From: Candidatus Aenigmatarchaeota archaeon
GTDB lineage: Archaea > Aenigmatarchaeota > Aenigmatarchaeia > GW2011-AR5
Reading direction: 5' to 3'
DNA length: 64,000 nucleotides
Assembly (NCBI GenBank): GCA_016187335.1
Contig: JACPJW010000001.1
Coordinates: 704,001-768,000 of the forward strand
Part shown: positions 1 through 64,000 of the stretch, piece after piece
Layout of the letters: every line of letters begins with the position of its first letter
Numbering within the stretch: position 1 is the stretch's first letter
The notes under the pieces: generated by a model
What the model was told of the DNA's origin: nothing
The model's database searches: none
Seen by the model: only the letters and a program-made list of their open reading frames with translations
Program-made: the position numbers and the translations under genes

Positions 1-198
1 CCTTTCCTGCTCCTGCTTGTCGAAGTCAGTGAACAGCTGCTGCCCTGCCAGTTCCTCGGATATCATGCCAGCGCCCGCAACGAGGTTGTCCGTCAGCGTC
101 GTTTTCCCGTGGTCAATGTGGGCTGCGATCGCTATGTTCCTGATCTGCTCGGGCTTGTGCATCAGTTCCTGCACGCGCTCATTCAGGTCTCGTGCCAT
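1..198 (-). CDS. fusA: Translation elongation factor 2 (aEF-2), N-terminal part; runs off the window edge
   Basis: Manual translation [39 protein letters not shown]...[11 protein letters not shown] has the EF-2 G1 motif AHIDHGKTT; follows rps7 as in the str operon. Confidence 0.95.
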
Positions 199-309
199 TT
201 TTTGTCCTCCGTTTCTTTTTGTTTTATTGTTGTAACTGATTGTATTTAAAAAATTGAGAAGCATGCAGAATGCAGCTTCAGAAAAATGACAGGAGCATCG
301 GTTTCCTCA

Positions 310-1071
310 TCATCTCGCCCCTGCGGCTTCCCTTTCTATTCTTTCCTTCTCGCGCAGCGCCGTTGAATCCTGCGAGCCGTGATACGCCGCAAGAATTTCT
401 TCGGCCAACGCCTGCTCAATTCCGCGCTTGCTGTGGAAGGATTTCCTGTAGGTTCCCTGCGCGAAATACCGCAGCGTCTTGTCAACGCGCCTCTGCGGCG
501 CCGTGATAACCGATTCCCTTGCCATTATGCTTCCCAGCTGGTAAGAAATTATTTCCTCGCGGACCGCCGCGTTTTCTATGGCGCGGACGAGAACTTCCAC
601 GGGATTCTTGTTTTCCTTTTTCTCGATGATTTCCAGGGCCTTTTCCACGGCTTTCAGGCAGTTCATGAGCCCGCCGGCCAGAGGGCCCGAAGTCAGGCGG
701 TGCCTTTTTCCGGTGTGCCCCGGGACCATCATGTGCAGGGCAAGCCTTTCAGCAACGTGCATCTTTGATTTGTGGAATCTTCCGCGATGGATTCCGGCGC
801 TTCTTGGAAGCAGTCTGGGCTCAAGGTTTATGTAAGGCCTCAGGCTCAGGTCATTTACAATAACGTTGCTGTCCCATCTTCCGAAGAGCTTCAAGTCGAA
901 TTTTGTCTTTTCCCTTTTCTTTATCTCCACGCGCCTTGGTCTTCTGTCAAAACTTTTTCTGAATTCTCTGCGTTCGCCGAACTTGCGGCCTGACTGCCTT
1001 TCAACGGCCGCGCCTCTCTGGTCTTTTCCTCTCATTCCTTCATTTCTGCCGCGCATGTTTTCATTTCTCAT
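310..1071 (-). CDS. rps7: 30S ribosomal protein S7 (uS7) with a charged N-terminal extension
   Basis: KLFGRW, NPVEVLVRAIENAAVREE and QRRVDKTLR motifs; start codon uncertain (1071 chosen; the ORF is open to 1098). Confidence 0.95.
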   Translation of the reverse strand: MRNENMRGRNEGMRGKDQRGAAVERQSGRKFGERREFRKSFDRRPRRVEIKKREKTKFDLKLFGRWDSNVIVNDLSLRPYINLEPRLLPRSAGIHRGRFHKSKMHVAERLALHMMVPGHTGKRHRLTSGPLAGGLMNCLKAVEKALEIIEKKENKNPVEVLVRAIENAAVREEIISYQLGSIMARESVITAPQRRVDKTLRYFAQGTYRKSFHSKRGIEQALAEEILAAYHGSQDSTALREKERIEREAAGAR

Positions 1072-1166
1072 GATATCACATTTTTTAAAAAACATCAAAG
1101 CTGGGATGGAAAAGGCATATCGAAGTTGTGCCTTTCCTTTCCCTTTTATTTATCTTCATCACACCT

Positions 1167-1592
1167 TTATCTCGTCGCCTTCTGCTTCTTGCCTGTCCTT
1201 ATCTGCTCAAGGGAAATATCGTTGACTTTTATGACCCTGTACTTGATGCCTGATTGGGAACCTACAGCTCCGCCCTGCGAGCCGCCCATCCCCTCGATGA
1301 CGACCTGGTCGTGCTCCGAGATGAAGTTTATCGCCCCTGTTCTCGGAACGAAGGCCGTGACCTGCTTGCCGTTTTTAATCAAGCGGACGCGGACGCACTT
1401 GATCAGGCCCGAGGACGGCTGCTTCTGCTCCACGACGCGCTTTTCCAAGACAATCCCTTTTGCCTGCGGCGCGCCCTCAAGAGGGTCAAACTTTTTCTTT
1501 ATGTTCAGCATGCGCGTCCTGTATTTGATGTCGCGCCACCTGAACGCTTTCCTGTCCTTCGTCAGCTTCCTTGCACTGAATTCTCCGGGCAT
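1167..1592 (-). CDS. rps12: 30S ribosomal protein S12 (uS12)
   Basis: [10 protein letters not shown] and [28 protein letters not shown]; archaeal S12 signature. Confidence 0.97.
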
Positions 1593-1651
1593 GATAATCA
1601 GCTTAGATAATTATAACAAAGTATTAAATAGTTTGCTGGTTTTGGACTTCT

Positions 1652-2428
1652 ATGAAATCACCAGAACCACAGGAAGTATCATTAAGGGAACAGTTAGGGA
1701 AAGTGGGACTCGATAGCGCGGCCAGAGACGGGGCGTTTCAACTAGTTAAAATATATGAATCTTCTCCTCCTGTCCCTGTAATTTCAATTCAGACGACAAG
1801 GGTTTTTGGAGACATAGAGCCTTATACTTCTAGCTCTAGGCATTTAGTTTTTCCTTATGGGAATGCTGTCCTAAAAAGCGAAGATGAAAATTGGAAATGC
1901 ATAAGACAGCAAACTAAAACGCGACCCGAAACTTTAAACGAGTTTCACTTCGCTATTGGATATTCCAATAGGGGATTGCCTGTTGTCAGGCCAATATGCG
2001 TAATTCATGCTGTTGAAGAGGACGACTTTTTGCTTGTCGAACCGAAAGGATTTGATTTGAGGCTTGGGATGGAATATAATTTGTTGTCTAATTTGCCCGC
2101 GACCGAAGAAGAAGCCCGGGAAACACTAAGAGCCTTGGGCAGATTTTTTGTTGCCTTGAAACGGGCTGATAGAGCTTACCAGCCGAATGTTCTTTATTAT
2201 GAACGATTCCCTTTCGAACATTTGATTCGTTTTGGTGAAAACGGAAGTTATCAGGTACTTGTTACGGATAATCCTGCGTTTGTTCAGGAAGATATTGATG
2301 CGCCCGGAGGATATTTATCTGATGTTATAGCGCTATTTGAAGGGTACAAGAATAAAGAAGTATCGGAATTTGCTCTGCGGGCGCTAAGAGAGGGTCTTGA
2401 GCCGGAAATAATTATCACTTCACCCTGA
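1652..2428 (+). CDS. Hypothetical protein, opposite strand between nusA and rps12
   Basis: 258-aa ORF fills the gap; no recognisable motif; start uncertain. Confidence 0.55.
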   Translation: MKSPEPQEVSLREQLGKVGLDSAARDGAFQLVKIYESSPPVPVISIQTTRVFGDIEPYTSSSRHLVFPYGNAVLKSEDENWKCIRQQTKTRPETLNEFHFAIGYSNRGLPVVRPICVIHAVEEDDFLLVEPKGFDLRLGMEYNLLSNLPATEEEARETLRALGRFFVALKRADRAYQPNVLYYERFPFEHLIRFGENGSYQVLVTDNPAFVQEDIDAPGGYLSDVIALFEGYKNKEVSEFALRALREGLEPEIIITSP

Positions 2429-2819
2429 AGTGCTGGACCTCGAAAAACCTTTCCAGGAGCATTTTTATGATGCGGATGTTCTTGCCGCTCCTGCCGATGA
2501 CGCGCGCGCGGTCCTGCGGCTTTATTTTCACGACGACTTCCTTGTCGTCTATATTCACTTCCTGCGCCTCGGGAACAAGGTTGCGGATGAACCGCTCAAG
2601 GTCGTCGGAATATTCAAAGACCTTTATGTTTTTCTTGAAGACGCGCTCGGCATTGCGGATGGTCGAGCCGCCCTTGCCCACTGCAAGCCCGTACTGCCCC
2701 TCGCCGACGACAAAATAAAGCTCGTCGTCTTCGTCGATGCAGTCAATGACGGAGCATCTAGTCAGGTTGTTGAAAAGGTTTATGCATTGTATCGTGTTCG
2801 TGTCAAGCGTCACTTTCAT
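2415..2819 (-). CDS. nusA: Archaeal NusA-like transcription factor (KH domains)
   Basis: GLAVGKGGSTIR and RVIGRSGKNIR KH GxxG loops; conserved position after rpl30e. Confidence 0.93.
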   Translation of the reverse strand: MKVTLDTNTIQCINLFNNLTRCSVIDCIDEDDELYFVVGEGQYGLAVGKGGSTIRNAERVFKKNIKVFEYSDDLERFIRNLVPEAQEVNIDDKEVVVKIKPQDRARVIGRSGKNIRIIKMLLERFFEVQHFRVK

Positions 2820-2914
2820 TTTAAAAAACCCCAGATTGATCGAAGCAAAGCAGAATTAATCATTTTGTTTTCTTTATTCATCTTGCATCTCCGCTGAAAC
2901 AAGTTTCTTCCCTC

Positions 2915-3172
2915 TTAGCTGAAAGCCGCGACGGAAACGGGAAACGGCTTCCCCAGTTTCGTGCCCAGGTCCTTGCTGTCGCCTTCAAAAATTTCAACAA
3001 TAACCTTGCCCGAATCGTTCACCTTGTCAACAAGCGTTTTTGGGCAGTTTGAAGCGGCTATTACCTTTTTCGCCTTTCCCGCTTTTATACTTTTCACTAC
3101 CTCGCGTATGCCTATGACGGCTTTGCCCGGAGGCAGCTTTGATGTTGTCGGAATATTTTGCATGGTCATCAT
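2915..3172 (-). CDS. rpl30e: 50S ribosomal protein L30e (eL30)
   Basis: VIGIREVVKSIKAGKAKKVIAASNCP and LGTKLGKPFPVS; conserved position after rpoA2. Confidence 0.9.
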   Translation of the reverse strand: MMTMQNIPTTSKLPPGKAVIGIREVVKSIKAGKAKKVIAASNCPKTLVDKVNDSGKVIVEIFEGDSKDLGTKLGKPFPVSVAAFS

Positions 3173-3184
3173 CTTTATTGAATG

Positions 3185-3233
3185 CTTAATATTTTTCTTT
3201 CCGCAGGCGCTTTCTTTTCCAAAAAGAAAGGGC
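3185..3233 (-). repeat. Family-B hairpin repeat, intergenic copy directly after the rpoA2 stop
   Basis: GCCCTTTCTTTTTGGAAAAGAAAGCGCCTGCGGAAAGAAAAATATTAAG closely matches the tRNA-Tyr 59/60 and tRNA-Thr D-loop introns. Confidence 0.85.
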
Positions 3234-5711
3234 CTATTTTTTCTTCTTCATCTTTGACAAATCCATCGTGAGCTCGACCATGCCCGTGCCGATGGGTGCC
3301 AGCTGCCCTACCAGCACGTTCTCGATTATCCCGTCCATGGTGTCCTTCTCGCCGTAGAACGACGCGTTTATCAGGTGCCTTTTTGTTTCCTCAAAGTTCG
3401 CCCGCGCCAGGACGGACGCCTTTTTGCCGGATACGCCGTATCGCCCGATGTCCCTGACCTCCCCGGTGAATGTCATGATGTCAGCAAGAAGCATCAGATG
3501 CCTTACATCAACCTCAAGGCCCTGCTCGTCTAAGGTTTCCTTGGCTTCCTGCAAAATAACATTTCTCGTGGCTTCTATGCCGAGTATCTCGAAAATCTGG
3601 TGCACGTCGTTCGTCCTTGTCCTTTTTGCGTCAACTTCGTTTATCTGCAGGACCTTTTTCAGGTTAGTCCCTGCGGTCTGTATGACCCAGTCGTCGCCCT
3701 CGCGCACCACGACGACATTCTCTATCCCCTTGATGCCGTCAATGTGCATCTTCAGGACCTTGTTTTTTATTTTTCTGAGGTTCTTGACGTCGCTTTCCTT
3801 CGGCTTTATGTAGACATTCCCGCCCCTGAAGGAAATGGCCGCCTCTTTGACGTATTTGGAGACCATTGATTTGAGCTGCTCTTTGTGCTTTTCGCCCTCA
3901 AGCTCCAGCTCAATCTGCATGTCAATAAGGTCTATGGAATCGGAAAGTATCACATCTTGCACTTTTACGGATTTCATCCTGTTCGCAATTTCCTTTGCCT
4001 TTTCCTTGCTGTTGTATTCTTCTTTCAGGTAAATGATCATGTTCTTCTCAAAAGTCTTGCGGGCGTCAAAAATCTCTATGAGCCTCGGCAGGCCCTGCGT
4101 GACCTTGCTCAGCCTGTCTGACTGCGAAGCCAGCGTATAGGAACGCATTGTGTTGTGTGTAATAATGCCTTCAAATGTCGTGAATGTTTCCGTGCCTTCA
4201 ACCGTCAGATCGTAGACATATCCAGAAGAAGGCAAAACTTCTGTTATTTCAGTTATCTCATCCCAAACGACATCAGATGCATGCATCTTTCTGAGTATCG
4301 AAAGCTCTTCAGTCACATCAATGTGATTTTTCTTTGCAATCTCGTTGAATAATACAATATATCTAAGTAGGGCTTCTTTTCCAATTTTCTGCCTTTTTGT
4401 GAAGCTGTTTACATACCTGCTTGGATAACTCAGTTTCTTCGCAAGCTTTGGAAGCAGATCGTCGAAGCCGCCTACAAGCTCGACAAAATCTTGCTTGATG
4501 GGTTTGCTAGCACACAGTACTCCAAGATTCTCGGCCTTTTTGGCGGAACTAAACCCGATTTTTTGCCGGAATACAGATGCGTATTTTGCGGGTATTGTTA
4601 GTGTATATTGCTTGCCTCTTCCTTTGTAAGAGAATATGCCAAATCTCGCTAAGAGTAGTGAGATGCCGTCTATAAGCTCTTTTGAATTTGAAGAAGCCCT
4701 TATTACGCCTCTCTCGACAGATACATTCCCATCGCCGTCGAAATAAGCCTGCAAAAGCGCCGATACGAATTTCTCATCAGCACTGTACGCAAAATCAGGG
4801 ACTCTCTTGTTCCTTGATCCACTACCGCATGTTTTTGCAAGTAGGGCGGAAAGAATAGCGGAATTTACATGAATATCATGGCCGTTTGCAAATCCTCTTG
4901 TGTTGTCATATTCATTATAGGTCAGGCCGAATGAAGAGGCAAATTGTCTTATTCTCCCGAGGAAAATTTCATTTGTGCTTGATATGCATACAAAATTCGG
5001 AGTGCAGTTTCCTTCGGAGAGATAAGCGCCGAAAATATATCCCGTAACCTCATTCAGCGGAAAGATTTCCGGCAAAGGCTTTTTGGCACGTGAAAAATGG
5101 GTTTCTGCAATCGATTTTAGGTTAATAGAATCTATGCAGTTTTCAGGAAGCAGCTTGATTACCGGTATTCTCTCGCCTTTTCTCAGGTCTTTTCCGGAAA
5201 CAGCAACTATCTTGTTATGCTTTCTTATAACAAATGAATGAGAATCTGTGGCTATTATCTCGCGCCCTGACAGTGTTCTTATTCTCAGCAGCCTTTCCGG
5301 TGATTTGTGTCTGCTGCATGCAAGAACCTTTTTCCATTCGATTTTCTCCCCCTGATTTATGCTGGGAACGTATATTTCCATGCCCGAAAGATCGCATATA
5401 TCCCAGCCATTCTCGTTCATAGAACCCAGATTTTCTATTGATTCATCGGTAAAGCGGCTAATTTCAGAAATGGCAACCCGGTCTTTATGCTTGATAATTA
5501 TTTTTTCCTTGGCGTCAATGCTCATCTGCGTCGCCGGTTCGCTGATTGATTGCGCTGCAACGACGCCTATTGCCTCGCCGGGTTCGTAAAGGTATTTCAC
5601 GATAAGATGATTTAATTTTTCCAGCAGTTCTTCTTTTTTCTTCCCTTCAATCCCGTGCTTCCTGCAGTATTCCTCGAATTTCAGCAACACTTCCTTTGAA
5701 AGATAAGCCAT
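3234..5711 (-). CDS. rpoA2: DNA-directed RNA polymerase subunit A'' (Rpo1C), intein-containing precursor
   Basis: EPGEAIGVVAAQSISEPATQM, GLPRLIEI, DVRHLMLLAD and SVLARANFEE. Confidence 0.97.
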   Translation of the reverse strand: MAYLSKEVLLKFEEYCRKHGIEGKKKEELLEKLNHLIVKYLYEPGEAIGVVAAQSISEPATQMSIDAKEKIIIKHKDRVAISEISRFTDESIENLGSMNENGWDICDLSGMEIYVPSINQGEKIEWKKVLACSRHKSPERLLRIRTLSGREIIATDSHSFVIRKHNKIVAVSGKDLRKGERIPVIKLLPENCIDSINLKSIAETHFSRAKKPLPEIFPLNEVTGYIFGAYLSEGNCTPNFVCISSTNEIFLGRIRQFASSFGLTYNEYDNTRGFANGHDIHVNSAILSALLAKTCGSGSRNKRVPDFAYSADEKFVSALLQAYFDGDGNVSVERGVIRASSNSKELIDGISLLLARFGIFSYKGRGKQYTLTIPAKYASVFRQKIGFSSAKKAENLGVLCASKPIKQDFVELVGGFDDLLPKLAKKLSYPSRYVNSFTKRQKIGKEALLRYIVLFNEIAKKNHIDVTEELSILRKMHASDVVWDEITEITEVLPSSGYVYDLTVEGTETFTTFEGIITHNTMRSYTLASQSDRLSKVTQGLPRLIEIFDARKTFEKNMIIYLKEEYNSKEKAKEIANRMKSVKVQDVILSDSIDLIDMQIELELEGEKHKEQLKSMVSKYVKEAAISFRGGNVYIKPKESDVKNLRKIKNKVLKMHIDGIKGIENVVVVREGDDWVIQTAGTNLKKVLQINEVDAKRTRTNDVHQIFEILGIEATRNVILQEAKETLDEQGLEVDVRHLMLLADIMTFTGEVRDIGRYGVSGKKASVLARANFEETKRHLINASFYGEKDTMDGIIENVLVGQLAPIGTGMVELTMDLSKMKKKK
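4152..5522 (-). mobile_element. Intein (457 aa) with a LAGLIDADG homing endonuclease, in RpoA''
   Basis: Inserted between TQM and TMR; starts with Ser (SIDAKEK), ends GIITHN before Thr+1; block B ATDSHSF; motifs GYIFGAYLSEG and ALLQAYFDGDG; visibly more AT-rich than the exteins. Confidence 0.95.
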
Positions 5712-5756
5712 TTTTAATCACCATCATCAGGGCTGAACTTTATTTTTAACATTGTT

Positions 5757-8237
5757 TTATTTCACGCCGTGGAAAAGCTTTTCAATGTCAACCTTGCCCG
5801 CGTCGCTTTTGGCGGGGTCAACCATGTCCTCGCCCGCGACAAACTGTATGATAAAGTTCTTGCTGTCGCGCACGGTGCCGTCGTATTCCACTCTCAGGTC
5901 CTGCAGCGCGTTGACCAGGCGGCGCTCCATGTACCCGGAGTGCCTTGTGTGCAGCGACTTGTCCATCAGGTTCTCCCTGCTGTTCATGGCGTCAAAGAAA
6001 AACTCCACGGGGTCAAGACCTTTCTTATAGCCGCTCGAAACGAAGCCGTGGGATTTCGCGCCAAGGTCGCCTCTTTCAAACAGCGACAATGTCCTTCCCA
6101 CGAAGCCCCTGTGTATCCTCTCGCCTTCCAGGGCCTCCTGCCCGACAAACGCGCACATCTGCGTAAGGTTGACAAAGGAGCCTCTCGCGCCTGTTATAGC
6201 CATTATGACCGCTGTCGTCAGAGGCAGGTCTTTCTTGACGGTTTCTGACGCGCTGTTTGACGCGAGGCCGCCTAATTGCAGTATTTTGTTTTCCAGGGTC
6301 ATCTCCGGCGTCAGTCCCCCTGTCTTTTCAAGGCGGCCTGCTTTGTAGTCCCTGACCAGCCTCGAAATGCTTTCGTTGTACTCATCAATTACTTTTTCAA
6401 TATTGTTTTTCGCGCGCGTTGAAATGTCTATGTCGCCGACGGATATGCTGAATCCTTTCCTTGTGATGACTTCCAGGGCGAGCTTGGAAACCCTGTCGAT
6501 GAATTCCCTCGCTGCGGAGTGGCCGTATATCCTTTCTATTATGTCGATGAGCTTTGCTTTTTTCTCTCCCAGCGCGTCGTCATCAATGACGCCCCTGAGA
6601 AGCCGCCCGTTCTTTATCACGACAGCTTCACCTGTGGACGACTTGAATTCAATGCTCAGGTCTTTCGGCAATAAGTAAGAAAAAATCTCCTTTCCCGTGT
6701 AGGTATCCTTGACCTCAGGGAGCTCCATCCCTATAGACATCAGCAGCTCCGCGGCTTCTTTTCGGCTGAGCTTTGTCTCGTCCCTTGTAAGCAGATAAGA
6801 GCCGGTTATGTGGTCGTGCTTGCACGCAACTATGGGCAGCCCGTATCGCGGCGAGCGGATGTGGTTTTCCACGGCCATCAGCATCTCCGCTTCCGTCTGC
6901 GCTTCCTCTGTCTGCGGAACGTGCAGGTTCATTTCGTCGCCGTCAAAGTCCGCGTTGTATGGTATCGTCACCGCGAGGTTCAGCCTGAAAGTCCTGTAAG
7001 GCATGATGCGCGCGCGGTGGCCCATCATGCTCATGCGATGCAGCGACGGCTGCCTGTTCATGACCGTTATGTCGTTGTCCTGCAGATGGCGCTCCACGAC
7101 GTAGCCGGTATCAATCTCTTCCGCTACGTCTTTTTTGTTTTCCTCTGTTATTTTTTTTCTTATCCCGTCCGGCCTCACGACATAATTCGCGCCCGGATGC
7201 ACGCCCGGCCCGTTAAGTATGTATTTCTTGACGGCATCAAGGCTGTTTTTCGTCACCTTCACGGGAACGGTAAGCTCTTTCGCGATTTCCATGGGTATTC
7301 CCACTTCGCTTATTGAAATATTGGGGTCCGGCGTGACAACGGTTCTCGCGGAAAAATTAACACGCTTTCCGGAAAGGTTTCCGCGGAACCTCCCCTCTTT
7401 TTTGCTCAGCCTCTGCATCAGCGTTTTCAGCGCCCTGCCTGACCTGTGGCGCGCCGGCGGCAGCGTTGAAATCTCGTTGCTCATGAACGTTGAGATGTGG
7501 TATTGCAGTAATTCCCAGATGTCGGCGATGATAAAATCAGGCGCGCCGATTTCCAGATTTTTCTTCAGTCTTTCGTTTATCCTTACGACGTCAACCAGCT
7601 TGTGCGTCAAGTCATCTTCCGAGCGTTCGCCTGTTTCCAGGGTGATTGAAGGGCGCACGGTCACGGGAGGCACGGGCAGTATGGTAAGGACAAACCATTC
7701 AGGCCTTCCGCCTTTCACCCTGAGCAGCTGTAAATCTTCATCAGTGATTTTTTCCAGCCGCTGCCTTATTTCCTCGGGATTCATCTCTGTGCTGCCTTCG
7801 TTGAATGTGGTCGGCTTCTGGAACGTCAGCTCCCTTTGCTTTTCGCCGCAGTGTATGCACATCTTCGGCTTCTTCTTGTACAGTTCGTTGAGCGGGTTGC
7901 CCATCTTCTTCAGGTCTTCCAGCTTCGCCAGCGGACGCGAGCATTTCCTGCATATCGAGCGCAGCACCATAAAAATCTTTTTTCCGTACAGCGGGTGTAT
8001 TGCCGGCTTCGTCAACTCAAGGTAGCCGAAATGCCCCAGGCATTGCCCTATGGAGCCGCCGCACGTCCTGCACCGCAGGCCGGGGTCGACAACGCCGAGG
8101 TGCAGGTCAGTCAGCCCGCCGTCTATCGGGTAGCCGTCAGGATCGTAAAGCTCCGCGTGCTCAATCTTCACCGCCGACATTTCCTTAATCATGCGCGGCG
8201 ACAGGAATCCGAACTCGATTGCTTTTACTTTTGCCAT
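5757..8237 (-). CDS. rpoA1: DNA-directed RNA polymerase subunit A' (Rpo1N)
   Basis: Catalytic NADFDGDEMN, NRQPSLH, GKRVNFSAR, clamp Zn motifs. Confidence 0.98.
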   Translation of the reverse strand: MAKVKAIEFGFLSPRMIKEMSAVKIEHAELYDPDGYPIDGGLTDLHLGVVDPGLRCRTCGGSIGQCLGHFGYLELTKPAIHPLYGKKIFMVLRSICRKCSRPLAKLEDLKKMGNPLNELYKKKPKMCIHCGEKQRELTFQKPTTFNEGSTEMNPEEIRQRLEKITDEDLQLLRVKGGRPEWFVLTILPVPPVTVRPSITLETGERSEDDLTHKLVDVVRINERLKKNLEIGAPDFIIADIWELLQYHISTFMSNEISTLPPARHRSGRALKTLMQRLSKKEGRFRGNLSGKRVNFSARTVVTPDPNISISEVGIPMEIAKELTVPVKVTKNSLDAVKKYILNGPGVHPGANYVVRPDGIRKKITEENKKDVAEEIDTGYVVERHLQDNDITVMNRQPSLHRMSMMGHRARIMPYRTFRLNLAVTIPYNADFDGDEMNLHVPQTEEAQTEAEMLMAVENHIRSPRYGLPIVACKHDHITGSYLLTRDETKLSRKEAAELLMSIGMELPEVKDTYTGKEIFSYLLPKDLSIEFKSSTGEAVVIKNGRLLRGVIDDDALGEKKAKLIDIIERIYGHSAAREFIDRVSKLALEVITRKGFSISVGDIDISTRAKNNIEKVIDEYNESISRLVRDYKAGRLEKTGGLTPEMTLENKILQLGGLASNSASETVKKDLPLTTAVIMAITGARGSFVNLTQMCAFVGQEALEGERIHRGFVGRTLSLFERGDLGAKSHGFVSSGYKKGLDPVEFFFDAMNSRENLMDKSLHTRHSGYMERRLVNALQDLRVEYDGTVRDSKNFIIQFVAGEDMVDPAKSDAGKVDIEKLFHGVK

Positions 8238-8238
8238 G

Positions 8239-8562
8239 TCAATCCCTCATCTTAATGCCGGTTTCTTTTCCAAGAAATCTTCTCTCTTCTGCTGTCAGAT
8301 CCATTCTTGTCATTCCTGTTCTTTCCACCAGTCTTTCTATTTCTGCTTCGGCGTATTCCAAAAGAGGCCCGGTAGCAATTACAGCAAGCTGTTCTTTGTC
8401 TCTTTGAATCAGGGACACGCTGTACCTTTCTGCAATCAGCTGCGCAAAATATCTTCCCGCGTCAGGGTGTTCCACCAGTCTGATACCTGCTATTCCCTGG
8501 GCAAATCTCCTGACTCCTTCCGGAATTTCTTCATTCCAATGATAAATGTCAGCATTGAACAT
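8239..8562 (-). CDS. Hypothetical protein between rpoB and rpoA1
   Basis: 107-aa co-oriented ORF with 1-2 nt gaps on both sides. Confidence 0.7.
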   Translation of the reverse strand: MFNADIYHWNEEIPEGVRRFAQGIAGIRLVEHPDAGRYFAQLIAERYSVSLIQRDKEQLAVIATGPLLEYAEAEIERLVERTGMTRMDLTAEERRFLGKETGIKMRD

Positions 8563-8564
8563 GC

Positions 8565-11500
8565 TTATTCCTCCGCGATTATCTTCGGGTATATTCCCAG
8601 GGACTTCAGCTCGTCCAGCATCAGTTTGAACGCGTAGCTGATGTCAATGTCAATGATTTTTGATTTCTTGCATACGCCGCAGTATTTTTTGCCCTTGACG
8701 CGGTCTTCCACGGCGATCAGGCCGCAGCGCTCGCATACGGGCACGCTGTATTTGTCGCTGCTGAAGCGCTCTTTGAGCAGGAGGGCGCTGCCATGAGCGA
8801 TTAAGCAGTCCTTTTCCATTTCCCCCAGGCGCAAGCCGCCCTGCTTCGCCCTTCCGGCAGTAGGCTGCTTGGTCAGCAGCGTTACAGGCCCGCGGGCTCT
8901 GGACTGTATCTTGTTCGCAACCATATGATGCAGCTTCTGGTAATAGCACGGCCCTACAAGTATGCGCGCCTCGAGCACGCGCCCTGTCACGCCGTCGTAC
9001 ATTATTTCCTTGCCGTCGTCGCGGAACCCGAGCTTTTCCAGTGTCTGTCTCAGGCTTTCTTCCGTGACGTCGTTGAAGGCGGAGCCGTCCACGGGCATGC
9101 CTGATAATGCCGAGACTTTCGAGGCGATGATTTCAAGCATCTGGCCTATTGTCATCCTGCTCGGTATCGCGTGCGGGTTGACTATTATGTCAGGCGTGAT
9201 GCCGCCCGTTGTGAATGGCATGTTTTCTTCAGGCACGATCAGGGATATGACTCCTTTCTGGCCGTGGCGCGACGCGAACTTGTCGCCAAGTTCCGGCACC
9301 CTTTCGCTTCTGACGTTCACTTTCACTAGTTTGTTTCCTGCCGACGTTTCCGAGAGGAATACGCCGTCAACAATGCCGTCCTCGCCGTGCCTTATCGTTT
9401 CCGATGTTTCCCTGCGGTTCTCTGTCTCGGCCATAAAGCTTTCCACGGGCCCGATGAAGCGGAGCGGCGACACCTTGCCGACAAGAACATCTCCGGAAAT
9501 GACAGAAATTTCCCTGTTCACTATCCCGTCCTTGTCGAGGTTTGCGTAAGCTTCCTCGGTGCGGTAGCCGTTGACGGCCTTGTCCGGTATTTTTATCTCG
9601 TCCTTTTCAATGCCCCAGTATTTCTTTTCTTCCGTTGAGTACGCCCTGAAGAAGAACGAGCGGCCGAAGCCCCTGTCGAGCGAAGCCTTGTTGAATACCA
9701 GGCCGTCCTCCATGTTGTACCCCTTGTAGCTCATGATGGCAAGGACGATGTTCTGGCCCTGCGGGTGCTCTTCCAGTCCGATTTCTTTGCCGACGACCGT
9801 GTTCACCAAAGGCATCTGCGTGTAAACAAGGACGTCCGCCTTCGTTTCTGTTCTTATTGAAAAGTTTGTCGTGTAAATGCCCAGCGCCTGGCCGGACATC
9901 TTCGCGCCGAAGTTGACGCGGTCCCCCCTGTTCCTCGTAGGGAACGGGACAAGCGATGCCGACAAGCCTAAAATCACGCCCGGGTGCACTTCCAGGTGCG
10001 TGTGGTCTTTTGACAGGTTATCCGCAGTCAGCGCAACAAGCATGCTGTCTTCTTCCTGGGCGTCTAGATATTCCACGATGCCTTCCTTCAGCAGCTCGCC
10101 CCACGCCATCTCGCCATTTACCAGCTTTTCCAGGTGCTTTTCAGTCAGCCTTGCTTTCCCGTTTTCAACAATAATCATCGGCCTTTGCAGCCTTCCTGAA
10201 TCCGTGTTCACGAAAACCTCCTGGAAATCCTCCTCAACGGCAACATTGATGTAGCGGCTTATCGCGCCGTTTCTTCTCTTCTGCTTTATTTTTTCTGCGA
10301 ATTCCCTGGGCTTGTCCGTCGTGCCTATGATATTCCCGTTAAGGAAAATAGTGTACCCGCCGCTCTCCTTTGACGCCGTTTGCGCGATGAGCTCGTTGTC
10401 CTTTCGCGGCGCTGTATCGGAGATGACGGCAAAGGTGGCTAAATACTTGCGGAGGCCTATGTTGACGCCTTCGGGAGTTTCCTCGGCGCACAGCCTTCCC
10501 CAGTGCGTTGCGTGCAATGCCCTCGCTTCAAAGTGCTCCTGTGAGGACGACAAAGGCGATATGACGTTTCTCAGGTGGGCTATTGTTCTCACGTAATTTG
10601 TCCTTTCCAGCCGCTGGCAGACGCCCGTCCTGCCGCCGATCCACTGGCCCGTCGCCATGTGCGAAATAATCCTTTTTGTCAGGTAATCCGACTCCACTAT
10701 GGATTTTATTGAAGGCAGCTTTCCGCGCTTCACCAGTTTCTGGTAAGAATAAACTATCCTTGAAACCAGGCCGTACTTGCCGAGGAGGATTGAGCGGAAA
10801 AGTATTTCCATGAAATCCCCGACGAGGCGCAGGCGCTTGTTTGAATAATGGTCAATGTCCTGCTCCTTCGCTTTTTTCAGGCCCAGGCGCAAAAGCTTTC
10901 GGACAACCTTGCAGAGGTAAACTGCCTTTTCTTTTCTTGCCTTCTTGTCCTGGCCGATGTGGGGAAGCAGGTATTTGTCCAGGATGTCGTTCACGCGCTT
11001 GTCGCGGTATTCCTGCTGAGGTATCTTCAGCTTCTTCCCTAAATGGTCCTTCGCTTCCTCGACGCTCTTGACGTCGTATTCATACAGGTTGAAGTAAATT
11101 TCCTGGACCTCGTCCTTTTCACCGGTTATGGCCTCGATTATCTCTTTGTCCGTCTCCATTCCCAGAGCGCGAAGGAGCACTACTACAGGCAGTTTTTTCA
11201 GGTTGGCAAAGGAAATTGTTATGATGCCCCCTTTCCTTTCCAGGAGATGCCTCTGGACGAAGCCGGACGACTCGCTGTTGATGCGGGCGGTTTCGTTCTC
11301 CCCCTTTGTCTCGATGACGGGCCTGTTCGACAGGACTTCTTCCACCATCACGATTACGCGCTCGGTTCCGTTGATAATGAAATAGCCGCCCGGGTCGTTA
11401 GGGTCTTCGCCCTCTTCAGCCAGCTGCTCTTCGGTGAGCCCTTCAAGCCAGCACAGCTTTGATTTCAGCATTATGGGCAGATCCCCGAGTTTTACTTCCT

Positions 11501-11834
11501 GCGGCTCCTGCTCAACGCCGTTTATTATAGGTATTATTTCAACATGTATCGGCGCGGAATAAGTAAGGTCCCTGATGCGCGCCTCCAGCGGCGTTATCCT
11601 CCTTACGGCGCCGTCCGCTTCCTTCAGGACAGGCTTGGGTATTTTCACCTTCCCGAGCTTTATCTTGAATTCCGCAAGCTCCGGCGTTTCCAGCTCGATT
11701 TCCCCTATCTCGTCAATTATCTTCTGTATCCTGAAGTCGATGAACTCGTTGAAAGACTCGACCTGATGGTTGACAAAGCCCACTGATTTTTTGTAAGAAG
11801 AAAGCAGCGTTCCGTACGTTTTCATCTTGTCCAT
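8565..11834 (-). CDS. rpoB: DNA-directed RNA polymerase subunit B (Rpo2), unsplit
   Basis: GDKFASRHGQKG, NPHAIPSRMTIGQ, GGLRLGEMEKD, C-terminal Zn ribbon. Confidence 0.98.
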   Translation of the reverse strand: MDKMKTYGTLLSSYKKSVGFVNHQVESFNEFIDFRIQKIIDEIGEIELETPELAEFKIKLGKVKIPKPVLKEADGAVRRITPLEARIRDLTYSAPIHVEIIPIINGVEQEPQEVKLGDLPIMLKSKLCWLEGLTEEQLAEEGEDPNDPGGYFIINGTERVIVMVEEVLSNRPVIETKGENETARINSESSGFVQRHLLERKGGIITISFANLKKLPVVVLLRALGMETDKEIIEAITGEKDEVQEIYFNLYEYDVKSVEEAKDHLGKKLKIPQQEYRDKRVNDILDKYLLPHIGQDKKARKEKAVYLCKVVRKLLRLGLKKAKEQDIDHYSNKRLRLVGDFMEILFRSILLGKYGLVSRIVYSYQKLVKRGKLPSIKSIVESDYLTKRIISHMATGQWIGGRTGVCQRLERTNYVRTIAHLRNVISPLSSSQEHFEARALHATHWGRLCAEETPEGVNIGLRKYLATFAVISDTAPRKDNELIAQTASKESGGYTIFLNGNIIGTTDKPREFAEKIKQKRRNGAISRYINVAVEEDFQEVFVNTDSGRLQRPMIIVENGKARLTEKHLEKLVNGEMAWGELLKEGIVEYLDAQEEDSMLVALTADNLSKDHTHLEVHPGVILGLSASLVPFPTRNRGDRVNFGAKMSGQALGIYTTNFSIRTETKADVLVYTQMPLVNTVVGKEIGLEEHPQGQNIVLAIMSYKGYNMEDGLVFNKASLDRGFGRSFFFRAYSTEEKKYWGIEKDEIKIPDKAVNGYRTEEAYANLDKDGIVNREISVISGDVLVGKVSPLRFIGPVESFMAETENRRETSETIRHGEDGIVDGVFLSETSAGNKLVKVNVRSERVPELGDKFASRHGQKGVISLIVPEENMPFTTGGITPDIIVNPHAIPSRMTIGQMLEIIASKVSALSGMPVDGSAFNDVTEESLRQTLEKLGFRDDGKEIMYDGVTGRVLEARILVGPCYYQKLHHMVANKIQSRARGPVTLLTKQPTAGRAKQGGLRLGEMEKDCLIAHGSALLLKERFSSDKYSVPVCERCGLIAVEDRVKGKKYCGVCKKSKIIDIDISYAFKLMLDELKSLGIYPKIIAEE

Positions 11835-11876
11835 GGTTCACACCTTTTTCGTCAAAGCAGGAATGGAAATCCCGCT

Positions 11877-12137
11877 TCAAATGACAACCCTGTAGTAAAA
11901 ATATTCTAATGCGACCGGGGATTTCCTGGTTATGCGCAGCACGTCGCCTTTTTTGGCGCCAAGCAGCTTCACTACCGGGTCTTCCTCGCGTATTTTCGGC
12001 AGCTGCCCCGAAGAAACATTCAGCCTTTCCAGCAGCTCCGCTTTCTCCTCGCCGCTCATGATTTCGTGCTTAGGCACTAGGTCGCTCTGGAATATGTCTA
12101 TCTTCTCTTCCTGCACTGCCTTTTCTTTTTCTGCCAC
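11877..12137 (-). CDS. rpoH: DNA-directed RNA polymerase subunit H (Rpo5)
   Basis: LVPKHEIM, QLPKIREEDPVV, GDVLRITRKS; GTG start with an AGGTGA Shine-Dalgarno. Confidence 0.96.
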   Translation of the reverse strand: MAEKEKAVQEEKIDIFQSDLVPKHEIMSGEEKAELLERLNVSSGQLPKIREEDPVVKLLGAKKGDVLRITRKSPVALEYFYYRVVI

Positions 12138-12283
12138 AAAATCACCTAAGAGGAGAAGAAACCTACGGTTTCCCTGCGGAGAACTTGAAAAGTTCTCCGA
12201 GGTCTCGAAAAGCTTTCGCTTTTCGCAGATCTCCCTCTACCCTCATTTCCCTTATTATTTTTAAGACCTCTGAGAAGGTCTTC

Positions 12284-12313
12284 CGTTTTGGTGAAACTTT
12301 TCTGAAAAGTTTC
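12284..12313 (-). repeat. Family-A hairpin repeat just downstream of tRNA-Lys
   Basis: GAAACTTTTCAGAAAAGTTTCACCAAAACG on the minus strand; consensus RAACTTTT-N3-4-AAAAGTTY-RATCAAAA. Confidence 0.8.
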
Positions 12314-12316
12314 TAG

Positions 12317-12658
12317 TGGGCCCGACGGGAAATTCGAAGCACGTTGCCACGACATGCTTATTCGAACCCGCGACAGGCGGCTATCTTTCAAGGAGAAGAA
12401 ACGGAACAGCTTGAAGCACTTCGTGCTTCGGTTTCCTTCCTCTCCTTTGAACCTCATTTCCTCATATTACCGAACGAATTCGGCTTCGGATCTTTTATCT
12501 TTTTGATCAAACTTTTTTCCAAAAAGTTTGCATGATAAAAGGCCGCTACTCTACCAGGTTTCTCGCAACCCCAGTCTTCCTGTAATATCTTCGCATGTTC
12601 TTTGGGACATGCAAAGACCTTTCTTACAAGAAAGGGATTTGCACTGAGCTACAGGCCC
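12317..12658 (-). tRNA. tRNA-Lys(UUU) with three introns: 15/16 (12559-12643), 37/38 (12383-12535), 59/60 (12331-12360)
   Basis: Removing the three segments leaves a 74-nt cloverleaf: acceptor GGGCCUG/CGGGCCC, anticodon arm GCGGC-CUUUUAA-GCCGC, UUCGAAU T-loop; BHB-like geometry at each junction. Confidence 0.9.
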
Positions 12659-12659
12659 G

Positions 12660-12879
12660 CGCCTTGGCCGGGATATTCGGAACTTTCCCTTTTCCTCGAA
12701 GAACGTTAGTTCTTCGGGATCTTGGAGAACTTTCGTTCTCCACAGATGATTGAACTTTTTGGAAAAGTTCATTCGAACCCGGGTCGTAGCCGTTCTATGA
12801 TTTTTCCGTTGACGCTTTTGCTCGCCAGCGGAAAAGGGTCATGACAGGGCTACATGCTAGACCGCTACACCACCAAGGC
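12660..12879 (-). tRNA. tRNA-Asp(GUC) with two introns: 37/38 (12793-12841), 59/60 (12674-12771)
   Basis: 73-nt mature cloverleaf, acceptor GCCUUGG/CCAAGGC, G73; strict BHB at 59/60 (UUCG/CGAA central helix). Confidence 0.92.
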
Positions 12880-12880
12880 A

Positions 12881-13150
12881 TTATCTCCACATTAGGTAGC
12901 TTTTCATGTCATCCGTTGGTACAGTAACAACAAAATCACAAGGCTTGCCAGCTATTCGCATCACATCGCCCTGCGCATCATTAATCCTTCCCAGGGTTTT
13001 TTCGTCAAGCTCATCCACAATAGCGTATACAATCAAATGTCCGTCCGATTCCTGCACCGAAGCATGCATGACCGTGTAAACATCTTTTAAGGCATCCCTG
13101 AAGGTATCGAAAATCCTTTCTGTTGGAACGTCTTGGATATTCACAGGCAT
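12881..13150 (-). CDS. Small hypothetical protein between 5S rRNA and tRNA-Asp
   Basis: 89-aa ORF with an AGGTGA Shine-Dalgarno; stop lies 1 nt before tRNA-Asp. Confidence 0.65.
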   Translation of the reverse strand: MPVNIQDVPTERIFDTFRDALKDVYTVMHASVQESDGHLIVYAIVDELDEKTLGRINDAQGDVMRIAGKPCDFVVTVPTDDMKSYLMWR

Positions 13151-13266
13151 ATGAGTTCACCTAAAGACTATCAGAAAGTCTCTCCTCTAAGTTTTGAAAA
13201 CCGTTGTAGAGAAATAAGTCTTATAACCATTCAAACCCTGCCGCGCGCCATCAATGACAAATATAA

Positions 13267-13382
13267 GGTCAGCAACGTCCTGGCGTTCACAGCTTTCGCC
13301 ATTACTTGCCATATCGCTGGAGAGCTTAACTTCCAGGTTCGGAATGGATCTGGGTGTGCCCTCTCCGCCTTGGTCGCCAACC
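13267..13382 (-). rRNA. rrf: 5S rRNA, not linked to 16S/23S in this window; ends approximate
   Basis: CCCAGATCCATTCCGAACCTGGAAGTTAAGCTC core; terminal helix GGTTGGCGAC/GTTGCTGACC. Confidence 0.92.
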
Positions 13383-13528
13383 ACATTACTATTCAAGGAT
13401 AAAGGATTTAAAGACTTTAAAAACCGTCAGGACGAAACAGGATTTTTCTGGGTAAAAGCCGAAACCCGCCTTCCGTTTTTCTTCAATTTTAAATATGTCC
13501 TTCGGCGTATTCTCTATTGCAATTTAAT

Positions 13529-13719
13529 CCCGCGATAGCTCAACGGTAGAGCGCCCGGCTGTAGCTTAGCACTGCAGAACAAAGCTGTGTTATGATTCAG
13601 CAGCCGCTCACTAGAAACCGGGAGGTTGCCGGTTCGAAAGACCCTTTTCTTTTGGAAAGAAAAGCGTCTACGGAAAAGAAAATATTAAGGAAAGGGGTCC
13701 GAAACTCCGGCTCGCGGGA
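13529..13719 (+). tRNA. tRNA-Tyr(GUA) with two introns: 37/38 (13565-13616), 59/60 (13639-13705)
   Basis: C1-G72 acceptor CCCGCGA/UCGCGGG, A73, anticodon arm CCCGG-CUGUAGA-CCGGG; strict BHB at 59/60. Confidence 0.92.
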
Positions 13720-13722
13720 TTT

Positions 13723-14559
13723 TTAAATTTTTATGAGAAGTTTTTTTCTACTACCGACTTCTACCCTTTCTCCGAACTTGTCCATGTTAGTTGCCAAAGT
13801 TATGCGCCTGTGCGGAAATGCGTGAGAAAAATAATCATATGCAGTTCTTATAGTTCTGCCCTCACAAACGTCCTCGTCAAAAATTAAGATTCTTCTTCCG
13901 TCCGTCTGTTCCTGCAAATAACCCAATTCATGCTTAAGAATCCGAGGTCGTCTATCCCGTAATTTATCCATAGATAGACGAACAACATAAAACGAACTGG
14001 CTGGAGCTCCAGCGTCACAGTAACGCAAAAATACATCCATTCCAGGAGCCGTGCCGCCGTGCGCCATTGTTATAAAAAGAACATCACGGTTCTTGAAATA
14101 ATCCATCATTTTTTCTGCTGTCGCTCTGGATCTTTCAGGCTTCATAGCGCTCCAGGTAGTCGTATCTTCCTGCTGTTTAACTTTTCTTTCCAAAAGCTGC
14201 GGACATTGGGATTCAATTTTTGAGCGGAAATCGTGTAGATGTTGAACACTCTGGGAATCTGATCCATAGACCGCCAATCCAAGATCGATTGCATTTCTAA
14301 CGAGATCCACATTTCCTCTCAAAGGGTATGATATCTTGAAATCCAATACAGCTCTTATAACCCTAGGGGCGTGAAGAGCAATTATAACCAGATCCTTGGT
14401 ATCTGGACGACTGTAACTACAAAGAGCTTCGAGTTCGCCTAAGACTTCGCGCAAATTACCGGAATACGATTGAAGATGTAGAAATTCTCTGAACGTTTGG
14501 GGCATTGTACCGGGCGGGCATTCGCCGGCAATTTTATCGAATAAGGAATGGTAGGGCAT
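13723..14559 (-). CDS. Hypothetical protein with a C-terminal type I phosphoribosyltransferase-like domain
   Basis: VLFITMAHGG and ILIFDEDVCEGRTI (PRPP-loop-like). Confidence 0.6.
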   Translation of the reverse strand: MPYHSLFDKIAGECPPGTMPQTFREFLHLQSYSGNLREVLGELEALCSYSRPDTKDLVIIALHAPRVIRAVLDFKISYPLRGNVDLVRNAIDLGLAVYGSDSQSVQHLHDFRSKIESQCPQLLERKVKQQEDTTTWSAMKPERSRATAEKMMDYFKNRDVLFITMAHGGTAPGMDVFLRYCDAGAPASSFYVVRLSMDKLRDRRPRILKHELGYLQEQTDGRRILIFDEDVCEGRTIRTAYDYFSHAFPHRRITLATNMDKFGERVEVGSRKKLLIKI

Positions 14560-14645
14560 TTAGTTTTAGAATATAATAAAAACTTTAAATTATTGTAATC
14601 TGCGAGGGATTTTAAGTACAATTTCTGACTGAAAATAAGAAATCG

Positions 14646-16091
14646 TTATGAACTATTCCCCTTTCCCATCAGCTTCTTGATATGCCCGTGAATCTTTTGG
14701 TGCAGCTGCTTTTCCTCGCCCTGCATTTCCAGCCCGACAGCCGGCGTGTTGGAAAAGTTCTCCGTTTCCTTGTTGTTGGCGGCAAATACAACGCTCGCCT
14801 GCGGCAGGTTTATTGTCCCGCTCAGCTCGACTACGGGGATTATCTTGTACGTCAGAACCCTCTCCTCGTTCGGCCGCAAGTTGCTTACGGCCCATTTCAG
14901 CTCGATGCCCGATTCGCTTTTTTTGCGCAAAGGCTTCGGTCCTTCCGTGTCTTTCATCTGGAATATTGTGGGGACGAAATCGTAAACTTCGGCGCTGTCC
15001 ACAGATTTTCCTGAATAATTCTTCACCTCAACGCCTACGGTGAATTCCTCGCCCTCGCGGATGTGCTTTTTCTGCAGTATGTACTTTGAAACGCGCAGCG
15101 TCCTGAACCTTGTCAGGTACAGCCATAATAGTCCGAAAATTACGATCAGCGTATAGAAGAGCGGACTGTAGTCAAGGGAGTACTTTATGCTTGCCAGCCC
15201 TCCCGGAGCCACCGGAGGCAGGGTCCATACGTAGGTGTCGCCTTCAGTCCTTTCTGGAGGATCGCCCTTGAAGAAGTTTGAATCGAACTTGGTTATCTTT
15301 TCCGTCAGCAGCAGCGGCTCTGAAACATCATTTCCAACGTTCTTGAAAAGGAACACCTTCTCTTTTTTCAGCAGGTTTATATTTGTCGTTGTCATGTCCT
15401 TGAGCACAGCTTTCCTTGCGACGACGAATTTTTCCGTCGTGTCGCTCAAAACCGCTTCAAGCTGCGTTACCTTTATGCTGATGCTGTAGTCGCCCGGCGG
15501 CGCGTTTTCCTTCAGCTGGAATGATTTTTCCAGCGTCTTCACGTCCTCGGGCTCAAGATTAAGCACGTCAGAGCTTTCGTATATCTTCCCTTCCGGCGAA
15601 TATGCTGATGTTTTCACGTTGATGTTCTGGACCTTCACGTCGCCGATGTTCCGGAGCGAGAACCTGACGCTGACAGTCCCGGAAGGGATCAGGTCTCCTG
15701 TCAGAAAAACGCCTTCTGTCTCGATGCCTTCGCTTTTGTACACAAAGGCGTACAAATCCGCCCTTTTCCTTTCCTTCGTGCCCCGCGATTCAACGTCGAA
15801 CGATATTTTGTGCAGCCCCTGGGGCACAGAAGATGACGGGGAAAAGAATACCGTGAAATTCTCGCTGCCGCCTCTGCCTACGGAAACGATGGTCTTGTCC
15901 GTGGTGACCCACGTCTTCGCGTCAGCGGGGCTTACCAGGAAGGAATCGTCGGAATCGCTGCTTATCTTCACATGCGTCTGCCTCATGCCGCTTACAGGGA
16001 CCCTTATGGTGTCCTGCGTGTACTCAAGGGTGTATGCAAAAGCGGCGCCGGCAAAAAGGAGCATGACGAATAATGCAAGAAGCCTTTTCAT
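14646..16091 (-). CDS. Secreted/membrane protein with Ig-like (CARDB-type) beta domains, a TM helix and a cytoplasmic beta domain
   Basis: Signal peptide MKRLLALFVMLLFAGAAFA, RFSLRNIGDV, PPGDYSISIKV, TM LFYTLIVIFGLLWLYL. Confidence 0.7.
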   Translation of the reverse strand: MKRLLALFVMLLFAGAAFAYTLEYTQDTIRVPVSGMRQTHVKISSDSDDSFLVSPADAKTWVTTDKTIVSVGRGGSENFTVFFSPSSSVPQGLHKISFDVESRGTKERKRADLYAFVYKSEGIETEGVFLTGDLIPSGTVSVRFSLRNIGDVKVQNINVKTSAYSPEGKIYESSDVLNLEPEDVKTLEKSFQLKENAPPGDYSISIKVTQLEAVLSDTTEKFVVARKAVLKDMTTTNINLLKKEKVFLFKNVGNDVSEPLLLTEKITKFDSNFFKGDPPERTEGDTYVWTLPPVAPGGLASIKYSLDYSPLFYTLIVIFGLLWLYLTRFRTLRVSKYILQKKHIREGEEFTVGVEVKNYSGKSVDSAEVYDFVPTIFQMKDTEGPKPLRKKSESGIELKWAVSNLRPNEERVLTYKIIPVVELSGTINLPQASVVFAANNKETENFSNTPAVGLEMQGEEKQLHQKIHGHIKKLMGKGNSS

Positions 16092-16214
16092 GAATAACAT
16101 ATTCCAGAAGCCCGTATATAAATGTTGCAACAGCGTGATTCAGGCGTAATTTTACGAATGAAAAATTATTCCGCGGTCCGGTACTTATAAAGTTTTGAAT
16201 TATTTCTCCTGATA

Positions 16215-16694
16215 ATGAGACGCGTAATTTCAGTTGCTTTGATTGCAGGAGCTTCCATGGCCCTCACATTTACCTCTTTGGCTGCTTCACAACTGTCTTA
16301 TCGGTCAAAAACCTTCGCCGCGGCAGCGCACGACGGTGCAAAAGATGCAAAGACTTACATTGAAGTCGGTCTTGATGAGCTGATAAGAAACCTGGGAAAA
16401 TATCGCGACCAGCGTGTTTCAACGGTAGGATATGTCGGTAGTTTCGGAAAAGGAGTGACTGGCCGATACTACCATATGTATCCGCGTGAGGTCGGAGAAT
16501 TTTATTTTGGTACTGATGGTCTGGTCATTCTGGAAGACCCAGCGACCTCGAATATAGGAGAACTTATTAAAAAATCCGGCGGCTCAAGAAAATTCAAAGT
16601 CAAAGGCGTAGTCAAGGCTGATGAAGACGGCGGGGTAAGCTATTTTCTGAACCTGCATAAGGCCGAGGTTATCCGGAAAAAGCGCCGACCTTAG
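16215..16694 (+). CDS. Hypothetical exported protein, possibly OB-fold
   Basis: Hydrophobic N-terminus; YRDQRVSTVGYV...FKVKGVV pattern. Confidence 0.55.
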   Translation: MRRVISVALIAGASMALTFTSLAASQLSYRSKTFAAAAHDGAKDAKTYIEVGLDELIRNLGKYRDQRVSTVGYVGSFGKGVTGRYYHMYPREVGEFYFGTDGLVILEDPATSNIGELIKKSGGSRKFKVKGVVKADEDGGVSYFLNLHKAEVIRKKRRP

Positions 16695-17356
16695 AACAAA
16701 AACCTCACCATCGCCGCGAAGATGAGCATGCTGCCTAGGTCGGCGACAGCAGTTGTCAGGGGTATCAGGAAGTTGTTCGGGTCTTCTTTCTTCCTGTAGA
16801 TGTAGAATCCCGCTGTAACCGAAATGACAAATATAACCGTCACGAGAATTAGGGTGCATATCAGCGAAACAAAAAGTATCTTTACCAGAAGCGCATAGCT
16901 CACGGCAAATCCCTTCAAATAAGATACTGCCGACGACATGGCAGATATGTAAACAGCCGAGAGCGTACCTATCTTCAGGACGTCGCTGAAAAGGTCGCGC
17001 ATGTTGTCGGATTTCCACCATTTATTTGTTATCTGGCCCAGGTAAAGCGCAGTGGTGAAGCGCGACGATATTATTGCGCCGTAGTTGCCTATCATGCCGT
17101 TCATTGCCGGGAGCATTATCAGCAGCGGCATTAATGTAACAAGGCTGGATTGAATTGATTCCAGATGTATGCCGCCTATTGTGCTTATGATGGCCGTTAA
17201 AAGTATTATTTTCAGGCTCTCCTTTACAATAACGACATGCACGTCCTTCCCCGGGCCGTATTCCTTCATGTAGAACATCGTGCGGTGATGCAGCCCGTGC
17301 TTCCTGTGCAGCCTCTTTATGTGACTCGTTACGGGCTTTGATTTGCGGAATTTCAT
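16691..17356 (-). CDS. MgtE integral-membrane-domain divalent cation transporter
   Basis: PAMNGMIGNYGAIISSRFTTALYLG and DPNNFLIPLTTAVADL. Confidence 0.88.
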   Translation of the reverse strand: MKFRKSKPVTSHIKRLHRKHGLHHRTMFYMKEYGPGKDVHVVIVKESLKIILLTAIISTIGGIHLESIQSSLVTLMPLLIMLPAMNGMIGNYGAIISSRFTTALYLGQITNKWWKSDNMRDLFSDVLKIGTLSAVYISAMSSAVSYLKGFAVSYALLVKILFVSLICTLILVTVIFVISVTAGFYIYRKKEDPNNFLIPLTTAVADLGSMLIFAAMVRFLF

Positions 17357-17886
17357 AAGATCACTATTGCAATCAGAATGCTGGCAACGCTCGCGATGTC
17401 TCCTATGGTTGTTATGTAAGGCCCCATTATGTTGTTCGGGTCATGCCCGTGCCTGAAAAGCCAGAAATTAGCCATGATGGTAAGCGGGATTTCAATAATG
17501 TTCGAAAGCAGGCCAGCGACAATGGCTACATAGATTATCTTTGCGTTGGTGATTCCAAAGAAATAATAGGAGAAAGCGAAAGAAACCAGCCCAAGCACGA
17601 GGCTGACAACAAAGGCAAGGATGACAGCGGCAATAACGTTCTCGCGCAGAAATCGGTTGTTTCTTGCCTGCGGTTTTGTAATCTTCAGGAACAATCCCGA
17701 GCTGAGCCGCGCGGACATGCTTCCAGAAATGGAGCCGCGCATCTCAAGAAATCCAGGAAGCAGTATGAAAAGGCCGGGAACGAGCATTATCTGGTTTGTA
17801 GCGGAAGCAAGCATGGTTCCGGCAACGATGCCGCCTGTCAGCGAGACAAGTTCTCCGTAGAAAATCTCGCGGAAGTCCTTGTGCAT
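17353..17886 (-). CDS. MgtE integral-membrane-domain transporter, partner paralog
   Basis: LPGFLEMRGSISGSMSARLSSGL and DPNNIMGPYITTIGDI. Confidence 0.88.
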   Translation of the reverse strand: MHKDFREIFYGELVSLTGGIVAGTMLASATNQIMLVPGLFILLPGFLEMRGSISGSMSARLSSGLFLKITKPQARNNRFLRENVIAAVILAFVVSLVLGLVSFAFSYYFFGITNAKIIYVAIVAGLLSNIIEIPLTIMANFWLFRHGHDPNNIMGPYITTIGDIASVASILIAIVIL

Positions 17887-17957
17887 GAGCGGCCTGCCCG
17901 CACTTTTTTGCATAAAATATTATTGGTAAAAAGCGGGATATAAAGAAATTTAATCCT

Positions 17958-18434
17958 TTGTACTTTACTATATGCATGACTCAAAGTTTTACGGAATTAG
18001 AAAACACAATGGCAGTATCGGAAATACTTCAAAACCAGCCTATAGATTTTCTCGAACAGTTCGGAGAAGAACTGAGAAAAAACGGCGAATATTCAATAGT
18101 TGGATTAGGGTTGCCTTATGCGTCAAGATTGATAGATGGTTCTATCGAATACCTATGCCCAGTAGTTACTAAAGGAAAAACTCTTGGTGAATATTCAATA
18201 AAGCCTTCAGACCCATCTGACCCTTTGTCAGAATTGCTCGGGAAAAGAGAGGGCATTTATTATATTGGCAAACATCCTATCGCCGCTCGGAACGACGTTG
18301 AAGAGGTATTTTTATCGTATCATAGAGACTTAGACGATTCATCTAATTCCAGACGCGGAGACAAATGGCACGAAATAATTTTCCCGAATATTATTGATGA
18401 CAAGGCTCATGTGCAGACAAAGACTACTTCTTGA
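17958..18434 (+). CDS. Hypothetical protein (real start may be 18009)
   Basis: 158-aa ORF filling the gap; no motif recognised. Confidence 0.5.
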   Translation: MYFTICMTQSFTELENTMAVSEILQNQPIDFLEQFGEELRKNGEYSIVGLGLPYASRLIDGSIEYLCPVVTKGKTLGEYSIKPSDPSDPLSELLGKREGIYYIGKHPIAARNDVEEVFLSYHRDLDDSSNSRRGDKWHEIIFPNIIDDKAHVQTKTTS

Positions 18435-18882
18435 TATCCGCAATAGTGGCATTCACCGCTTTCCTTATTGCGTGCGGCGATATTTTTATCAGATGCTGCT
18501 CGGAGCCGCCGCCGGCATAGCATAAGTCCATTTTCATGACGTCGCTGTCTATTATCGTTTTCAGCCCGGTGCCCACAGGCGGCACGGCACCGGCTTTGTA
18601 GCCTGTCAGCTTCAAAACTTCCTCGGGCGACGCAGTGTTTATTGTTTCGCCGGTGATTTTTTCTATTTTCTCGTGGGAAACCTTGCTGCCGCCCTTTACG
18701 ATGCCTATCACGCCGGAACCGCTCCTGGAAATGAAAACAACGCTCTTGACAATGCGGTCTATGTCGATGCCCATCACGCCGGCAGCCATGCGCGCGGTTT
18801 TCGTTTCGCCGGGCATCTCCATGATTTCAGCGGGAATCTTGTTTTTTGCCAGAAAATCCTGCAGGTCAAGGTGGTCTTTCAT
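18424..18882 (-). CDS. ybaK: YbaK/EbsC family aminoacyl-tRNA deacylase
   Basis: RIVKSVVF, TGYKAGAVPPVG, YAGGGS. Confidence 0.92.
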   Translation of the reverse strand: MKDHLDLQDFLAKNKIPAEIMEMPGETKTARMAAGVMGIDIDRIVKSVVFISRSGSGVIGIVKGGSKVSHEKIEKITGETINTASPEEVLKLTGYKAGAVPPVGTGLKTIIDSDVMKMDLCYAGGGSEQHLIKISPHAIRKAVNATIADIKK

Positions 18883-18959
18883 ATATAATAAGTAAACCCA
18901 GCATATGTTTTAATCCTTGGAGAACGCAGTCAAAAATTAAATTAAAAAATAAAAAATCT

Positions 18960-19181
18960 TCATCTTTTTCTTCGTCTTTTTGCTCCGCCAGCCGCTTTCT
19001 TAGGCTTCATCATCCATCCTAGCCATGCTCCTGCAACCAGCAGCACAACGCCCAGAACCTGGTGAACAGAATGCTCAAGTCCCAGACCGAGGCCGTAAGA
19101 CACGTGCATTGCGTGCGGAGCCAGCGCGTAGAACAGCCCTAAAAGTACCAGTACAACCCCGATAACTTTTTGTCCTTCCAC
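18960..19181 (-). CDS. Small two-TM membrane protein with a basic tail
   Basis: GGAGGTG Shine-Dalgarno, two hydrophobic segments. Confidence 0.6.
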   Translation of the reverse strand: MEGQKVIGVVLVLLGLFYALAPHAMHVSYGLGLGLEHSVHQVLGVVLLVAGAWLGWMMKPKKAAGGAKRRRKR

Positions 19182-19196
19182 TTATGGCACCTCCAT

Positions 19197-19226
19197 TGCA
19201 ACTTTTTAGAAAAAAGTTGCATCAAA
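19197..19226 (+). repeat. Family-A hairpin repeat, intergenic
   Basis: TGCAACTTTTTAGAAAAAGTTGCATCAAAA. Confidence 0.8.
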
Positions 19227-19337
19227 AAATCAGACTTTTCAGAAAACAGCTTCCTGTTGCTGAAAAGTTCCTGAATTTATTTGTTTTTGGGGGTTTATAA
19301 AGAAAAATAAGAATCTTTCTCAAGATTATTACCTTAC

Positions 19338-19540
19338 GCCACGCTAGCTCAGTAAGCCCTTTTCTTGGAAAGAAAAGCGCTTGCGGAAAAAGAACATATT
19401 AGGAAAAGGGCTGGAGAATGGTAGAGCGTTAGTGAAATGACACCGCTAAACCTTGGTAAGGAACTTTTCAAAAAAGTTCCATCAAAACGGAAAAACCAAC
19501 AAAGAGGTAAAGGCCCCGAGTTCGATCCTCGGGCGTGGCT
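19338..19540 (+). tRNA. tRNA-Thr(GGU) with three introns: 16/17 (19354-19418), 28/29 (19431-19449), 37/38 (19459-19504)
   Basis: 73-nt mature cloverleaf, acceptor GCCACGC/GCGUGGC, U73, anticodon arm UUACC-UUGGUAA-GGUAA; AGCG/CGCU central helix at 28/29. Confidence 0.88.
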
Positions 19541-19543
19541 TTT

Positions 19544-19680
19544 TATACAAGGAGAATACCACTGTTTTCAAACAGTGGTATTATAATGGTATTCTCCTGT
19601 ATAACATAATCCACAAATAACATATGTGGTATTTCTCCGAAATACCACCGACTTTAGTCGGTGGATTATGTTTATAAAAC
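19544..19680. repeat. ~136-bp multi-hairpin repeat (family C), copy 1, abutting the 3' end of tRNA-Thr(GGU)
   Basis: Aligns by eye over its full length with 41271-41406; internal inverted repeats GGAGAATACCA/TGGTATTCTCC and GGTATTTC/GAAATACC. Confidence 0.85.
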
Positions 19681-19698
19681 CCGACCGAATCATTAATT

Positions 19699-20220
19699 AT
19701 GAGAGTCAGTCTGTACATGGCAATGTCGGCCAATGGGATTATTGCAAGAGAAAACTACGACGAGGATTTTCTTTCTCACAGGAACTGGGAAGTCTTTTGC
19801 AAACTTGCTGAAAACATAGGATGCTTCATAATTGGCAGGAAAACCTACGAAGTCGTAAAGAAATGGAAGGACTACAATTTTGACAGCGTAAAAGCGAAGA
19901 AGATTGTGGTTTCGAAAAATATGAATTTTGAATTAGACAGCGGCTATACCCCTGCAAAATCACCGAAGGATGCAATCAGCAAGGCTTCTGCAATGGGCTT
20001 CAAAAAAGTTCTTCTTACGGGAGGAAGCGGAATTAACAGTGCTTTCATGAAAGACGGTTTGGTTGATGAGATTTTACTGAACATAGAGCCGGTAGTTTTA
20101 GGCAAAGGCATAAGGCTTTTTGCAGAAGATAATTTTGATTCTAGACTGAAATTAATTAACACGAGAAAATTGCCAAAAGATATAATCCAGCTTCATTACA
20201 AGGTAAAAAAATCTAAGTGA
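19699..20220 (+). CDS. Dihydrofolate reductase / RibD C-terminal family protein
   Basis: LYMAMSANGII, IIGRKTYE, LTGGSGI, GLVDEILLNIEPVVLGKG. Confidence 0.88.
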   Translation: MRVSLYMAMSANGIIARENYDEDFLSHRNWEVFCKLAENIGCFIIGRKTYEVVKKWKDYNFDSVKAKKIVVSKNMNFELDSGYTPAKSPKDAISKASAMGFKKVLLTGGSGINSAFMKDGLVDEILLNIEPVVLGKGIRLFAEDNFDSRLKLINTRKLPKDIIQLHYKVKKSK

Positions 20221-20243
20221 AACAAAAAATAAAAACAAAAAAC

Positions 20244-20525
20244 TTATCTCATCTCTGAAATTCCTTCATAAATCAGGAACACGACTGCCAGCAAAGCTGA
20301 AACTGCCCCGAGCATCTCCAGCAGGTTCTTCAGGCCGTTGTAGACCCCGGAAAATTCCCCGAAAGGCGGTGTGAGGGCGAACACAGCTGATGCTGCCAGC
20401 AAAACTCCGGCACCCGCCAGGAACTTGAAGGCGCGCTCGCGCTTCTGCTTGTACTTGGCCCATTCTGCAAGGCCTGTTATGAGAAGCAGTGCGACTCCGA
20501 GTCCGACGGTTCCTTCAAAAACCAT
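20244..20525 (-). CDS. Small three-TM membrane protein
   Basis: 93-aa hydrophobic ORF with an AGGTGA Shine-Dalgarno. Confidence 0.6.
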   Translation of the reverse strand: MVFEGTVGLGVALLLITGLAEWAKYKQKRERAFKFLAGAGVLLAASAVFALTPPFGEFSGVYNGLKNLLEMLGAVSALLAVVFLIYEGISEMR

Positions 20526-20639
20526 CTTCTCACCTTATGATATTTCCTTTTTCCTGACTAAAAAGCTTCCTTGCATTGCAGAAGCATTACAAAAGAATTA
20601 CGGCTGCAGCAAGAAGCCAGACTTGCATTCATGTCTTGA

Positions 20640-21002
20640 TTATTTTTTCAGTTTCCTGTACATTTCTTCCACGTTCCTGCGGCAAACATAGTCATGGTGG
20701 CGGAATCCGCCGCCCATTGATTTCGGTATGTGCATCAGTTCGTGTATTATGGTTTTTGCCTTCTCTTCTTCACTGAGCCTGTCAAATTTTTCTGAGATAA
20801 CCTCGATGACATAATGCGCTTTCACGCCCAGTGCTTTTTGCAGCACGCGCGACAGGGCGTGGCAGCGCGCCAGCGTATGCCTGCTTTTGGAGCCTGTGCT
20901 GCGCATGAAGACAACGCGTGAGAAGTCATGCCTGAAGCTGAGCGCTGCTGATATTTCCTTTGCTTTTCTCTCCAGCTCGGGGTCGGGAAAATATTTTATC
21001 AT
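20640..21002 (-). CDS. Predicted metallopeptidase (HExxH), archaeal COG4900-like
   Basis: YVIEVISEKFDRLS...IIHELMHIP; start re-chosen at MIKYF because the longer ORF runs into a family-A repeat. Confidence 0.75.
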   Translation of the reverse strand: MIKYFPDPELERKAKEISAALSFRHDFSRVVFMRSTGSKSRHTLARCHALSRVLQKALGVKAHYVIEVISEKFDRLSEEEKAKTIIHELMHIPKSMGGGFRHHDYVCRRNVEEMYRKLKK

Positions 21003-21035
21003 GGCACCACTTTCTATCAACACTAGCCTCTTTTG

Positions 21036-21080
21036 TTTTTGATCAAACTTTCTTTTGATCAAACTTTTCAGAAAAGTTTG
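21036..21080 (-). repeat. Family-A hairpin repeat with a partial tandem copy, between pyrH and the metallopeptidase
   Basis: TTTTTGATCAAACTTTCTTTTGATCAAACTTTTCAGAAAAGTTTG on the plus strand. Confidence 0.8.
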
Positions 21081-21105
21081 AAAGTTTCTTGGAGCAGCAA
21101 AGTTT

Positions 21106-21789
21106 CTATCTTATCCTCGTCCCTGCAAAATCCTTCCCTTCAAGGCAGTTTTCCAGGTTCTTCATCTTCTTTCCGTTAATAATGACCACTTCCATCCCGA
21201 GCTTTTCCGCTTTTCTTGCCGCGTTAGGGTCCAGGGGCGCGTTCATGCCGGGTTCCCACCATTTTGGCAGCAGATTCCTGAATTCATTCCATGTCAGATT
21301 CTTCATCGGCTTTGCGCCCCTGAATTTTCTCGGGTCTTTGTCGTAAACGTAATCCACGTCTGTCATGTTGACGAGTTTCTTTATGCCAAGATTTTCAGCA
21401 AGCAGCACGGCATCGGAATCCGTGCTGAAGCCCGGCTTCCATCCCGCGGCTATAAGGATTTTCTCTTTGAAAATTATCTTTTCCTTGGGGTTCTTCACTA
21501 TCTTGGGATGCGCATGGCCGCGGAATACTGTCCTGAGAAGATGTGCGTTCAGCCTCGTGCTGTGGATGCCGAGCCAGTCCAGGTCTTCTTTTGCCGTGTC
21601 AACGGCTGATTTTGATGCTTCCTGGTATTTCCTCGCGGTTCTTCCGCCGCCGCACATGATGGCAAACCGCCTGCCTTTCCTTGTCTGCTTCAGAATCAGG
21701 CTCCTGAAATTTTTCAAAAAGCCGGTGTCAATTTCATCCGGTACGATTAATGAGCCGCCGACGGAAACAATTATAAGGTTATTATCCAT
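21106..21789 (-). CDS. pyrH: Uridylate kinase, archaeal type
   Basis: IVSVGGSLI, MCGGGRTARKYQ, PGFSTD, VDYVYDKDP. Confidence 0.95.
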   Translation of the reverse strand: MDNNLIIVSVGGSLIVPDEIDTGFLKNFRSLILKQTRKGRRFAIMCGGGRTARKYQEASKSAVDTAKEDLDWLGIHSTRLNAHLLRTVFRGHAHPKIVKNPKEKIIFKEKILIAAGWKPGFSTDSDAVLLAENLGIKKLVNMTDVDYVYDKDPRKFRGAKPMKNLTWNEFRNLLPKWWEPGMNAPLDPNAARKAEKLGMEVVIINGKKMKNLENCLEGKDFAGTRIR

Positions 21790-21828
21790 GTGAATCTGAT
21801 GCCTGCGATGTTTAATAAAATTATCTGA

Positions 21829-22140
21829 TTAATCAGGCTTCCCGGCCTTTGATTCTTTCTTAGCTTCTGCGCGCAGCTTCGGAACGCTGATCTTAAAAGA
21901 ACATTTTTCGCACTTCACAAAGAAAGGGCGCTTCCATTCCGTTTCTGAATAGCCATAGAAGCCGCATTCCGGGCATACGTATTCTGCTCTTGCTTTGCCG
22001 TCGCTCTTTGGCACCAGCACCCTTATCTTGCCTGTCGGCTCTTTCCTGCTGTTTTTTGCCGTCCTGTTCGTATGATACAGGCAGTCCTTGGGCAGGATAT
22101 TGTTCTTTGCGATGTATTCCTCTATTTTCTTGAGTTCCAT
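21829..22140 (-). CDS. Small Zn-finger hypothetical protein
   Basis: CPECG...CEKC; co-oriented with its neighbours. Confidence 0.65.
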   Translation of the reverse strand: MELKKIEEYIAKNNILPKDCLYHTNRTAKNSRKEPTGKIRVLVPKSDGKARAEYVCPECGFYGYSETEWKRPFFVKCEKCSFKISVPKLRAEAKKESKAGKPD

Positions 22141-22228
22141 TAAGAATCACCCCAAAGCGGGAAAAGCCAGATTGATTTATCTTGAACTTATGTTATATTT
22201 ATACATTTTGCAAAACGGAATTTTTTTT

Positions 22229-23050
22229 CTACAGCTTCACCGATGCCGCGAAGAAAGCCAGAAGCGCTATGTTCATTGCAACCTTGCATATCTTCGCGCT
22301 GTACCTTGCGGGAGCCACGGTAGCAGCGATAAAGGCGATGTCGGCAATTACAACGAAGAACAGGTAGACTTGGTTGAACAGCCCGAGCAGATAAGGAACG
22401 AAGCTGAACAGCACCGCGAGAACGATAAAAGCGCTTGCTATCATTTTTGCCTTCAGAACGCCGTACTTGATGGGCAATGTATTTGCGCCGTACTTGTGGT
22501 CGCCCAGGACGTCCTCAATGCTCTTGTAGATTTCCCTGCCCATGTTCGCGAGGAACGCCAGGAAAGCAAGGAGCAACGGGATGAAATAGCTGCCTACGGC
22601 AAGCCCGCCGTAGACAAAGCTCAGGCCCACGAGCGCGCTGACCGCTATGTTTCCGGCAAGAACCATTTTCTTCAGCTTCATTGCGTATGCAAAAAGCATG
22701 GCGGAGACGAAAACAGCCGTGGCAAAAGCGTAAAGATTAATGAAATACGACATTGAGATGCCGAGCAGGAAAAGAACGATGGAATATGTCTTTGCCGTTT
22801 TTGGTGCTATTTTCCCGGAAGGCAGGGGCCTCTCCGGCTTGTTTATCTTGTCAATCTCAATATCATAATAATCATTGATAACCATGCCCGCACCCGATAT
22901 CAGGAAAGCGGAAATCATAGCAAGGATTACAGCATTGCCGGGCACAAGCGCGGCTCCCGCGACTATGGAGCCTATCCACACGGCCACCGAGGTCATAAGG
23001 CCGTTGAGCGGCCGGAGAATCTGCATGTAAGGAAGCATTATTAACTTCAC
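22229..23050 (-). CDS. UbiA-family prenyltransferase, most like digeranylgeranylglyceryl-phosphate synthase
   Basis: NDYYDIEIDKINKPERPLPSG and REIYKSIEDVLGD; multiple TM helices. Confidence 0.85.
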   Translation of the reverse strand: MKLIMLPYMQILRPLNGLMTSVAVWIGSIVAGAALVPGNAVILAMISAFLISGAGMVINDYYDIEIDKINKPERPLPSGKIAPKTAKTYSIVLFLLGISMSYFINLYAFATAVFVSAMLFAYAMKLKKMVLAGNIAVSALVGLSFVYGGLAVGSYFIPLLLAFLAFLANMGREIYKSIEDVLGDHKYGANTLPIKYGVLKAKMIASAFIVLAVLFSFVPYLLGLFNQVYLFFVVIADIAFIAATVAPARYSAKICKVAMNIALLAFFAASVKL

Positions 23051-23089
23051 GCAGCGGATTTTTTAAAGGTTGTATGTTTATCCATACTG

Positions 23090-23545
23090 ATGAAAAAAAC
23101 CGTTGTCGTATGCTCAGGCAATATGAACAGGAGCCCGGCAGTGGAAGCTTACGTGAAACATTTCGCACGGGAGAAAGGAATAAATATAGAAATACGGTCA
23201 GCAGGAATAGAAGACCCGAATGACGGGCTTGCTTTTTATGGAATGCCTTCTACGAGGAGTCGCGCAGGGAAATATCTTCTGGAAAGAGGAATATCAGAAA
23301 TAGAAGAGCACGTGTCGAGGTTTCTTACGCCTGAAATGGTTGAATGGGCGGACATTTTGCTTGCAGTTGATAGAAATACAGAAGCGAGAATTTTGTCAGT
23401 TTATCCACAAGCAAGGCCAAAAGTTACGAGAATAAGCCAGTGTTTGAAAGGAAAATATCCGGATATGGGTGAAAGGTTGGAATATTGGAAAGAACATATA
23501 GAACCCATGTCAAGAGAGTTGTTTGAACTGTTAGCCGGTAATTGA
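23090..23545 (+). CDS. Low-molecular-weight protein-tyrosine-phosphatase family protein
   Basis: P-loop CSGNMNRS, IRSAG, WADILLAVD. Confidence 0.85.
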   Translation: MKKTVVVCSGNMNRSPAVEAYVKHFAREKGINIEIRSAGIEDPNDGLAFYGMPSTRSRAGKYLLERGISEIEEHVSRFLTPEMVEWADILLAVDRNTEARILSVYPQARPKVTRISQCLKGKYPDMGERLEYWKEHIEPMSRELFELLAGN

Positions 23546-23546
23546 A

Positions 23547-23732
23547 TCACGCCTTCGCTCCTCTTCTTTCCTTCGCCTTCAGCCGCAGGTTCTTGGAGCC
23601 GCATTTCCGGCATTTGGCTTTCTTCCTCTTGACCTTGTCCAGTGTCGTGCGCAGCTTCGCGTTGCAGCGCATGCACACGTAAACGTTCTCGTAAAGCCTT
23701 TTTGCCACGATTTCTGGTAACTTTTTTGCCAT
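23547..23732 (-). CDS. rpl40e: 50S ribosomal protein L40e (eL40)
   Basis: VCMRCNAK...KCRKCGSKNLRLK. Confidence 0.9.
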   Translation of the reverse strand: MAKKLPEIVAKRLYENVYVCMRCNAKLRTTLDKVKRKKAKCRKCGSKNLRLKAKERRGAKA

Positions 23733-23932
23733 GATGAAGACCTAATTTTCAGAATATACTGAGCGTTGAACATAATACAACCCAGAAGAATGTTGGTCGC
23801 TGATAATAAGTTCCCCCATCATTCTGAGTTTGTATCTGCCTACAATAAAAGGTTCTTCTACTTTAACGGGAATTTGGAAGGGCTTTTTAGAGGGTTTGGA
23901 ATTCAGTATTGCAGTTTCAAAAACGTTCATCC

Positions 23933-24757
23933 TTAAGCCATTTCCTTCAGTCTTTTTATCCTTAATTCAACGGGCGGGTGCGTGCTGAACAGCGAAGCGA
24001 CGCCGCCTGCTGAGAACGGGTTTATTATGAACATGTGCGCTGTCGCCTCGTTCCCGCCGCGCATCGGCTTCTCTTCCGCGGCTTTCGATATCTTGCCCAG
24101 GGCGGCTGCCAGTGATAATGGGTTTGATATCGCTCCTCCGGTTCTGTCCGCGGCGTATTCCCTGCTGCGCGAAATTGCCATCTGTATGAGCATCGCTGCA
24201 AGCGGCGCAACGATGAAAAGGAGCAGGTAGCTGAAAATATTCCTGTTTTCCCTGTCGCCGAAAAAGAACAAATGCCCTATCCACGTGATTGCGCCCGCCA
24301 TTGTAGCCGCCATGGCCTGCGTGAGCGTGTCCCTGTTTTTGATGTGGGCTATTTCGTGCGCAATCACTCCTTCTATCTCGTCGTCGTCCAGTTTCTCAAC
24401 GAGCCCTTTGGTCACGGCAACGACGCCCTTGCTTGGCGAGCGTCCTGTTGCAAAGGCATTAGGCGTTTCCGTATCAAGGTAGTAAAGGCGCGGCTTCGGT
24501 ACGCCTGCTTTTTCGGCAAGCCGCTCCGTCATCCTCTCTATGTTCCTGTGTTTTTTCGTGTCCAGCGGCTTTGCCTTGTATATCCACAGCACAAAGCGGT
24601 CGGAATACCAGTAAGCGAGGAAATTCATGATTCCTGCGAAAGCCAGGCCAAAAAGCATCCCGCCCGTCCCGCCGAAATAGTAGCCTATAGCCAGGAATAG
24701 AGCGGTCAGGAAAGCCATCAGCGTGAATGTTTTAAGCCATGACATAAAAATCATCAA
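23933..24757 (-). CDS. htpX: Zinc metalloprotease HtpX (M48)
   Basis: PNAFATGRSP, AHEIAHIKNRD, SRSREYAAD, FSTHPP. Confidence 0.96.
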   Translation of the reverse strand: MMIFMSWLKTFTLMAFLTALFLAIGYYFGGTGGMLFGLAFAGIMNFLAYWYSDRFVLWIYKAKPLDTKKHRNIERMTERLAEKAGVPKPRLYYLDTETPNAFATGRSPSKGVVAVTKGLVEKLDDDEIEGVIAHEIAHIKNRDTLTQAMAATMAGAITWIGHLFFFGDRENRNIFSYLLLFIVAPLAAMLIQMAISRSREYAADRTGGAISNPLSLAAALGKISKAAEEKPMRGGNEATAHMFIINPFSAGGVASLFSTHPPVELRIKRLKEMA

Positions 24758-24763
24758 CGATCC

Positions 24764-24791
24764 TTTTGATCAGACTTTTGGGAAAGGTTTG
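24764..24791 (-). repeat. Family-A hairpin repeat, intergenic, degenerate
   Basis: TTTTGATCAGACTTTTGGGAAAGGTTTG on the plus strand. Confidence 0.7.
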
Positions 24792-24822
24792 TCACCGAGG
24801 CAAAAACGGAACGAAATGTTCA

Positions 24823-25413
24823 TTATCTTTTGGGTTTAGCCAGTCTGTTCCGCCTTGATAAATTTCTTGTCAAAATCTTGCCGTACTTTTCCGTCCATGA
24901 TATTTTTCCGGCACGATACTTCTTACCATAATGATTATTTAAGATTTTTAAAATGACGCCGGCTGTTTTTTCCGCACCTGCTGAAGACGTGTCTATTTCG
25001 TAGACGTTTTCGTTTTTCTGCAGGGCTTCTATTGTTGTTCCGTCAAGCATCTCCGCCTCAATGTTTTCCCTTATTTTGGCAGCAGGCCACCCCCTTTTTT
25101 TCAGCCTTTTCTCAAGGGCGTCGGGGTTTGCGCGCAGGACAAAAACGGAACCGGACTTTATCAGGTGAGCAAGGTGGCTTTCAACGATGTTTATCTTGTC
25201 CCCGCTGATGTTTTTCTTCACGGCCTTCTCAAGGTCCTTTTCGTCTATCACCTTCGTTCTTCTTTTTTTGTCGTAGCCGTAGCCGAGCTGTTTTTTCCTC
25301 AGAAGCAGCGGGACAGTTATCAGGTTCGCATCAAGCCTTTTTGCCAGTATTTTCGCTACTTCGGTCTTGCCCGTTCCCGGCGTTCCTGATATCGCTATGA
25401 TTGCTGGTTTCAT
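24823..25413 (-). CDS. Archaeal adenylate kinase / AK6 (Fap7-like) NMP kinase
   Basis: ISGTPGTGKT, IVESHLAH, LEKRLKKRGWPAAKIRENIEAE. Confidence 0.9.
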   Translation of the reverse strand: MKPAIIAISGTPGTGKTEVAKILAKRLDANLITVPLLLRKKQLGYGYDKKRRTKVIDEKDLEKAVKKNISGDKINIVESHLAHLIKSGSVFVLRANPDALEKRLKKRGWPAAKIRENIEAEMLDGTTIEALQKNENVYEIDTSSAGAEKTAGVILKILNNHYGKKYRAGKISWTEKYGKILTRNLSRRNRLAKPKR

Positions 25414-25501
25414 GGATTAGATTCTGTACCAAGGCTTTAAACAAGCAGAAAAGAAATCCAACCGCTTTAAAAAATTAACCGGGATAGTTTGTTTGGTTGT
25501 C

Positions 25502-26455
25502 ATGCTCGAGGAAATATGGACGGAAAAATACAGGCCCAGGCTGCTGAAAGACGTTGTGGGGCAGGAAGAAATAACCAAAAGGCTTGAGTCTTTCGTAAAA
25601 AACCGCACGCTGCCGCACTGCCTTTTCGCGGGCCCTGCCGGCGTGGGAAAAACAACGTGCGCCCTGGCGATAGCCCATGAATTATTCGGCCAGAACTGGA
25701 GAAGCAATTTCCTTGAGCTCAACGCGTCGGATGAAAGGGGCATAGACACCGTGCGCGTGAAGATAAAGGACTTCGCGCGGACAATGCCTCTGGCCGGAAT
25801 GTTCAAGATAGTGTATCTGGACGAGGCAGACTCGCTGACAAAGGACGCGCAGCATGCCCTGCGCAGGACCATGGAGAACTATTCAGCGGCATGCAGGTTC
25901 ATCCTGGCTTGCAACTATTCCTCGCGAATCATACTGCCGATACAGTCCCGCACTGCTGTGTTCCGGTTCTCGCCACTGAGGCAGGAGGATATCGCCGGCT
26001 TTCTAAAAGGAATCGCCTCAGCCGAAGGCCTTGCCGTAGACGAAGCGGCTTACCGTTCCATGGTTTATTTATCGGAAGGCGATATGCGCCGCGCCGTGAA
26101 CATCCTGCAGACAGCTGCGACAATGGACGGCAGCATCACCGAAGAAGTTGTCTATGCCGTGACGAACAGGGCGGACCCGAAGGAAGTTCTGACGATGCTT
26201 GAAAAATCCCTGGCCGGGGATTTCAAGGCCTCAAGAAACCAGCTGCTGAAACTGCTTTATGAAAGGGGGCTTGCAGGCGAGGACATTATAAAAGAGATAT
26301 ACTCGCAGACGTTCTCGCTGAACATTGAGGATGAAAAGAAGCTGGCAATCATAGAAAAGATAGGCGAATATGAGTTCCGCCTGACGGAAGGCAGCAACCC
26401 GCAAATCCAGCTGGAAGCCCTGCTTGCGCAGATAACGCTCGTGGGGAAGAAATAA
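25502..26455 (+). CDS. rfcS: Replication factor C small subunit, no intein
   Basis: WTEKYRP, GPAGVGKTT, LELNASDERG, DEAD, ALRRTME, QSR. Confidence 0.97.
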   Translation: MLEEIWTEKYRPRLLKDVVGQEEITKRLESFVKNRTLPHCLFAGPAGVGKTTCALAIAHELFGQNWRSNFLELNASDERGIDTVRVKIKDFARTMPLAGMFKIVYLDEADSLTKDAQHALRRTMENYSAACRFILACNYSSRIILPIQSRTAVFRFSPLRQEDIAGFLKGIASAEGLAVDEAAYRSMVYLSEGDMRRAVNILQTAATMDGSITEEVVYAVTNRADPKEVLTMLEKSLAGDFKASRNQLLKLLYERGLAGEDIIKEIYSQTFSLNIEDEKKLAIIEKIGEYEFRLTEGSNPQIQLEALLAQITLVGKK

Positions 26456-26653
26456 CTAATGCGTGTATATTCCTGTCGGATAAACTCTGGATGCCCAATA
26501 GGAAAGATATTCCTTGTCTTTTTCGGAAAATGTAAAAGTTTTGAATAGTCTCTCTAGTTCTTTGCGGACTTCTTGACGCGTTCCCGAAAGGTATGTCTCA
26601 AAAGGCCTTTTTTGCCGGCGATTGAAAAGCTGCATGAAGTTTGTCATTCTCAT
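26456..26653 (-). CDS. Small hypothetical protein
   Basis: 65 aa; start overlaps the stop of the upstream coiled-coil gene (ATGA). Confidence 0.45.
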   Translation of the reverse strand: MRMTNFMQLFNRRQKRPFETYLSGTRQEVRKELERLFKTFTFSEKDKEYLSYWASRVYPTGIYTH

Positions 26654-28104
26654 CCCGTCGGCATCTCCTCTTCATGTGACCGCTCCTGAACCACAGTCAC
26701 AGGCTGCTTTCTTCGTATTTCGTTGAGCGCGGCTTTTATCGTTTCCAGGTGCTCCCTGATGTCGTCAAGCCTTTTCACGCTGCTTTCCATCAGGGACATG
26801 TTCTCCTCAACAGACTGGAGCATGCTGCCGTGCCTGTCCAGTATGTCGTCGTAGCTTTTCACGTGGTTCTCGAAGACAAGCATGTTCTGCTCCATCACCT
26901 TCAGGATATTGTACAATTTCTCCAGCGATTCGTCAACGCCTCTGGCGCGGTTTTCAAGCGCAAGGACGGTTTTTTCCGCGGATTTCATGCCGGCCTTCAT
27001 TGAAGGCAGTTCGCCGGATATTTCATTGAGCTTTCTGGAAAGCTTCTGCTGCTCCTCGGCTATTCTTGGATAGCTTGCTTCAATAGTCTCAATATTTCCC
27101 ACTGATGACGATAATTGGCTCAAAGAAGATTTCATTTCTTCAATGTCATTCTGCATCCTTGCAGTGATGTTGTCGTTCGCCTTTGCGTAGTCCTCAAGAA
27201 GCGCTGCATTCCGCTCAGCGGCTTTTAATGAAGCTTCCAGCGACCTTGCGGATTCTGAGAATTCCGAGACTTCTCTGGACACCTTGTCAAGCCTTTCCTC
27301 GCTTATCCTGGCGTAATTGTTCAGCAGCGTTATGTTCTGCTCCGCTGCTTTTATGGCAGCCTCGCTTGATCTTGCCATTGATTCCACGTCGCTGATCCTG
27401 CCGCTGATTTTCGTCATCTTTTCGTCGTTTGCCTTGACAAAGTTTTCCGCAATAATCATGCCCTGCTCCGCGCCTTTCAGGGACGCTTTAAGGGACTGCA
27501 AAGACTCGGACAGGTCATCAGCGCTTTTTTCCAGGAACGTTATTTTCTGGTCGCTGTTTTTTATGAAGTTCTCCGCAAGAATGAAGCTCTGCTCAAAGGA
27601 CTTCTGGCGGGCTTCAAATGACTTCAGTTCGTTTTCCAGGTTGTCTGTTTTTTCCAGGGTCTTGGACATCTTCTCGTCGTTTGATCTCACAAAATTTTCA
27701 GTTAAGATGATGCCCTGCTCCGCTGCTCTTTGCGACGCGGTCAGCGACTTGAGGGAAGAATCTATGCTGCTCACGTGATTTGTCAGGCTGTCCAGCTTCT
27801 TGTCATGCTCCTTCGCAAAATTGTCCAGAAGCAGCAGGTTCTGCTCCGCCGCCTTTATTTTCTGGAACACATACCTTATATCCAGGGTGCCTCTGCTCAT
27901 TATCCGCTGCTCTATCTGGTGAGGAAGCAATTCTCCCTCCAGCCTTGCGTACAGCCCGGTCCTCATGGCTTCGGCGGCAGTCCTGTTCACAGTGGTCTGG
28001 CTGACGCGGTTCGCTTCCGCTATGAGCTTCACCGGCTCGCCGCGGACGTGAGCCCTTACAATGGCTTCCTTCTGTATTTCAGTAAGAGCGCGACCTTTTG
28101 CCAT
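26650..28104 (-). CDS. N-terminal HTH followed by a long coiled coil with 42-aa repeats
   Basis: HTH-like PVKLIAEANRVSQTTVNR; about six repeats of the type SLxAxxKxAEQxxxLxENFxKxNDEK. Confidence 0.75.
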   Translation of the reverse strand: MAKGRALTEIQKEAIVRAHVRGEPVKLIAEANRVSQTTVNRTAAEAMRTGLYARLEGELLPHQIEQRIMSRGTLDIRYVFQKIKAAEQNLLLLDNFAKEHDKKLDSLTNHVSSIDSSLKSLTASQRAAEQGIILTENFVRSNDEKMSKTLEKTDNLENELKSFEARQKSFEQSFILAENFIKNSDQKITFLEKSADDLSESLQSLKASLKGAEQGMIIAENFVKANDEKMTKISGRISDVESMARSSEAAIKAAEQNITLLNNYARISEERLDKVSREVSEFSESARSLEASLKAAERNAALLEDYAKANDNITARMQNDIEEMKSSLSQLSSSVGNIETIEASYPRIAEEQQKLSRKLNEISGELPSMKAGMKSAEKTVLALENRARGVDESLEKLYNILKVMEQNMLVFENHVKSYDDILDRHGSMLQSVEENMSLMESSVKRLDDIREHLETIKAALNEIRRKQPVTVVQERSHEEEMPTG

Positions 28105-28238
28105 GTTTATCTAATTTTCATTAAGCCAGAAATAATTTATAGCCAGTCAGCCCGGGCATCGCAGAACGGAACAATCACAGGGGAATTACAGCAATCAAGC
28201 ATCATAGGGATTTAAGGATTAACATTATTTCTTTAGTT

Positions 28239-28607
28239 ATGGCGCAAGCGCAACCTGCACCAGAGTATGATTGGGAATACTGGGAAAAAATAGGGATTGG
28301 TACTTATCAACAGCTAAAAGATCATAATGTAGCCGTAGGTTTCAGACCGAAAAAAATAGAACAGAAAGAAAGATCGTTAGGCAGTGATATCTTGCAGCAC
28401 TATCCTAAAGATGGACAGGCAAGATTTTATGCACAATACAGATTCTTAGTGGGGGTTGAGAAAGCTGTTGATCCGGAGGATTCTAGAACTCTAGAATATG
28501 TTGCCTGGAGGTTTGGAGAACTAGTGCCTAATATACCGCAAACACAATTTCCTCTAGTTGAACCTCATCATCACAAATTTACCCGATCTCCACAACCTTC
28601 TCCCTAG
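28239..28607 (+). CDS. Hypothetical protein
   Basis: 122-aa ORF after an AT-rich promoter-like gap. Confidence 0.5.
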   Translation: MAQAQPAPEYDWEYWEKIGIGTYQQLKDHNVAVGFRPKKIEQKERSLGSDILQHYPKDGQARFYAQYRFLVGVEKAVDPEDSRTLEYVAWRFGELVPNIPQTQFPLVEPHHHKFTRSPQPSP

Positions 28608-28797
28608 ACTTGTGGCCGCTTAAAATGCTCACGGAACTTTTCTTCACGCCGAAATGCTCTGCTATCGCTTCTACTAGCGCTTTGTTTGCCCTGCCTTCCG
28701 TTGCCGGAGCCTTGACGTAAACCCTGTATATTCCTGCTTCTTCCAGAACAGCGTTTTTCTTTGCGTTGGGAATTACCTTTACGTTTATGGTTTTCAT
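28579..28797 (-). CDS. DUF167 / UPF0235 (YggU-like) protein
   Basis: VKVIPNAKKN, VKAPATEGRANKAL, SGHKSREK. Confidence 0.92.
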   Translation of the reverse strand: MKTINVKVIPNAKKNAVLEEAGIYRVYVKAPATEGRANKALVEAIAEHFGVKKSSVSILSGHKSREKVVEIG

Positions 28798-28811
28798 GAA
28801 ATAACCTTAAG

Positions 28812-28828
28812 ATGCCGAAGGCGGGAAT
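28812..28828 (-). repeat. Distal att site, a duplicate of the tRNA-Met 3' end
   Basis: 16/17 identity to 34830-34846. Confidence 0.85.
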
Positions 28829-28890
28829 AAGTAATCTGTTCAATGCCGGAATTGAGCCTCGGATGACCGGCAGAGATGCTCAAGCCACCG

Positions 28891-28930
28891 GAGGGTTCCG
28901 GAAATTTTCTTACATGTGGTGGCCGAGCAG
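28891..28930. repeat. 40-bp direct repeat, left copy; partial third copy at 28988-29002
   Basis: GAGGGTTCCGGAAATTTTCTTACATGTGGTGGCCGAGCAG, 37/40 identical to 32239-32278. Confidence 0.9.
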
Positions 28931-29232
28931 TTACCTGCGAGTGGTTAAGACCTTCGAGTGCCTGGAACTAGCCCAGCGATTCGGAGCGTTCCGGAAATTT
29001 CCCTCGATGTCAAGGAGAGCTTCTCACCGAACAGGTACTCTTCGTCCCCTGACGAGCCAGTGTGCGCGGTGCAGGCCTGATGCTCGGGGTTTTGAGAGAA
29101 CTGTCTGACCACAAGCGGTCTGCCAGGGCTGGAAAGAACCGCTTACCATTCGAGATAACTTGTTATCAAGCGCTGTGCGGCGTCCTGCGACCCCAGCGCG
29201 CGCCATGCCCGAACTCGGAGCGTTTGTTCGTT

Positions 29233-29829
29233 TTATACTAGTGGCATCTTGCAATGTGTTTTCTCTGTTTCCAGGATTAAATGCATAACAGCCTCTTTTT
29301 GTTGGGCTGCGTCCACTACTATGGGGAGAATGCAAAGGGACTCGAAGACCCGAGTTAGCTGAGCGCGCACTTGCGCGTAAAACGCAATGGCGGCTTTCCA
29401 ATCGGATGGTTTGCTGAAAATGGATGTTCTTCTAAGCGCGATATCAGGTACAATCTCCAGGAGGTACACAAGCGGCGCAAATTCAAGAACGTGGTCATAG
29501 ATCTGTTTTTGATACTTGGCGGCTACCTCGATGTTGCGCACTCCGGCGTAGGCGAGATTTCCGACGTGCCACGTTTCCACGAAGAATGGGCGTTGCTGCA
29601 TGCGAAGCAGTATTTTGTCCCGTGCTAGCTCTCTCGACAAGACGACCTCGTCGAAGTGCGGGCCAAATGCCCAAGGCGGCTCGCACACACCAGAGCTGCG
29701 CTCGACATCCCCAGCGACTTCGGGGAAGAAAGCAAACCCCTTCCGTTCGAGGCAAAGGCCGGCAGTGGTCTTGCCGGAACCGTGGATGCCGACAAGCACG
29801 TGTGCCTTACTCGCCGCGACCACATGCAT
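29233..29829 (-). CDS. P-loop nucleoside/nucleotide monophosphate kinase (thymidylate/deoxynucleoside kinase-like)
   Basis: Walker A GIHGSGKTT, FPEVAG, FFVETWHVGNLAY, VYLLEIVPDIALRR. Confidence 0.75.
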   Translation of the reverse strand: MHVVAASKAHVLVGIHGSGKTTAGLCLERKGFAFFPEVAGDVERSSGVCEPPWAFGPHFDEVVLSRELARDKILLRMQQRPFFVETWHVGNLAYAGVRNIEVAAKYQKQIYDHVLEFAPLVYLLEIVPDIALRRTSIFSKPSDWKAAIAFYAQVRAQLTRVFESLCILPIVVDAAQQKEAVMHLILETEKTHCKMPLV

Positions 29830-29919
29830 TCCTGCTCGTTACGGGTTCACTTCTTCGCTTTGATGCCTGGTTCATGTGGCACGTCGCGGATTCATCAGTG
29901 AGCCCCCAGAGCCCATAGA

Positions 29920-30519
29920 TCATTTCGCGTGGTGCGCTGTTGACATGTCGCCGACGGCAGAGTAGACTCGGCCGGCCTTCACCAGATCTCGGTACGGAAT
30001 GTTGATCTGAGGGCACTCGTGGATTCCCAGGAGGTGTGCGATTTCGTCATTCTTGCGCGTGCCATCAGTCGGTGAATACGCGAAGGTTTCTATCTCCACG
30101 AACCAACCCAGAGGCTCGACCATATCGAGAGCTACGATGCTGTCTAGGTCAGCCCTGAAAACCAAACGATGCTTCTTGACCGCAACGTATTCGACGAAGT
30201 CTAACTGCCTGAGCATCAGGCGGATCTTATCGCTCTGACCGGTTATGTCCACGTTAATTTCCTGTTTCCAATACTGGCCACGCTCGCGCATTGCTCTTGA
30301 GGTGGGGGGCTTCCACGTGACTTGCTCAAACGTAGGCGTAATGCGAACCCTGAGACATTCCTCCGTCTTGATGAAGTCGTTGTGCTTTGATGTATAGTAT
30401 ATGTCTTCCTGGTCCTCCCGCTCAGTTTGTTTCCATCCCAATTCAGCGAGTTTTGCCATTAACGAACTGGCATCTGCTCCAACGTACAACTTCATCTCAA
30501 TTTCTTTTCTGTTTGCCAT
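29920..30519 (-). CDS. CYTH-domain protein (class IV adenylate cyclase / triphosphate tunnel metalloenzyme)
   Basis: N-terminal EIEMK, QEDIYY, LRVR, KHR, LGWFVEIE, C-terminal PYRDL. Confidence 0.9.
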   Translation of the reverse strand: MANRKEIEMKLYVGADASSLMAKLAELGWKQTEREDQEDIYYTSKHNDFIKTEECLRVRITPTFEQVTWKPPTSRAMRERGQYWKQEINVDITGQSDKIRLMLRQLDFVEYVAVKKHRLVFRADLDSIVALDMVEPLGWFVEIETFAYSPTDGTRKNDEIAHLLGIHECPQINIPYRDLVKAGRVYSAVGDMSTAHHAK

Positions 30520-30532
30520 TGATTACCATCTC

Positions 30533-31861
30533 CTAAGACTGTGGTTGGTTGGGATTCGGGGGCTCTTGATAGGCTGCGTTGCGGAATACCGCAAACTGGT
30601 ATATCCCGCGGATTGTGTTCATTTCAAACAGGTTCGCTTTCTCCGTGGTGCCAGTTAGTGCAGCGAACTCATTCCGGCTTAGGAAGTGCCGACCGGCGTC
30701 GCGTAGGAACTTCAGGTAGTAGCGGTGCCGCACTCTCCCCCACGTGCTTTCGAACTGTGGGTCCATAATTTCGATAATGCACGATATCTTGCCGACTCGG
30801 ATCACTTCATTAATCAGGGTCTTGACGGCGCGCACGTTCTCCATGTGATGTAGTACATTCTTGCAGAGCACAAAGTCGAAGTGGTTGTCACCAAATGGGA
30901 GGCGTCGCGCGTCATGATTAGTAAACAGGATGAATGAGCTGATATTGCGGAACGTAGGGCTACTAAATCGTTCGCTCATGAGCTTGATCTGGCTCCACGA
31001 CACATCGTTTCCGACCACTAGCCGCACACCGGGTAGCTGTGTAAACCTGAGAACGGCGGTATTCTCGCCGCACGCTACGTCAAGTATCGTGTCATGCTTG
31101 CACGCCTGCGTGATTTCGAGGATCTTGGCTTCTAGATCCTGGATCGAGTGCTGGAAGTGGAACCGCCCCAACGATCTGAAGAGGGGCTTCACCACCGCAT
31201 CGTGGAATGCGTAGCGGGATCCGTATTTTATGTTCTCTTCAACCTCGAACTCCGGGACCGAGTCGAGGTCCAGGCTACGGACGTAACTGCGAGCTAGTTC
31301 TACTACGGTTTTGTTGTGCAGCAGACCAACTGGAACCGAGGTATCCTCGCACGGGACCAGATGCCCTCTCGAATGGACGGCGGCCTTGAGGTCCTGCTGT
31401 GGATCCATGTTTCTGATTCGGCCCACAAATGCTATGCCGCGGTGGAAGTGTTCCCGTCCCTCGTAGCGGAAGCGATTCTCGAGGAAGGCGATGGGTTCTA
31501 CCTCGCCCAGTTGCAGGTTTCTGATAGTCTTGGACGCATGGCGGTTGGCGGCATCGATGAAGGTTTCCGTCAAGTCTCTTCGAAGACTGCCGCCGACCAG
31601 GACCCACGCGAGTTGGTTGCTCGCAAAGGATCGTTCTAATAGGAATTCTTTGTGTTTAGTATATGGTAGCATGAGCACGAAATAGCGGCGCGCCAGACAG
31701 TACTCGAACGAATACCTGTCCTGCAGGGTGACCTCATGTTGGATGCGCGGAGCTGACGCATACAGCTCGGTGTAGACCGAGTACAGATCGTCGAGATACG
31801 CATCGGTGTCTTGAAACGCCCGATACGCTATGCGTTCACGGCCCGACGACACTTCTGGCAT
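30533..31861 (-). CDS. Degenerate Nudix-like domain fused to a class I SAM-dependent methyltransferase
   Basis: FLLERSF..WVLVGGSLRRDLTETFIDAANR (Nudix-like); ILDVACGENT, GNDVS, DARRLPFGDNHFDFVLCKNVLHH; start re-chosen at MPEVSS (the ORF is open to 32164). Confidence 0.8.
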   Translation of the reverse strand: MPEVSSGRERIAYRAFQDTDAYLDDLYSVYTELYASAPRIQHEVTLQDRYSFEYCLARRYFVLMLPYTKHKEFLLERSFASNQLAWVLVGGSLRRDLTETFIDAANRHASKTIRNLQLGEVEPIAFLENRFRYEGREHFHRGIAFVGRIRNMDPQQDLKAAVHSRGHLVPCEDTSVPVGLLHNKTVVELARSYVRSLDLDSVPEFEVEENIKYGSRYAFHDAVVKPLFRSLGRFHFQHSIQDLEAKILEITQACKHDTILDVACGENTAVLRFTQLPGVRLVVGNDVSWSQIKLMSERFSSPTFRNISSFILFTNHDARRLPFGDNHFDFVLCKNVLHHMENVRAVKTLINEVIRVGKISCIIEIMDPQFESTWGRVRHRYYLKFLRDAGRHFLSRNEFAALTGTTEKANLFEMNTIRGIYQFAVFRNAAYQEPPNPNQPQS

Positions 31862-32238
31862 CTTCCAGGCCCTTGCTCCCTCGGAAGCCCGTTTGTCCCC
31901 CGCCGCGTCTATAATACCATAGGCTAGCGTTGCCGCAAGTTTGGGCCTTTGAGCCTTAGGCTCAGGTATGGGCCCTTGGCTTGGATTCGCCGAGCCTACA
32001 TTGCCCGCGCCAAGGCCGTCATTGGCGTCTGCTGAGGCCCGCCAGCCTTGCCGCCGCATAAGGGCGACATCTGTGTGAATCAAAGCTAGCGCGAAGCTGG
32101 AATCCGTGGGACGGGATGGTGCTGCGTGATGCGGAGAGATGAGCTGCATGCACATTATTTGCACTGAAAGCTTTTGAGTGTTTCCCGTGGCGGGTGATTG
32201 TAAGCTTTTGTCCTGAGCGGCTGTGACTGTTCTGATAA

Positions 32239-32278
32239 GAGGGTTCCGGAAATTTCCTTACATGTGATGGACGAGCAG
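32239..32278. repeat. 40-bp direct repeat, right copy
   Basis: GAGGGTTCCGGAAATTTCCTTACATGTGATGGACGAGCAG. Confidence 0.9.
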
Positions 32279-32389
32279 CCACTCAGCAGTGACGATAAAC
32301 AGGATCTCCACGAACCGCATGCAATGCCGCAGTAGTAAGTAAGTAATTACTCAAAATCATCGGTGCCCCGAGCACCTTTCAGCTAAACT

Positions 32390-32659
32390 TCAACGTGCAG
32401 TCATCCGGCTGGTTTCTGATTCTTTGTTCCCTCCGTTCACGAGGTCATCAATACCTATGAGGAGAAAGCAGATTCCCAAGACAGCGCTGAACGCCACCTC
32501 TAGCCACCACTGAAAGGGGATAGGTAGGCCTCTGAAAGACTGATCGATTATGAATTCGCCGGTTTCCGCGGCATACCTGAATAGAACAAACGAGAATCCT
32601 ATGTGGGCAAGCGCCGAGACCAACCAGCGGTTGGCACGGAGCCATCCAGCGGAGAACAT
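32390..32659 (-). CDS. Small two-TM membrane protein inside the element
   Basis: Two hydrophobic segments; 89 aa. Confidence 0.55.
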   Translation of the reverse strand: MFSAGWLRANRWLVSALAHIGFSFVLFRYAAETGEFIIDQSFRGLPIPFQWWLEVAFSAVLGICFLLIGIDDLVNGGNKESETSRMTAR

Positions 32660-32701
32660 AGTGGTACTATTTCTAGCGCAACCTTCTTAAAGCGTTAACG
32701 T

Positions 32702-33457
32702 TCAGCACCCGCTCCGGCCCAGTGGCAAGTAAATGCTTATGGTCGAAATTTGTACGCCTACTGTGACGCGAGCAGCAAAGCGTCTACACGCCTGAAACTG
32801 CCTCGTGACGGATCGAGGGCTTCCCCCCGGTCGCTCTGGCGGCCCAACGGCGCTGGTAGCCTCCGCCACACCAGAAGCCTCGACTATATAAGACCCCGGC
32901 GTCACCCCATAGACCACGAAGTTGGTCGGGAAGTGTGAGAGTGTCTCGGTGTGAATGAGATTCCCATGCTGCCCGAAAATGTGGACGCCGATTGGCTTCA
33001 GGATGCTTCTATCCGCCCCCGTTACGGTAACCCGTAGCTGATATGCAATGTCGACGGTGGGCCTCTGCGGAGGACCCTGTACTACCACCCAGTTCCCAAA
33101 ATATACGGCCATCGTTGTACTTTTGCCTTCAGGGTCCCGGCTGTAGTTCACGGTACCTCTGTAGCCAACTCTGATTCTAAGGGCTACCGCAGCTGGAGCT
33201 TCAACAGAAAAATTCGCCGGACGGCTGTCACCTGGGGGGACGATGCCAAGATCCTCGAAATCACGCGGGACAGGTGTCGGAGATGAAGACGAGCAATGTG
33301 TTCTATTTGCTGGAGATGGATCTGGCTCCTGAACAAGAACGGGCGTTGGTAGGCCTCGGGTTTGGCTGGTTCCTGGAACTGCGCGAGCGATGGCGACGTG
33401 CCAAAGAGCCGGCAACTGAATGGCAGGGTCGTGCACAGGGGCGCTAAGCCGCAGCAA
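32702..33457 (-). CDS. Hypothetical beta-rich protein, possibly an Ig-like fragment; start uncertain
   Basis: VVYGVTPGSYIVEASG resembles carboxypeptidase-regulatory-like beta sandwiches; the N-terminal third looks non-coding. Confidence 0.35.
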   Translation of the reverse strand: MLRLSAPVHDPAIQLPALWHVAIARAVPGTSQTRGLPTPVLVQEPDPSPANRTHCSSSSPTPVPRDFEDLGIVPPGDSRPANFSVEAPAAVALRIRVGYRGTVNYSRDPEGKSTTMAVYFGNWVVVQGPPQRPTVDIAYQLRVTVTGADRSILKPIGVHIFGQHGNLIHTETLSHFPTNFVVYGVTPGSYIVEASGVAEATSAVGPPERPGGSPRSVTRQFQACRRFAARVTVGVQISTISIYLPLGRSGC

Positions 33458-33502
33458 AGAACCTGCGTGTTGGGAATCAAACTTCGGAGCAGTCCTTTAC
33501 TT

Positions 33503-34774
33503 CTATCGTCTCTTTGCCAGCTTCCGGAGTTCTTCCCGCCGCCTCACCCTGAGCAGTTCCTCGTTCGACATCGCCGCCATCTTCATGAGCGTAGGAAGGG
33601 CTCCTTGGATTTCCTTGACTTGCTTCAGCGTAGATGCCATGTCAGAGAACTCCAGGGAGAAGTTGCAGTTCTCACAGATCCTCGCCTCGGGACTGTTGAA
33701 CGCCTTGCAGTTCCAGCATAACAGAGGCTTTTCCAGCTCCTTCCTTATCTCATCCTCCGGCCGGAGCAGCCCATGTCGTTTGAGGATGGCCTCCTCGACG
33801 TCACGGTTGCTCATGTGCAGGTAGACCTCGAAGTGCTTACTGGTCGGAGTATGCCCCGTGATCCTCTTTACGATCTGATCCGGGTACTGCTGCACCAGGT
33901 GAGTCGTCCTGGAGTGACGCAGGATGTAAGGGTAAACCTTCTTCATAACGCCCGCGCGGCGTGCTATACCCTTCAGCATGCGGTTGAGTGCAGCCACGCC
34001 GATAATCTCGTCGTGCCGTGGATTCGCCTTCTGACGCAGCCATAGCAGCGCGTCAGGGTTCGCTCTGAGTGGGTGGATGTTTATCCATGCCCGGAGGTAC
34101 GTCGCAGCGTTGATTATGCGGATGGGCCGCGGCCTCGTCTTGCTGTGCTGGATGTGGACAACAGCACCGTACGGGTCAAAGGTCACATTCCCGATTCTCA
34201 ACGTCAGCAGCTCAGAAGGACGCGCAGCTGTCTCGTAAGCCACACTGATGAGAGCTTTGTCTCTCGTGTTCGTCGCCGTGGCGATCAGGCGTTCAACCTC
34301 ATCTACATCAAGGGTCTGACCTTCTTCCACCCTCGACTTTTTCGCATTGCTGGGAACCGACGTGCGGAGCCACTCGAAATCCCTTGGATTATACTTGCTT
34401 CCCTTGAGCCACTTGACGAAGACTTTCAGCCCAGCCCTCATGTCCGCCCTGTACCATTCGGAACAGAGAGCTGGCTTCTCATCGGCACGGCTGGCTGCGC
34501 CATGCGGTGGCTCCCTTTTCGTGAGGTCGTTCAGCCGGCCTACAAGGCGCCGAAAGTCCCGAACGCTGTACTTGTCGACGTCCTTCCCGAGCAAAGGGCC
34601 AATCCGAAGAAAGAGAAAGGCGTACTTCCTCATTCTGGCCGCCGAAACGCGCGCCGACATGTCATCGAGGAAATCCAGAATGAGCCGGCGGTTTCTTCGG
34701 GGCAGGTCGGACTCCTGAATCTCGCGCCTCCTCTTCTCGAATTCCTCCTTGTGCTTGTAGATCTGGACCTCCAT
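33503..34774 (-). CDS. Tyrosine recombinase/integrase with a C-terminal Zn ribbon
   Basis: TAARPSELL (R), SKT (K), YILRHSR, ITGH, EVYLH (Y), CWNC...CENC; start MEVQIY with a GAGG Shine-Dalgarno. Confidence 0.92.
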   Translation of the reverse strand: MEVQIYKHKEEFEKRRREIQESDLPRRNRRLILDFLDDMSARVSAARMRKYAFLFLRIGPLLGKDVDKYSVRDFRRLVGRLNDLTKREPPHGAASRADEKPALCSEWYRADMRAGLKVFVKWLKGSKYNPRDFEWLRTSVPSNAKKSRVEEGQTLDVDEVERLIATATNTRDKALISVAYETAARPSELLTLRIGNVTFDPYGAVVHIQHSKTRPRPIRIINAATYLRAWINIHPLRANPDALLWLRQKANPRHDEIIGVAALNRMLKGIARRAGVMKKVYPYILRHSRTTHLVQQYPDQIVKRITGHTPTSKHFEVYLHMSNRDVEEAILKRHGLLRPEDEIRKELEKPLLCWNCKAFNSPEARICENCNFSLEFSDMASTLKQVKEIQGALPTLMKMAAMSNEELLRVRRREELRKLAKRR

Positions 34775-34830
34775 ATTCCCTCTTATTGCCCGCCCAATAT
34801 TTAAGGGTTCGGCATCGAACAGTTTTCCAA

Positions 34831-34991
34831 TGCCGAAGGCGAGAATCGAACTCGCGACCCCCACATTTCTCTTCAACGCGCATGCCGCTCAGAACTCATA
34901 ATTTTCAATTTCTTTGGTCTTTCTTTGGTCAAACTTTCTTTTCAAGAAAGTTTGTTATGAGTGTGGTGCTCTACCACTGAGCCACTTCGGC
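34831..34991 (-). tRNA. tRNA-Met(CAU), elongator-type (or Ile2), with a 37/38 intron (34867-34955)
   Basis: G1-C72 acceptor GCCGAAG/CUUCGGC, anticodon arm CCACA-CUCAUAA-UGUGG; the intron contains a family-A hairpin. Confidence 0.9.
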
Positions 34992-35041
34992 TTTCCGTTT
35001 TGATCAAACTTTTTTGAAAAGTTTGACTGAGCCACTTCGGC
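34992..35041 (-). repeat. Exact duplicate of the first 16 nt of tRNA-Met (35026-35041) followed by a family-A hairpin (34992-35025)
   Basis: ACTGAGCCACTTCGGC occurs at 34976-34991 and 35026-35041. Confidence 0.9.
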
Positions 35042-35100
35042 ACAAAGAGCAGAACCTGACGGTTCTCTCTCTTGACTCTCATTCCCTTATTATTTCTTGG

Positions 35101-35122
35101 TGCAACTTTTTGGAAAAGTTGC
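35101..35122. repeat. Family-A hairpin repeat, intergenic
   Basis: TGCAACTTTTTGGAAAAGTTGC. Confidence 0.75.
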
Positions 35123-35174
35123 CTCTATCCTCTTTTCCTTATTATGATTTTTAAACGCTTTTATTGAAGTATAA

Positions 35175-35723
35175 ATGATGGACCCGCTTAAATTCCGCGA
35201 ACTGCTGAGGCGCATTGAGTGGAAAAACCTTGCGCTGCTTGCCGTTGCGGTGGCACTCCTGGCGGCGTACTTCAAGCTTTTCATTATAACTGCCCTGATA
35301 GCTTCCGTGATTGCCGCCAGCCTTCTTGTCCAGAAGTTCCAGCTGCGGCTCTTCGGCTTTGAAACGGTAACCTTTTCCACTGTCATCATGGGGGTTGCCT
35401 ACGGCCCCGTGATAGGCGGAATATTCGGCATGGCCATGGTCCTTGTATCCCTGGTCATATCCGGATATTTCGGGATATACTATCTGTGGATCATACCCGA
35501 ATATGCCGTGGCCGCTTACCTTGCGTCGCAGTGGTACGGCGGCGACATACTTTCAGTGGGGCTGAACATAACGATTATCCTGCAGGTTGCAAACATCGTG
35601 CTCACCTATTTCTTTGACCGCTACAGCTTTTTCCAGCACATCGTTTACAGCGCGACGAACATTGTTTTCAATTTTGCCGCATTTGCTTTGTTCGGCCCTG
35701 TGCTCGTGGGCATCCTGAAATGA
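35175..35723 (+). CDS. Multi-TM membrane protein, ECF S-component-like, paralog 1
   Basis: FETVTFSTVIMGVAYGPVIGGIFG; about six TM helices. Confidence 0.7.
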   Translation: MMDPLKFRELLRRIEWKNLALLAVAVALLAAYFKLFIITALIASVIAASLLVQKFQLRLFGFETVTFSTVIMGVAYGPVIGGIFGMAMVLVSLVISGYFGIYYLWIIPEYAVAAYLASQWYGGDILSVGLNITIILQVANIVLTYFFDRYSFFQHIVYSATNIVFNFAAFALFGPVLVGILK

Positions 35724-35751
35724 ATTAAAGCTGTATCGTTCAGTTATTTTC

Positions 35752-36282
35752 ATGGCCGAACTGCTTTCGCGGATAGAATGGAAGAACGTCGCGCTGCTTG
35801 CCGCGGCCCTGGCTTTGGTAGCTGTCTACGCCAAATTATTTGCGGTTGTCCTGCTCATCGCCGGTGTTGTTTTTGTGAGCTTCATTGTCCAGCAGTTCAG
35901 CCTGCGCACGGTAGGCCTTGAGCTCGTGACTTTTGCGACGGTTGTTTCCGGCATTGTCTACGGCCCTGTCGTGGGCGCGGCGCTGGGAGCGGTTCTGGTC
36001 CTGATACATCTTGTTTTCTCGGGTTATTTTGGTGTATATTATTTCTGGGTCATACCTGTTTACGCCTTTGGCGGCTTTCTGGCGTCAGCATGGTCAGGCC
36101 AGGGCGTGGTTTCTTTGGGCATCAACATAACCCTGGTCATCCACGCGATAAACATGGCTTTTACGTTTGCTCTCAACAGGAACAACATGTTCAACTACGG
36201 GCTTTACGCCGTGACAAATGTAGTCTTCAATTTCATTTTGTTCGTTGTTTTCGGCCAGGCTGTCGTGGGCATCCTGAAATGA
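35752..36282 (+). CDS. Multi-TM membrane protein, ECF S-component-like, paralog 2
   Basis: LELVTFATVVSGIVYGPVVGAALG; aligns with paralogs 1 and 3. Confidence 0.7.
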   Translation: MAELLSRIEWKNVALLAAALALVAVYAKLFAVVLLIAGVVFVSFIVQQFSLRTVGLELVTFATVVSGIVYGPVVGAALGAVLVLIHLVFSGYFGVYYFWVIPVYAFGGFLASAWSGQGVVSLGINITLVIHAINMAFTFALNRNNMFNYGLYAVTNVVFNFILFVVFGQAVVGILK

Positions 36283-36345
36283 AGCCGTAGTCTGCATTCA
36301 TGGAAGCTTTTCGTAATTTTTAACCCTTGCGTCCAATTATTTCTG

Positions 36346-36888
36346 ATGGTTGAAAGAATATCGTCCCTGCTGTCGCGCATTGATTGGAAGAACGTCGCGC
36401 TGCTGGCTGCCGCCGTCGCGCTGGCGGCTGCCTACTTCAAGCTCTTTGCCATAGTGTTCTTCATCGCAGCCGTGGTCGCGGTCAGCTTCCTGGTGAACCA
36501 GTTCCACATCCGCATTATTGGCATTGAACTGGTAACTTTTGCCACGGTTATTTCAGGCATCGTTTACGGCCCCGTGGTAGGAGCAGTAATGGGCGCGGTG
36601 CTGGTTTTCATAAGCCTTGTATTCTCCGGGTTTTTCGGGGTTTATTATTTCTGGCTGATTCCGGAATACGCTGCCGCCGGCTACCTGGCGTGGCTCTGGC
36701 GTGACCAGCCTATAGCCGCTCTTGGCATGAACATCCTGCTCATGGTCCAGGGGCTCAATATCGTCCTGACGTACCTGTTCGCAAGGCAGAACTTCTTCAA
36801 GTACGTTGTTTACATAGCCACGGAACTGGTATTTAATTTTATAATATTCTCCGTCTTCGGGGCGTGGGCTCTTGGTGTCCTGGCGTGA
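36346..36888 (+). CDS. Multi-TM membrane protein, ECF S-component-like, paralog 3
   Basis: IELVTFATVISGIVYGPVVGAVMG. Confidence 0.7.
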   Translation: MVERISSLLSRIDWKNVALLAAAVALAAAYFKLFAIVFFIAAVVAVSFLVNQFHIRIIGIELVTFATVISGIVYGPVVGAVMGAVLVFISLVFSGFFGVYYFWLIPEYAAAGYLAWLWRDQPIAALGMNILLMVQGLNIVLTYLFARQNFFKYVVYIATELVFNFIIFSVFGAWALGVLA

Positions 36889-36892
36889 GAAA

Positions 36893-37084
36893 TCAGGCCG
36901 TCACGAGTTCTACGTCCTTCACATCCACGGGCGGCACGACGTAAACGCGGGAGAAATCGTATTCAACGGCGTCGCCCTCGTAAGTTATCTCGCATATGTC
37001 TATGATTATTATCTTGAACTTTATGTCCAGGATTTCTCTTTCAAGGACCTTTTTCTGCGCTTTCACGATTTTCATTTCAATCAT
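36893..37084 (-). CDS. Small hypothetical beta-rich protein
   Basis: 63-aa ORF with host-like codon usage. Confidence 0.45.
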   Translation of the reverse strand: MIEMKIVKAQKKVLEREILDIKFKIIIIDICEITYEGDAVEYDFSRVYVVPPVDVKDVELVTA

Positions 37085-37100
37085 CCGTAGCGTTTTCTTT

Positions 37101-37147
37101 GATAATATTCTTTTCCGCCAGCGCTTTTCTTCCCCAAAGAAAAGGGC
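37101..37147 (-). repeat. Family-B hairpin repeat, intergenic copy
   Basis: GCCCTTTTCTTTGGGGAAGAAAAGCGCTGGCGGAAAAGAATATTATC on the minus strand. Confidence 0.85.
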
Positions 37148-37392
37148 TGAAAGGTGGATATTGGCGGATGAATCATTTTATTAGACACATGAGGTCCTGA
37201 TGCGACGACGTATAGTTAAACGTCTTTTTTTTGCATCCATTGTTGTCGTGTTCATCCGCCAATCCATCGAAGGCCAGTATTTTTTATGACCTTCATGATT
37301 CGCCCCGAATTCGCTGGACGAACCGAGACTTCATTTCCCGGCAAAGGAAAAATGAAGTAAAGGGAGAAAAAAATATCCTCCCGAAAATTTTG

Positions 37393-37420
37393 TTTTGATG
37401 AAACTTTTTGGAAAAGTTTC
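37393..37420 (-). repeat. Family-A hairpin repeat directly after the ftsZ stop
   Basis: TTTTGATGAAACTTTTTGGAAAAGTTTC on the plus strand. Confidence 0.8.
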
Positions 37421-38488
37421 TCACAGGATCACTTCGATTCCAAGGTCGCCGAATTTGCCCTGCTGGGCTCTTCCGTTGCTCTTAGGCGACTGCGCGAAAG
37501 GCTGTGCGTTTGCTGCCTTCCCGAGGATGTACGGTGATTTCACGCCCGTGACGATGGTTATGACCTGGACCTTGCCCTGGAACTCGGGAACAATCCTTGC
37601 CCCCCACATCACGACCGCATCCGGGTCCATGTGCTGGGATACTGCTTCGCCTATTGCGTTTATCTCTTCCAGCTTCATGTCGTCGCCGCCGATTACCTGT
37701 ATCAAGGCACCGGTTGCGCCGCTGTAGTCAACGTCCAGCAGCGGATGGTTCAGCGCCTTCAGGACAGCGTCCTTTGCCCGGTTCTGGGCGTCGCTTTCGC
37801 CGACTCCTATTGTTGCCACGCCGCCGGAGCGCATGATTGTCCTGACATCTGCGTAGTCCAGATTGACCAGCGAAGGCTGCGATATCATCTCCGTGATTCC
37901 CTTTATCATCGTGGCTATCAGTCCGTCCGCTACAGCGAAGGCGTCCTTCAGCGGCCTGTTTCCTGCTAATTCTATCAGTTTCTGGTTCTCCACGACAATA
38001 ACCGTGTCGCAGACCTCGCGTAATTTCGCCAGTCCTTCCTCGGCCTTGCCGATTCTTGCGCCTTCAATCTTGAACGGCAGCGTCACTGCAGCAATTACTA
38101 TGGCACCCATCTCCTTTGCCAGATACGCTACAACAGGAGCCGAGCCTGTTCCTGTTCCGCCCCCGAGACCGCATGTAAGAAACAGCAAGTCGCAGCCCTG
38201 CAGCGCAGCGCGTATGTCGTTTTTGCTTTCCTGCGCAGCTTTCTCGCCCACCTGCGGGTGGCCGCCTGCTCCCAGGCCGCGCGTCAGTTCGCGCCCCAGA
38301 AGAATCTTTTTGTCAGCTTTTACAGATGACAGATGTCTTGCATCCGTGTTCGCCGCCACTACGCAAGCGCCCTGGATGTTCATTTCCTTCAGCCTGTTTA
38401 CCGCGTTGGAACCGCCCCCGCCGCATCCCATAACTACGATGTGAGCCTGTTCAACATGGAAATTTTCAACTTCTTCATTGCTCATCAT
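37421..38488 (-). CDS. ftsZ: Cell division protein FtsZ
   Basis: GGGGSNAVN, tubulin signature GLGGGTGTGSAP, NLDYADV. Confidence 0.98.
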   Translation of the reverse strand: MMSNEEVENFHVEQAHIVVMGCGGGGSNAVNRLKEMNIQGACVVAANTDARHLSSVKADKKILLGRELTRGLGAGGHPQVGEKAAQESKNDIRAALQGCDLLFLTCGLGGGTGTGSAPVVAYLAKEMGAIVIAAVTLPFKIEGARIGKAEEGLAKLREVCDTVIVVENQKLIELAGNRPLKDAFAVADGLIATMIKGITEMISQPSLVNLDYADVRTIMRSGGVATIGVGESDAQNRAKDAVLKALNHPLLDVDYSGATGALIQVIGGDDMKLEEINAIGEAVSQHMDPDAVVMWGARIVPEFQGKVQVITIVTGVKSPYILGKAANAQPFAQSPKSNGRAQQGKFGDLGIEVIL

Positions 38489-38837
38489 TTTGATTACCTC
38501 CGTTTTTGTTTCGATCGATCGAACTCCGGAGAGTTCACGAATATAATTTTCCCATATATCTTTTGCAACGTATACGACGCCAAAACAAAATCCTTTTTAT
38601 CAAGCTTCGATATAGTTGCCTCTTAGGAGAAACAAACAACAACGGGAATAACCACCGCGGCGTAGGAAACGCGGTGCTTATTCCTCTCAATTCTGCCTTA
38701 AATACTTTTTGCAAAACGCGAATACAATTTTGCGAAAACCGCTTCGGAACATATGTTTCACAGGCAATACAAGTACTTGTTAGTGGTTAAAACAAGAACC
38801 GCAACGGCTGGGAAATCAAGGATGGAGGCTGATATTG

Positions 38838-39233
38838 ATGAAAACGACAATATACACAGACGGCGCATGTTATCCAAACCCGGGAATAATGGGTGTTGGA
38901 ATAGTTATAGAACAAAATAATAAAATTATTAAAGAAATATCGAAAAAACTAAATAGAGGAACTAATAACACTGCCGAGTATATGGCAGTGATAATTGCGT
39001 TAGAAGAAGCAAAAAAGATGCGTATTTCTTCAATAGATTTATTTATTGACAGCGCCTTAGTTGTAGGTCAACTTGAATACGGATACAAGATAAACAAACC
39101 TCATTTAAAGGAGTTAAATGATAAAGTCAGTGATCTTCGGAAAGAATTCAAAAAAGTAACTATTGTACGCAATGAAAGAGAGAATAACGAAAGAGCTGAC
39201 CGGTTGAGCAAAAAAGCTATCTTTGGTCCGTAA
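38838..39233 (+). CDS. rnhA: Ribonuclease HI
   Basis: YTDGACYPNPG, TNNTAEY, IDSALV, NERADRLS. Confidence 0.9.
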   Translation: MKTTIYTDGACYPNPGIMGVGIVIEQNNKIIKEISKKLNRGTNNTAEYMAVIIALEEAKKMRISSIDLFIDSALVVGQLEYGYKINKPHLKELNDKVSDLRKEFKKVTIVRNERENNERADRLSKKAIFGP

Positions 39234-39302
39234 TGAATATTACTGTTATGGTATTCTGTGAAAAAAGTAATTTTATTCTTTACCTATACACAAAGCTGGA
39301 AT

Positions 39303-39677
39303 TCACCCGTACTGCTGCCTCGTCAGGACCGAGCCGGGGTTCCCGCACAGCTGCTGGGCGGGTATGTCGTAGCCCGTGAACGCCTTTGCGACTTCTTCTA
39401 TGCGCTTGTTGAGGGCGGCGTCGCTGTAGCTGCTCTTTTTCGCCTTCTCGCACGCCTGCACCAGCACGTTGCTTATTGCGTTGTGCTGCTGCGCCTGTGC
39501 CGTAGCCAGGCAGGGCTGCGGCGTAGGGCATAAATCAGAAGTAACTGTGGTGTCAACGGTTTTCCAGCACTCGCGGAACTCGTCAATGCTTATGCACTGC
39601 TCGCCGAGCACCGAACCGCCGATGTAAAGCAGCCCGAAAACAAGGATGATTATCATAACAGCGAATTTGGTTTCCAT
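39303..39677 (-). CDS. Hypothetical membrane-anchored, Cys-containing exported protein
   Basis: N-terminal TM helix; several spaced Cys. Confidence 0.6.
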   Translation of the reverse strand: METKFAVMIIILVFGLLYIGGSVLGEQCISIDEFRECWKTVDTTVTSDLCPTPQPCLATAQAQQHNAISNVLVQACEKAKKSSYSDAALNKRIEEVAKAFTGYDIPAQQLCGNPGSVLTRQQYG

Positions 39678-39767
39678 GGTTTTATCATGGACGGAGCGGC
39701 TTATAAAAATTTTCAGTGTGATGGCGAAGCCTTTTAATATCTTTCCATATATTATTACTATAAAGTA

Positions 39768-40004
39768 GTGTTATTTGGTGTCCGTATGGTTGTCAAAGTC
39801 CGTTTGATGAAAAAAATCAGGAAGCTGAGGAGCAGGGGCTTCCTGACAAGGGAGCAGCTGGAAGTCCTGGAGGAAGCGAGCCAGCGCCCTTTCAAGGTGA
39901 AAAAGCCCGCCCAGAAATACGCCTGCGGCGAGTGCAGCTATTCCTGGTTCTACAAGGCCATGAAATGCCCCACATGCTCTTCCAACAGGGTAAGCGCGGT
40001 TTAA
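39768..40004 (+). CDS. Small Zn-ribbon hypothetical protein
   Basis: CGEC...CPTC; real start may be 39786. Confidence 0.6.
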   Translation: MLFGVRMVVKVRLMKKIRKLRSRGFLTREQLEVLEEASQRPFKVKKPAQKYACGECSYSWFYKAMKCPTCSSNRVSAV

Positions 40005-40236
40005 GCAAATAGAAACAATCCGGAAACTGAAAAATAAAAAGAAAAAATCAAAACAGCTGAATTTTTTGTAGAATTTACTTTCTTCTCTTCTTTGCCATCT
40101 TATTCACCCCACTTATCATGATAATAAAATATGTTTTTCCCGGTTAATTAAGTTTTCTATCAGGGTTTTTGGCGGAGCGAGAAACAAAAAAGCGCTTCGT
40201 TTGCGCGCTATAGTGTATTATCGCTGCGCAGGGAAT

Positions 40237-40422
40237 TTAAGCCCTGTATTTTTTGCCTGAAGGATTAGGATTATTAGGACTTTCCGGGTTCATTCCATCC
40301 AGAACCCTCTCGCGGTAAGTGTTCCATTTTTCTGTGTCGCGCATGCTGTGGCCTTCATCTAAAAAAGTTTCATAAGCCTGCTCAAGAAGCCTTGCCCTCA
40401 TTGCAGCTGTGTGAACTGACAT
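40237..40422 (-). CDS. Small hypothetical protein
   Basis: 61-aa ORF; no motif. Confidence 0.4.
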   Translation of the reverse strand: MSVHTAAMRARLLEQAYETFLDEGHSMRDTEKWNTYRERVLDGMNPESPNNPNPSGKKYRA

Positions 40423-40506
40423 TCCAGAATTTTGTTAAAAAATCATAAAAACCCGTAATGGGAATTTTCCCACTTGAAAACCGACCGAGAAATTCTTTTG
40501 AGATAT

Positions 40507-41112
40507 TCACAGTTCCTCTATCCATTTTTCGCTGCCGACTGTCGTTTCCTCGCCGTGGCCTGAATAAACCTTCGTGTTGGGCGGCAGTTTGAGCAGTCTT
40601 TTCAAGGAAGCTATCATTTTACCGTGGTCGCCGCCGGGAAAATCCGTCCTTCCGCAGCTGCCGGCAAACAGCGTGTCGCCCGAGAAAAGTATATTGCTTT
40701 TTGCCTCGTAAAGGCACACGGATCCCGGGGAATGTCCGGGCGTTTCCATGACTTCCAAGGAAATCGAGCCGAGTTTTATGACATCGCCCTCGTCAAGGTG
40801 CGTGTCCGCGCGCGACGCAGGAATATCAAATGGGGCGTTCCCCGGCTCCCAAAGCATCTTTTCATCGTTCTTGTGCACGGCTATCATCGCCTTTGTTTTT
40901 TCCTTCAGTGCTTTGTTGTCGGCGATGTGGTCCCAGTGGCCGTGGGTGTTTGCTATCAGCAGCAATTTCAGCTTGTTTTTGCCCAGCTCGTCCAGCACCT
41001 GCCCGTAGCATCCTTTCGGAGCATCTATAATCAGCGCTTTTCTTTCGTCATCATCCCATATCAAGTAACTGTTCGTCGCCGCAGGGCCGCAGGTGAATTT
41101 TTTGATGAGCAT
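40507..41112 (-). CDS. Metallo-beta-lactamase-fold hydrolase (glyoxalase II-like)
   Basis: THGHWDHI, TPGHSPG, FSGDTLF, SGHG. Confidence 0.93.
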   Translation of the reverse strand: MLIKKFTCGPAATNSYLIWDDDERKALIIDAPKGCYGQVLDELGKNKLKLLLIANTHGHWDHIADNKALKEKTKAMIAVHKNDEKMLWEPGNAPFDIPASRADTHLDEGDVIKLGSISLEVMETPGHSPGSVCLYEAKSNILFSGDTLFAGSCGRTDFPGGDHGKMIASLKRLLKLPPNTKVYSGHGEETTVGSEKWIEEL

Positions 41113-41270
41113 GCTAAATAAATGTCAGAAGCCGCTAAAATACATTTCACGGCGAATCAAAATAATGGATTACGCTTATAGTGAACCCAGTAAATAATCA
41201 GGATATGTTATACTGGGTTCACATATAGTTCACAAGGAAATAATATCCAGAATCTTTCCTTGTAGAACTA

Positions 41271-41406
41271 TATACATGGAGAATACCACTGTTTTCAGAC
41301 AAAGGTATTATGATGGTATTATCCTGTATAAAATCAGTCCACTATAAAATATATGGTATTTCTCTGAAATACCACCATTTTAGATGGTGGATTGATTTTT
41401 ATAAAA
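41271..41406. repeat. ~136-bp multi-hairpin repeat (family C), copy 2, just upstream of tRNA-Thr(UGU)
   Basis: Aligns by eye with 19544-19680. Confidence 0.85.
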
Positions 41407-41430
41407 TATATTCCATATTTAATGACTAAC

Positions 41431-41551
41431 GCCACCATAGCTCAATCCGAACTTTTCCGAAAAGTTCGATCAAAAGGGAAAGTTTGGGGGAAATTGGCAG
41501 AGCATCTGTTTTGTAAACAGAAGGTTGGGGGTTCAAGTCCCTCTGGTGGCT
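41431..41551 (+). tRNA. tRNA-Thr(UGU) with a D-loop intron at 15/16 (41446-41493)
   Basis: 73-nt mature cloverleaf, acceptor GCCACCA/UGGUGGC, U73, anticodon arm UCUGU-UUUGUAA-ACAGA; the intron is mostly a family-A hairpin. Confidence 0.92.
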
Positions 41552-41598
41552 CTTGATGCGGCACTGAAAACTATAAAATACAAGATTGAAATAGAATT

Positions 41599-42936
41599 AT
41601 GGAAAAGGCTGTTATTTTGATTGCATTATCCGCGACACTGCTTGTTCTTGGCTGCGTATCCGACCAGCCGGCTGTGAGGCCGCTTCTAGACAAAACCGGT
41701 AAATCCGCTGAACCCGAATCCCTGGAAAATATTCCTCGTGATGTTTTAAGCTCAATCTGCCGGCAGGAAAAGTGGCCTCCTGATTGCACAGTCATTCATG
41801 ATGCCGATGGACAGGAAATATGCAAAAAATGCAAGTTAATGTTCCCAGAAGCTGTTGTCCAGGAAAATTACCAGACATCCCAGCCAGGCAGATCCCAAAG
41901 TGCTTGCTCTGGCGGCGCAATCATGTTTGACTATCCGCCCGTGAACCTGGGGAAAATAACCCATATTGAGCCGATGGGCAGTCTGCACGGAGAGCACGTA
42001 GCCCCGATTGACCACCAGTATTATCAAAATTTCAACAGCAACGAACCGACAATAGAAGTGTACTCTCCTGCCGATGGCGTTATAACAGAAATCCAGCACA
42101 TGGGATCGTTTAGAGGCGATGTAGTAAGGGAGCCCTTTGACGATTACCGCTTAGTCATAGAACACACTTGTTCAATCTCAACATTTTTTATACATATAGA
42201 CAAGCTCTCCGGCAAAATAATGGAGGTTGCCCCGGAGTTTGGAAAACAGAAGAGCGTGAGCATTCCGGTGAAAGCAGGGGAAACCATAGGATGGTTTGAC
42301 AGCAATGTTGATTTTAATGTTGTTGACACTGCAATCACTATTAACCTGATTGAGCCCGAAAGTTACAGATCTTTTCCGTTCAGGCTTCATATCCAGGACC
42401 CGTTTATTTACTTTAATGAGCCGGTGAAAAGCCAGCTTATTGCCAAAAGCCTGAGGACAGCCAAGCCGGAAGGTGGGTTTATTGATTACGATATTGACGG
42501 CAAGGCCATTGGAACATGGTTCAGGGAAAACACCAACGGATGGTCTGGGTTAAATCCTGAAAGATACTGGGCAGACCATCTGGCAATAGTATATGACAGC
42601 ATTGACACGGAACACATTTTGTTTTCTGTCGGCACGTTCAAAGGAAAAGCCCGGCAGTTTGGGGTGAAAGGAAATGCCCCCAAGCCGGATGAAATAAGCG
42701 TTGGGAGCGGCTTAATTAAATATGAACTGGTTGATTATCAGTATTATGACGGGGATCAAAAATGGGATTACAAAAAATTAGTCAGGGGCCTGAAGCTGAA
42801 AAACATGGACAATGTTCTGGGTGTTGCATTACTGCAAATGTTTGAGAATAGAAAATTAAAGGTAGAGGTATTCCCGGATAAAACCGCCGCAGAAGTGCAA
42901 GGGTTTACAAGCAATGCGATGATCTATGAAAGGTAG
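41599..42936 (+). CDS. Lipoprotein with a degenerate M23/LytM-like hybrid domain
   Basis: Lipobox-like LLVLGC; HVAPIDH, VYSPADGVITEI, FIHID, VKAGETIG. Confidence 0.55.
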   Translation: MEKAVILIALSATLLVLGCVSDQPAVRPLLDKTGKSAEPESLENIPRDVLSSICRQEKWPPDCTVIHDADGQEICKKCKLMFPEAVVQENYQTSQPGRSQSACSGGAIMFDYPPVNLGKITHIEPMGSLHGEHVAPIDHQYYQNFNSNEPTIEVYSPADGVITEIQHMGSFRGDVVREPFDDYRLVIEHTCSISTFFIHIDKLSGKIMEVAPEFGKQKSVSIPVKAGETIGWFDSNVDFNVVDTAITINLIEPESYRSFPFRLHIQDPFIYFNEPVKSQLIAKSLRTAKPEGGFIDYDIDGKAIGTWFRENTNGWSGLNPERYWADHLAIVYDSIDTEHILFSVGTFKGKARQFGVKGNAPKPDEISVGSGLIKYELVDYQYYDGDQKWDYKKLVRGLKLKNMDNVLGVALLQMFENRKLKVEVFPDKTAAEVQGFTSNAMIYER

Positions 42937-42964
42937 CATTACCGCAAGAAGGCTCGCTTAGAGG

Positions 42965-43228
42965 TTATTTCTTCCTCTTCACTATCTTCCTCTGCAAAAT
43001 CCGCTTCGCCTTCTCAAGCTCGCGGCGGCGTTCCACAGGCAATTTTTTGCCTGCGCGATTGATGAACATCTGTACCATGCGGATGGCGGAGCCGATGCCT
43101 TTGGGGCTGACCTTCCTTGATGCCATTATCCTTGCGATGCTTTCTGCTTTTTTCGTGAAAGTGCCGGGCGGCGGGTAGGTTGAAACCGTTTTAATCTTGT
43201 GGAACCAGAGCTTTTTTCCTCTCGGCAT
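42965..43228 (-). CDS. DUF3175-like small basic protein
   Basis: SAIRMVQMFINRAGKKL...RRRELEKAK. Confidence 0.75.
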   Translation of the reverse strand: MPRGKKLWFHKIKTVSTYPPPGTFTKKAESIARIMASRKVSPKGIGSAIRMVQMFINRAGKKLPVERRRELEKAKRILQRKIVKRKK

Positions 43229-43257
43229 GCTATCACTTGTAATTTATTCAATAAAAA

Positions 43258-43434
43258 TCATGCCGGCATGCTCTTCCCTAGAGCCCATGAAAGCACGAAA
43301 AGTATCAGGAAAACGATGAACAGTATTTTCGCTATGTCTATGGCAACTCCGGCCACTGTTGTGAATCCCATAATGGCTGCTATAATTGCCAGTATAAGGA
43401 ACGCCAGTGTCCATGATATGAGCCCTTTTGACAT
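43258..43434 (-). CDS. DUF1328 / UPF0391 small membrane protein
   Basis: WTLAFLILAIIAAIMGFTTVAGVAIDIAKILF. Confidence 0.88.
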   Translation of the reverse strand: MSKGLISWTLAFLILAIIAAIMGFTTVAGVAIDIAKILFIVFLILFVLSWALGKSMPA

Positions 43435-43626
43435 CCTGCCACCAAATAAAAAGAAACCCGCAATAGAAATAAAAAGCATCCTTGCTGCAGCAAAAATTAC
43501 TTTCTGTCCCTAAAGTTGTAAAAAATTCCATTTTTTTGCCTTTAAGAACCTTTTGGCTCCTCAGAAACTCTTGGAATGCTTTTGTGATTTTTTCCAATCA
43601 ATCGGAATTTTCATCAGGTGATTTGA

Positions 43627-44619
43627 ATGAAATACAATGCGATTATTTTTGCGCTCCTATCGGCCTTGCTTGTAGCCGGATGCGTGCAGCAGGCAGGCGC
43701 GGCGAAAGGATCTGTATTCTTTACAATGGCCGACGCGGCGGCGGACATGGGCGCGGTGAGCAGCGTTGTAGTCACTGTCGACAGCGTCAGGGCGCATAGC
43801 AACACCCAGGGATGGATAACTGTTTCTTCGGAAACGCGCACGTACGATCTGATGCAGCTGAAGGCCCAGAGCAACCAGGTTTTGCTCGCGGAAGCGCAGC
43901 TTGATCCCGGAACTTACCAGCAGGTGCGCCTGGATGTTTCAAAGGTTGTGGTTACGGACGCCGGCGGCGAACATGAAGCCAGGCTGCCTTCAGGCGAGCT
44001 GAAGATTGTTGGGCAGCTCATTGTGGAAGCCAACAAGACGTCCTCGGTCACCTTCGACTTCATAGCTGACGAGTCGCTGCATGTCACGGGAAACGGCCAG
44101 TATGTTTTCGCCCCGGTGGTGCAGCTGACCACGCGGCACAGTGCCGACGTTGATGTAAGGAACACGAACAACGTGCAGATTCGCAGCGGCACTGTAGATA
44201 CCGATACCAAGGTGGGAATGGACATCAACGGAAACGTCGGCGTGGGCGTAAAGATTGACCCTAACGTCGTTATCAATGTCGGTGCGGACGGAAAAGTCAT
44301 CATCGGCGTCGGCGCTCCGCCGCCTGCTCCGAAGCCAAAGCTTGTCATTAACATAACCGTCGAAGCGGACAACAACACGCTTTACCCTGTCAGCGCTGAA
44401 GTGAAAAAAGATGCGACGGTGCGCCTTACGTTCAGGGTGCGCGAGGGCACAAACTCGACGGGACTTGAATTCAGGAGCGAGAAGTTCACGACAGGCCCTG
44501 TGCTGCCGGGTGCCAGCGCAACCGTGGAATTCACCGCGGACAAATCGTTCAGTTATTCAACCTACTTCGGCGGAAGCAGCGTGAAGAGAGCCGAAGGCTG
44601 GATTATTGCATCCTTATAG
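43627..44619 (+). CDS. Lipoprotein with a DUF4382-like domain and a C-terminal cupredoxin-like beta domain
   Basis: LLVAGC lipobox; DLMQLK, LDPGTYQQVRLDVS, RLPSGELKI, TFDFIADES. Confidence 0.75.
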   Translation: MKYNAIIFALLSALLVAGCVQQAGAAKGSVFFTMADAAADMGAVSSVVVTVDSVRAHSNTQGWITVSSETRTYDLMQLKAQSNQVLLAEAQLDPGTYQQVRLDVSKVVVTDAGGEHEARLPSGELKIVGQLIVEANKTSSVTFDFIADESLHVTGNGQYVFAPVVQLTTRHSADVDVRNTNNVQIRSGTVDTDTKVGMDINGNVGVGVKIDPNVVINVGADGKVIIGVGAPPPAPKPKLVINITVEADNNTLYPVSAEVKKDATVRLTFRVREGTNSTGLEFRSEKFTTGPVLPGASATVEFTADKSFSYSTYFGGSSVKRAEGWIIASL

Positions 44620-44761
44620 CTTCTATAGCATGTGACATAAATAATCAAACATATTATGATGTCACTGCTATATGCAGAAGACATTAAATTGTACGAAAAC
44701 TAATGTCTTCTACTATATTGTCAATTGATTTCCAACAGATAAATTTTATCGGGCGATTCGA

Positions 44762-45178
44762 ATGAAATACGAAAATGCCATCATTTTCGCGCTTATTCCG
44801 GCGCTGTTCATAGCGGGATGCGTGCAGCAGTCGCAGCCGAAAGGATTAGGAGACTACACCCCGCCTACGGGCACGCCTTCCCTGGAAATGCTGTCGCCGA
44901 AAGACGGCGATGTCATAAACGGCTCGGCTGTTGCGATAAAGGTGAACGTCACGAATTTCCGGCTTGCCGACATTGCTGCAAACAGGGCAAACAGGGATAA
45001 CGAAGGTCACATACATTACTATCTGGACGACAGGGAGCAGAGGGTTCCCTACACGATAGTGTCGTTCACAAACGTCCCGGCCGGCGAACATTCCATCAGG
45101 ATTGAGCTGCACAACAACGACCATTCGCCGCTGTTCCCGCCAGTGACGGTTTCCATCAGGATAAGAACGACGGGCTGA
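44762..45178 (+). CDS. Lipoprotein with an Ig-like domain carrying an HxH motif
   Basis: Signal peptide nearly identical to the upstream gene (MKY.NAIIFAL...AGCVQQ); GHIHYYLD, GEHSIRIELHNNDH. Confidence 0.7.
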   Translation: MKYENAIIFALIPALFIAGCVQQSQPKGLGDYTPPTGTPSLEMLSPKDGDVINGSAVAIKVNVTNFRLADIAANRANRDNEGHIHYYLDDREQRVPYTIVSFTNVPAGEHSIRIELHNNDHSPLFPPVTVSIRIRTTG

Positions 45179-45191
45179 AGCCCGTAGATAT

Positions 45192-46067
45192 TTATCTTTC
45201 TCCGGCCCACTCGTGCAGCTTCTCCGCCAGTTCTTCCTTTTCCTCGGCGCCCGCCAGCTTCTCCGCCAAAGTTTTGAGAGAAAGCTTCTTCACCTTGAGG
45301 AATTTCAGAAGCTTTGCGGGCGTGAACTTCTTTTTCTGCGGCGAGCGCGGCGGCAGCATGGACTTGAGCGTTATATAATAATAAATCGCCGCGGAGACAT
45401 CCCTGGCTGTTGCGCCTTTGGCTTTCTTTTTCACTCCTTCCGCAAATCCTTCGGCCTGCTTCATGAAGTAGGCATCGTCCTCGTAGAACTGGTAATAAGG
45501 GCCTATGTCTTCATTGACGAACTTCTTCGTCTGCCATGACGGCGGGCAGAAATCGTAGCCGAAGCCGACGGAGTGCAGCCAGAAGATTATCTTTGTGTAT
45601 CTTATGTTCGGGACGTCGGCGTCTTTCACGAGCCCTTCTATGAATTCCCATGTCTTTTCCTTTGTGCCGAGGGTTTTTTCCAGGGTTTCCGGCGTTATGC
45701 CGTTCTTTTCAAAGAAGCGCGCGCTGCCTTTTATGGAAGCGCTTATGCGGAACATCTCCTTTTTCAGCTCGCGCAGCATCTCAAGGGTTTCTTTGTCCCT
45801 TATCCTGTACATCCGCTCGTCCAGAATCTTTTCAACAGCTTCCCTCCAGTCCTCGCCGCTTGTTTTCCTGACGTAATCCATGCCCAGCTGCGGCTTGAGG
45901 ATGCTTAATACAAGATTTATTTCTGCCTCGCTTCTCTTGCCGCCCATGAAGACGATGAAAAGGAACTTGTCCCACAGCTCTCCCGTGCTTTTCAACTTTT
46001 CAGGCCGGTCCTTCATGGCCAGCCTTACCAGGTCCAGGAAGCCTTCAGGCATCTCGTTATCGGGCAT
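45192..46067 (-). CDS. Hypothetical protein, distantly like HhH-GPD/Ogg DNA glycosylases
   Basis: PNIRYTKIIFWLHSVGFG resembles the GIGYKEASHFLRNVG helix-hairpin-helix of archaeal Ogg. Confidence 0.45.
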   Translation of the reverse strand: MPDNEMPEGFLDLVRLAMKDRPEKLKSTGELWDKFLFIVFMGGKRSEAEINLVLSILKPQLGMDYVRKTSGEDWREAVEKILDERMYRIRDKETLEMLRELKKEMFRISASIKGSARFFEKNGITPETLEKTLGTKEKTWEFIEGLVKDADVPNIRYTKIIFWLHSVGFGYDFCPPSWQTKKFVNEDIGPYYQFYEDDAYFMKQAEGFAEGVKKKAKGATARDVSAAIYYYITLKSMLPPRSPQKKKFTPAKLLKFLKVKKLSLKTLAEKLAGAEEKEELAEKLHEWAGER

Positions 46068-46133
46068 TGTTTCACGTTCCAGATCTCTAAACTGTTGTAA
46101 AGACTTAAAAACGTGAATCATGATAGTTTAAGG

Positions 46134-46766
46134 ATGCTGGATGTAATCAACATATTCCTTCATCTTGACCAGTACTTCGGCTCGCTGATAAACGAGTACA
46201 GCATATGGATTTATCTTATCCTTTTCGTGACGGTCTTCCTGGAAACAGGAATTATCGTTACGCCGTTCCTCCCGGGAGACAGCCTGATTTTTCTCGCAGG
46301 CGCTTTCGCGGCTGCCGGCAGGCTTGATATGGCGGTACTTTTTGTTGTTTTTGCAGCTGCAGCGATTTTGGGCGACACAGTGAATTACTGGATAGGGCAT
46401 CACGTTGGTCGCAGGGTTCTGCACAAAAAAGTCCGCTTCGTTAGAAAGGAATACGTAGAAAGGACTTACGATTTCTACGAGAAGCACGGCGGGAAAACAA
46501 TAGTAGCCGCGAGGTTCATCCCGATAATACGCACGTTCGCGCCCTTCGTGGCAGGCATCGCAAGGATGAATTACAGCAGATTTTTGTTCTTCAACGTAAC
46601 CGGCGCTGTTCTGTGGGTCGCGTCGTTCCTTGCCCTGGGATACTATTTCGGCAGCATACCTTTAGTCAAGGAAAACCTTGGACTGGCGATAATTGCGATT
46701 ATTCTGGTGACGGTTCTTTATTCTTTGTTTGAACTTTACAGGAGCAGGAAGAAAAGCGGAAAATAA
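46134..46766 (+). CDS. dedA: DedA (VTT-domain) membrane protein
   Basis: FLETG..PFLPGDSL, GDTVNYWIG, ARFIPIIRTFAPFVAG. Confidence 0.95.
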   Translation: MLDVINIFLHLDQYFGSLINEYSIWIYLILFVTVFLETGIIVTPFLPGDSLIFLAGAFAAAGRLDMAVLFVVFAAAAILGDTVNYWIGHHVGRRVLHKKVRFVRKEYVERTYDFYEKHGGKTIVAARFIPIIRTFAPFVAGIARMNYSRFLFFNVTGAVLWVASFLALGYYFGSIPLVKENLGLAIIAIILVTVLYSLFELYRSRKKSGK

Positions 46767-46988
46767 TACAGTAATTTCAGAAAGAAATCCGCCGGATTGT
46801 TTCCTGTTGTGAAAAACCATTGCCTAAAGGCAGTGGCATCTGAAAGATGCCATTGATATTATAAACAATGTTTTTTACGCTCAAAAACCATAGGTCTTTG
46901 GCGTCTCAAAGAAGCTTTGCTTCTTTGCAGACATCTAACATTCCACCTTATAATACCACCATCTAAAGATAGGTGGAATGTTCAGATT

Positions 46989-47564
46989 TCAAGCCAGTCC
47001 CGATACGAATCCTGTGAAGACCAGCGCCACGATTATCAGGGCGAGGAGCAGGACCGGCAGGAGCCACGTAAGAGCGGCGCGGCCGGTGGAGTATTTATGG
47101 ACTTCCCTCAGGCCTATGGTAAGCACGTAAAGGCTGTACAGGTTCGCGGCAGCTGATAGAATCCCGCCGACGGCGGGTATCGGTCCCAGCAAGACGCCCA
47201 GCACCCCGAAAGGGGCGTTGACAAGAGCGATAATGTGCGCGTGCTGCAGTAAATTCCCCTTTCCCTCGAGAAAATGGGCGAAGACATAGAGCACTGATGC
47301 GGATATCGCCCAGAACAGGACAAAAACAGCGGGTATCATCGCAAGCGAGATCATGTAGAAGCTGGCTGCCCCTGTAAGCGCCTTCAGCTCCAGCATTCCT
47401 TGCGTCGGAACGAGCACGCTTATGATGGCAGCAAGAACGCCGGCGAACGCGACCTGGGCAAGGGATTCAAGAATATTTCTTTTTTTGCTTTCCTTTTTCG
47501 CAGTCTTGCCGGGGTTTGTCAGCATCCCGAGCCATTTCCTGAAAGTATCGGTGAAAAAATTCAT
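46989..47564 (-). CDS. Yip1-domain membrane protein
   Basis: LTNPGKT start, five TM helices, GLREVHKYSTGRA. Confidence 0.8.
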   Translation of the reverse strand: MNFFTDTFRKWLGMLTNPGKTAKKESKKRNILESLAQVAFAGVLAAIISVLVPTQGMLELKALTGAASFYMISLAMIPAVFVLFWAISASVLYVFAHFLEGKGNLLQHAHIIALVNAPFGVLGVLLGPIPAVGGILSAAANLYSLYVLTIGLREVHKYSTGRAALTWLLPVLLLALIIVALVFTGFVSGLA

Positions 47565-47609
47565 GGCTATCTTCCTTTTTCACTTTGTATTTCTTTCTTT
47601 AAGAAGTTT

Positions 47610-48032
47610 TCAGACGTCCAAAATCACTCTGGCAATCCATTTCTTTTCTTTTTTCAATTCAAAGTTGTGGTAAGTCACGGCCTTAACGTCCACAAGCAGC
47701 TCATGCTTTTCCATGTCTAATTTCTCTCCGGATACCTTTGCCGTTAATACAAGGTTCTTTTCGTCTATTTTTACGGAAAATCTGCTCAGCAGAAGCTGTT
47801 TGGCGTCCTTCAGGAAAACTATTTCCTGCAAAAAATTGAACAGCAGCGATTCCAAAGAATCGCTCCTCAGCTTTATTGTTTTCGTCACCTTCGGCTTCAC
47901 TTTCTTCAGATCCCTGACCATCGTGTTCGTGACAGCCAGGCCCGCTGACTCAAAAAGCTCTTTCAATGTCCCGCCCGAGGCTTCAAAGGCCACGTCAGCT
48001 ATGGCAACGTCCTTGAAGAATCTGTAGGGCAT
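47610..48032 (-). CDS. Archease (RtcB activator)
   Basis: YRFFKDVAIADVAFEASG, LFESAG, VKAVTYHNF, C-terminal ILDV. Confidence 0.92.
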   Translation of the reverse strand: MPYRFFKDVAIADVAFEASGGTLKELFESAGLAVTNTMVRDLKKVKPKVTKTIKLRSDSLESLLFNFLQEIVFLKDAKQLLLSRFSVKIDEKNLVLTAKVSGEKLDMEKHELLVDVKAVTYHNFELKKEKKWIARVILDV

Positions 48033-48036
48033 TTTT

Positions 48037-48789
48037 TCACCGTTTTGATCCTTTTGATACAACTTTTTGGAAAAGTTGTTTTCCGTTCAGGTAAGCTTTC
48101 CTTTTGCTTTCAGGAAATTTTTCTATCGCATACCTGAGCGTCGTCCTAGGTATTTTCTTGTAGTGCTTTCTTAAAAACTGCTCGAGCAAGCGTTCATCCT
48201 TCTTTCCCAGCTCGCGAAGCATCCACCCAACTGCTTTCTGGATGAGGTCGTGCTTGTCTTTAAGAAGGATTTTTGCGAGCTTTATCGTATCATCATACTG
48301 GTTGTTTCTCAGGAAGTAAAATGTTGCAATGATGGCCATTCTCCTTTCCCATATATTGCCTGATGCCGCAAGCTTGTACAAAACCGATCTGTCTTCGTTC
48401 AGCAGGTATCTGCCAAGAATCTTGTCGGCGCTCAGGTCAACAATGTCCCAGTTGTTGATGTATTTTGTCGATTTAAGGTAAAAATCAAGGATCTCCTTTT
48501 TGCGTTTAACGTCGCCTTCTTTTTCAGCTTTCTCATAATTATGGACCAGAAGCAGAACGGCGCACAAGCGCTCTTCATGTATTTTTGATTTCAGCAATGC
48601 TTCCGCTTCCTTTAGCGGCAGCGTTTTATGTTTTATTGCAACTTTCCTCGTTTCCGGCACTGGCACGCCTAAAAATACATCGCCTTCCCCGTATTGCCCG
48701 GGGCCTGTCTTGAAAAATCTCGCGGATATCCTGGATTTTTCTGCGCTTCCGAGATTCGCGAGTTCCGCTCTAACAGCTGTTAATGACAT
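48037..48789 (-). CDS. alkD: DNA alkylation repair protein (AlkD family); C-terminal tail encoded by a family-A repeat
   Basis: FFKTGPGQYGEGD, HEERL, NNWDIVD, WERRMAI, IQKAVGWMLRE, RTTLRYAIE. Confidence 0.92.
   Translation of the reverse strand: MSLTAVRAELANLGSAEKSRISARFFKTGPGQYGEGDVFLGVPVPETRKVAIKHKTLPLKEAEALLKSKIHEERLCAVLLLVHNYEKAEKEGDVKRKKEILDFYLKSTKYINNWDIVDLSADKILGRYLLNEDRSVLYKLAASGNIWERRMAIIATFYFLRNNQYDDTIKLAKILLKDKHDLIQKAVGWMLRELGKKDERLLEQFLRKHYKKIPRTTLRYAIEKFPESKRKAYLNGKQLFQKVVSKGSKR
48052..48079 (-). repeat. Family-A hairpin repeat inside the 3' end of alkD
   Basis: TTTTGATACAACTTTTTGGAAAAGTTGT on the plus strand, translated as KQLFQKVVSK. Confidence 0.8.
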
Positions 48790-48798
48790 AGAACTGAA

Positions 48799-49341
48799 TT
48801 ATTTCAGAAACCCTTTAGAAGCCGGGTGCTGCAGGAATTTCTCCATGCTGAGGTAAAACCATTTCGTGTACTTCTTGTGTGTGGCGTCTTTTTTCATGTC
48901 TTCTATAACTTCAGCCAGCGGCACGAACTTCGCTTCGCTCATTTCTTCCCTGTTCGGAAAAAATCCATTGTTCCATTCCCCGGCCAAAGTCCGGCAAAAC
49001 TCGTTTTCTGAGCTGTCGCCGTAATGCTCCGTGTATATGAAAGCTCCGCAATCAGTCAGGCTGCGGGAAAAATCAATGCCCAGCTCGTGCTTCATGCTTC
49101 TTTTTGCCGCGCTGTCATAGTCCTCGCCGGCAAGAACATGGCTCGTGGCGGAAACGTCCCACCTGTCGCCGCCCAGCTTCTTGCCGACACGGTGCTGCAG
49201 CAGCAATTCTCCCTTGTTGTTGATAAGAATCACGACAAATGCGCGGTGGCGCTTTCCTGCTCCCGAATGGCATTCGCTGCGCGGCGCCGTGCCTAGTTCA
49301 TTGTCGTTGTCGTCAACAAGGATGAGCATCTGTTCGTTCAT
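48799..49341 (-). CDS. Nudix hydrolase resembling type 1 isopentenyl-diphosphate isomerase
   Basis: HRAF, LLLQHR, SHVLAGE, KHELG, ENEFC, PNREE; the catalytic Cys position reads Thr. Confidence 0.7.
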   Translation of the reverse strand: MNEQMLILVDDNDNELGTAPRSECHSGAGKRHRAFVVILINNKGELLLQHRVGKKLGGDRWDVSATSHVLAGEDYDSAAKRSMKHELGIDFSRSLTDCGAFIYTEHYGDSSENEFCRTLAGEWNNGFFPNREEMSEAKFVPLAEVIEDMKKDATHKKYTKWFYLSMEKFLQHPASKGFLK

Positions 49342-49407
49342 GAAAATCCACCGAGACGGGAAGGAAATAGCGATTCAGCATAACTTTACCTTCCGGCTTG
49401 CTTTTCC

Positions 49408-50292
49408 TCATTCTTCATAACGCTTTAATCTGTTTGTCATTTCTTTTTTGCTTCCTGATGCCTTCTTGCCGATAAAAACAAGCCTCGTTCTTTCTTCCTT
49501 GCTGAATTTTTCAAGGCTCCACCTGCCGGCGACGAAGTTGAACAAATAAGTGCCGTCAAAAAATTTAACAAAGCCCTTTGCCCTGTAAATGCCCTCAGGT
49601 ATGCTGCCAGAGAAATTTTCAAAATCGTCGCGGCGCATGACAGCTTCGCTTTCGTAAACGAAATACTCCATGTTGTCCAGATGCTCGCGGTGATCTTTTT
49701 TTCCCAAGGCCCTTTCAAAGCTGACGCCAAAAAGAAGCCGCGTGTTTATGTTTCCTTTAACCGCATGGAAAATTATTGCCTTCTGGTTGATGTCTTTCAC
49801 GGTTTCTTCTACGCTTTCAAGGTCATCGTCGGAGACAAGGTCTTTCTTGTTCAGGATGATTATGTCGGCCATCTCTATCTGGGCAACGCCGGTATGCCCG
49901 ATGTTCGGGTAGCGTATTATTGCGTCGCAGTCAACGACGGTTATTATTGAATCAAGCCTCACCACAGGTATGTTTTCTTCTATGTCAAAAGCCAGGGCAT
50001 CCGGCTCCGCTACGCCCGTTGTTTCCACAACAATCAGGTCCGGGTTCACTTTTTCAATGATTTCCTTCACCGCGGCTTCAAACTCGCCTACAAGCGAGCA
50101 GCAGACGCAGCCGCCAGCAAGCTCCACCATGTTTATGTTCTCGCCCTTTATCACTTTGCTATCAATTGCTATTTCCCCGAACTCGTTCATTAGTATTGCT
50201 ATCTTATTGTCCGCCTGATCTATGATTTTCTGCAGCAGCGTCGTCTTGCCCGCGCCGAGGTAGCCGGTGATGATGGATATGGGGGTTTTCAT
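49408..50292 (-). CDS. CobW/COG0523 (G3E) metallochaperone GTPase
   Basis: GYLGAGKTT, NEFGEI, GGCVCC, VETTGVAEP, NKKD, RAKG. Confidence 0.95.
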   Translation of the reverse strand: MKTPISIITGYLGAGKTTLLQKIIDQADNKIAILMNEFGEIAIDSKVIKGENINMVELAGGCVCCSLVGEFEAAVKEIIEKVNPDLIVVETTGVAEPDALAFDIEENIPVVRLDSIITVVDCDAIIRYPNIGHTGVAQIEMADIIILNKKDLVSDDDLESVEETVKDINQKAIIFHAVKGNINTRLLFGVSFERALGKKDHREHLDNMEYFVYESEAVMRRDDFENFSGSIPEGIYRAKGFVKFFDGTYLFNFVAGRWSLEKFSKEERTRLVFIGKKASGSKKEMTNRLKRYEE

Positions 50293-50310
50293 GGTAATCA
50301 CAAAAGCAGA

Positions 50311-50808
50311 TTATTTCATTTTTTCAATCGCATTCAAAACTTCCCTGTACATGTCCGCAGACAAGTAAAACCCGAAGCCGACCATCCTGTCAAGATAGTT
50401 TACCGTTTCCTTTTTTGAAATTATTTTTTTCTCAAGAAGTCTCAGAAGCATGTAAATCGAGCCGTGGCTCTCTATTCCCTGCGCTTCGGCTATACTGCTT
50501 GCATGAAGCTCGTCTATGATTGCTGTTGATTCCGTTTCCTTTGACAGGGCAAGAACTTCCCTGTCAGCCTTGCTCAGGAACGGTATATCCCTTGCAGCGG
50601 TCTTGGGTTTTCTGACAGCAAAAAGCTTCTTTTTTATCAGTTCATCAATATACTTTGCTTCAGGCTCTTTTCTTTCAAAACCCTTTACTACAACCTCTTT
50701 ATAGACGCTGTCAGGAATGAATTTTCTCCCTTCCAGCTTTGCTACCTTGTCCAGTATCCGCAATTTCCCCAGATAAATCAGGCTGGAGGAATCAAATACG
50801 TAGCTCAT
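50311..50808 (-). CDS. PIN-domain protein (DUF3368), putative toxin
   Basis: VFDSSSLI, IPDSVYKE, IIDELHA, GSIYML. Confidence 0.88.
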   Translation of the reverse strand: MSYVFDSSSLIYLGKLRILDKVAKLEGRKFIPDSVYKEVVVKGFERKEPEAKYIDELIKKKLFAVRKPKTAARDIPFLSKADREVLALSKETESTAIIDELHASSIAEAQGIESHGSIYMLLRLLEKKIISKKETVNYLDRMVGFGFYLSADMYREVLNAIEKMK

Positions 50809-50850
50809 TTCGAACACTTTAGTGTTTGAAAGAAATGCTTACAGAGCATT

Positions 50851-51150
50851 TCATTTAAAGTCCTCTAGGTCCTTTTCTACTATCCTGTCTTTTATCCAAG
50901 GGGTTTTAGAGTCCTTTATCTTTGCAACAAACGACCATACATCCATGCCGGCAATCTCCGCGGCCTTGGAAACGGTGGCCCTGCCTTCTGCCAGCAGTTT
51001 CAGGGCGTACTCCTCCCTCCATTCCTGCAGGGACTTGATAAGAAGCTTTCTGACAGCCGTGGATTTCTCCAGGTGCTCCGTTTTCATGTAGTCTTCCAGC
51101 TCTTTCTCCAGCTCTTCGGGAATCCTCGCCGATATGGGAACTTCTGTCAT
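50851..51150 (-). CDS. UPF0175-family putative antitoxin (RHH plus HTH)
   Basis: ISARIPEEL, EGRATVSKAAEIAGMDVWSF; directly upstream of the PIN gene. Confidence 0.88.
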   Translation of the reverse strand: MTEVPISARIPEELEKELEDYMKTEHLEKSTAVRKLLIKSLQEWREEYALKLLAEGRATVSKAAEIAGMDVWSFVAKIKDSKTPWIKDRIVEKDLEDFK

Positions 51151-51182
51151 GTGTATACTATGTATACAAATACTTATAAAGT

Positions 51183-51563
51183 TTACGATGACCTGAATTT
51201 CTTTGCTGTTTCTTCCGTTGCCGCAGCCATGATGAAATCGTTCTGGCTCAAGCCTGCTATAGAATGCGTCGTCCACGTAACCGTCACACGGCCGTAGCTC
51301 AGCGCGATGTCAGGGTGATGGTCCTGCTTCTCCGCTTCCTTCCACAAAGCATGAACAAAGTCCGCGCCTTTCATTGATGAATTGAAGCGGAAAGATTTTT
51401 CCAGTGCAAGTTCTGTCCTGCCTTTTACATTGACCTGGGAAATTTTCCATCCACGCAGTTGCTTTGAATGCTCTCTTAATTTCTTTTCCGCTTCTTTTCT
51501 GCTCATCGGCTGCACGCCGCCCTCGCACGGGACGCATCTCTGCCTAGAAAGATTTGATTCCAT
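51183..51563 (-). CDS. Pterin-4-alpha-carbinolamine dehydratase
   Basis: CVPCEGG, AEKQDHHPDI, WTTHSIAGLSQNDFIMAA. Confidence 0.93.
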   Translation of the reverse strand: MESNLSRQRCVPCEGGVQPMSRKEAEKKLREHSKQLRGWKISQVNVKGRTELALEKSFRFNSSMKGADFVHALWKEAEKQDHHPDIALSYGRVTVTWTTHSIAGLSQNDFIMAAATEETAKKFRSS

Positions 51564-51612
51564 AAGAAGAAATAGCGGGAAAGAATTTTTAAAGGGAAGG
51601 TTTTCGTTCTGA

Positions 51613-52290
51613 TTAAAAATTCTTTTCCTTCTCAATCATGCCGTCCCTCAGGAAAATGCCGCGGTCGGCCATTTTTCCCAGATCCTGTTCGTGCGTTATC
51701 AGCACCACGGTCTGCTTTGATTCTTCATTTAGCTTCCTGAAAATGCTTATGACGTTTGCAGCTGACTTTGAGTCCAATGAAGCCGTGGGCTCGTCAGCCA
51801 GCAGCAATTCCGGGCTGTTTATCAAAGCGCGGGCGATGCCTACGCGCTGCTGCTCGCCGCCTGAAAGCTGGTGCGGATAATTGTTCAGCCTTTCGCCAAG
51901 GCCGAGGCTCATCAGGATTTCCTTCGCGCTGCTCCTGTAATCGTCATGGTTTTTTTCGCTCATCATCTTTGGCAGCAATACGTTTTCCAGTGCAGTCAGC
52001 TCGGGAAGCAGCGAGTAAAACTGGAAGACGAACCCTATTTCCTTCAGCCTGAAAGAAGTCCGCTCCTCGTCGCTGAGCTTCGCCACTTCCGTGTCTTTTA
52101 TCAGCACAGTTCCCTTTGTCTGCGTGTCAAGGACGCCGATAAGGTGGAGCATCGTGCTTTTTCCCGAGCCCGACGGGCCCATTATGGATACAAAATCGCC
52201 CTTTGCGATTTTCAGGTCTATTCCCTTCAGCGCATGTATGGACGAGCCGCCCATCGGATATATTTTGTGAACGTTTCTGAGTTTTATCAT
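51613..52290 (-). CDS. ABC transporter ATP-binding protein (LolD/MacB-like)
   Basis: [23 protein letters not shown]. Confidence 0.95.
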
Positions 52291-52317
52291 TGCTTGTCAA
52301 CCTGTTTACTTACCGGC

Positions 52318-53550
52318 CTATTCCACGACCCTTATGTTCTCCAGGATATCCTGCCTTGATGCCATCCTTGCGGGGATGTAGCCCGCGACCACTGACGACA
52401 CGATGAGCACCAGCAGCGACGACACAGCGGTTTCCGGCAGCAGCAGCGGCCTCAGGTTTCCTATCGCAAGATGAAGCGGGTTCGCGTTAAGATAAAATAT
52501 GAATGAGTAGACAATAACAAGCCCGATAACAGCGCCTGCTATGCCGAATATGAGCGACTCAAAAAGGAATACCTGCATTATCTGGTTCTTCTGCATGCCT
52601 ATTGCCTTGAGCACGCCGATTATGCGCTTTTTCCGCGATGTATTGATGAAAACAACGATGCCGATGGTTGACATCACGATTATGACCCCGACAATGGTTG
52701 TGACTAGGATTACCACGCCGAAAGTCTGGTTGATGCCCTCCGTGAACGCTGAGGCTTCTTCCCATGTCCTTATGTCCGCGTCAGCTATGCCCAATTCCAG
52801 TATAAGGTTCTTGTAGTAATCCGCCCTGTTCCTGTCGTCCAGCCTGACGCGGATTGATGATGCCTTGCCTTCAAGCCCCAGGATTTTTTGCACCTCTTTC
52901 TTGTTCATGTAAATCGTCTGGGATACAAAGCCGAAACCCTCGCTGCTCACGATTCCCTTGACCTTGTATTCCTTTTCAACCCCGTTCGGGAACCTTATCT
53001 TCACTTTCTGCCCTATCTCAACGCCCCCTAGGCCCTCGACAACGCGGCCGAATGACGTTTCTTTCCCTATGGTGTCCTCGATTTTCTTGCCCGCTATTAT
53101 GTTCCCGATAACGATGTCGTCTGTGTCGCTGTCTTCAAGATATTCTCCCTTTACGACTTTCTGGTGTATTGTGGTTACTTCCATATCGTCCGAGGGCGTT
53201 ATTGCCTCTATTCTTGAGCCCATTTCCCTGCCCTGGAATGAAACGGTGCCGGCAAGGCTGACGGTGCCGGAAGACTTGACGACGCCCGGTATGAGGTCTA
53301 TCTTCTTTCTCGTGCTCGACTCAAAATTAAGATAAGTCTTGCCGGATTCCACTGACGGTTGTATTATGATGTGGGAAGTCCCCGTGTTTATGATTTCGCT
53401 CTGGAAGGTGTCGCTGAGCCCGTTAAGGAACGCCGGAAAGAACGTCAGGTTGATGTAAGAAAACGCAAGCAGCGATATTACGAGCAGCACTATCCTCCTG
53501 TCCCTTGCGATATCCTTCAGCGCCAGAAAAAATATCGTTCTCAAAGCCAT
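52318..53550 (-). CDS. ABC transporter permease (FtsX/MacB-like)
   Basis: N-terminal TM, large extracellular domain, IGVLKAIG, four-TM C-terminus. Confidence 0.92.
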   Translation of the reverse strand: MALRTIFFLALKDIARDRRIVLLVISLLAFSYINLTFFPAFLNGLSDTFQSEIINTGTSHIIIQPSVESGKTYLNFESSTRKKIDLIPGVVKSSGTVSLAGTVSFQGREMGSRIEAITPSDDMEVTTIHQKVVKGEYLEDSDTDDIVIGNIIAGKKIEDTIGKETSFGRVVEGLGGVEIGQKVKIRFPNGVEKEYKVKGIVSSEGFGFVSQTIYMNKKEVQKILGLEGKASSIRVRLDDRNRADYYKNLILELGIADADIRTWEEASAFTEGINQTFGVVILVTTIVGVIIVMSTIGIVVFINTSRKKRIIGVLKAIGMQKNQIMQVFLFESLIFGIAGAVIGLVIVYSFIFYLNANPLHLAIGNLRPLLLPETAVSSLLVLIVSSVVAGYIPARMASRQDILENIRVVE

Positions 53551-53613
53551 CACCGTTGCAAGCAAATCAAAAGTTCAGTGTTCCGAAATCACGAACCTTG
53601 TGCAGCGAAGCAA

Positions 53614-54771
53614 TTAACTGACCGACCCTTTGCCTTTCTGGAATGGCGCCAGAATTCTTTTCCTGAAAAAGACAAGCCCTCCGATGATCAGGAGGGCGAG
53701 AATTATGCCCAGCGGAGAACTTCCTGCACCAACATTCACGCCAAACTTGTCGCTCAGCTGGTGAGTCCCCGTGTCGTCCTTGTAGAAGACGTTGATGTCG
53801 CACGTGAACGTGCCGCTGCTGGGAGATGTCATCTCAAAAAGAACAGGGGCGTCCTCGTCTTTTTTCAGCTGGCCCAGGAACGATTTTTTCTCTGCGAAAG
53901 GACATTTCATCTCGGCAGAAATAAAATCGGCGTCCCCCGGCCCGACGTTTTTCAGCCTCGCGATAACGGTGAAAGGCTGGCCGGCTGACACGGCAGCCGC
54001 CCCCGTGCTTGAGGCGACTTTTACTGTTTGTATGTTTATGTTTCCCTTGCTCACCACCTTGACGCCTAAGTTTTGGGTGCTGTTCAGGGTGTTTCCCTGC
54101 TCGTCAAGGTAAGAAATTTTCACAGGAATTGAATAAGATGTCGCTTCCAGCGACGAAGCCACGACGAAATCAAACGCAGCCTGCTTTGTTTCGTTGGGAT
54201 TCAAAGTGTCCAGCGTCTTGATTGAGCCTCCTATGACAACGAAAGAGGGCGAATCAGGCTGTATCTTTATCTGCCCCGCGCGGCCGCTGCCTACGTTCGT
54301 GATGTCCAGGACAACGGAAAACTGGGAGTCGGGGGTTATGTTGCTCAGCCCTTCAGTGCTTGTTGAAAAGATGATGCTCGGCTTTCCCTGGACTTTCACG
54401 TCAATCCTTTCCCTTATTTGCGCGTTGTCCGCGAATGCCTTCACAAAAACCGGGTACGTGCCTGAGACTGCTCCGGAATCCAAGGAAAGAAAATAAGTGT
54501 TTTTCTTGCTGCAGCTGCCGCACAGGTTGACCCTGCTCAGGTCGCTGGTTGACGACTTCAGGATAAACGGGTATCCCGATTCCAGCACAACAGAGAAATC
54601 TCCCGTGTCCGATGACAACCTGTTGTAAAGCGTTATATCGATGGTCAAATCCCTGCCAGGCTCCACCGGCTGCGGGTTTACCTTCTCGACAAGGATTGTC
54701 GGCAGGGTTGCTGCGAAGGCTGCGCCGGCAAAAATCAAAAGCATAGAGACAAGTATGATTGTTTTTCTCAT
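53614..54771 (-). CDS. COG1361-like S-layer-domain (CARDB) protein
   Basis: Signal peptide, PQPVEPG, two Ig-like repeats, C-terminal TM; this type usually accompanies MacB-like ABC pairs in archaea. Confidence 0.8.
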   Translation of the reverse strand: MRKTIILVSMLLIFAGAAFAATLPTILVEKVNPQPVEPGRDLTIDITLYNRLSSDTGDFSVVLESGYPFILKSSTSDLSRVNLCGSCSKKNTYFLSLDSGAVSGTYPVFVKAFADNAQIRERIDVKVQGKPSIIFSTSTEGLSNITPDSQFSVVLDITNVGSGRAGQIKIQPDSPSFVVIGGSIKTLDTLNPNETKQAAFDFVVASSLEATSYSIPVKISYLDEQGNTLNSTQNLGVKVVSKGNINIQTVKVASSTGAAAVSAGQPFTVIARLKNVGPGDADFISAEMKCPFAEKKSFLGQLKKDEDAPVLFEMTSPSSGTFTCDINVFYKDDTGTHQLSDKFGVNVGAGSSPLGIILALLIIGGLVFFRKRILAPFQKGKGSVS

Positions 54772-54773
54772 GA

Positions 54774-55007
54774 TTAATCCCTCTTTTTGAAAAGCTCGCC
54801 TATGCCCGTCTTTGAAGCGAGCTTTGTCACTATGTTCGGCTTTATCAGCACAATGCCCCAGCCGCCCATGCCTTCACCGCTGAGCACAAGCAGCTTCTCG
54901 CCTTTCTTTACACCGTAATCCTTCCGCAGCTTCGCGGGCAGCACTATCTGCCCTCGCTCGCCGACTGTCGTGCTGCCGTAGTATTCCTTCAGGACTCCTC
55001 TGACCAT
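54774..55007 (-). CDS. AbrB/MazE/SpoVT-family transcription regulator
   Basis: TVGERGQIVLPAKLRKDYGVKKGEKL. Confidence 0.9.
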   Translation of the reverse strand: MVRGVLKEYYGSTTVGERGQIVLPAKLRKDYGVKKGEKLLVLSGEGMGGWGIVLIKPNIVTKLASKTGIGELFKKRD

Positions 55008-55138
55008 AGAAACCAAAGCATTATAGGGAAGCAAAACTTTAAATCCGAATCATTCAAATCATACTTTTCATACTTTGATCCAAAATAATCCGACGCATGC
55101 AGATCAGAAGATTTTATAAATTTTGCCGAAGGCTCCGT

Positions 55139-55477
55139 CTAATGGACGGTTCCTATAAATGAAACAAATATTGTAGCTCGCTCATTAAGATCTCTTCTGT
55201 CTGTTGGTCTCATTCCACATCCATACTCTATATCAACAGAATAGCCAAAAAGAACTTTATTTGAATTATTAATTCCACAACCAACACAATTAAAACCGCA
55301 GCCATCACTAATATCTTTTTGGCTTTCTTGAAATGCTTCAACAACTCTCTTTTCTGCATAAATCTTTGTAATCCATGGAGACCAAGCTATCAAAATTAAA
55401 ACAGATAATGCAATAATTAGGATTATAATATTTGGTTCTGTAAACTCTTCGGTTGGTATTAAAGTGCCAAAAAACAA
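55139..55477 (-). CDS. Hypothetical membrane-anchored protein, AT-rich island
   Basis: TM helix followed by a CGFNCVGCG Cys cluster. Confidence 0.55.
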   Translation of the reverse strand: MFFGTLIPTEEFTEPNIIILIIALSVLILIAWSPWITKIYAEKRVVEAFQESQKDISDGCGFNCVGCGINNSNKVLFGYSVDIEYGCGMRPTDRRDLNERATIFVSFIGTVH

Positions 55478-55486
55478 TAAAAATAC

Positions 55487-56065
55487 ATGAAATCTCTGAA
55501 AATAGACGATTTAAGCCGAACAGAAGCACGAAAACTCATTATGAAACTACCGAGAAACAAGGCATTTGTTACAGATGTTCTGAAAGACAGAATAAAAATC
55601 TATTTTACAACTGATGGTGAGAAACAGAGCAAGAAAAATGGAAAAAACCTGAAAGGTCATTTTGACATAAAAATACATTTTGAAGGAGAACCTAAAAGAA
55701 AGTTCAGTTACATTAATGATATATTTATCGATTTAATCAAAAATGAGCATATCTTGAGTAAAGAAGAAAGTGAAATTTTTCTAAAAGCCCTAAAAGATTC
55801 AATAGAGCTAGTTTCCTTAAAAGAAATATACAAAAAATATCCAGAGCTGAACGAAATTGAAAAAAAGAAATCTGGTCATTCAATTGAATTCTTATTGGCA
55901 ATTCTGAAAATCCTTGCACTACAGGAAGATGTAAATTATTGGGGTATAAACCCGAAAACCAAAAAGAAATATGAAGGCAGAGAAAAACCTTATAATGCTT
56001 TGTATGATTTGCTTGTAAAGAAAATGCCTTTAACCCACGTCACAAGAAAACACATGCTCTATTAA
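55487..56065 (+). CDS. Hypothetical protein, candidate restriction endonuclease convergent on the MTase
   Basis: 192 aa; stop overlaps the MTase stop; no clear PD-(D/E)xK, HNH or GIY-YIG motif. Confidence 0.5.
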   Translation: MKSLKIDDLSRTEARKLIMKLPRNKAFVTDVLKDRIKIYFTTDGEKQSKKNGKNLKGHFDIKIHFEGEPKRKFSYINDIFIDLIKNEHILSKEESEIFLKALKDSIELVSLKEIYKKYPELNEIEKKKSGHSIEFLLAILKILALQEDVNYWGINPKTKKKYEGREKPYNALYDLLVKKMPLTHVTRKHMLY

Positions 56066-56820
56066 ACAAATACTTCTAATGGCTTGATTTTTGACAATCG
56101 CTGTTTGCCGATATCTACATATTTTGGATTTATGTCTATGCCAATTGAATTTCTGTTTAGTTCTTTAGACGCTACGCAAGTTGAAAAGCTACCAGCAAAT
56201 GGATCCAAAACTGTATCTCCTTCATTACTACTCGCCTTTATGAAGATTTTTAGCAAAGACACGGGTATTTGGCACGGATGAGGCGTTTTATCTTTGCTCA
56301 CATTCTTCACAAGGTTAAACTGAAATACATCATAGGGAGTTCTACCATTACTGCCATTTTTTAGTCTTTCCTGTATGCGTCTATCGTTTGGATTTTTGTA
56401 AGGTTCTGCTACATCTTTTCTATTGAATTTGTTATTTTTAGTTTTGGCAAAAAACAAAATAGAATGTTGTGTTCTTGTAAAATTAGATTTTGAATGACCT
56501 GTGTTGGTAGGATAGTGCCATGTCATCCATCTTTTGAAAACCATGTGTTTTTGAAGAAAAGGTAATATGTAAGCGTTGTTTTCTGGATAATTAAACAGAT
56601 ATAAACTACCATCTTTTTTCAGTAATCTCATACATTCAGTAAGCCACAATTTACACCATTCAATATACTCATCAAATTTTTTCTTGTCCTTATAAACACC
56701 GCCATAGTCTTTGCCAATATTGAAAGGCGGATCTGTTATAATCAAATCTATGGATTCAGAAGACATTTTCTTCATTATTTCTAAAGAATCTCCAACAATG
56801 CACTTATGTTCTGTTTTCAT
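56062..56820 (-). CDS. DNA methyltransferase, N4-C/N6-A, beta class
   Basis: Motif IV ITDPPF precedes HPCQIP and motif I VLDPFAGS. Confidence 0.93.
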   Translation of the reverse strand: MKTEHKCIVGDSLEIMKKMSSESIDLIITDPPFNIGKDYGGVYKDKKKFDEYIEWCKLWLTECMRLLKKDGSLYLFNYPENNAYILPFLQKHMVFKRWMTWHYPTNTGHSKSNFTRTQHSILFFAKTKNNKFNRKDVAEPYKNPNDRRIQERLKNGSNGRTPYDVFQFNLVKNVSKDKTPHPCQIPVSLLKIFIKASSNEGDTVLDPFAGSFSTCVASKELNRNSIGIDINPKYVDIGKQRLSKIKPLEVFV

Positions 56821-56829
56821 AACCACACC

Positions 56830-56964
56830 TTACTTCTTTACATAATTGGCAATAAAATCTTCAAGAACTTCGGTAGCAGTTTTCTTTTTTTCCATACACT
56901 TTATTCGGAACTTATGCCACAAATCCCCATTAACATTCAGGCTTATTTTCTTTGCCCTGTCCAT
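56830..56964 (-). CDS. 44-aa ribbon-helix-helix (CopG/ParG-like) protein, below the ORF-track cut-off
   Basis: Manual translation MDRAKKISLNVNGDLWHKFRIKCMEKKKTATEVLEDFIANYVKK; AGGTGA Shine-Dalgarno; 9 nt before the MTase ATG. Confidence 0.75.
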   Translation of the reverse strand: MDRAKKISLNVNGDLWHKFRIKCMEKKKTATEVLEDFIANYVKK

Positions 56965-57006
56965 GTAATCACCTATACTCCTATATGTATAGATACTTTT
57001 AAATAG

Positions 57007-57035
57007 TTTATCCTATATAGATATATAGGAATAAA
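57007..57035. promoter_or_regulatory. Imperfect palindrome in the divergent RHH/transposase promoter gap, a candidate operator
   Basis: TTTATCCTATATAGATATATAGGAATAAA. Confidence 0.4.
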
Positions 57036-57047
57036 GGAGATGTTGAC

Positions 57048-57950
57048 ATGAAAACTAAAACAAAACGTGGCTATAAAGACCTTTCATATTTCAAGCCAAA
57101 AGAATGTCCGTTTTGCCAAGCCAAAGAAGTAATAAAATGGGGTTTCAGATACAACCACATAACGAAGAAAAGGCGTTACAAATGCAACAAATGTAAGAAG
57201 CTCTTTGTAGTTGATGACGGCTTCTGGAAAAGGAAAAAGCAGAGAGAGTTCATAGCGCAGTGCATAGACCTTTATGTTAATGGCATGTCGCTACGCAAGG
57301 TCAAAACACACATAGAGCAGTTTTCAGAAACTACGATAAGTCATACAACTATAGCAAGATGGCTTAGGAATTATGCAATTCTTGTAAAGGATTTCACGGA
57401 TAAACTGCCGATAGAAACAAGCGGTATCTATCATGCAGATGAGATTTTTGTTAAATGCAACGGGGAAGAAAACTATTATTGGGATGTGATAGACGCACAT
57501 ACACGCTTTCTTGTGGCTACACACTATTCAGATAATAGAAACTCTCAAAATGCCAAAATTCTATTCTTGAAAGCAAAGGGCAGAGCCAATCTGCCTAACA
57601 TAATCTATACGGATGGTTGGAGAGCATATCAAAAGGCGTTCAGAAAAGTATTCTGGAATCGCTACAAAGAAAACAAAGTGGATTTCATACGCATAATCGA
57701 AAAAGAGGACACAAGAAACAACATAGTGGAAAGGATACAGGGAACTATCAGAGAAAGGATTAAGGTCATGCGTGGATTCAAAAATCCAGAATCCGCTAAG
57801 GCACTTCTTGACTTGCTGATAGTTTACTACAATTTTATCCGAATACATCAAGGCATACGAATGACGCCTGCGGAGATGTGTGGAGTAAATCTTAATCTTG
57901 GACAGAATAAGTGGTTGGGATTGATTTATAGAAGTAAAAACAAGTTCTAA
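57048..57950 (+). mobile_element. DDE transposase, IS6/IS1-like archaeal type with an N-terminal Zn ribbon; no terminal repeats found
   Basis: CPFC...CNKC, GMSLRKV, YHADEIFVK, IYTDGWRAY, NNIVERIQGTIRER. Confidence 0.85.
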
Positions 57951-58843
57951 GCTTTTGGTGGCAAATTATTTAAGATTCCTGAATCTACAGGTGTTGCTAT
58001 TCCTACTCCACTCTGTATGTTTTGATTCATAGCATTAATTATATTATTTTGAGTTTGGAGCACTAATTGAAATTCATAAGATATGTTACTTGGAATATTT
58101 GCTGTTTGTATACCTGCAAGATTTTCTCGTCCATTAATAATTCCTATGACTTTTCCACTATTCACTAAAAATACAGGACTTCCACTATTCCCACTATTTA
58201 CAAAGGAATTTACTGTTATAGTCGGTTTGTTGTTTCTAAGACCTTTGAACGATATTATTCCTTCATGTGTTACTTGTGCTGATGAAAAAAATGGATAACC
58301 TATAAATGCTACATTTGAACCTACATCATAAGAATCACTTGTGCCTAATTCTACAGGTGTAAGATTATAATTAACTTTTATTATTGCCATATCCAAGTCT
58401 TCATTTCCAAAAAATATATTTGAAGTAATAATTTGAGCAGATAATTTTGTTGAATTGCTTAAAACAACAAGAATTGTAGGAGAATTTTCTATTACATGTT
58501 TTGCTGTTAATATGTAACCATCAGAACGGATTACAAATCCTGCTCCACCACTTCCCCATACATTACCATTATTATCAACATATAATTCTGTTGTCTGAAT
58601 AAAATTAGCTTTATTAGAAGGAGTAATAGGAACTAAAATTTCAACTACAGAATCACGAAGAGTGTATATAGTCTGCGTTAATCCCTTATTATCGTAAAGT
58701 TGGTCAATTTTATAATTTATGTTAGAAAGTTGTTGAGTCAGATTTACATTAGAAGTACTAATTTGTTGGCTTAATCCAAAACCCACAACACCAACAACAA
58801 CAATCGTAATTATGGTAGAGATGACGAGCATCTTCTTGTCCAT
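57947..58843 (-). CDS. Membrane-anchored trypsin-like serine protease without PDZ
   Basis: LTAKHV, DMAIIK, GNSGSP catalytic triad; N-terminal TM. Confidence 0.88.
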   Translation of the reverse strand: MDKKMLVISTIITIVVVGVVGFGLSQQISTSNVNLTQQLSNINYKIDQLYDNKGLTQTIYTLRDSVVEILVPITPSNKANFIQTTELYVDNNGNVWGSGGAGFVIRSDGYILTAKHVIENSPTILVVLSNSTKLSAQIITSNIFFGNEDLDMAIIKVNYNLTPVELGTSDSYDVGSNVAFIGYPFFSSAQVTHEGIISFKGLRNNKPTITVNSFVNSGNSGSPVFLVNSGKVIGIINGRENLAGIQTANIPSNISYEFQLVLQTQNNIINAMNQNIQSGVGIATPVDSGILNNLPPKA

Positions 58844-59055
58844 GTCTAAATCTTGATTTTTGCGATATTTAAACTCTGTAAAAAACCTTTTTGGCAACAT
58901 TTTTTATCGCCTTTTAAAAAGGTGGACAATTAAATACCAACCGAAGACGTTACAGAACCTAATATTTTTTATTTTCATAAACTACAATAACACATTATCA
59001 TGTAAAATCTTTTTAAGCCCTGAAATTTTATTATTCAAATAGGTTGGCAAGATTT

Positions 59056-59457
59056 TTACCAGTTGCATTTTCTGTTTATTCCATCACAAAAATAAGTTAG
59101 GCCGTCAAATGTTATATTCTCTTGGTTTTGACACATTATTTTAACATTTTCATCATTACAGGGATAGTTACAACCAATCTCTCTACTTTCAAAATTTTCT
59201 GTTTCAGTATAAGGTACTCCGAAGCATCTCTTTTCTCCAGTAGGAATACCAAAACAAATATCACTATAACCACAATCTGAACAATTTGTGTGTATGAATC
59301 TATACTTCATTCCAAAACAAGACTGTTCATAATAATGTAAACCATGGGGAGGACACACAGGACCACATAAAATACCTCCAATATTTCTTGGAAAGAAGAA
59401 TCCTATTAAAGCGATTATAATGATTCCAATTATCAAAAGCAAATATTTTCCATGCAT
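59056..59457 (-). CDS. Small Cys-rich exported protein
   Basis: Signal/TM segment followed by about 11 Cys. Confidence 0.6.
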   Translation of the reverse strand: MHGKYLLLIIGIIIIALIGFFFPRNIGGILCGPVCPPHGLHYYEQSCFGMKYRFIHTNCSDCGYSDICFGIPTGEKRCFGVPYTETENFESREIGCNYPCNDENVKIMCQNQENITFDGLTYFCDGINRKCNW

Positions 59458-59737
59458 AAATAACAGTAGAATTGAGCTTTATTTAAACATATTGAAAACT
59501 TTTGGTTTTCGCCTAATAGAGAGCTGGATCTCGGTTGGACTTAACAAACATTATGAGAACTTTCAAGAATTTAGGTCGAGAGCCTGCAAGGCTCGAGCCG
59601 TATAAGCCCTGTTAAGTGAGGCGAGGACGAAGTCCGAGAGTGCAAAGCCCCAAGGATTTACAAAGTAAATCCGCAGAGTTATTTTAGTGGTGCAAATCAA
59701 TAAAGGTTTATATATCGGTGTATTCTTCTACTATATA

Positions 59738-61063
59738 ATGAAAAAAGACTGCATTTTGAGTGGATTAATAGGTTTATGTGTAGGGGATGCTTTAGGTGTA
59801 CCTGTAGAATTTAAGAGCAGAGATGAATTAAGTAAAAATCCTGTTGAAAGTATGATTGGAAATGGAACATACAATCAACTTGCCGGAACGTGGTCTGATG
59901 ACAGTTCTTTAACATTTTGTTTAGCAGAAAGTCTATGTACAGGATATGATTTAAATGATTTAAGTCTTAAATTTTGTAGATGGTTAAACGAAGGTTATTG
60001 GACACCATATGGAAAGGTATTTGATGTTGGGATAAGTACCAAAAAAGCCATTCAAAATTTATGTAATGGTAAAGAACCTACAAGATCAGGAGGAAATAAG
60101 GAACAAGATAATGGTAATGGCTCCTTGATGAGGATACTCCCTATTGCATTTTTTACAAATGATATGTATGTTAGCACTATGGTAAAGGTGGTTGAAGAAG
60201 TATCTTCTTTGACACATAGACATAATAGATCAATAATTGCTTGCTCTGCCTATGTTTTTATTGCTAATAATATAATAAGAGGAAAAAACAAAAAAGAAGC
60301 TTTTAGATTATTAAGATTAAATCTTCCGTTTTTATTTAGTAAAGAAAAGGGTGAAGAATATAACAATGAGTTAAAGCATTTCAAAAGAATATTAGATAAG
60401 GATTTCTTTAATTTACCTGCAGAAAAAATTAATTCTTCAGGTTACGTTATTGACACTTTAGAAGCTGCTTTTTGGTGTTTTATGAATAATGATAATTATA
60501 AAGACACTGTTCTTTCTGCAGTAAATTTAGGGGAAGATACAGATACTGTTGCTGCAATAGCTGGGGGATTAGCAGGGATATATTATGGAATAAATAACAT
60601 CCCAAAAGAATGGATTGACGCAATAGCAAGAAAGAAAGAAATTATCTATTTAGCAAAAAAACTTGATGAATCTCTTAAAAAAAGATGGTCGTATATTGGT
60701 TTCGAACTATTGGATAGAATAAATATTAAAAAACCATCTAAACATATTATCAAACAAAACTATGAAAAATATATCAAGGATTGTGAAAATGAAGTAAGAG
60801 GTGTTTTGCAGTTTTCAGCTTATTCTTTTGGATATCCAGAATCAGATCATGCGGTTGTCGATGCTGGGGAAGTAAATAGACAGGTTTGGAGATATTATCA
60901 TGCTAACAAAAAATTCGATATCTTTTCATTAGGACATTTATGCACTGCAGTTTTTTTTATTTCAAGAGCAAGGCATCACCAAGGGAGTTATCCTAAGAAA
61001 CCAGAAGAAGGAGAAGTTGCTATTTCTAAAGAGATTGTTAGAAGAATACATCAATTACTATAA
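59738..61063 (+). CDS. ADP-ribosylglycohydrolase (ARH/DraG family) with a C-terminal extension
   Basis: VGDALG, WSDDS, GNGSLMR, THRH, GEDTDTVAAIAG; about 120 extra C-terminal residues. Confidence 0.92.
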   Translation: MKKDCILSGLIGLCVGDALGVPVEFKSRDELSKNPVESMIGNGTYNQLAGTWSDDSSLTFCLAESLCTGYDLNDLSLKFCRWLNEGYWTPYGKVFDVGISTKKAIQNLCNGKEPTRSGGNKEQDNGNGSLMRILPIAFFTNDMYVSTMVKVVEEVSSLTHRHNRSIIACSAYVFIANNIIRGKNKKEAFRLLRLNLPFLFSKEKGEEYNNELKHFKRILDKDFFNLPAEKINSSGYVIDTLEAAFWCFMNNDNYKDTVLSAVNLGEDTDTVAAIAGGLAGIYYGINNIPKEWIDAIARKKEIIYLAKKLDESLKKRWSYIGFELLDRINIKKPSKHIIKQNYEKYIKDCENEVRGVLQFSAYSFGYPESDHAVVDAGEVNRQVWRYYHANKKFDIFSLGHLCTAVFFISRARHHQGSYPKKPEEGEVAISKEIVRRIHQLL

Positions 61064-61175
61064 TAAAATATAGCACCACTAAAATAATTTCACTTAACAA
61101 CTATTAAGCGAACTCTTAAGAATTTTCGCTCGCAAAAGCTTGTAGTGCTGTTTTGTGAACAATTGAAACAGCAGC

Positions 61176-62674
61176 CTACCCTTTCACATTCCCTATCGGC
61201 ACGAGCTTGCAGACCTTCTTTGAAAGCCCTGCCGTATGAACCACTTCTATCACTTCGTCAATGTCCTTGTAAGCGCCGCCTGCTTCCTCGGCTAAGCCTG
61301 CAAACGAAACAGTTTTTACTAAAATCCCTTTCTTTTCCATGTCCCTTTGCAGTTTATCGCCGCGCCACATCTGCCTTGCGCGCGTCCTGCTCATTGTCCT
61401 GCCTGAGCCGTGGCACGTGGAGCAGAACGTTTCCGCAGCCTTATCGCCGCCGACAAGCAGGTACGAGCCCGTTTCCATTGAGCCTCCGATGATCACCGGC
61501 GAGCCGTCGTTCCTGTACATTTCCGGTATTTCCTCGCGGCCTGCGGGATAGCTGCCTGTCGCACCCTTCCTATGGACTAAAACCTCTTTTGTCTGGCCGT
61601 CTACTTTGTGCTTCTCCAGGGATGCCCGGTTGTGAGCGACGTCGAATACCATGTGCATGTCCATGTCCTCGGCGCTGCGCTTGAATACGGAAGAAAACAC
61701 CTCGCGGACGCGGTGCAAAATAACTTGCCTGTTCGCGAAGGACATGTTTACCGCGCATTTCATAGCAGTGAAATAGTCCTGTCCCTCTGGCGAGTTGAAA
61801 GGCGCGCACGCAAGCTCGCGGTCAAGAATCTTTATTTTATATTTCCTTTCCATGACGTTGAGAAATGACTGAAGGTAATCCGTAGCAACCTGGTGCCCGA
61901 AGCCGCGCGAGCCGCAATGGAACATGATTACAATTTGCCCTGGGAACAAGCCCCATTTCTTCGCAAGCTCTTTGTTGTGTATATTTTCTTCCTTTACCCA
62001 CTGGACTTCAAGATAATGATTTCCCGAGCCGAGCGTGCCTATCTGGTTGAAGCCGCGCTCTACTGACCTGCTGCTTATTTTTCTTGAATCCGCGCCTTCC
62101 ATCCTGCCGTTCAGTTCGCAGCGCTTCAGGTCTTCTTTCCATCCGTAATCATGCTCAACGCACCATTCCGCGCCTTCCTCAACGACCTTGCGGAACTCGT
62201 CCTTCGTTAATTTAACAAATCCTGTCGAGCCTACGCCTGCAGGCACCCTTTTGAAAAGCATGTCTACAAGCTCTTTCAGCTTGGGCTTCACGTCGTTTAT
62301 AGTAAGGTTTGTAGTAACCAGTCTCATCCCGCAGTTCACGTCGAATCCGATTCCGCCAGGAGATATAACTCCTTCGTTAGCATCAAAAGCAGCAACTCCG
62401 CCGATTGGGAATCCGTAGCCCGATTTGCCTCTCTTCAGATACCTGAAAAGATATGACCGTCAGGCATACAGAACGCGTGATTGATAATTCCGGGAAGCGT
62501 TGCGACGTTCGCTATCTGGTCGAAAACCATCAGGTCCATATCGTCAATGAGCTTTTTCGACGCGTACATCCGCGCAGGGACCTTCATACCCTGCTTGAAT
62601 GAAGTAGGTATCTCCCAGATTACGTCGCTGATTTTTTTCAGTTCCGGTTTTTTCAAATTTGTCCCCCAAACCAT
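61176..62674 (-). CDS. rtcB: RNA-splicing ligase RtcB; exons 62453-62674 and 61176-62423, 489 aa after splicing
   Basis: Exon 1 ends VATLPG...MPDGH; exon 2 starts SGYGFPIGGVAAFD...FDVNCG and has GSGNH, HCGSR, HN, HRKGA, STCHGSGR; GGAGGTGA Shine-Dalgarno. Confidence 0.92.
62424..62452 (-). other. 29-nt BHB-like intron in rtcB
   Basis: ATCTTTTCAGGTATCTGAAGAGAGGCAAA; frameshifts and contains an in-frame TGA; 9-bp inner stem with 3-nt bulges; removal restores MPDGH-SGYGFP. Confidence 0.85.
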
Positions 62675-63513
62675 TAATTCACCTCCTCTAATTTTGAAAA
62701 TTGGTTTTCTTTTATAGTTAAACAATAGTATAAACTTCCCCAGTTATTTTCCCATGGTCCTAATATTTTTGATTTAATTCCAATTGAGTTTAATCTATTC
62801 CTTAGCTCATTAAGATTTCTTTTTATAATCGAATTCATTCTGATTTCCTTTCTTTTAATACTTAACCTACCATTTTCTCTTATGAATTTTATTATTTCGG
62901 CTTTTTCTTTTGGTAATGTCCATTCATACGACTGATAGGAATTTAAGGCTTCTTCTAATTTTTCTTTTTTACGTGGATGAAGAAACCCTATGTACTTTTC
63001 AAACTTAAGCAAATCATCCTTACCACATATAGTAAGCGACCATATGTTTCTATTTTTTCTTTTCTTGATTGTAGAAGTAATTTTGAAATGTCTTTTCATG
63101 ACTTTTTTGATTTGGTAAAGACCTTTCTTATTTATTGAATCTAGGCCAATTTTCCTGTCCTTTGCTTTGACAACAGAGACCCATCCATCACAATCAAAAT
63201 ACGATCTTAACCAACTAGAAAGTAAATTTTTGGATAATTTCGGCAAAGACCATTTATCTGAATAATAAGTGAAATTTTTTGTTAAAATAAAGAAAAGATT
63301 TTTATTTTGAATTTTGCATCTTTCTTCTGTTAAGACTGGTCTTATTCCAAATTTTCTGTGAAATTTTTCTTGAAAATCTTTCAACAAAGTAAGATTTGTA
63401 TTTCTTAAACCAATATAGTAGTATTTGTGCTTCTGTGATTTAGGATTTGTAATTACGTAACCATCAGCACAAAGATAGCCATGTATAGAAGCAAGATTTT
63501 TGTTGAATTTCAT
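62674..63513 (-). CDS. Free-standing two-motif LAGLIDADG endonuclease-like protein
   Basis: ASIHGYLCADG and SWLRSYFDCDGWV; no Hint splicing motifs; TAATG overlap with the rtcB start; very AT-rich. Confidence 0.85.
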   Translation of the reverse strand: MKFNKNLASIHGYLCADGYVITNPKSQKHKYYYIGLRNTNLTLLKDFQEKFHRKFGIRPVLTEERCKIQNKNLFFILTKNFTYYSDKWSLPKLSKNLLSSWLRSYFDCDGWVSVVKAKDRKIGLDSINKKGLYQIKKVMKRHFKITSTIKKRKNRNIWSLTICGKDDLLKFEKYIGFLHPRKKEKLEEALNSYQSYEWTLPKEKAEIIKFIRENGRLSIKRKEIRMNSIIKRNLNELRNRLNSIGIKSKILGPWENNWGSLYYCLTIKENQFSKLEEVN

Positions 63514-63603
63514 CTTGATAATTATGTTGCCATTTATTTAAACCTAATGTTCGTTAGTCAAATTTTTCTAAAGATATAAATTAATTTGTTAGAAAAAAGC
63601 GTT

Positions 63604-63702
63604 TCAGCGCTTCCTTCTTACTTTCTTCTTTATCGCTGCGCCGGCTTTTTTGACGTGCATTGCTGCTGCGCTGAATGCCTTCTTTATTCTTTTTCTTACC
63701 AC
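63604..63702 (-). CDS. 32-aa Lys/Arg/Ala-rich peptide, below the ORF-track cut-off
   Basis: MVRKRIKKAFSAAAMHVKKAGAAIKKKVRRKR; GTG start after an AGGTGA Shine-Dalgarno. Confidence 0.65.
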   Translation of the reverse strand: MVRKRIKKAFSAAAMHVKKAGAAIKKKVRRKR

Positions 63703-63754
63703 TGTATCACCTGGTTAATCATGTGAAGAAGATGTTAAAATAAGTTTTCAGCCG

Positions 63755-63901
63755 CTATTTCTTCATCTCTTCCTCGTAGCCTTCGCTGAATTCCTTGCCG
63801 GCTTTCTTTGCGCGTTTCGCGGCCTTCTTTATGGCCTTTGTGCCCTTCGCAGCAACGCGTCCTGCTTTCCTGGCAATTTTCTTCATTCTCAGCTTTGCCA
63901 T
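63755..63901 (-). CDS. 48-aa histone-H1-like Lys/Ala-rich peptide with an acidic tail, below the ORF-track cut-off
   Basis: MAKLRMKKIARKAGRVAAKGTKAIKKAAKRAKKAGKEFSEGYEEEMKK; AGGTGA Shine-Dalgarno. Confidence 0.75.
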   Translation of the reverse strand: MAKLRMKKIARKAGRVAAKGTKAIKKAAKRAKKAGKEFSEGYEEEMKK

Positions 63902-64000
63902 GCATATCACCTAATTAATAAAGTAGCAGGCGATAAGTTAAAAAATGGCACTAATGTATTATACGCATGGCTGAATTGGAAGTAATAGGATTCCTTGCTG

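What the first reader, a model, noticed from the sequence alone, without database searches (positions are those of the whole stretch)
3185..37147. One ~50-bp element (family B) is both a tRNA intron at three different positions and a free intergenic repeat
Seen: the motif G(A)CCCTTTTC-N-TGG-N-AGAAAAGCG(T/C)C-NNCGGAAAA-(GAA)AATATT occurs five times. Three copies are introns: tRNA-Asp 37/38 (12793-12841), tRNA-Tyr 59/60 (13639-13705) and tRNA-Thr(GGU) D-loop (19354-19418). Two are outside any tRNA: right after the rpoA2 stop (3185-3233) and at 37101-37147. Known: near-identical introns at different tRNA positions have been described in Thermoproteales and attributed to intron transposition. Inference: a small mobile hairpin element that becomes a spliceable intron when it lands in a tRNA and picks up BHB-forming flanks. 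The intergenic copies may be the reservoir or the by-products, giving a direct link between a MITE/REP-like element and intron gain.
Basis: partly seen in the sequence, partly recalled or inferred. Interest (0 to 1): 0.85.

Follow-up and report, generated by a model that had tools for sequence, protein, structure and literature searches.

The report
Mobile hairpin element doubling as intron
A ~50-base hairpin element of a tiny archaeon sits as a spliceable intron in tRNA, rRNA and SRP RNA genes and as an unspliced copy on the stop codons of protein genes, which gives a rare handle on how archaeal introns are gained.

Summary
Removing 12793-12841, 13639-13705 and 19354-19418, plus the other introns, restores 73-74 nt tRNA-Asp, tRNA-Tyr and tRNA-Thr.

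The family is much larger than five copies:
- The genome (1.0 Mb) holds 48 perfect 3' cores (AAAGCG-N4-CGGAAA) and about 74 full elements, against 2-6 in shuffles.
- Copies lie in tRNA introns at D-loop, 37/38 and 59/60, in 16S, 23S and SRP RNA introns, and once in frame inside ProRS.
- About 13 copies overlap or abut the stop codon of an upstream ORF, always in sense orientation.
- The core occurs in 30 of 41 relatives across the order. Each genome has its own dominant variants.

Age varies by copy. The tRNA-Asp intron is orthologous in several genera and shows compensatory stem changes. The tRNA-Tyr T-loop intron, the rpoA2/L30e copy and the ProRS insert are absent from relatives, so they are gains.

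No transposase or reverse transcriptase was found, and there are no terminal inverted repeats. The only flanking repeat seen is one imperfect 7-nt direct repeat at the ProRS insert.

Best reading: an old, still active, non-autonomous hairpin element. It is spliced when an extra distal arm completes a bulge-helix-bulge motif, and is otherwise tolerated only at stop codons. "MITE/REP-like" and "intergenic reservoir" are not supported.

The parts
3187..3235 (-). Free copy c1. It has a 5' arm (AGG-CCC-U run), loop, proximal arm (A run-GCG-CCU), G, CGGAAAG and an AAAAAUAUUA tail. Its bases 3235-3234 are the AG of the TAG stop of the 825-aa rpoA2 ORF. It ends about 15 nt before the first ATG of the L30e ORF.
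   Evidence: folds as a hairpin with one C.C mismatch; present in all 10 strain-level contigs; absent from the same spacer in other genera
12793..12841 (-). Copy c2: family-B intron of tRNA-Asp(GTC) at 37/38. It has the core only and no ATATTA tail. The inner helix uses U1 (UUUUCCG) paired with CGGAAAA.
   Evidence: H 4/4, outer helix 7 bp; z -4.3; orthologous B introns at the same site in G013, G005, G007, G014 and G021 with compensatory clamp changes
13639..13705 (+). Copy c3: family-B intron of tRNA-Tyr(GTA) at 59/60. It is the full element with tail, followed by a distal arm (GAAAGGGGUC), CGAA (which pairs with the T-loop UUCG) and AC.
   Evidence: the minimum-energy fold is a textbook hBHBh'; the T-loop is uninterrupted in tRNA-Tyr of 12 other genera
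19354..19418 (+). Copy c4: family-B intron in the D-loop of tRNA-Thr(GGU). It is the full element with an ACAUAUUA tail plus a distal arm. Removal gives the D-loop AGUUGGUA.
   Evidence: the central helix has 3 of 4 pairs (relaxed BHB)
37103..37149 (-). Free copy c5. It is the one tail-bearing free copy that does not touch a long ORF's stop codon. It lies about 270 nt after the FtsZ-like ORF and about 18 nt before a 63-aa ORF.
12716..12879 (-). tRNA-Asp(GTC) gene, with two introns: B at 12793-12841 and a family-A hairpin intron at 12730-12771.
13529..13719 (+). tRNA-Tyr(GTA) gene, with two introns: 13565-13616 at 37/38 (conserved in all relatives) and B at 13639-13705.
19338..19540 (+). tRNA-Thr(GGU) gene, with three introns: B at 19354-19418, a 19-nt intron at 19431-19449, and a family-A hairpin intron at 19459-19504.
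3234..5711 (-). rpoA2 ORF (825 aa, carries an intein). Its TAG stop is overlapped by c1.
   Evidence: Pfam RNA_pol_Rpb1_5, Intein_splicing, LAGLIDADG_3
2915..3172 (-). L30e/L7Ae-family ORF (85 aa) downstream of c1.
61179..62423 (-). RtcB RNA ligase gene, the ligation half of the splicing machinery. EndA lies outside the window at C2:410532-410810.

Best explanation
**What it is.** Family B is an old, still propagating, non-autonomous hairpin element that lives inside transcribed genes in sense orientation.

**Core anatomy (shown).**
- A variable 3-nt clamp 'a'.
- CCC plus a U run.
- A variable loop or inner hairpin.
- An A run plus GCG.
- A clamp 'b' complementary to 'a'.
- One purine complementary to b1, then CGGAAA.
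- In the currently active subfamily, an AAAAUAUUA tail.

The 5' arm pairs with the proximal arm to give a hairpin with one conserved C.C mismatch.

**In stable-RNA genes (shown by folding and by restoration of the mature RNA).** This covers tRNA D-loop, 37/38 and 59/60, 16S, 23S and SRP RNA. Each copy carries a further, perfectly matching distal arm plus about 4 nt complementary to the upstream exon. [quoted passage not shown] The host's broad-specificity EndA and RtcB can remove the whole insert as an intron.

**In protein genes (shown).** There is no BHB. Copies survive only where they do no harm. About 13 overlap or abut a stop codon, which is usually TAG because the element begins AG-purine. 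One 36-nt copy sits in frame in ProRS.

**Inferred.**
- New copies are made by a trans-acting host process that has not been identified.
- The conserved core is what that process, or selection on RNA folding, needs.
- The weak proximal hairpin is a metastable state that the distal arm displaces.
- The intron niche is ancestral. The stop-codon copies are by-products of the same spread.
For: **Real family.** 48 perfect cores and about 74 full elements, against 2-6 in shuffles.

**Structure under selection.**
- 95 of 111 distinct copies from this genome and relatives have a 3/3 complementary clamp. With clamps shuffled between copies the mean is 18.7 and the maximum 33.
- All four Watson-Crick pair types occur at a3:b3.
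- b1:b4 pair as T-A 47, C-G 55, T-G 5, other 4.
- Orthologous tRNA-Asp introns show compensatory clamp changes.

**Intron status.**
- BHBs and restored tRNAs.
- The 16S intron C2:241909-241990 restores the universal GATTAGAT|ACCCCGGTAGTCC. There is an SRP RNA intron at C2:74730-74849 and a 23S intron at C2:210345-210472.
- EndA and RtcB are encoded.

**Spread.**
- The core is found in 30 of 41 relatives, each with its own dominant variants. The reversed-pattern control gives about 0 hits in most genomes (up to 6 in one).
- Empty orthologous sites exist for the tRNA-Tyr T-loop, the rpoA2/L30e spacer and ProRS.
- Copies at unrelated loci are 90-94% identical.

**Stop-codon rule.**
- 12 of 13 tail-bearing free copies have a long ORF's stop 33-36 nt before GGAAA, with the single C1:53647 copy at -54 because its inner hairpin is longer, all in sense orientation.
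- Of 13 stop-codon copies (these 12 plus the tail-less TGA copy at C2:38724), 9 stops are TAG, against 19.8% genome-wide (p = 1.5e-4).

**No autonomous partner.** No Y1 transposase, reverse transcriptase or TnpB.
Against: - No mechanism of copying is shown, and no enzyme is identified.
- No RNA data for this organism could be found, so splicing and the fate of free copies are inferred.
- Strain-level contigs show no presence/absence polymorphism at c1.
- The genome is 91% complete, so an autonomous element could be missed.
- Strict core conservation across an order, together with a conserved purine and CGGAAA of unknown role, could mean a host function rather than selfish spread.
- One relative (G014) has a copy in inverted orientation at the rpoA2/L30e spacer. 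Sense orientation is therefore not absolute.
Confidence: 0.6

Rival explanations
1. The free copies are functional gene-boundary signals: a terminator hairpin or U tract at the stop codon plus a BRE/TATA-like CGGAAA...AAAAUAUUA for the next gene. Their similarity to introns is secondary.
For: - The copies overlap or abut stop codons in sense orientation.
- The 5' arm is a T4-C-T4 tract.
- The 3' module also occurs alone or in tandem just upstream of ORFs, at C2:256495-256543 and C2:520237.
- If L30e starts at its third ATG, as its relatives' N-termini suggest, ATATTA sits at about -29, the usual TATA position.
- Tail-bearing copies occur at the rpoA2/L30e junction in other lineages, L116 and L118.
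Against: - The genome's real TATA is TTTAAA/TTTATA, peaking at -30..-26. ATATTA has only a small peak at -20. CGGAAA and AAAGCG show no promoter-position peak.
- Only about 1% of genes carry a B copy.
- Two copies face convergent genes yet keep the tail.
- Distances from tail to start codon vary from 14 to more than 40 nt.
- The same tail sits inside tRNA and SRP RNA introns, where a terminator or promoter would be harmful.
- The core is conserved in relatives whose copies are almost all introns.
Confidence: 0.2
2. A classical DNA-level non-autonomous transposon (MITE, REP/RAYT or IS200/IS605-type palindromic element) moved by a transposase.
For: - It is an imperfect-palindrome hairpin.
- Many copies are preceded by T, which gives (G)TAG-like 5' edges.
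- The ProRS insert is flanked by an imperfect 7-nt direct repeat, TTTCGAC/TTTCACC.
- The clamp next to the insertion point resembles the guide/target pairing of IS608-type elements (my own knowledge).
Against: - There is no Y1/RAYT gene. The only hit is a 16.7-bit, 45-aa fragment containing a stop. No TnpB and no reverse transcriptase were found.
- There are no terminal inverted repeats and no consistent target duplication at the other copies.
- The stop-codon copies show a 13:0 sense bias, which a DNA cut-and-paste process would not give by itself.
Confidence: 0.12
3. RNA-level mobility. Excised B introns, which carry a 5'-OH and a 2',3'-cyclic phosphate, are ligated by RtcB into other cleaved RNAs. 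The result is copied back into DNA.
For: - Every context is a transcribed gene in sense orientation: tRNA, rRNA, SRP RNA, the mRNA 3' edge and a CDS.
- The 5' boundary of the free copies (a3) coincides with the first intron nucleotide in c3, c4, c2 and the 16S intron.
- EndA and RtcB are present.
Against: - No reverse transcriptase was found.
- The free copies lack the last 18-20 nt of the introns (distal arm, CGAA and 2 nt), so they are not simple copies of an excised intron.
- No RelE/ParE-type A-site nuclease was found that could open mRNAs at stop codons.
Confidence: 0.15
4. Chance resemblance of A/T-run hairpins.
For: The sequence is low in complexity. Folding z-scores of single free copies are weak, at -1.1 to -1.9.
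Against: Shuffle controls, the reversed-pattern control in 41 genomes, the clamp-shuffle control, and 90-94% identity over about 50 nt between loci.
Confidence: 0.01

Closest known systems
Transposed tRNA intron families of Thermoproteales (Fujishima et al. 2010, as summarised in PMC4090602 and in bioRxiv 10.64898/2026.10.13.758758)
   Same: [quoted passage not shown] Gains are lineage-specific. The mechanism is unknown, and the host has a broad-specificity EndA.
   Different: Here the same family also sits in 16S, 23S and SRP RNA genes, on ORF stop codons and once inside a CDS. It has a conserved structured core shared across a whole order. The lineage is a small-genome archaeon whose size, GC content and interrupted tRNA genes match the ARMAN/Micrarchaeum genomes of PMC3239211; I did not confirm that identity, and it is not a Thermoproteales member.
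Archaeal bulge-helix-bulge introns of tRNA and rRNA (EndA/RtcB pathway); epsilon2 EndA of ARMAN-2 (PMC3239211, PMC12397907)
   Same: The intron copies have hBHBh' or relaxed BHB junctions. Cleavage geometry is 2 nt into each 3-nt bulge. The positions 37/38, 59/60 and D-loop match the range reported for ARMAN-2.
   Different: The published work does not report a shared intron core, free copies or an SRP RNA intron.
Bacterial REP/BIME elements with RAYT, and IS200/IS605-derived palindromic elements
   Same: Short imperfect palindromes occur in many copies, often just after stop codons. A short sequence at the hairpin foot is complementary to the flank.
   Different: There is no RAYT or TnpA gene, and orientation is strictly sense. 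The elements also function as spliced introns, and the organism is an archaeon.
Rickettsia palindromic elements (RPEs)
   Same: A small palindromic repeat is inserted in frame in a protein-coding gene (the ProRS 12-aa insert) as well as in RNA genes and spacers.
   Different: Only one CDS case was seen. The sequences are unrelated, and splicing by BHB has no counterpart in Rickettsia.

Membership tests
Archaeal BHB intron | Two 3-nt bulges separated by a 4-bp helix at the exon-intron junctions | tested here: met
   c3 is a strict hBHBh'. c2 has H 4/4 and an outer helix of 7 bp. c4 has H 3/4 with an inner helix of 14 bp. The 16S, SRP RNA and 23S copies also meet it. The free copies c1, c5 and 11 others have no recurrent BHB, so they are not introns.
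Archaeal BHB intron | Removal restores a canonical mature RNA | tested here: met
   ARAGORN-74 nt tRNA-Asp, tRNA-Tyr and tRNA-Thr after excision. The 16S junction restores the universal GATTAGATACCC motif. The SRP RNA model spans the insert.
Archaeal BHB intron | Splicing endonuclease and RtcB ligase are encoded | tested here: met
   PF01974 hit at 97 bits and PF01139 hit at 528 bits.
Archaeal BHB intron | Spliced product observed in RNA | not testable with these tools
   Only RNA runs with small word shares from other organisms were found.
Thermoproteales-type transposed tRNA introns | Families at 80% identity or more spanning different tRNAs and positions in one genome | tested here: met
   c3 against the T-loop intron at C2:259493-259559 is 93% identical. 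c3 against c4 is 84%.
Thermoproteales-type transposed tRNA introns | Confined to tRNA genes | tested here: not met
   Copies also lie in 16S, 23S, SRP RNA, at ORF stop codons and in the ProRS CDS.
MITE | Terminal inverted repeats | tested here: not met
   The ends are AGRCCC... and ...ATATTA. The only shared block is a subterminal U/A run that is a mirror, not a true inverted terminal repeat.
MITE | Target-site duplication | tested here: inconclusive
   One imperfect 7-nt direct repeat flanks the ProRS insert. None was seen at the 15 tail-bearing copies.
MITE | Related autonomous element or transposase in the genome | tested here: not met
   (genome 91% complete).
REP/RAYT | Cognate RAYT (Y1 HUH) gene | tested here: not met
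   The only hit is a 16.7-bit fragment with an internal stop.
REP/RAYT | Conserved 5' tetranucleotide (GTAG) before an imperfect palindrome | tested here: inconclusive
   Many free copies read (G)TAG-R-CCC, but the TAG is the host's stop codon and intron copies often lack it.
Archaeal promoter (BRE/TATA) | Matches the genome's own TATA consensus and its position relative to starts | tested here: not met
   The consensus is TTTAAA/TTTATA at -30..-26. ATATTA has a minor peak at -20 and CGGAAA has no peak.

The most novel reading that the evidence does not exclude
The variable clamp is a guide. The 3-4 nt 'b' segment of an element pairs with a matching host triplet, and the element is inserted immediately 3' of it. 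Insertion would be carried out by host RNA-processing or repair enzymes acting on transcripts or single strands.

One retargetable, protein-less mini-element would then create new BHB introns in stable RNAs and also cap stop codons, because the clamps of the active subfamilies read AGA, AGG, AAG, GAA and TGA. That would be the first concrete route for archaeal intron gain.

The 5' arm, proximal arm, CGGAAA repeat and distal arm may also form a bistable or triple-stranded switch that times splicing.
Probability: 0.15. Interest if true: 0.95.

Novelty: new variant of a known kind. Interest (0 to 1): 0.8.

Why it matters
How archaeal BHB introns arrive is an acknowledged open problem. [quoted passage not shown] A 2026 census of Asgard tRNA introns found no donor, no mobile-element link and no reverse-transcription signature (bioRxiv 10.64898/2026.10.13.758758).

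This genome offers several things at once:
- A single family with recent copies (90-94% identical) both inside and outside RNA genes.
- Dated gains, with empty sites in relatives, alongside one ancient orthologous copy.
- A minimal 36-nt in-frame insert that delimits the mobile core.
- A simple sequence difference, the distal arm, that separates spliced from unspliced copies.

That makes intron gain testable in vitro with the already purified ARMAN-type EndA, and by population metagenomics.

The work also shows that standard tRNA finders see none of the window's heavily interrupted tRNAs. ARAGORN found 0 and Rfam found 1.

Tried and rejected
**Promoter reading of CGGAAA...ATATTA.** Tested against 666 upstream regions. 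It does not match the genome's TATA box or its position. Kept only as a minor rival.

**RNA evidence.**
- The only RNA runs holding words of the 16S locus had shares of 0.05-0.06.
- When laid, they showed other organisms' 16S skipping the inserts.
- This gives no evidence on splicing or expression in this organism.

**Same-genus comparison.** G001 is 56% complete and lacks the window's first 20 kb apart from repeats, so it gives no nucleotide-level empty sites for c1-c4.

**Strain-level contigs around L30e.** All carry c1, so there is no polymorphism.

**Automated multi-intron tRNA reconstruction for all 48 cores.** It gave mostly spurious or no solutions. Only the targeted run on the three window tRNAs is used.

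**Search for a recurrent BHB in the free copies.** None found.

**RelE/ParE toxin as a stop-codon mRNA cutter.** Not found.

**Ideas considered but not testable here.**
- Triple-helix or mirror-repeat reading of the A-run, GCG...CGG, A-run arrangement. The run-length co-variation is equally explained by ordinary alternative pairing of the 5' arm with the CGGAAA segment, as used in c2.
- 'a' clamp being host-derived at the ProRS site. The flanking direct repeat lets the boundaries slide, so this is ambiguous.
Full report
**1. Checking the observation**

The five stretches read as described (alignment). A degenerate core pattern hits four of them, against 0.03 expected from dinucleotide shuffles. 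The fifth differs by a 2-nt shorter loop.

ARAGORN finds no tRNA in the window. Rfam at gathering score finds one tRNA and the 5S rRNA. The tRNA genes are therefore heavily interrupted.

I wrote a bulge-helix-bulge (BHB) enumerator. It looks for a 4-bp central helix and two 3-nt bulges, with cleavage 2 nt into each bulge. It returns 13639-13705 with a 12-bp inner helix and a 5-bp outer helix.

Spliced variants fed to ARAGORN give these results:
- tRNA-Tyr(GTA), 74 nt, after removing 13565-13616 and 13639-13705.
- tRNA-Asp(GTC), 73 nt, after removing 12793-12841 and 12730-12771.
- tRNA-Thr(GGU), 73 nt, after removing 19354-19418, 19431-19449 and 19459-19504.

**2. Size and anatomy of the family**

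The window is C2:704001-768000 of a 1.01-Mb, 47% GC, two-contig archaeal genome.

A profile of the five copies finds about 40 more at E < 0.01. The perfect 3' core AAAGCG-N4-CGGAAA occurs 48 times. Full elements, meaning a 5' arm within 90 nt whose three bases before CCC pair with the first three of N4, number 74. Shuffled genomes give 2-6.

The layout, 5' to 3', is:
- clamp a3a2a1;
- CCC plus a U run;
- a loop or variable inner hairpin (sometimes the family-A hairpin);
- an A run plus GCG;
- clamp b1b2b3;
- a purine b4;
- CGGAAA plus an A/G run;
- in one subfamily, AAAAUAUUA, after which similarity stops sharply.

Covariation across 111 distinct copies from this genome and relatives:
- 95 have a fully complementary clamp. 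With clamps shuffled between copies the mean is 18.7 and the maximum 33.
- a3:b3 uses all four Watson-Crick pair types.
- b4 is complementary to b1: T-A 47, C-G 55, T-G 5, other 4.
- a4:b4 is random.

CCC against GCG leaves one conserved C.C mismatch. A shorter variant in relatives keeps that mismatch. The lengths of the U run in the 5' arm, the A run before GCG and the A run after CGG co-vary in this genome and in relatives.

**3. Where the copies lie in this genome**

*tRNA genes* (reading of the flanks):
- Six copies directly follow GTTC(G/A)A(A/T), so they are T-loop 59/60 introns.
- About eight are in D-loops.
- Several are at 37/38 or nearby.
- One is in a tRNA 5' leader.

*Ribosomal and SRP RNA:*
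- The 16S gene is C2:239678-242953. It is 3276 nt against a 1478-nt model. It has about eight inserts, at least four with B cores.
- The intron C2:241909-241990 has a perfect central helix and a 9-bp inner helix. Its removal restores GATTAGAT|ACCCCGGTAGTCC.
- The 23S gene has a B intron at C2:210345-210472.
- The SRP RNA gene is 391 nt against a 317-nt model. It has a 120-nt BHB-flanked insert at C2:74730-74849 that begins with a full B element.

*Protein genes:*
- Twelve of 13 tail-bearing free copies have the stop codon of a 77-827-codon ORF 33-36 nt before GGAAA (one copy, C1:53647, at -54 because it has a longer inner hairpin). The stop therefore overlaps or abuts clamp 'a'. All are in sense orientation.
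- Counting these 12 plus the tail-less TGA copy at C2:38724, nine of 13 stops are TAG, against 19.8% of all genes (p = 1.5e-4). This fits an element that starts AG-purine.
- c5 is the exception.
- These copies have no recurrent BHB.
- One minimal 36-nt element lies in frame in the C-terminal domain of prolyl-tRNA synthetase. It adds 12 residues that no relative has, including proteins 77% and 71% identical.

*3' module alone.* The 3' module also occurs without the 5' arm, sometimes in tandem.

**4. What separates spliced from unspliced copies**

In context, c3 and c4 fold so that the 5' arm pairs with an extra distal arm (AAAGGG plus b). The arm is followed by 4 nt complementary to the exon: CGAA against the T-loop UUCG, and GGAG against CUCA. 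This gives 13-14-bp inner helices and a textbook BHB. The proximal arm is looped out.

Free copies lack the distal arm and fold as the mismatched hairpin, at -14.5 kcal/mol. c2 uses the CGGAAAA segment as the partner of its 5' arm (z = -4.3).

The 5' arm therefore has up to three partners. The perfect one wins when it is present. The clamp b of the proximal arm still co-varies with a, even in orthologous introns. The proximal pairing is therefore itself maintained.

**5. Distribution and age**

The core pattern occurs in 30 of 41 relatives, including other families of the order. Counts run up to 29 per genome, while the reversed-pattern control gives about 0 hits in most genomes (up to 6 in one).

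Each genome has its own dominant N4 variants:
- TGCA and TCTA in this genome;
- CCTG and CTGG in G033;
- TTGA and TTAA in G028;
- CTTG in G015.

This points to within-genome spread or homogenisation.

In relatives the copies are almost all tRNA and 16S introns. Two metagenomic relatives have tail-bearing copies at or near the rpoA2/L30e junction.

Evidence for an old copy:
- The tRNA-Asp 37/38 intron is B-type at the same site in G013, G005, G007, G014 and G021.
- Their clamps are TGA:TCA, CAA:TTG, AAG:CTT, AGG:CCT and GAG:CTC.
- The intron is absent in three other genera.

Evidence for gains:
- tRNA-Tyr keeps its 37/38 intron in 12 other genera, but none has the 59/60 insert.
- The rpoA2/L30e spacer lacks the element in nearly all of 24 family relatives and in the closest metagenomic relative. 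G014 has one in inverted orientation.
- Copies 90-94% identical to c3 lie in a second tRNA T-loop, in the SRP RNA and at at least four stop codons.

**6. Mechanism: what is excluded and what remains**

No Y1/RAYT transposase, reverse transcriptase or TnpB was found. The genome is 91% complete. EndA and RtcB are present.

There are no terminal inverted repeats and no regular target duplication. The ProRS insert is flanked by an imperfect TTTCGAC/TTTCACC repeat. Its boundaries can slide, so whether the clamp triplet pre-existed in the host cannot be decided.

Two observations suggest an RNA-linked process or strong RNA-level selection:
- Sense orientation in every context.
- The 5' edge of the free copies coincides with the first intron nucleotide.

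Against simple re-insertion of excised introns, the free copies lack the last 18-20 nt of the introns.

The promoter/terminator reading fails the genome's own promoter consensus. It cannot be excluded as a secondary use at a few loci, such as c1 if L30e starts at its third ATG.

**7. Comparison with what is known**

The nearest precedent is the set of transposed tRNA intron families of Thermoproteales. Their mechanism is unknown (PMC4090602). A 2026 survey still calls the arrival route of archaeal introns open (bioRxiv 10.64898/2026.10.13.758758).

Papers on ARMAN-2, to which this genome's size, GC content and interrupted tRNAs correspond, report many disrupted tRNAs and a broad-specificity EndA. 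They report no shared intron core, no free copies and no SRP RNA intron (PMC3239211, PMC12397907). I did not confirm the organism's identity.

I therefore file the intron copies as BHB introns of a transposing family. The family as a whole is a new variant, because its niche extends to rRNA, SRP RNA, stop codons and a CDS, and because it has an order-wide structured core.

**8. Verdict**

| Claim | Confidence |
|---|---|
| The family and its dual state | 0.95 |
| Ongoing gain of copies | about 0.75 |
| The overall model as stated | 0.6 |
| Any specific copying mechanism | no more than 0.2 |

Interest: 0.8.

Noticed in passing
window 37393-37423 (-); also 12730-12771 (-), 19459-19504 (+); genome-wide: A second hairpin family (family A: xAAACUUUU-loop-AAAAGUUUx-AUCAAAA, often followed by CGGAAA) has at least 117 copies. 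Twenty-four overlap or abut the stop codon of an ORF of 60 codons or more, for example the TGA of the FtsZ-like ORF at 37421-37423. Others are tRNA or 16S introns or follow tRNA and 16S 3' ends. It shows the same dual behaviour as family B, and its closing base pair also co-varies.
   Followed up: partly
G000:C2:239678-242953 (L017:5179-8454): The 16S rRNA gene is 3276 nt against a 1478-nt model. It has about eight inserts of roughly 50, 57, 54, 47, 82, 599, 667 and 192 nt. The two long ones were not examined for ORFs.
   Followed up: partly
G000:C2:74695-75085 (L021:696-1086): The SRP RNA gene carries a 120-nt BHB-flanked insert (C2:74730-74849) in its 5' domain. I found no report of an intron in an archaeal SRP RNA in the papers searched.
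   Followed up: partly
G000:C2:578093-578128 (L143): The prolyl-tRNA synthetase has a 36-nt in-frame minimal family-B element that adds 12 residues (DPFGKSVDGKHF). The insert is absent from every relative examined.
   Followed up: yes
window 3234-5711 (-): rpoA2 is 825 aa because it contains an intein with a LAGLIDADG domain (precomputed Pfam hits on identical Logan contigs).
   Followed up: no
G000:C1:26069-26161: A tRNA D-loop B intron contains four tandem 19-nt repeats of the unit GAATGCACGGAAAGAAAAA. Similar tandem expansions occur in G015 introns (L089).
   Followed up: no
window 12151-12253: Another short repeat is shared at 83-95% identity with three contigs of the same-genus genome G001. 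It is unrelated to family B.
   Followed up: no
window 61179-62518 (-): The RtcB match is in two pieces. Residues 23-426 lie in one 427-aa frame, and the first 26 model positions lie in a separate frame 18 nt upstream. This could be a frameshift, an assembly error or a small insert.
   Followed up: no
L028 (G014:C7:37790-37860): In relative G014 a family-B element lies in inverted orientation between rpoA2 and L30e and seems to overlap the L30e start region.
   Followed up: no
whole genome: Stop codon usage among 779 ORFs of 150 codons or more is TAA 43%, TGA 37% and TAG 20%. The promoter TATA (TTTAAA/TTTATA) peaks at -30..-26 from start codons, which implies mostly leaderless mRNAs. A GGTGA-type Shine-Dalgarno sequence is seen on a minority.
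   Followed up: partly

Follow-up and report, generated by a model that had tools for sequence, protein, structure and literature searches.

Related introns occur at different positions of different tRNAs in Thermoproteales, each of them with a BHB (Fujishima et al. 2010, as cited in PMC4090602 and bioRxiv 10.64898/2026.10.13.758758). These two sources describe no free, non-intron form. The mechanism by which archaeal tRNA introns arrive is called unknown in PMC4090602, and for Asgard archaea a study from October 2026 (10.64898/2026.10.13.758758) put copying, mobile elements, and reverse transcription to the test, none of which emerged as a general route. Among mobile repeats, REP/REPtron elements (with TnpA-REP, or RAYT) are short imperfect hairpins with a conserved mismatch, a variable loop, and a high copy number (PMC8266576, PMC6006769). 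The genome analyzed here resembles those of Thermoproteales in having intron families with at least 80% identity across different tRNAs, and differs from them in having dozens of free copies of the repeat, which also lies in rRNA, SRP RNA, and RNase P RNA and at stop codons.

The window (the whole stretch of 64,000 nucleotides under analysis) belongs to a small groundwater archaeon, Ca. Aenigmatarchaeota. The 16-nt core of family B, AAAGCG-Y-NN-R-CGGAAA, matches the window at 3198, 12803, 13661, 19374, and 37112, and the five copies reported in the initial annotation are all where they had been placed. Chance does not explain this number, as 100 dinucleotide shuffles gave a mean of 0.22 cores and a maximum of two. 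The whole genome has 46 exact cores, against 0–1 in order-5 Markov genomes. Among 2998 generic CTTT..AAAG hairpin seeds, the core is present in 23 where about 0.01 are expected, and hence A/T-run hairpins are no explanation of it. Shuffles, Markov genomes, and the seed test thus rule out an artefact.

About 25 exact cores are in tRNA introns and about 23 at free loci, and further B copies lie inside 16S, 23S, SRP RNA, and RNase P RNA. A sister family, A, has 105 copies in the genome and behaves like B. Either A or B is present in 37 of the 70 tRNA introns parsed, and 34/70 introns match DNA outside RNA genes (null, 0–2). These copy numbers come from pattern and HMM censuses and are lower bounds; the gene caller and the tRNA parser are our own, and outside the window a few of the parses contain errors of detail. 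Family B is carried by 51 of 151 genomes of the phylum, with a patchy distribution, and is present in viral contigs too. Within the phylum, families f22, f16, f17, f19, and f2 are rich in the element, and f18, f14, f21, and f20 have almost none. The strict pattern has no match in 31 named genomes outside Aenigmatarchaeota (Woesearchaeota, Nanoarchaeota, Thermoplasmata, and others), and in GenBank phages it matches at chance level only. No family in Rfam fits the element, and a literature search, mostly without subscription papers, found neither the motif nor this combination of traits.

Families A and B are 30–50 bp non-coding mobile hairpins, with the sense-strand layout N1N2-RC-C-CTTT(T)-loop-(A)AAAG-C-GY-N2'N1'-RC-GG followed by a purine tail, which is the mirror image of the 3' arm of the stem. 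The stem of B is a covarying imperfect palindrome with a fixed C.C mismatch, and N1N2RC is exactly complementary to GYN2'N1' in 151/185 B copies (14.6 when shuffled). The terminal two base pairs differ among copies with pairing kept; among A copies with identical cores, N differs yet stays paired in 234/281 pairs. The paired variable dinucleotide stands at a fixed spacing in 239/240 B copies, a set partly pre-selected on spacing, and in 128/130 A copies. A fold-back extension of variable length is absent in A, where these 128 have exactly 2 nt. RC is found both at the 5' edge and at the start of the tail, and covaries with Y. The 5' foot of B takes 31 different hexamers, GTAG being found solely on the antisense strand of one variant. 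The stem of A ends in AAC...GTT, and such ends are absent in B. The asymmetry between G.T and A.C in the outer stem is uninformative. Orphan 3' halves are also seen.

Copies of families A and B in the window and the genes and introns that contain them (positions and strands are those of the window).
Feature	Position	Strand	Remarks
Free B copy	3185..3235	(-)	Starts at 3235; no BHB-closing arm
tRNA-Asp(GUC), two introns	12660..12879	(-)	37/38 is B; 59/60 at 12674-12771 is a family-A-like composite
Asp 37/38 intron	12793..12841	(-)	B element 12801-12841 flush with 5' splice site, plus 8-nt BHB tail
tRNA-Tyr(GUA), introns 37/38 and 59/60	13529..13719	(+)	37/38 at 13565-13616
Tyr 59/60 intron	13639..13705	(+)	Full-length B 13639-13687 plus inverted closing arm 13688-13705
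tRNA-Thr(GGU), three introns	19338..19540	(+)	16/17 (B), 28/29, 37/38
Thr D-loop 16/17 intron	19354..19418	(+)	B element 19354-19401 plus closing arm
Family A element in tRNA-Met 16/17	34998..35041	(-)	Element 34998-35025 plus 16-nt direct duplication 35026-35041
Free B copy	37101..37149	(-)	At 3' end of conserved, structured, RNA-like region
Family A copy	37393..37420	(-)	Begins directly after ftsZ stop codon

Six tRNA genes are present in the window, where ARAGORN finds none and Rfam two partial ones; such genomes are therefore under-annotated. The initial annotation took the element for the whole intron, and this has to be corrected: the element makes up the 5' 35–50 nt, and the BHB strand comes from a 3' add-on. 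With this change, its claim that the same element is both an intron and a free repeat holds, the intron copies consisting of the free element extended by a 3' piece that closes the BHB. The limits proposed for the Asp 37/38 and Tyr 59/60 introns were recovered exactly by our own parser, each with a complete (4/4) central helix between two flanking helices, and the BHB of both is canonical. The Asp copy has the core of B and in this sense belongs to the family, as had been stated; it lacks the AATATT tail ascribed to it and is 59–74% like other copies. The Tyr 59/60 intron is 92–94% identical to free copies at stop codons, and a 59/60 intron is found in tRNA-Tyr of 0/9 family relatives parsed. 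The 16/17 intron of tRNA-Thr(GGU) is also where it had been located, with a BHB that is only relaxed (central helix 3/4, with A14.G, and no outer pair). In the same gene, the 28/29 intron (19431-19449) is common to relatives, and the 37/38 intron (about 19459-19504, its 3' limit uncertain) belongs to family A.

Removal of the introns from Asp, Tyr, and Thr leaves tRNAs of 72–73 nt with a normal cloverleaf. N1 lies at most 1 nt from the 5' splice site in 41/47 B introns, and 19/44 tRNA copies have a strict BHB where the element starts, whereas of the copies lying outside RNA genes 10/100 do. The genome has genes for both EndA (C2:410505-411104) and RtcB, and the rtcB gene itself contains a 29-nt insert that must be removed. 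Judged from sequence, the tRNA copies are predicted to become removable introns by splicing. At 37/38, the element may often refill an older intron instead of creating one. The insertion in tRNA-Met is resolved by duplication, not by splicing, as the 16-nt duplication leaves the gene (34831-34991) intact. Free copies were also considered as spliced introns of mRNA, and this was rejected because they lack a closing arm and their BHB frequency is near background.

One might suppose that ordinary BHB introns came first and moved between RNAs through gene conversion or reverse splicing, a proposal made for Thermoproteales, with the free copies as stray truncated by-products. Whole introns are indeed 83–96% identical between different tRNAs (12 intron pairs at 82–96%), mostly at 59/60, such as Ile/Pro (96%), Arg/Leu (92%), and Ser/Tyr (90%). 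Excised introns would start at N1, and a closing-arm-like sequence is present in some free copies of A. Yet the free copies of B terminate in a defined AATATT and lack the closing arm, and the Tyr, Ser, and Thr introns consist of the free unit plus an add-on. Furthermore, free A copies outnumber those in RNA genes by about 4 to 1, and a copy of A is nested within the loop of a B outside any RNA gene, all of which makes this order of events very unlikely.

Free copies are not placed at random. The copy at rpoA2 is outside any tRNA, as first described, but does not come right after the stop codon: it overlaps it, its first two bases being the AG of the native TAG, which form the terminal stem pair. 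RpoA2 terminates at the same residue in relatives, which have no B in this orientation there. The copy at 37101, also correctly placed outside any tRNA, proved to lie directly 3' of the RNA-like region. Genome-wide, 13 of the approximately 23 free B loci start between -3 and +1 from a same-strand stop, as do 24/77 free A copies, about 1.2% being expected, and loci from metagenomes show the same peak at stop codons. Several copies are 0–8 nt after the 3' ends of tRNAs and 16S, and one is in frame within ProRS. Stops made by the element, which would truncate proteins, were rejected as a general cause of this adjacency because C-termini match orthologues in nearly all filled/empty pairs; in one pair the protein is shorter by one residue.

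Copies of A and B within RNA genes are in sense orientation in 50 cases and antisense in two. For RNA genes on the locally minor strand, all 18 copies are sense; orientation therefore tracks transcription, not replication, and a replication-strand bias is ruled out as its cause. The GC skew is too flat for placing an origin. Antisense copies include ones in tRNA-Arg in L188 and in L30e in L003, and one in Ala. The original idea of a mobile element that lands in tRNAs is kept, with the addition that its placement is non-random, being linked to stop codons, to splice sites, to the 3' ends of RNAs, and to the direction in which the host is transcribed. Direct repeats of at least 14 nt flank 8/132 free B copies (null, 0), and about 6% of the free copies of B have duplications of 13–40 nt, which clean insertions lack. 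An inverted copy of the upstream flank was found next to 0/132 free copies.

Turnover is visible between genomes of the same genus. The site at 37101..37149 is occupied by family A in a same-genus genome, and the site at the ftsZ stop is empty. Among 352 orthologous gene ends, 19 carry a copy in just one of the two genomes and four in both; in nearly all of them the stop codon has kept its place, and one case is a clean 56-nt insertion. The tRNA sites Cys 37/38, Val(CAC) 16/17, Ile 20/20a, and Ala(CGC) 37/38 are empty in one genome of the pair, and at Ser(GCU) 37/38 and Pro(CGG) 37/38 one genome has A where the other has B. Such vacancies and replacements, at tRNA positions as well as at gene ends, rule out fixed orthologous positions. 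They bear out the proposed mobility, on a within-genus time scale, and the element is very probably mobile. Filled/empty pairs polarize gains weakly, since loss in the other genome is possible. DNA contigs of four runs, which drop rare variants and may be of the source sample, have no empty allele among the joints listed. The element is probably a source of new or refilled introns.

Post-stop hairpins of giant viruses and virophages serve as 3'-end signals. Stop codons of giant viruses have A-like hairpins next to them, and a virophage capsid gene is followed by B. Together with a very highly conserved stem and a mirror tail that might fold into a triple helix (42/50 B, 8/8 A), this would suit an RNA signal selected by the host for 3'-end protection, termination, or protein binding as a hairpin or triplex. 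This signal would be kept after stops, tolerated in RNA loops, and spread by local duplication, and would not be selfish. However, only about 4% of genes carry the element, 19/23 filled gene ends are unshared within the genus, and its presence in the phylum is patchy. The element also replaces itself and nests, and selection does not explain the free rewriting of its terminal pairs. A host-selected signal is hence highly improbable.

The MITE/REP identity given in the initial annotation is not retained, since the element shows neither a conserved GTAG foot nor a fixed target-site duplication, and a cognate TnpA/RAYT or RT was not found. Mobility is well supported, and the enzyme for it was found neither in the genome (91% complete), as an HUH/TnpA(REP) or RT, nor as one that tracks the element in the 151 phylum genomes searched. 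The sole trace of Y1 is a fragment of a broken IS200 whose ends are different; the TnpA genes of relatives are ordinary IS200 copies with no A or B flanking them, and their end hairpins differ from the element (15 loci). Y1_Tnp is present in 9/51 B-positive and 14/100 B-negative genomes, and RVT_1 in 7/51 and 13/100, respectively. This genome has no RT and no TnpB above the cut-off, and its sole tyrosine recombinase scores 34.6 against an IntI cut-off of 265. Clustering of 438 ORFs neighboring 130 metagenome or viral loci revealed no recurring mobile gene. In conclusion, among Y1_Tnp, RVT_1, TnpB, and tyrosine integrase, nothing tracks the element in the genome, its relatives, or the 151 genomes.

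These searches bear on a DNA route like that of REPs and IS200, in which an unrecognised HUH enzyme, perhaps virus-borne, would cut and join folded single-stranded DNA at NN^RC, with GY-NN as a changeable guide. The element would enter the transcription-exposed non-template strand, and selection would keep spliceable tRNA copies. As in REPs (PMC8266576), the hairpin is imperfect, its mismatch being fixed and its loop variable; the paired dinucleotide at fixed spacing resembles the complementarity of guide and cleavage site, and RC recurs at both positions with Y covarying; the in-frame copy in ProRS and the presence of B in viral contigs also fit. Nevertheless, the Y1 trace, the TnpA genes of relatives, the distribution of Y1_Tnp, and the neighborhoods of the metagenome and viral loci all argue against it, and the precision at stop codons and splice sites is not easily explained by a DNA enzyme. 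A DNA route is thus unlikely.

We slightly favor a non-coding mobile hairpin that is joined at RNA 3' ends and seeds or refills BHB introns, and give somewhat less than an even chance to an insertion route guided by RNA ends. Along this RNA-guided route, the 5' end of the element would be joined to the free 3' end of a host RNA, left by EndA cleavage, by breakage within the loop of a tRNA or rRNA, by cutting at a terminating ribosome, or by maturation of the 3' end. Joining could occur by RtcB ligation or by a template jump of a polymerase. The RNA chimera would be copied into DNA and written back via upstream homology, leaving variable 3' linkers, occasional 13–40-nt duplications, and 5'-truncated halves. 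Against this reading, this genome has no RT and RVT_1 does not track B, so that no enzyme is named for the RNA-to-DNA step; most free copies lack a duplication and none has the inverted upstream flank, and antisense copies occur. In a single-copy tRNA gene, the copy would survive only where the 3' add-on completes a BHB, allowing removal by EndA/RtcB, where it enters at the 5' splice site of an existing intron, or where duplication restores the gene. Finished introns may then also spread among tRNAs, at the same position, by conversion.

More tentatively, and with real doubt, A and B might be an undescribed class of mobile elements with no transposase or RT of their own. Host enzymes would join this hairpin/triplex module to RNA 3' ends (splice cuts, tRNA/rRNA loop breaks, stop-codon cuts), its terminal pairs would be rewritten from the target, and it would be written back into DNA. 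If true, a class driven by host enzymes would act as a general source of introns in archaeal tRNA, rRNA, and mRNA. In one genome, more than half of the tRNA introns include a repeat that is also found free, which offers a concrete candidate source for new archaeal introns. As filled, empty, swapped, and duplication-resolved sites are comparable within one genus, the question of intron origin becomes testable.

Palindromic repeats that enter RNA genes or reading frames, or that move in trans, include the Rickettsia palindromic elements and archaeal PATE and MITE-type IS200/IS605 derivatives. The element described here is much shorter, its tRNA copies are framed for removal instead of being retained, and its ends match no IS200/IS605 found here. 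SINE-like non-autonomous retroposons have an A-rich 3' end, 5'-truncated copies, variable-length flanking duplications, and no coding capacity. The element may resemble them in its A-rich end, its orphan 3' halves, some variable duplications, and the lack of coding capacity, but the duplications affect only about 6% of free copies, most having none, no RT partner was found, and placement at RNA boundaries is strict. Integron attC sites (for archaeal integrons, bioRxiv 10.1101/2022.02.06.479319) also place a hairpin at the stop codon of a gene, and the stem ends of family A are alike. In contrast, B lacks these ends, stems have about 8–12 bp, the hosts are core genes (rpoA2, ftsZ) and not cassettes, and the recombinase is far below the IntI cut-off. 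Unlike a classical MITE, the element has a tail and not an inverted repeat at its 3' end, and no target-site duplication of fixed length. With REP/REPtrons it shares the position after genes, head-to-tail clusters, and the occasional in-frame insertion, whereas it has no fixed GT[AG]G foot and no TnpA-REP gene. It differs from them further in its single orientation relative to the transcript, its variable paired terminal dinucleotide, its mirror-repeat purine tail, and the fact that about half of the B copies are introns. Sense placement at stops and splice sites, together with rewritten terminal pairs, thus sets the element apart from described REPs, MITEs, and IS200/IS605, and such placement implies an RNA-aware insertion activity.

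All five copies of family B, the ~50-bp hairpin repeat, that the initial annotation had placed in the window were recovered at the same positions, and shuffled sequences yield its 16-nt core (AAAGCG-Y-NN-R-CGGAAA) only 0.22 times in the window by chance, against the five observed. Genome-wide, there are 46 exact copies of the core, versus 0–1 in Markov genomes. About 25 cores lie within tRNA genes (positions 37/38, 59/60, 16/17, 20/20a, and the variable arm). Three copies are in 16S, one being a clean intron with a bulge-helix-bulge (BHB) splice motif at C2:241969, further ones are in 23S, SRP RNA, and RNase P RNA, and one is in frame within ProRS, which has ~12 extra residues relative to a relative. 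Free loci, i.e., those outside RNA genes, number ~23. The sister family A follows the same plan, has 105 copies, and is often nested in the loop of B. In the phylum, 51 of 151 genomes have family B, and these cluster by family (a reversed-pattern control gave zero); it also occurs in many metagenome contigs and a small number of viral contigs, one of them that of a virophage.

The host genome (1.01 Mb, 91% complete) finds its nearest RpoB matches among Ca. Aenigmatarchaeota genomes (72–80% identity). ARAGORN reports zero tRNA genes in the window, because these genes hold several introns each. Introns were called with a purpose-written BHB-aware parser, which found 35 tRNA genes and, within them, 70 introns across the genome; tRNA-Thr(GGU) was parsed by hand. 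A or B is contained in 37 of the 70 parsed introns, and 34 of the 70 match DNA outside RNA genes (0–2 for shuffles). The intron limits previously given for Asp 37/38 and Tyr 59/60 agree exactly with ours and form canonical BHBs, whereas the Thr 16/17 intron does carry the copy but has a relaxed BHB. In these three introns the element is the 5′ part. In Tyr and Thr, the full unit, through its AATATT-like end, is followed by an inverted copy of the 5′ arm, and this closing arm adds four bases complementary to the exon. One tRNA-Lys(UUU) intron, 153 nt long, is pieced together from several hairpin repeats, and the 30-nt intron at 59/60 of this gene is present in some relatives too. The 16S (3.3 kb) and 23S (4.3 kb) genes are separate, ~27 kb apart, and hold many inserts, both long ORF-bearing ones and short A/B hairpins. 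The RpoA2 intein is found in some relatives and absent from most.

Features in the window (C2:704001–768000; window coordinates) and, where marked C2, elsewhere in the genome
Feature	Position	Strand	Remarks
RpoA2 gene	3234–5711	−	LAGLIDADG intein, ~residues 65–520
tRNA-Lys(UUU)	12317–12658	−	342 nt, three introns
5S rRNA gene, stand-alone	13267–13381	−	between tRNA-Asp and tRNA-Tyr
Tyrosine recombinase	33503–34876	−	genome's only one; at 3′ end of tRNA-Met
Putative unannotated RNA region	37150–37345	−	after ftsZ; conserved in the same-genus genome
rtcB gene	61176–62674	−	29-nt insert at 62424–62452
16S and 23S genes (L082, L083, L084)	C2:239678–242953 and C2:208273–212555

The stem of family B is held by covariation: the four bases at the start of the element, N1N2RC, are exactly complementary to GYN2′N1′ in 151 of 185 copies (14.6 after shuffling), with a constant C·C mismatch and a freely variable loop. 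The terminal pair is unusually labile. When A copies that have the same core are compared, the dinucleotides differ in 234 of 281 pairs, each properly paired. Because ordinary compensatory change would hardly yield such differences, we infer that the terminal pair is rewritten upon insertion. Three head-to-tail A units at C2:419582–419642 share one core and have terminal pairs TA/TA, AG/TA, and AG/CT, possibly a snapshot of the pair adapting to a new neighbour. The purine tail repeats the 3′ arm in mirror image, with run lengths of 3–3, 4–4, and 5–5; among copies with pyrimidine arms this is the case for 42/50 of B and 8/8 of A, an arrangement that by sequence would suit folding into an intramolecular triple helix. 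Within introns, the tail can alternatively pair with the 5′ arm, starting the closing helix.

Placement is biased in strand, splice site, and stop codon, a feature absent from the initial annotation. Of the A and B copies in RNA genes, 50 run in the sense direction and 2 in antisense; 18 lie on the locally minor strand, every one of them sense. For 41 of 47 family-B introns, the first base, N1, coincides with the 5′ splice site or is one base away from it. Among free copies, 13 of ~23 B loci and 24 of 77 A copies have their start at −3 to +1 relative to a stop codon on the same strand, against an expected ~1.2%. These stops are native and many of the empty orthologous gaps are long, so that short spacers do not explain the peak. 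Other copies come directly after the 3′ ends of tRNA and 16S. The window also has a probable unannotated RNA with a long preserved stem (folding z = −3.9) and no Rfam family, whose 3′ end carries B in this genome and A in the same-genus one. What these placements have in common is a host RNA 3′ end, natural or cut.

Some A copies, all sense, lie inside the last codons of genes (C1:20399; C2:113685, 480434, 661116, and 752079) and give element-coded C-terminal tails. In the virophage contig (L088:2363–2387), the stop codon of a Sputnik-like capsid gene is followed by B. Giant-virus and related contigs (L424–L543) commonly carry A-like hairpins, which again peak at stop codons, but the terminal pairs of these hairpins match in only 40 of 165, which makes homology uncertain. 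Other families with the same stem-plus-purine-tail plan occur at the rpoA2 stop in relatives (L007, L035, L002) and in the Lys and Thr(CGU) tRNA introns of the studied genome; hence, A and B may be two members of a larger set.

The mobility proposed for family B is borne out by empty and A/B-swapped sites within the genus, copies not being at fixed orthologous positions. The sole same-genus genome (G001; 56% complete, genes 70–85% alike) lacks the family-B introns of Cys 37/38, Val(CAC) 16/17, Ile 20/20a, and a Leu D-loop, has one in Ala(CGC) that is missing here, and shares those of Leu(GAG) and Val(UAC). At Ser(GCU) and Pro(CGG) 37/38, one genome has A and the other B, with similar 3′ ends. 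The Tyr 59/60 intron is missing in 9/9 family relatives and any Thr D-loop intron in 4/6, and among 20 relatives Asp 37/38 has B in 3, a different intron in 9, and is empty in 8. Among the 352 gene ends with orthologues in both genomes, 4 are filled in both and 19 in just one. The A/B swaps suggest that older introns are refilled at 37/38, and at 59/60 the near identity of whole introns points to conversion from one tRNA to another; the patchy occupancy of D-loop and variable-arm sites is more simply read as new gain, losses being also possible. At one site A replaces the 5′ half of B, which accounts for orphan 3′ halves. Eight of the 132 free B copies lie between direct repeats of at least 14 nt (null, 0), and several of these repeats end flush at N1. 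The window has one case of this kind: A is inserted at tRNA-Met 16/17, where a 16-nt duplication makes the gene whole again. The adjacent tyrosine recombinase is ruled out by score as an integron integrase, and no 3′ fragment of the tRNA was found elsewhere.

No RT or TnpB gene was found in the genome, its only IS200 trace is a broken fragment with unrelated ends, and neither A nor B was found flanking TnpA and RT loci of relatives. Among the 151 genomes, in which kin are non-independent, RVT_1 is present in 14% of B-positive and 13% of B-negative genomes, and Y1_Tnp in 18% and 14%. The neighbourhoods of metagenome copies share no recurrent mobile gene. None of these genes tracks the element; hence, what moves it is a visitor or an activity that is either unrecognised or of the housekeeping kind. 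The insertion route that we infer and favour starts from RNA: the element would be joined to 3′ ends of host RNAs, the joined RNA copied into DNA, and the copy written back via upstream homology. This RNA route would account for the precision in strand, splice site, and stop codon, and for the variation in 3′ linkers, the truncated halves, and the duplications seen now and then. Against it weigh the missing RT for its RNA-to-DNA step and, as regards formation of the closing arm, that no free copy has an inverted copy of its flank. An HUH-type DNA route is a serious rival to it. Copies in tRNAs would survive through selection, since a BHB at the element start is commoner there (19/44) than outside RNA genes (10/100), and the introns bearing them are predicted to be spliced.

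The genome has genes for EndA and RtcB, which remove such introns. The rtcB insert is a hairpin with an in-frame stop that splits the D-G-H-x-G-Y-G-F-P motif of the tRNA ligase. Inserts of 23–32 nt occupy the identical codon boundary in four relatives and represent all three frames, and ~15 relatives have none. These inserts have a relaxed BHB (3/4 helix). The rtcB insert is a candidate mRNA intron; its removal would require RtcB itself, so it is possibly autoregulatory. Among archaeal protein-gene introns, our literature search returned only cbf5.

The hairpin element is real and not ordinary; its occurrence both in introns and at free loci, its mobility, and its biased placement are demonstrated. 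How introns arrive was left open in PMC4090602 and 10.64898/2026.10.13.758758, and integrative elements were invoked in PMC3293823; within the limited coverage of our search, no description was found of a free repeat serving as intron core. The MITE/REP-like identity first proposed is not supported: the tests for MITE, PATE, and attC were negative, and although A and B resemble REPs in hairpin form, they differ in the GT[AG]G foot and TnpA-REP (PMC8266576, PMC6006769). With the introns of Thermoproteales, the likeness is one of outcome.

Follow-up and report, generated by a model that had tools for sequence, protein, structure and literature searches.

A short structured cassette shared by archaeal tRNA introns and intergenic sites in an Aenigmatarchaeota-like genome

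A short element with a conserved core, here called family B, occurs both in introns of stable RNA genes and as free intergenic copies in a 1.01-Mb Aenigmatarchaeota-like genome from groundwater (G000); we consider it probable that family B is one structured mobile cassette, which has been inserted, copied, and inherited in introns and at intergenic sites. The window analyzed here is a stretch of 64,000 nucleotides of this genome, in which a preliminary description had recognized five copies from the letters alone. All five are present with the coordinates reported there, and the count of five is true of the window only. The copies and the tRNA genes that host three of them are as follows.

3185-3233, minus strand: free copy in the rpoA2-rpl30e spacer; covariance model E 4.7e-12
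12660-12879, minus strand: tRNA-Asp gene, host of the 37/38 intron
12793-12841, minus strand: tRNA-Asp(GUC) 37/38 intron with cassette, read by hand; core 12803-12818; E 2.4e-11
13528-13720, plus strand: tRNA-Tyr gene, host of the 59/60 intron
13639-13705, plus strand: tRNA-Tyr(GUA) 59/60 intron with cassette, strict hBHBh'; core 13661-13676; best hit, E 1.1e-13
19338-19540, plus strand: tRNA-Thr gene, host of the D-loop intron
19354-19418, plus strand: tRNA-Thr(GGU) D-loop intron with cassette, read by hand; core 19374-19389; E 8.5e-13
37101-37147, minus strand: free copy 3' of ftsZ; core 37112-37127; E 4.5e-12

Copies are 35 to 50 nt long and follow the frame N3-CCCUUU-(variable hairpin)-AAAGCG-N3'-R-CGGAAA, often with an added A-rich tail. 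The free copy in the rpoA2-rpl30e spacer begins 1 nt past the rpoA2 stop codon (TAG, 3234-3236) and ends 13 nt 5' of the first rpl30e ATG. Its core, AAAGCGCCTGCGGAAA, occupies 3198-3213, and the A-rich tail (3185-3197) ends in ATATTAAG; the minimum-energy fold is a hairpin, the base of which comprises AGG (the AG of the stop codon plus G3233) with CCC at 3230-3232. The second free copy adjoins no stop codon and lies 17 nt 5' of the ATG of a 63-aa ORF (36893-37084). Each of the three host tRNA genes contains further introns. In tRNA-Asp, a second intron of ~100 nt at 59/60 (~12672-12771) is built of hairpins designated "family A," and tRNA-Thr has more introns on the side of the anticodon arm, including one in which CGGAAAAACC follows a family A hairpin. 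The second intron of tRNA-Tyr is canonical (37/38, ~13567-13617), lies outside family B, and is present in all 13 of the 13 genomes read.

The Tyr cassette intron has strict bulge-helix-bulge (BHB) geometry and is predicted from its sequence to be capable of splicing: our own BHB scan returned exactly 13639-13705, with H at 4/4 pairs, an inner helix (h') of 13 bp, and an outer helix (h) of 5 bp, and the ATATTA tail of the cassette is followed by the 3' arm GGAAAGGGGTC. The Thr D-loop intron, assigned by hand, has 3/4 pairs in H and an 11-bp inner helix (AGCCCTTTTC/GGAAAAGGGCT), with the tail GAACATATTA. In the Asp intron (fold z -4.7) H is complete (4/4; CTGT/ATAG), the long 3' arm is missing, and h' is only 2 bp, which makes it a relaxed BHB. 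By hand reading, removal of the intron restores a normal mature tRNA in all three cases. Interruption of a stable RNA is a property of the intron copies, and the two free window copies stand outside it. An EndA gene is present in G000 (C2 410532-410810); its 205-aa frame gives one hit to the catalytic domain.

The family is much larger than the window sample. In G000 the core, AAAGCG-Y-NN-R-CGGAAA, is matched exactly 46 times and with one mismatch a further 19 times, whereas order-3 Markov shuffles (n=3) gave 0 exact and 2 to 5 one-mismatch matches, and a reversed-pattern control gave ~0 matches in 41 genomes and ~0 in 201. A covariance model (R1) returned 61 hits at E<=0.1, with the five window copies within the top 14; the family so defined has ~55 copies, far beyond five, and the window holds a small part of it. 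The same model, together with 82 to 100% identity over ~50 nt, unites intron copies and free copies in one family, as had been proposed. Chance resemblance among A/T-run hairpins in an intron-rich genome can draw on the low-complexity hairpin arms and on our first, loose pattern, which gave 5 matches versus 2 expected; it is refuted by the shuffled and reversed controls, by E values down to 1e-13, and by covariation above that of 500/500 shuffles, and we give it practically no credence.

In G000, ~23 copies were assigned to tRNA introns by visual inspection of the D-arm and T-arm sequence on either side. Others lie in 16S (n=4), 23S (n=1), and SRP (n=1) RNA genes, the lengths of which exceed the models accordingly (16S, 3276 versus 1478 nt; 23S, 5764 versus 2987; SRP, 391 versus 317), in tRNA trailers (n=3), and in frame within proS (n=1), where no BHB fits excision of the 36-nt copy. 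A further 14 copies begin 3 to 7 nt past the stop codon of a co-oriented ORF. Tandem and nested copies occur, and the copies that could be placed relative to transcription are in the sense orientation.

Covariation supports two mutually exclusive predicted folds, a basal helix with a kept pyrimidine-pyrimidine mismatch and a mini-hairpin, CG-YNNR-CG. All four Watson-Crick types occur at each of the three outer pairs, with MI of 1.41, 0.96, and 0.45 bits across 191 copies; paired cells make up 94.2% versus 78.7% in shuffles, a level reached by 0/500 shuffles, and slid controls gave 0.01 to 0.12 versus 0.426. Among 95 copies, the +1/+4 pair is UA in 55, CG in 31, UG in 9, and C-A in 0. Exceptions to pairing are more often of the G/U type (21) than of the A/C type (9), which indicates the sense strand as the folding strand. 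Invariance of the core outside G000 is partly built in, most copies there having been gathered by exact core. The inverted repeat, hairpin I, lies inside the element; the outermost ends, RCCC and ATATTA, are unmatched, and terminal inverted repeats are absent from the cassette ends, the only complementarity being that of a 9-nt U tract in the 5' arm to the A tract of the tail.

Several known structures were considered and, from sequence evidence, set aside. A purine-motif triple helix was rejected because tail and arm are both complementary to a symmetric U tract, which explains the "mirror"; a tRNA-like minihelix, because the stem varies from 8 to >14 bp; K-turn, C/D, and H/ACA RNAs, because the box sequences are missing; and twister, pistol, and hammerhead ribozymes, for want of an Rfam match. 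Rfam gave no match over any window copy at the gathering threshold, nor did 78 kb with >25 copies give one at E<=0.01 or 0.001.

The sense orientation and the RNA-type covariation (G-U tolerated, C-A absent) would also suit a host signal, that is, a binding or cleavage site for a conserved archaeal RNA-processing or 3'-end factor, located wherever trimming takes place (introns, trailers, 3' UTRs), with new copies made by ordinary duplication and gene conversion only. The 14 copies just past co-oriented stops fit this account as well, as does retention of the core in old orthologous introns and across phyla. We nevertheless think it unlikely: entire families, and some congeners with well-assembled genomes, have no copies, which is odd for an essential signal, and neither the in-frame proS copy, the antisense copy that a relative (G014) has between rpoA2 and rpl30e, nor the tandem and nested copies are what such a signal predicts; a candidate factor is also lacking. 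Stop adjacency itself was seen for 1/116 copies of the first cross-phylum set, versus 2.3% of random positions, yet it was seen again in another genome, G193, and is therefore a trait of some subfamilies or genomes only.

A second account concerns the free copies, which might be terminators and promoters in one: a gene would end at the hairpin and T tract, CGGAAA plus ATATTA would provide the BRE/TATA of the leaderless gene that follows, and the introns would be secondary. The tails do lie ~13 to 28 nt 5' of two ATG codons, those of rpl30e and the 63-aa ORF, CGGAAA-(0-6)-ATATTA tails occur in G028 too, an element in L090 is just 5' of a tRNA gene TATA box, and T runs are present on both element strands. 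However, the general TATA box of G000 is TTTAAATA at ~-30 (it is found 32 nt 5' of tRNA-Tyr +1), eight tailed stop-adjacent copies face a convergent gene and have nothing downstream to promote, and at C2 78228 and C2 847623 the gene has its own TATA box further 3'. Most copies, and nearly all of those in relatives, are tailless and inside RNA genes. We judge this account improbable, and the ATATTA tail was dropped as a general promoter in view of the differing genome TATA consensus and the convergent neighbors.

Comparison with relatives bears on the preferred reading, that of a mobile family. Empty sites were found for the proS, rpoA2-rpl30e spacer, and tRNA-Tyr T-loop copies and for three copies in G193, which shows the family to be insertion-prone, in keeping with the mobile element of the preliminary description. 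The proS copy, 36 nt and in frame, is unique and absent in 13 relatives of the order; the three closest homologues, which lack it, have 479 aa versus 491 aa. The rpoA2-rpl30e spacer has no cassette in the closest relative or in most family members, and the closest relative (L244) has ...AAAAAATAGG in common, followed by an unrelated spacer. Contigs from four groundwater runs indicate no more than that this spacer varies among relatives, and no conclusion is drawn from them. The three G193 insertion sites are empty in congeners. The Tyr T-loop cassette intron occurs in G000 only; the T loop has no intron in 10 of 12 relatives and unrelated introns in the other two. The ORF adjoining tRNA-Tyr has homologues that are <=40% identical, and a same-genus genome (G001, 56% complete) contains nearly none of the window.

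The Asp and Thr introns have another history. That they had landed recently is contradicted by occupation of the same sites in several family members. A cassette intron is present at Asp 37/38 in G013, G005, and G007 and in degenerate form in G014 and G026, and no cassette intron is found at this site in G035, G023, G009, or G025; in the orthologous introns the core is kept and the hairpin interior has changed. The Thr D-loop site holds an intron whose core has diverged in G014, G007, G010, and G022, and G019 and G024 have no intron there; the Thr orthologues show basal-helix C-G changed to U-A with the mismatch kept, and mini-hairpin G-C changed to C-G. Since both introns are old, the term "mobile" applies to the family and not to each copy.

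Flanking sequence gave a mixed picture. At proS and rpoA2, the three preexisting nucleotides of the flank can form Watson-Crick pairs with the three that follow GCG, but at one G193 site the flank triplet arrived with the element, and at another the triplet is unmatched to the flank; the empty-site pairs at proS, rpoA2, and G193 yield no consistent 5' boundary rule. Target-site duplications, which the preliminary description had suggested looking for, were not clear at the sites examined. TTTC is repeated at the proS insertion, and CGAA is repeated in the T loop, a repeat that the BHB helix requires anyway; possible TAA...TAA or TA...TA flanks occur at G193 and G000 sites, though TA(A) is also how the tail ends.

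A cognate HUH/Y1 transposase or reverse transcriptase had also been suggested, and none was found in G000 or the other copy-rich genomes searched. The search covered Y1_Tnp (PF01797) and RVT_1: Y1_Tnp is missing from G000 (91% complete; 46 copies), G033 (29 copies), and G032 (13 copies), and RVT_1 was not found in G000. Y1_Tnp genes occur in 11/41 relatives, and their presence is unrelated to copy number. These results bear on the idea that the element is a REP/PATE-like DNA hairpin moved in trans by an HUH transposase (an IS200/IS605-type TnpA or a RAYT, possibly from a host, a virus, or a lost element), with a guide triplet pairing with the target flank. In favor, the element is an imperfect hairpin in which both a mismatch and the 3' foot are conserved, the six Watson-Crick pairs of the proS and rpoA2 flank triplets would arise by chance at ~2e-4, and Y1_Tnp genes do exist in those 11 relatives. 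The distribution of Y1_Tnp does not track copy number, however, two of the G193 sites do not obey the pairing, and strict sense orientation in RNA genes is unexpected for a DNA hairpin transposon; we regard this route as very unlikely.

The closest copy to the Tyr T-loop intron is the entire T-loop intron of another tRNA (93% over 66 nt), the T-loop introns at C2 161606, 455594, and 464666 are near-identical, and so are two T-loop introns of G015 (L013 and L037). Introns at least 80% identical thus occur in two or more tRNA types within G000. The preliminary description had the element land in a tRNA and then pick up BHB-forming flanks; spread of the whole intron between like sites fits at least as well, to judge from the Tyr match.

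If family B is a single mobile cassette, it would settle in DNA that is transcribed and then discarded or that tolerates inserts, such as BHB introns of tRNA, 16S, 23S, and SRP RNA, the trailers of tRNAs, and the short stretch just past a stop codon. Where the cassette lies in an intron, its 5' arm would first pair with the imperfect proximal arm (..GCG..) and then switch to the perfect distal arm (..GGG..), forming the BHB inner helix, and the middle segment, once freed, may fold as the mini-hairpin. Selection would keep the core because an unfolded, unspliced intron would kill the host RNA gene. Spread would take place at the DNA level and need no enzyme encoded by G000, for example, through gene conversion from one T loop, or other matching site, to another, and additional insertion would presumably follow some other route. 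Free copies after stops would be by-products, perhaps kept in the role of 3'-end hairpins or of compact T-tract terminators that work in both directions.

The cassette was found in 82/201 genomes sampled from the phylum, at 0 to 46 copies each. Congeners differ widely (0 copies in G017, 1 in G157, and 26 in G193 in one set; 5 versus 46 in another, g56), the lineages of G193, G139, and G194 are copy-rich, and families differ as well, with the cassette in 2/42 genomes of f18, 0/12 of f14, and 0/12 of f21. It also occurs in other archaeal phyla, mainly DPANN; matches in non-DPANN bins could be due to mis-binned contigs. Cross-phylum matches on long or closed sequences include CP070804.1 and a Thermococcaceae contig of 154 kb. 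The family is thus restricted neither to tRNA nor to G000 or a single phylum. A broader proposal, which we put forward tentatively and with some doubt, is that the cassette may be a pan-archaeal vehicle of BHB-intron gain, enzyme-less or mobilized in trans: its two-state fold would let the host splicing endonuclease excise it wherever it lies in a stable RNA, and the core (pyrimidine mismatch, CG-YNNR-CG, and GGAAA) would be the recognition site of an activity that inserts or copies the element, with pairing of the foot triplet to the target as a possible guide.

In Thermoproteales, near-identical BHB introns across tRNA genes and positions have been ascribed to "transposition" (Sugahara 2008; Fujishima 2010, via PMC3239211, bioRxiv 10.64898/2026.10.13.758758). 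Family B resembles these in placing near-identical introns in different tRNAs of one genome; as far as the accounts available to us go, it differs in occurring also in 16S, 23S, and SRP introns, in trailers, after stops, and within a protein gene, and in its defined conserved core, covarying helix, and recurrence across archaeal phyla. A targeted literature search, with Fujishima 2010 outside its reach, found no description of the conserved core or of free copies. Like REP, Correia, and ERIC repeats and MITEs, the cassette is a short, non-coding, multicopy hairpin, intergenic and often right past stops or between convergent genes; its presence varies among close relatives, and it may act as a terminator or mRNA end. 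Unlike them, it has no inverted repeats at its true ends, clear target-site duplication, or cognate transposase, it is sense to transcription, and most copies are predicted spliceable introns in stable RNA genes. Complementarity of the flank to an internal hairpin-foot triplet at two empty-site pairs recalls IS200/IS605 guide-target or group II EBS-IBS pairing, but the rule fails at other sites, G000 has no TnpA, TnpB, or reverse transcriptase, and there is no ribozyme core. The nearest parallel in genome type is ARMAN-2 (Micrarchaeota), in which 56% of tRNA genes are disrupted (PMC3239211): it too is a DPANN archaeon of ~1 Mb with many non-canonical tRNA introns, including 59/60, and several per gene. 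In the part of that report seen by us, neither a shared intron core nor free copies are mentioned for ARMAN-2, and the single catalytic-domain EndA of G000 differs from the three-unit epsilon2 form.

These observations bear on how archaeal BHB introns arise, in that one cassette joins free copies, introns of four stable RNA types, an in-frame insert in a protein gene, and gains at individual sites in close relatives. Any archaeal genome can be screened for the core, which makes intron gain directly testable. There is also a practical side, as standard tRNA finders overlook nearly all tRNA genes of such genomes. ARAGORN reported 0 tRNAs in the window and, without the intron option, 4 in the whole genome; the window tRNA genes were read by hand because both ARAGORN and Rfam missed them. 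A combined BHB and ARAGORN pipeline resolved 3/53 regions automatically, because most tRNAs hold two to four introns, many of them relaxed, and the intron-free tRNA references found numbered 18, too few for a reference-based census. Once the intron is removed, however, the Val, His, and Ser tRNAs are each recognized by ARAGORN.

All five copies of the hairpin element (family B) named in the preliminary description are present in the window, and reading the host genes by hand bore out the three intron positions it had proposed (Tyr 59/60, Asp 37/38, and Thr D loop). The hosts were read by hand because standard tools miss them: ARAGORN identified no tRNAs in the window, and Rfam identified one tRNA and the 5S rRNA.

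Family B copies and host tRNA genes in the window
3185-3233, minus strand: free copy between rpoA2 and rpl30e
12660-12879, minus strand: tRNA-Asp(GUC) gene, with a family B intron at 37/38 and a second intron, of a different hairpin family (family A), in the T loop
12793-12841, minus strand: family B intron of tRNA-Asp(GUC), 37/38
13528-13720, plus strand: tRNA-Tyr(GUA) gene, with a canonical intron at 37/38 and a family B intron at 59/60
13639-13705, plus strand: family B intron of tRNA-Tyr(GUA), 59/60
19338-19540, plus strand: tRNA-Thr(GGU) gene, with a family B intron in the D loop
19354-19418, plus strand: family B intron of tRNA-Thr(GGU), D loop
37101-37147, minus strand: free copy between ftsZ and a 63-aa ORF

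The best candidate of a custom bulge-helix-bulge (BHB) scan of the tRNA-Tyr region is exactly 13639-13705, with a central helix TTCG/CGAA, bulges AA|A and AC|T, a 13-bp inner helix, and the T stem as outer helix; RNAfold reproduced this fold. The free copy at 3185-3233 starts 1 nt past the rpoA2 TAG and ends 13 nt short of the first rpl30e ATG. The rpoA2 gene itself (3234-5711, minus strand) encodes 825 aa because it has an intein inside; its homologue on the closest relative's contig has a Pfam Intein_splicing match flanked by two RNA_pol_Rpb1_5 matches.

The count of five holds inside the window, but genome-wide the family is far larger. All copies share the core AAAGCG-Y-NN-R-CGGAAA, located 3' of a hairpin whose 5' arm opens with CCCTTT. 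In the source genome, G000 (1.01 Mb, two contigs, 47% G+C, 91% complete), of which the window is C2:704001-768000, this core gave 46 exact and 19 one-mismatch matches; three order-3 Markov shuffles, the control suggested initially, gave 0 and 2-5, respectively. Trained on 95 copies from many genomes, a covariance model gave 61 hits at E<=0.1, ∼51 of them below 1e-3, and ranked the five window copies in its top 14. Rfam placed those of the 56 best hits that it could; the remainder were assigned from their flanking sequence.

Placement of the 56 best covariance model hits in G000
∼23: tRNA introns (D loop, anticodon loop, or T loop)
4: 16S rRNA gene
1: 23S rRNA gene
1: SRP RNA gene
3: immediately past tRNA 3' ends
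14: beginning 3-7 nt past the stop of a co-oriented ORF (>=75 codons)
1: within the proS coding sequence
A few: other places

Two head-to-head copies on opposite strands form a long palindrome at G000:C2:236762-236843, ∼3 kb downstream of the 16S gene, where no RNA or ORF was called.

ARAGORN in no-intron mode recovered 4 tRNA genes from the whole genome, and almost every tRNA gene is therefore interrupted; Rfam recovered 12 above its cut-off. Judged by standard tools, G000 would appear to be without most of its tRNAs. The 16S gene (G000:C2:239678-242953) spans 3276 nt versus 1478 nt for the model and holds at least 8 insertions, one with a LAGLIDADG_3 ORF (locus L043, 8116-8727, minus strand) and one with a 190-aa ORF lacking any Pfam match. 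The 23S gene (G000:C2:208275-214038) is nearly double its model length (5764 versus 2987 nt), and the SRP RNA gene (G000:C2:74695-75085; 391 versus 317 nt) has a single ∼74-nt intron. An EndA gene is present; its tRNA_int_endo match, the sole one in the genome (G000:C2:410532-410810, minus strand), lies in a 205-aa frame, so that EndA has a single catalytic unit. Many of the introns have relaxed BHB motifs, and such motifs normally require a broad-specificity (alpha-beta or epsilon) splicing endonuclease.

The cassette has the frame N3-CCC-UUU-(variable stem-loop)-AAA-GCG-N3'-R-CGG-AAA. Among 191 distinct copies, the 3 nt 5' of CCC covary with the 3 nt 3' of GCG (mutual information 1.41, 0.96, and 0.45 bits), with all four Watson-Crick types at these three outer pairs and no covariation between positions -4 and +4. 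The resulting ten-pair helix is paired at 94.2% on alignment A1, versus 78.7% in shuffles, and its covariation score of 0.426 (0.138 in shuffles) was reached by 0 of 500 shuffles; slid controls scored 0.01-0.12. The C of GCG always lies opposite the middle C of CCC, diverged orthologues having C.U with the adjacent pair changed from C-G to U-A. Nucleotides 1 and 4 after GCG were U-A in 55, C-G in 31, U-G in 9, and C-A in none of 95 copies (∼18 C-A by chance), and one orthologue has C-G in place of the flanking G-C pair; the middle is therefore able to form a mini-hairpin, CG-YNNR-CG, of which GCUUGC is a frequent form. These comparisons support a putative pairing that is mutually exclusive with hairpin I, the basal helix between the CCCUUU and AAAGCG arms. 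In intron copies there is also a distal 3' arm (..AAAGGG-N3'), perfectly complementary to the 5' arm, with which it forms the BHB inner helix; the 5' arm thus has two partners, one proximal and imperfect, the other distal and perfect. Both sets of covariation would be explained if hairpin I gave way to the BHB and the mini-hairpin. Among non-Watson-Crick cells the G-U type exceeds the A-C type (21 versus 9), which suggests that the folding strand is the sense strand.

Empty orthologous sites had been proposed as a check on mobility, and six site comparisons show gain of the cassette: in proS, in the rpoA2-rpl30e spacer, at three sites of genome G193, and in the tRNA-Tyr T loop. The proS insert (G000:C2:578087-578125, locus L208; model hit E 1.6e-9) comprises 36 nt, or 12 codons in frame, and would add 12 residues to prolyl-tRNA synthetase between RCLPFD and SINKSGKC. 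It is missing both from 13 relatives of the order and from the nearest three homologues in a collection of 5.8 billion proteins (76-83% identity over the aligned C-terminal stretch; 479 aa versus 491 in G000). By DNA alignment its left border is exactly CCC, past a pre-existing (T/C)GA complementary to an internal TCG; no BHB fits excision of the insert. The closest relative's contig (L244) ends rpoA2 with the same ...AAAAAATAGG and then has an unrelated spacer, and here a pre-existing AGG is complementary to an internal CCT. Among 24 further relatives, a copy is found in this spacer in G014 only; it is antisense (L054, G014:C7 ∼37790-37830) and apparently within an extended L30e frame, which is open through it (99 aa versus 77-85 elsewhere). 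At the three G193 sites, the congeners G017 and G157 have no insert; one of these sites lies at an abutting stop and start (TAA, ATG). Flank complementarity is not a general rule, since the flank triplet arrived with the element at one G193 site and another has no match to the flank. The family B intron of tRNA-Tyr occurs in G000 only: the T loop is intact in 10 of 12 relatives and holds unrelated introns in 2, and the canonical intron is kept in all genomes compared. Its nearest copy, 93% identical over 66 nt, is the entire T-loop intron of another tRNA.

Unlike the six gains, the Asp and Thr introns are shared by several relatives at orthologous positions, but not by all relatives, the condition that the preliminary description set against mobility. 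Both introns are old. The Asp 37/38 cassette intron is present in G013, G005, and G007, degenerate in G014 and G026, and missing from G035, G023, G009, and G025; the Thr D-loop intron is common to G014, G007, G010, and G022 and absent in G019 and G024. Across these orthologues the interior of the hairpin differs through compensatory changes, whereas the core is either unchanged or altered in a compensatory manner, which indicates selection in place.

We consider it reasonably probable that family B represents structured cassette introns that are copied between and into stable RNA genes and also land in tolerant noncoding spots; the need to fold a spliceable BHB would preserve the core. The original proposal of a mobile element is thus retained for the six gains and for the membership of intron and free copies in one family, but the Asp and Thr introns are old and neither a cognate HUH/Y1 transposase nor a reverse transcriptase was found in G000, G033, or G032. 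Presence of these enzymes in other relatives is unrelated to copy number. Cassette ends have no terminal inverted repeats, and target-site duplications are ambiguous.

For rpl30e and the 63-aa ORF, the ATATTA tail resembled a TATA box. A general promoter role was rejected because the G000 TATA consensus differs (TTTAAATA at -30), a convergent gene lies <=35 nt from the tail of eight stop-adjacent copies, and some other copies have a separate TATA box further downstream. T runs occur on both strands of the cassette, in the 5' arm and in the complement of the tail, and the post-stop copies would fit compact two-way terminators or 3'-end hairpins. Alternatively, as a crude ORF call covers ∼89% of G000, their position may reflect only where inserts are tolerated, a few nucleotides after stops.

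The nearest described phenomenon is the tRNA intron "transposition" of Thermoproteales. Intron families were again found there in a study that saw no general arrival route in Asgard archaea (bioRxiv 10.64898/2026.10.13.758758). The work on ARMAN-2 describes many disrupted tRNA genes and, unlike what we see for family B, apparently no shared intron core (PMC3239211). Targeted literature searches found no description of the family B core, of free copies, or of rRNA or SRP RNA intron copies.

Of 41 genomes in the order, 28 carry the exact core (reversed-pattern control, ∼0), as do 82 of 201 genomes of the phylum, each >=80% complete. By family it is very patchy (21/23, 12/17, 7/8, and 6/6 versus 2/42, 0/12, 0/12, and 0/9). 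Copies per genome range from 0 to 46, and congeners differ (0, 1, and 26 in genus g17; 5 and 46 in g56; 0 to 32 in g43). Nearly all copies in G015, G033, and G028 lie within tRNA genes. A wide scan with CCCTTT-N4-30-core, using one genome per species (185,579 species), matched at least 120 stretches. Among the 80 matches listed, almost all are archaeal and Aenigmatarchaeota are most frequent; two Aenigmatarchaeota records are the same as G015 loci, and on this basis the window's family belongs to that phylum. Other carriers among these 80 are Micrarchaeota, Nanoarchaeota/Woesearchaeota, Altiarchaeota, Iainarchaeota, Undinarchaeota, and Nanohaloarchaea, with one match each in ANME-1, Methanocellales, Methanosarcinales, Bathyarchaeia, Hadesarchaea, and a Thermococcaceae genome bin. 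The ∼10 bacterial matches among the 80 look like chance, and the non-DPANN genome-bin matches could stem from mis-binning. Contexts in the matches listed include tRNA introns, tRNA trailers, and a spot just upstream of a tRNA promoter; one 16S intron lies at the site of a G000 16S intron, just 3' of GGATTAGATA. A Candidatus Altarchaeum MAG (L089, 4889-5070) has three head-to-tail 71-nt units with a cassette in each; because the entire unit is repeated, this is a tandem array rather than a CRISPR.

Family A consists of GAACTTTT-loop-AAAAGTTC followed by ATCAAAA, and has many further sites in G000 besides those in the window.

Family A sites in the window
12672-12771, minus strand
19198-19232, plus strand
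19462-19490, plus strand

It forms introns by itself, and the second tRNA-Thr intron is family A in G000 where G019 carries family B. Some family B copies (C1 25883; C2 256633, 525069, and 903774) also hold it, nested between their CCCTTT and AAAGCG. A longer composite has a ∼65-nt module 3' of CGGAAA (G000:C2 210425, 525069, 903774, 76451, and 554874), with two hairpins (..CAAAGAGC-AAA-GCTCTTTG.. and ..AGAAAGC..GCTTTCT..) and a final GAACATATTA; one composite copy lies inside the 23S gene. Window stretches 12151-12263, 12580-12628, and 19629-19676 have 83-95% identity to several unrelated contigs in G001, a genome of the same genus, and putatively belong to further repeat families. In a D-loop intron at G000:C1:26120-26164 (minus strand) and downstream, the core is followed by four ∼19-nt tandem repeats (GAATGCACGGAAAGAAAAA).
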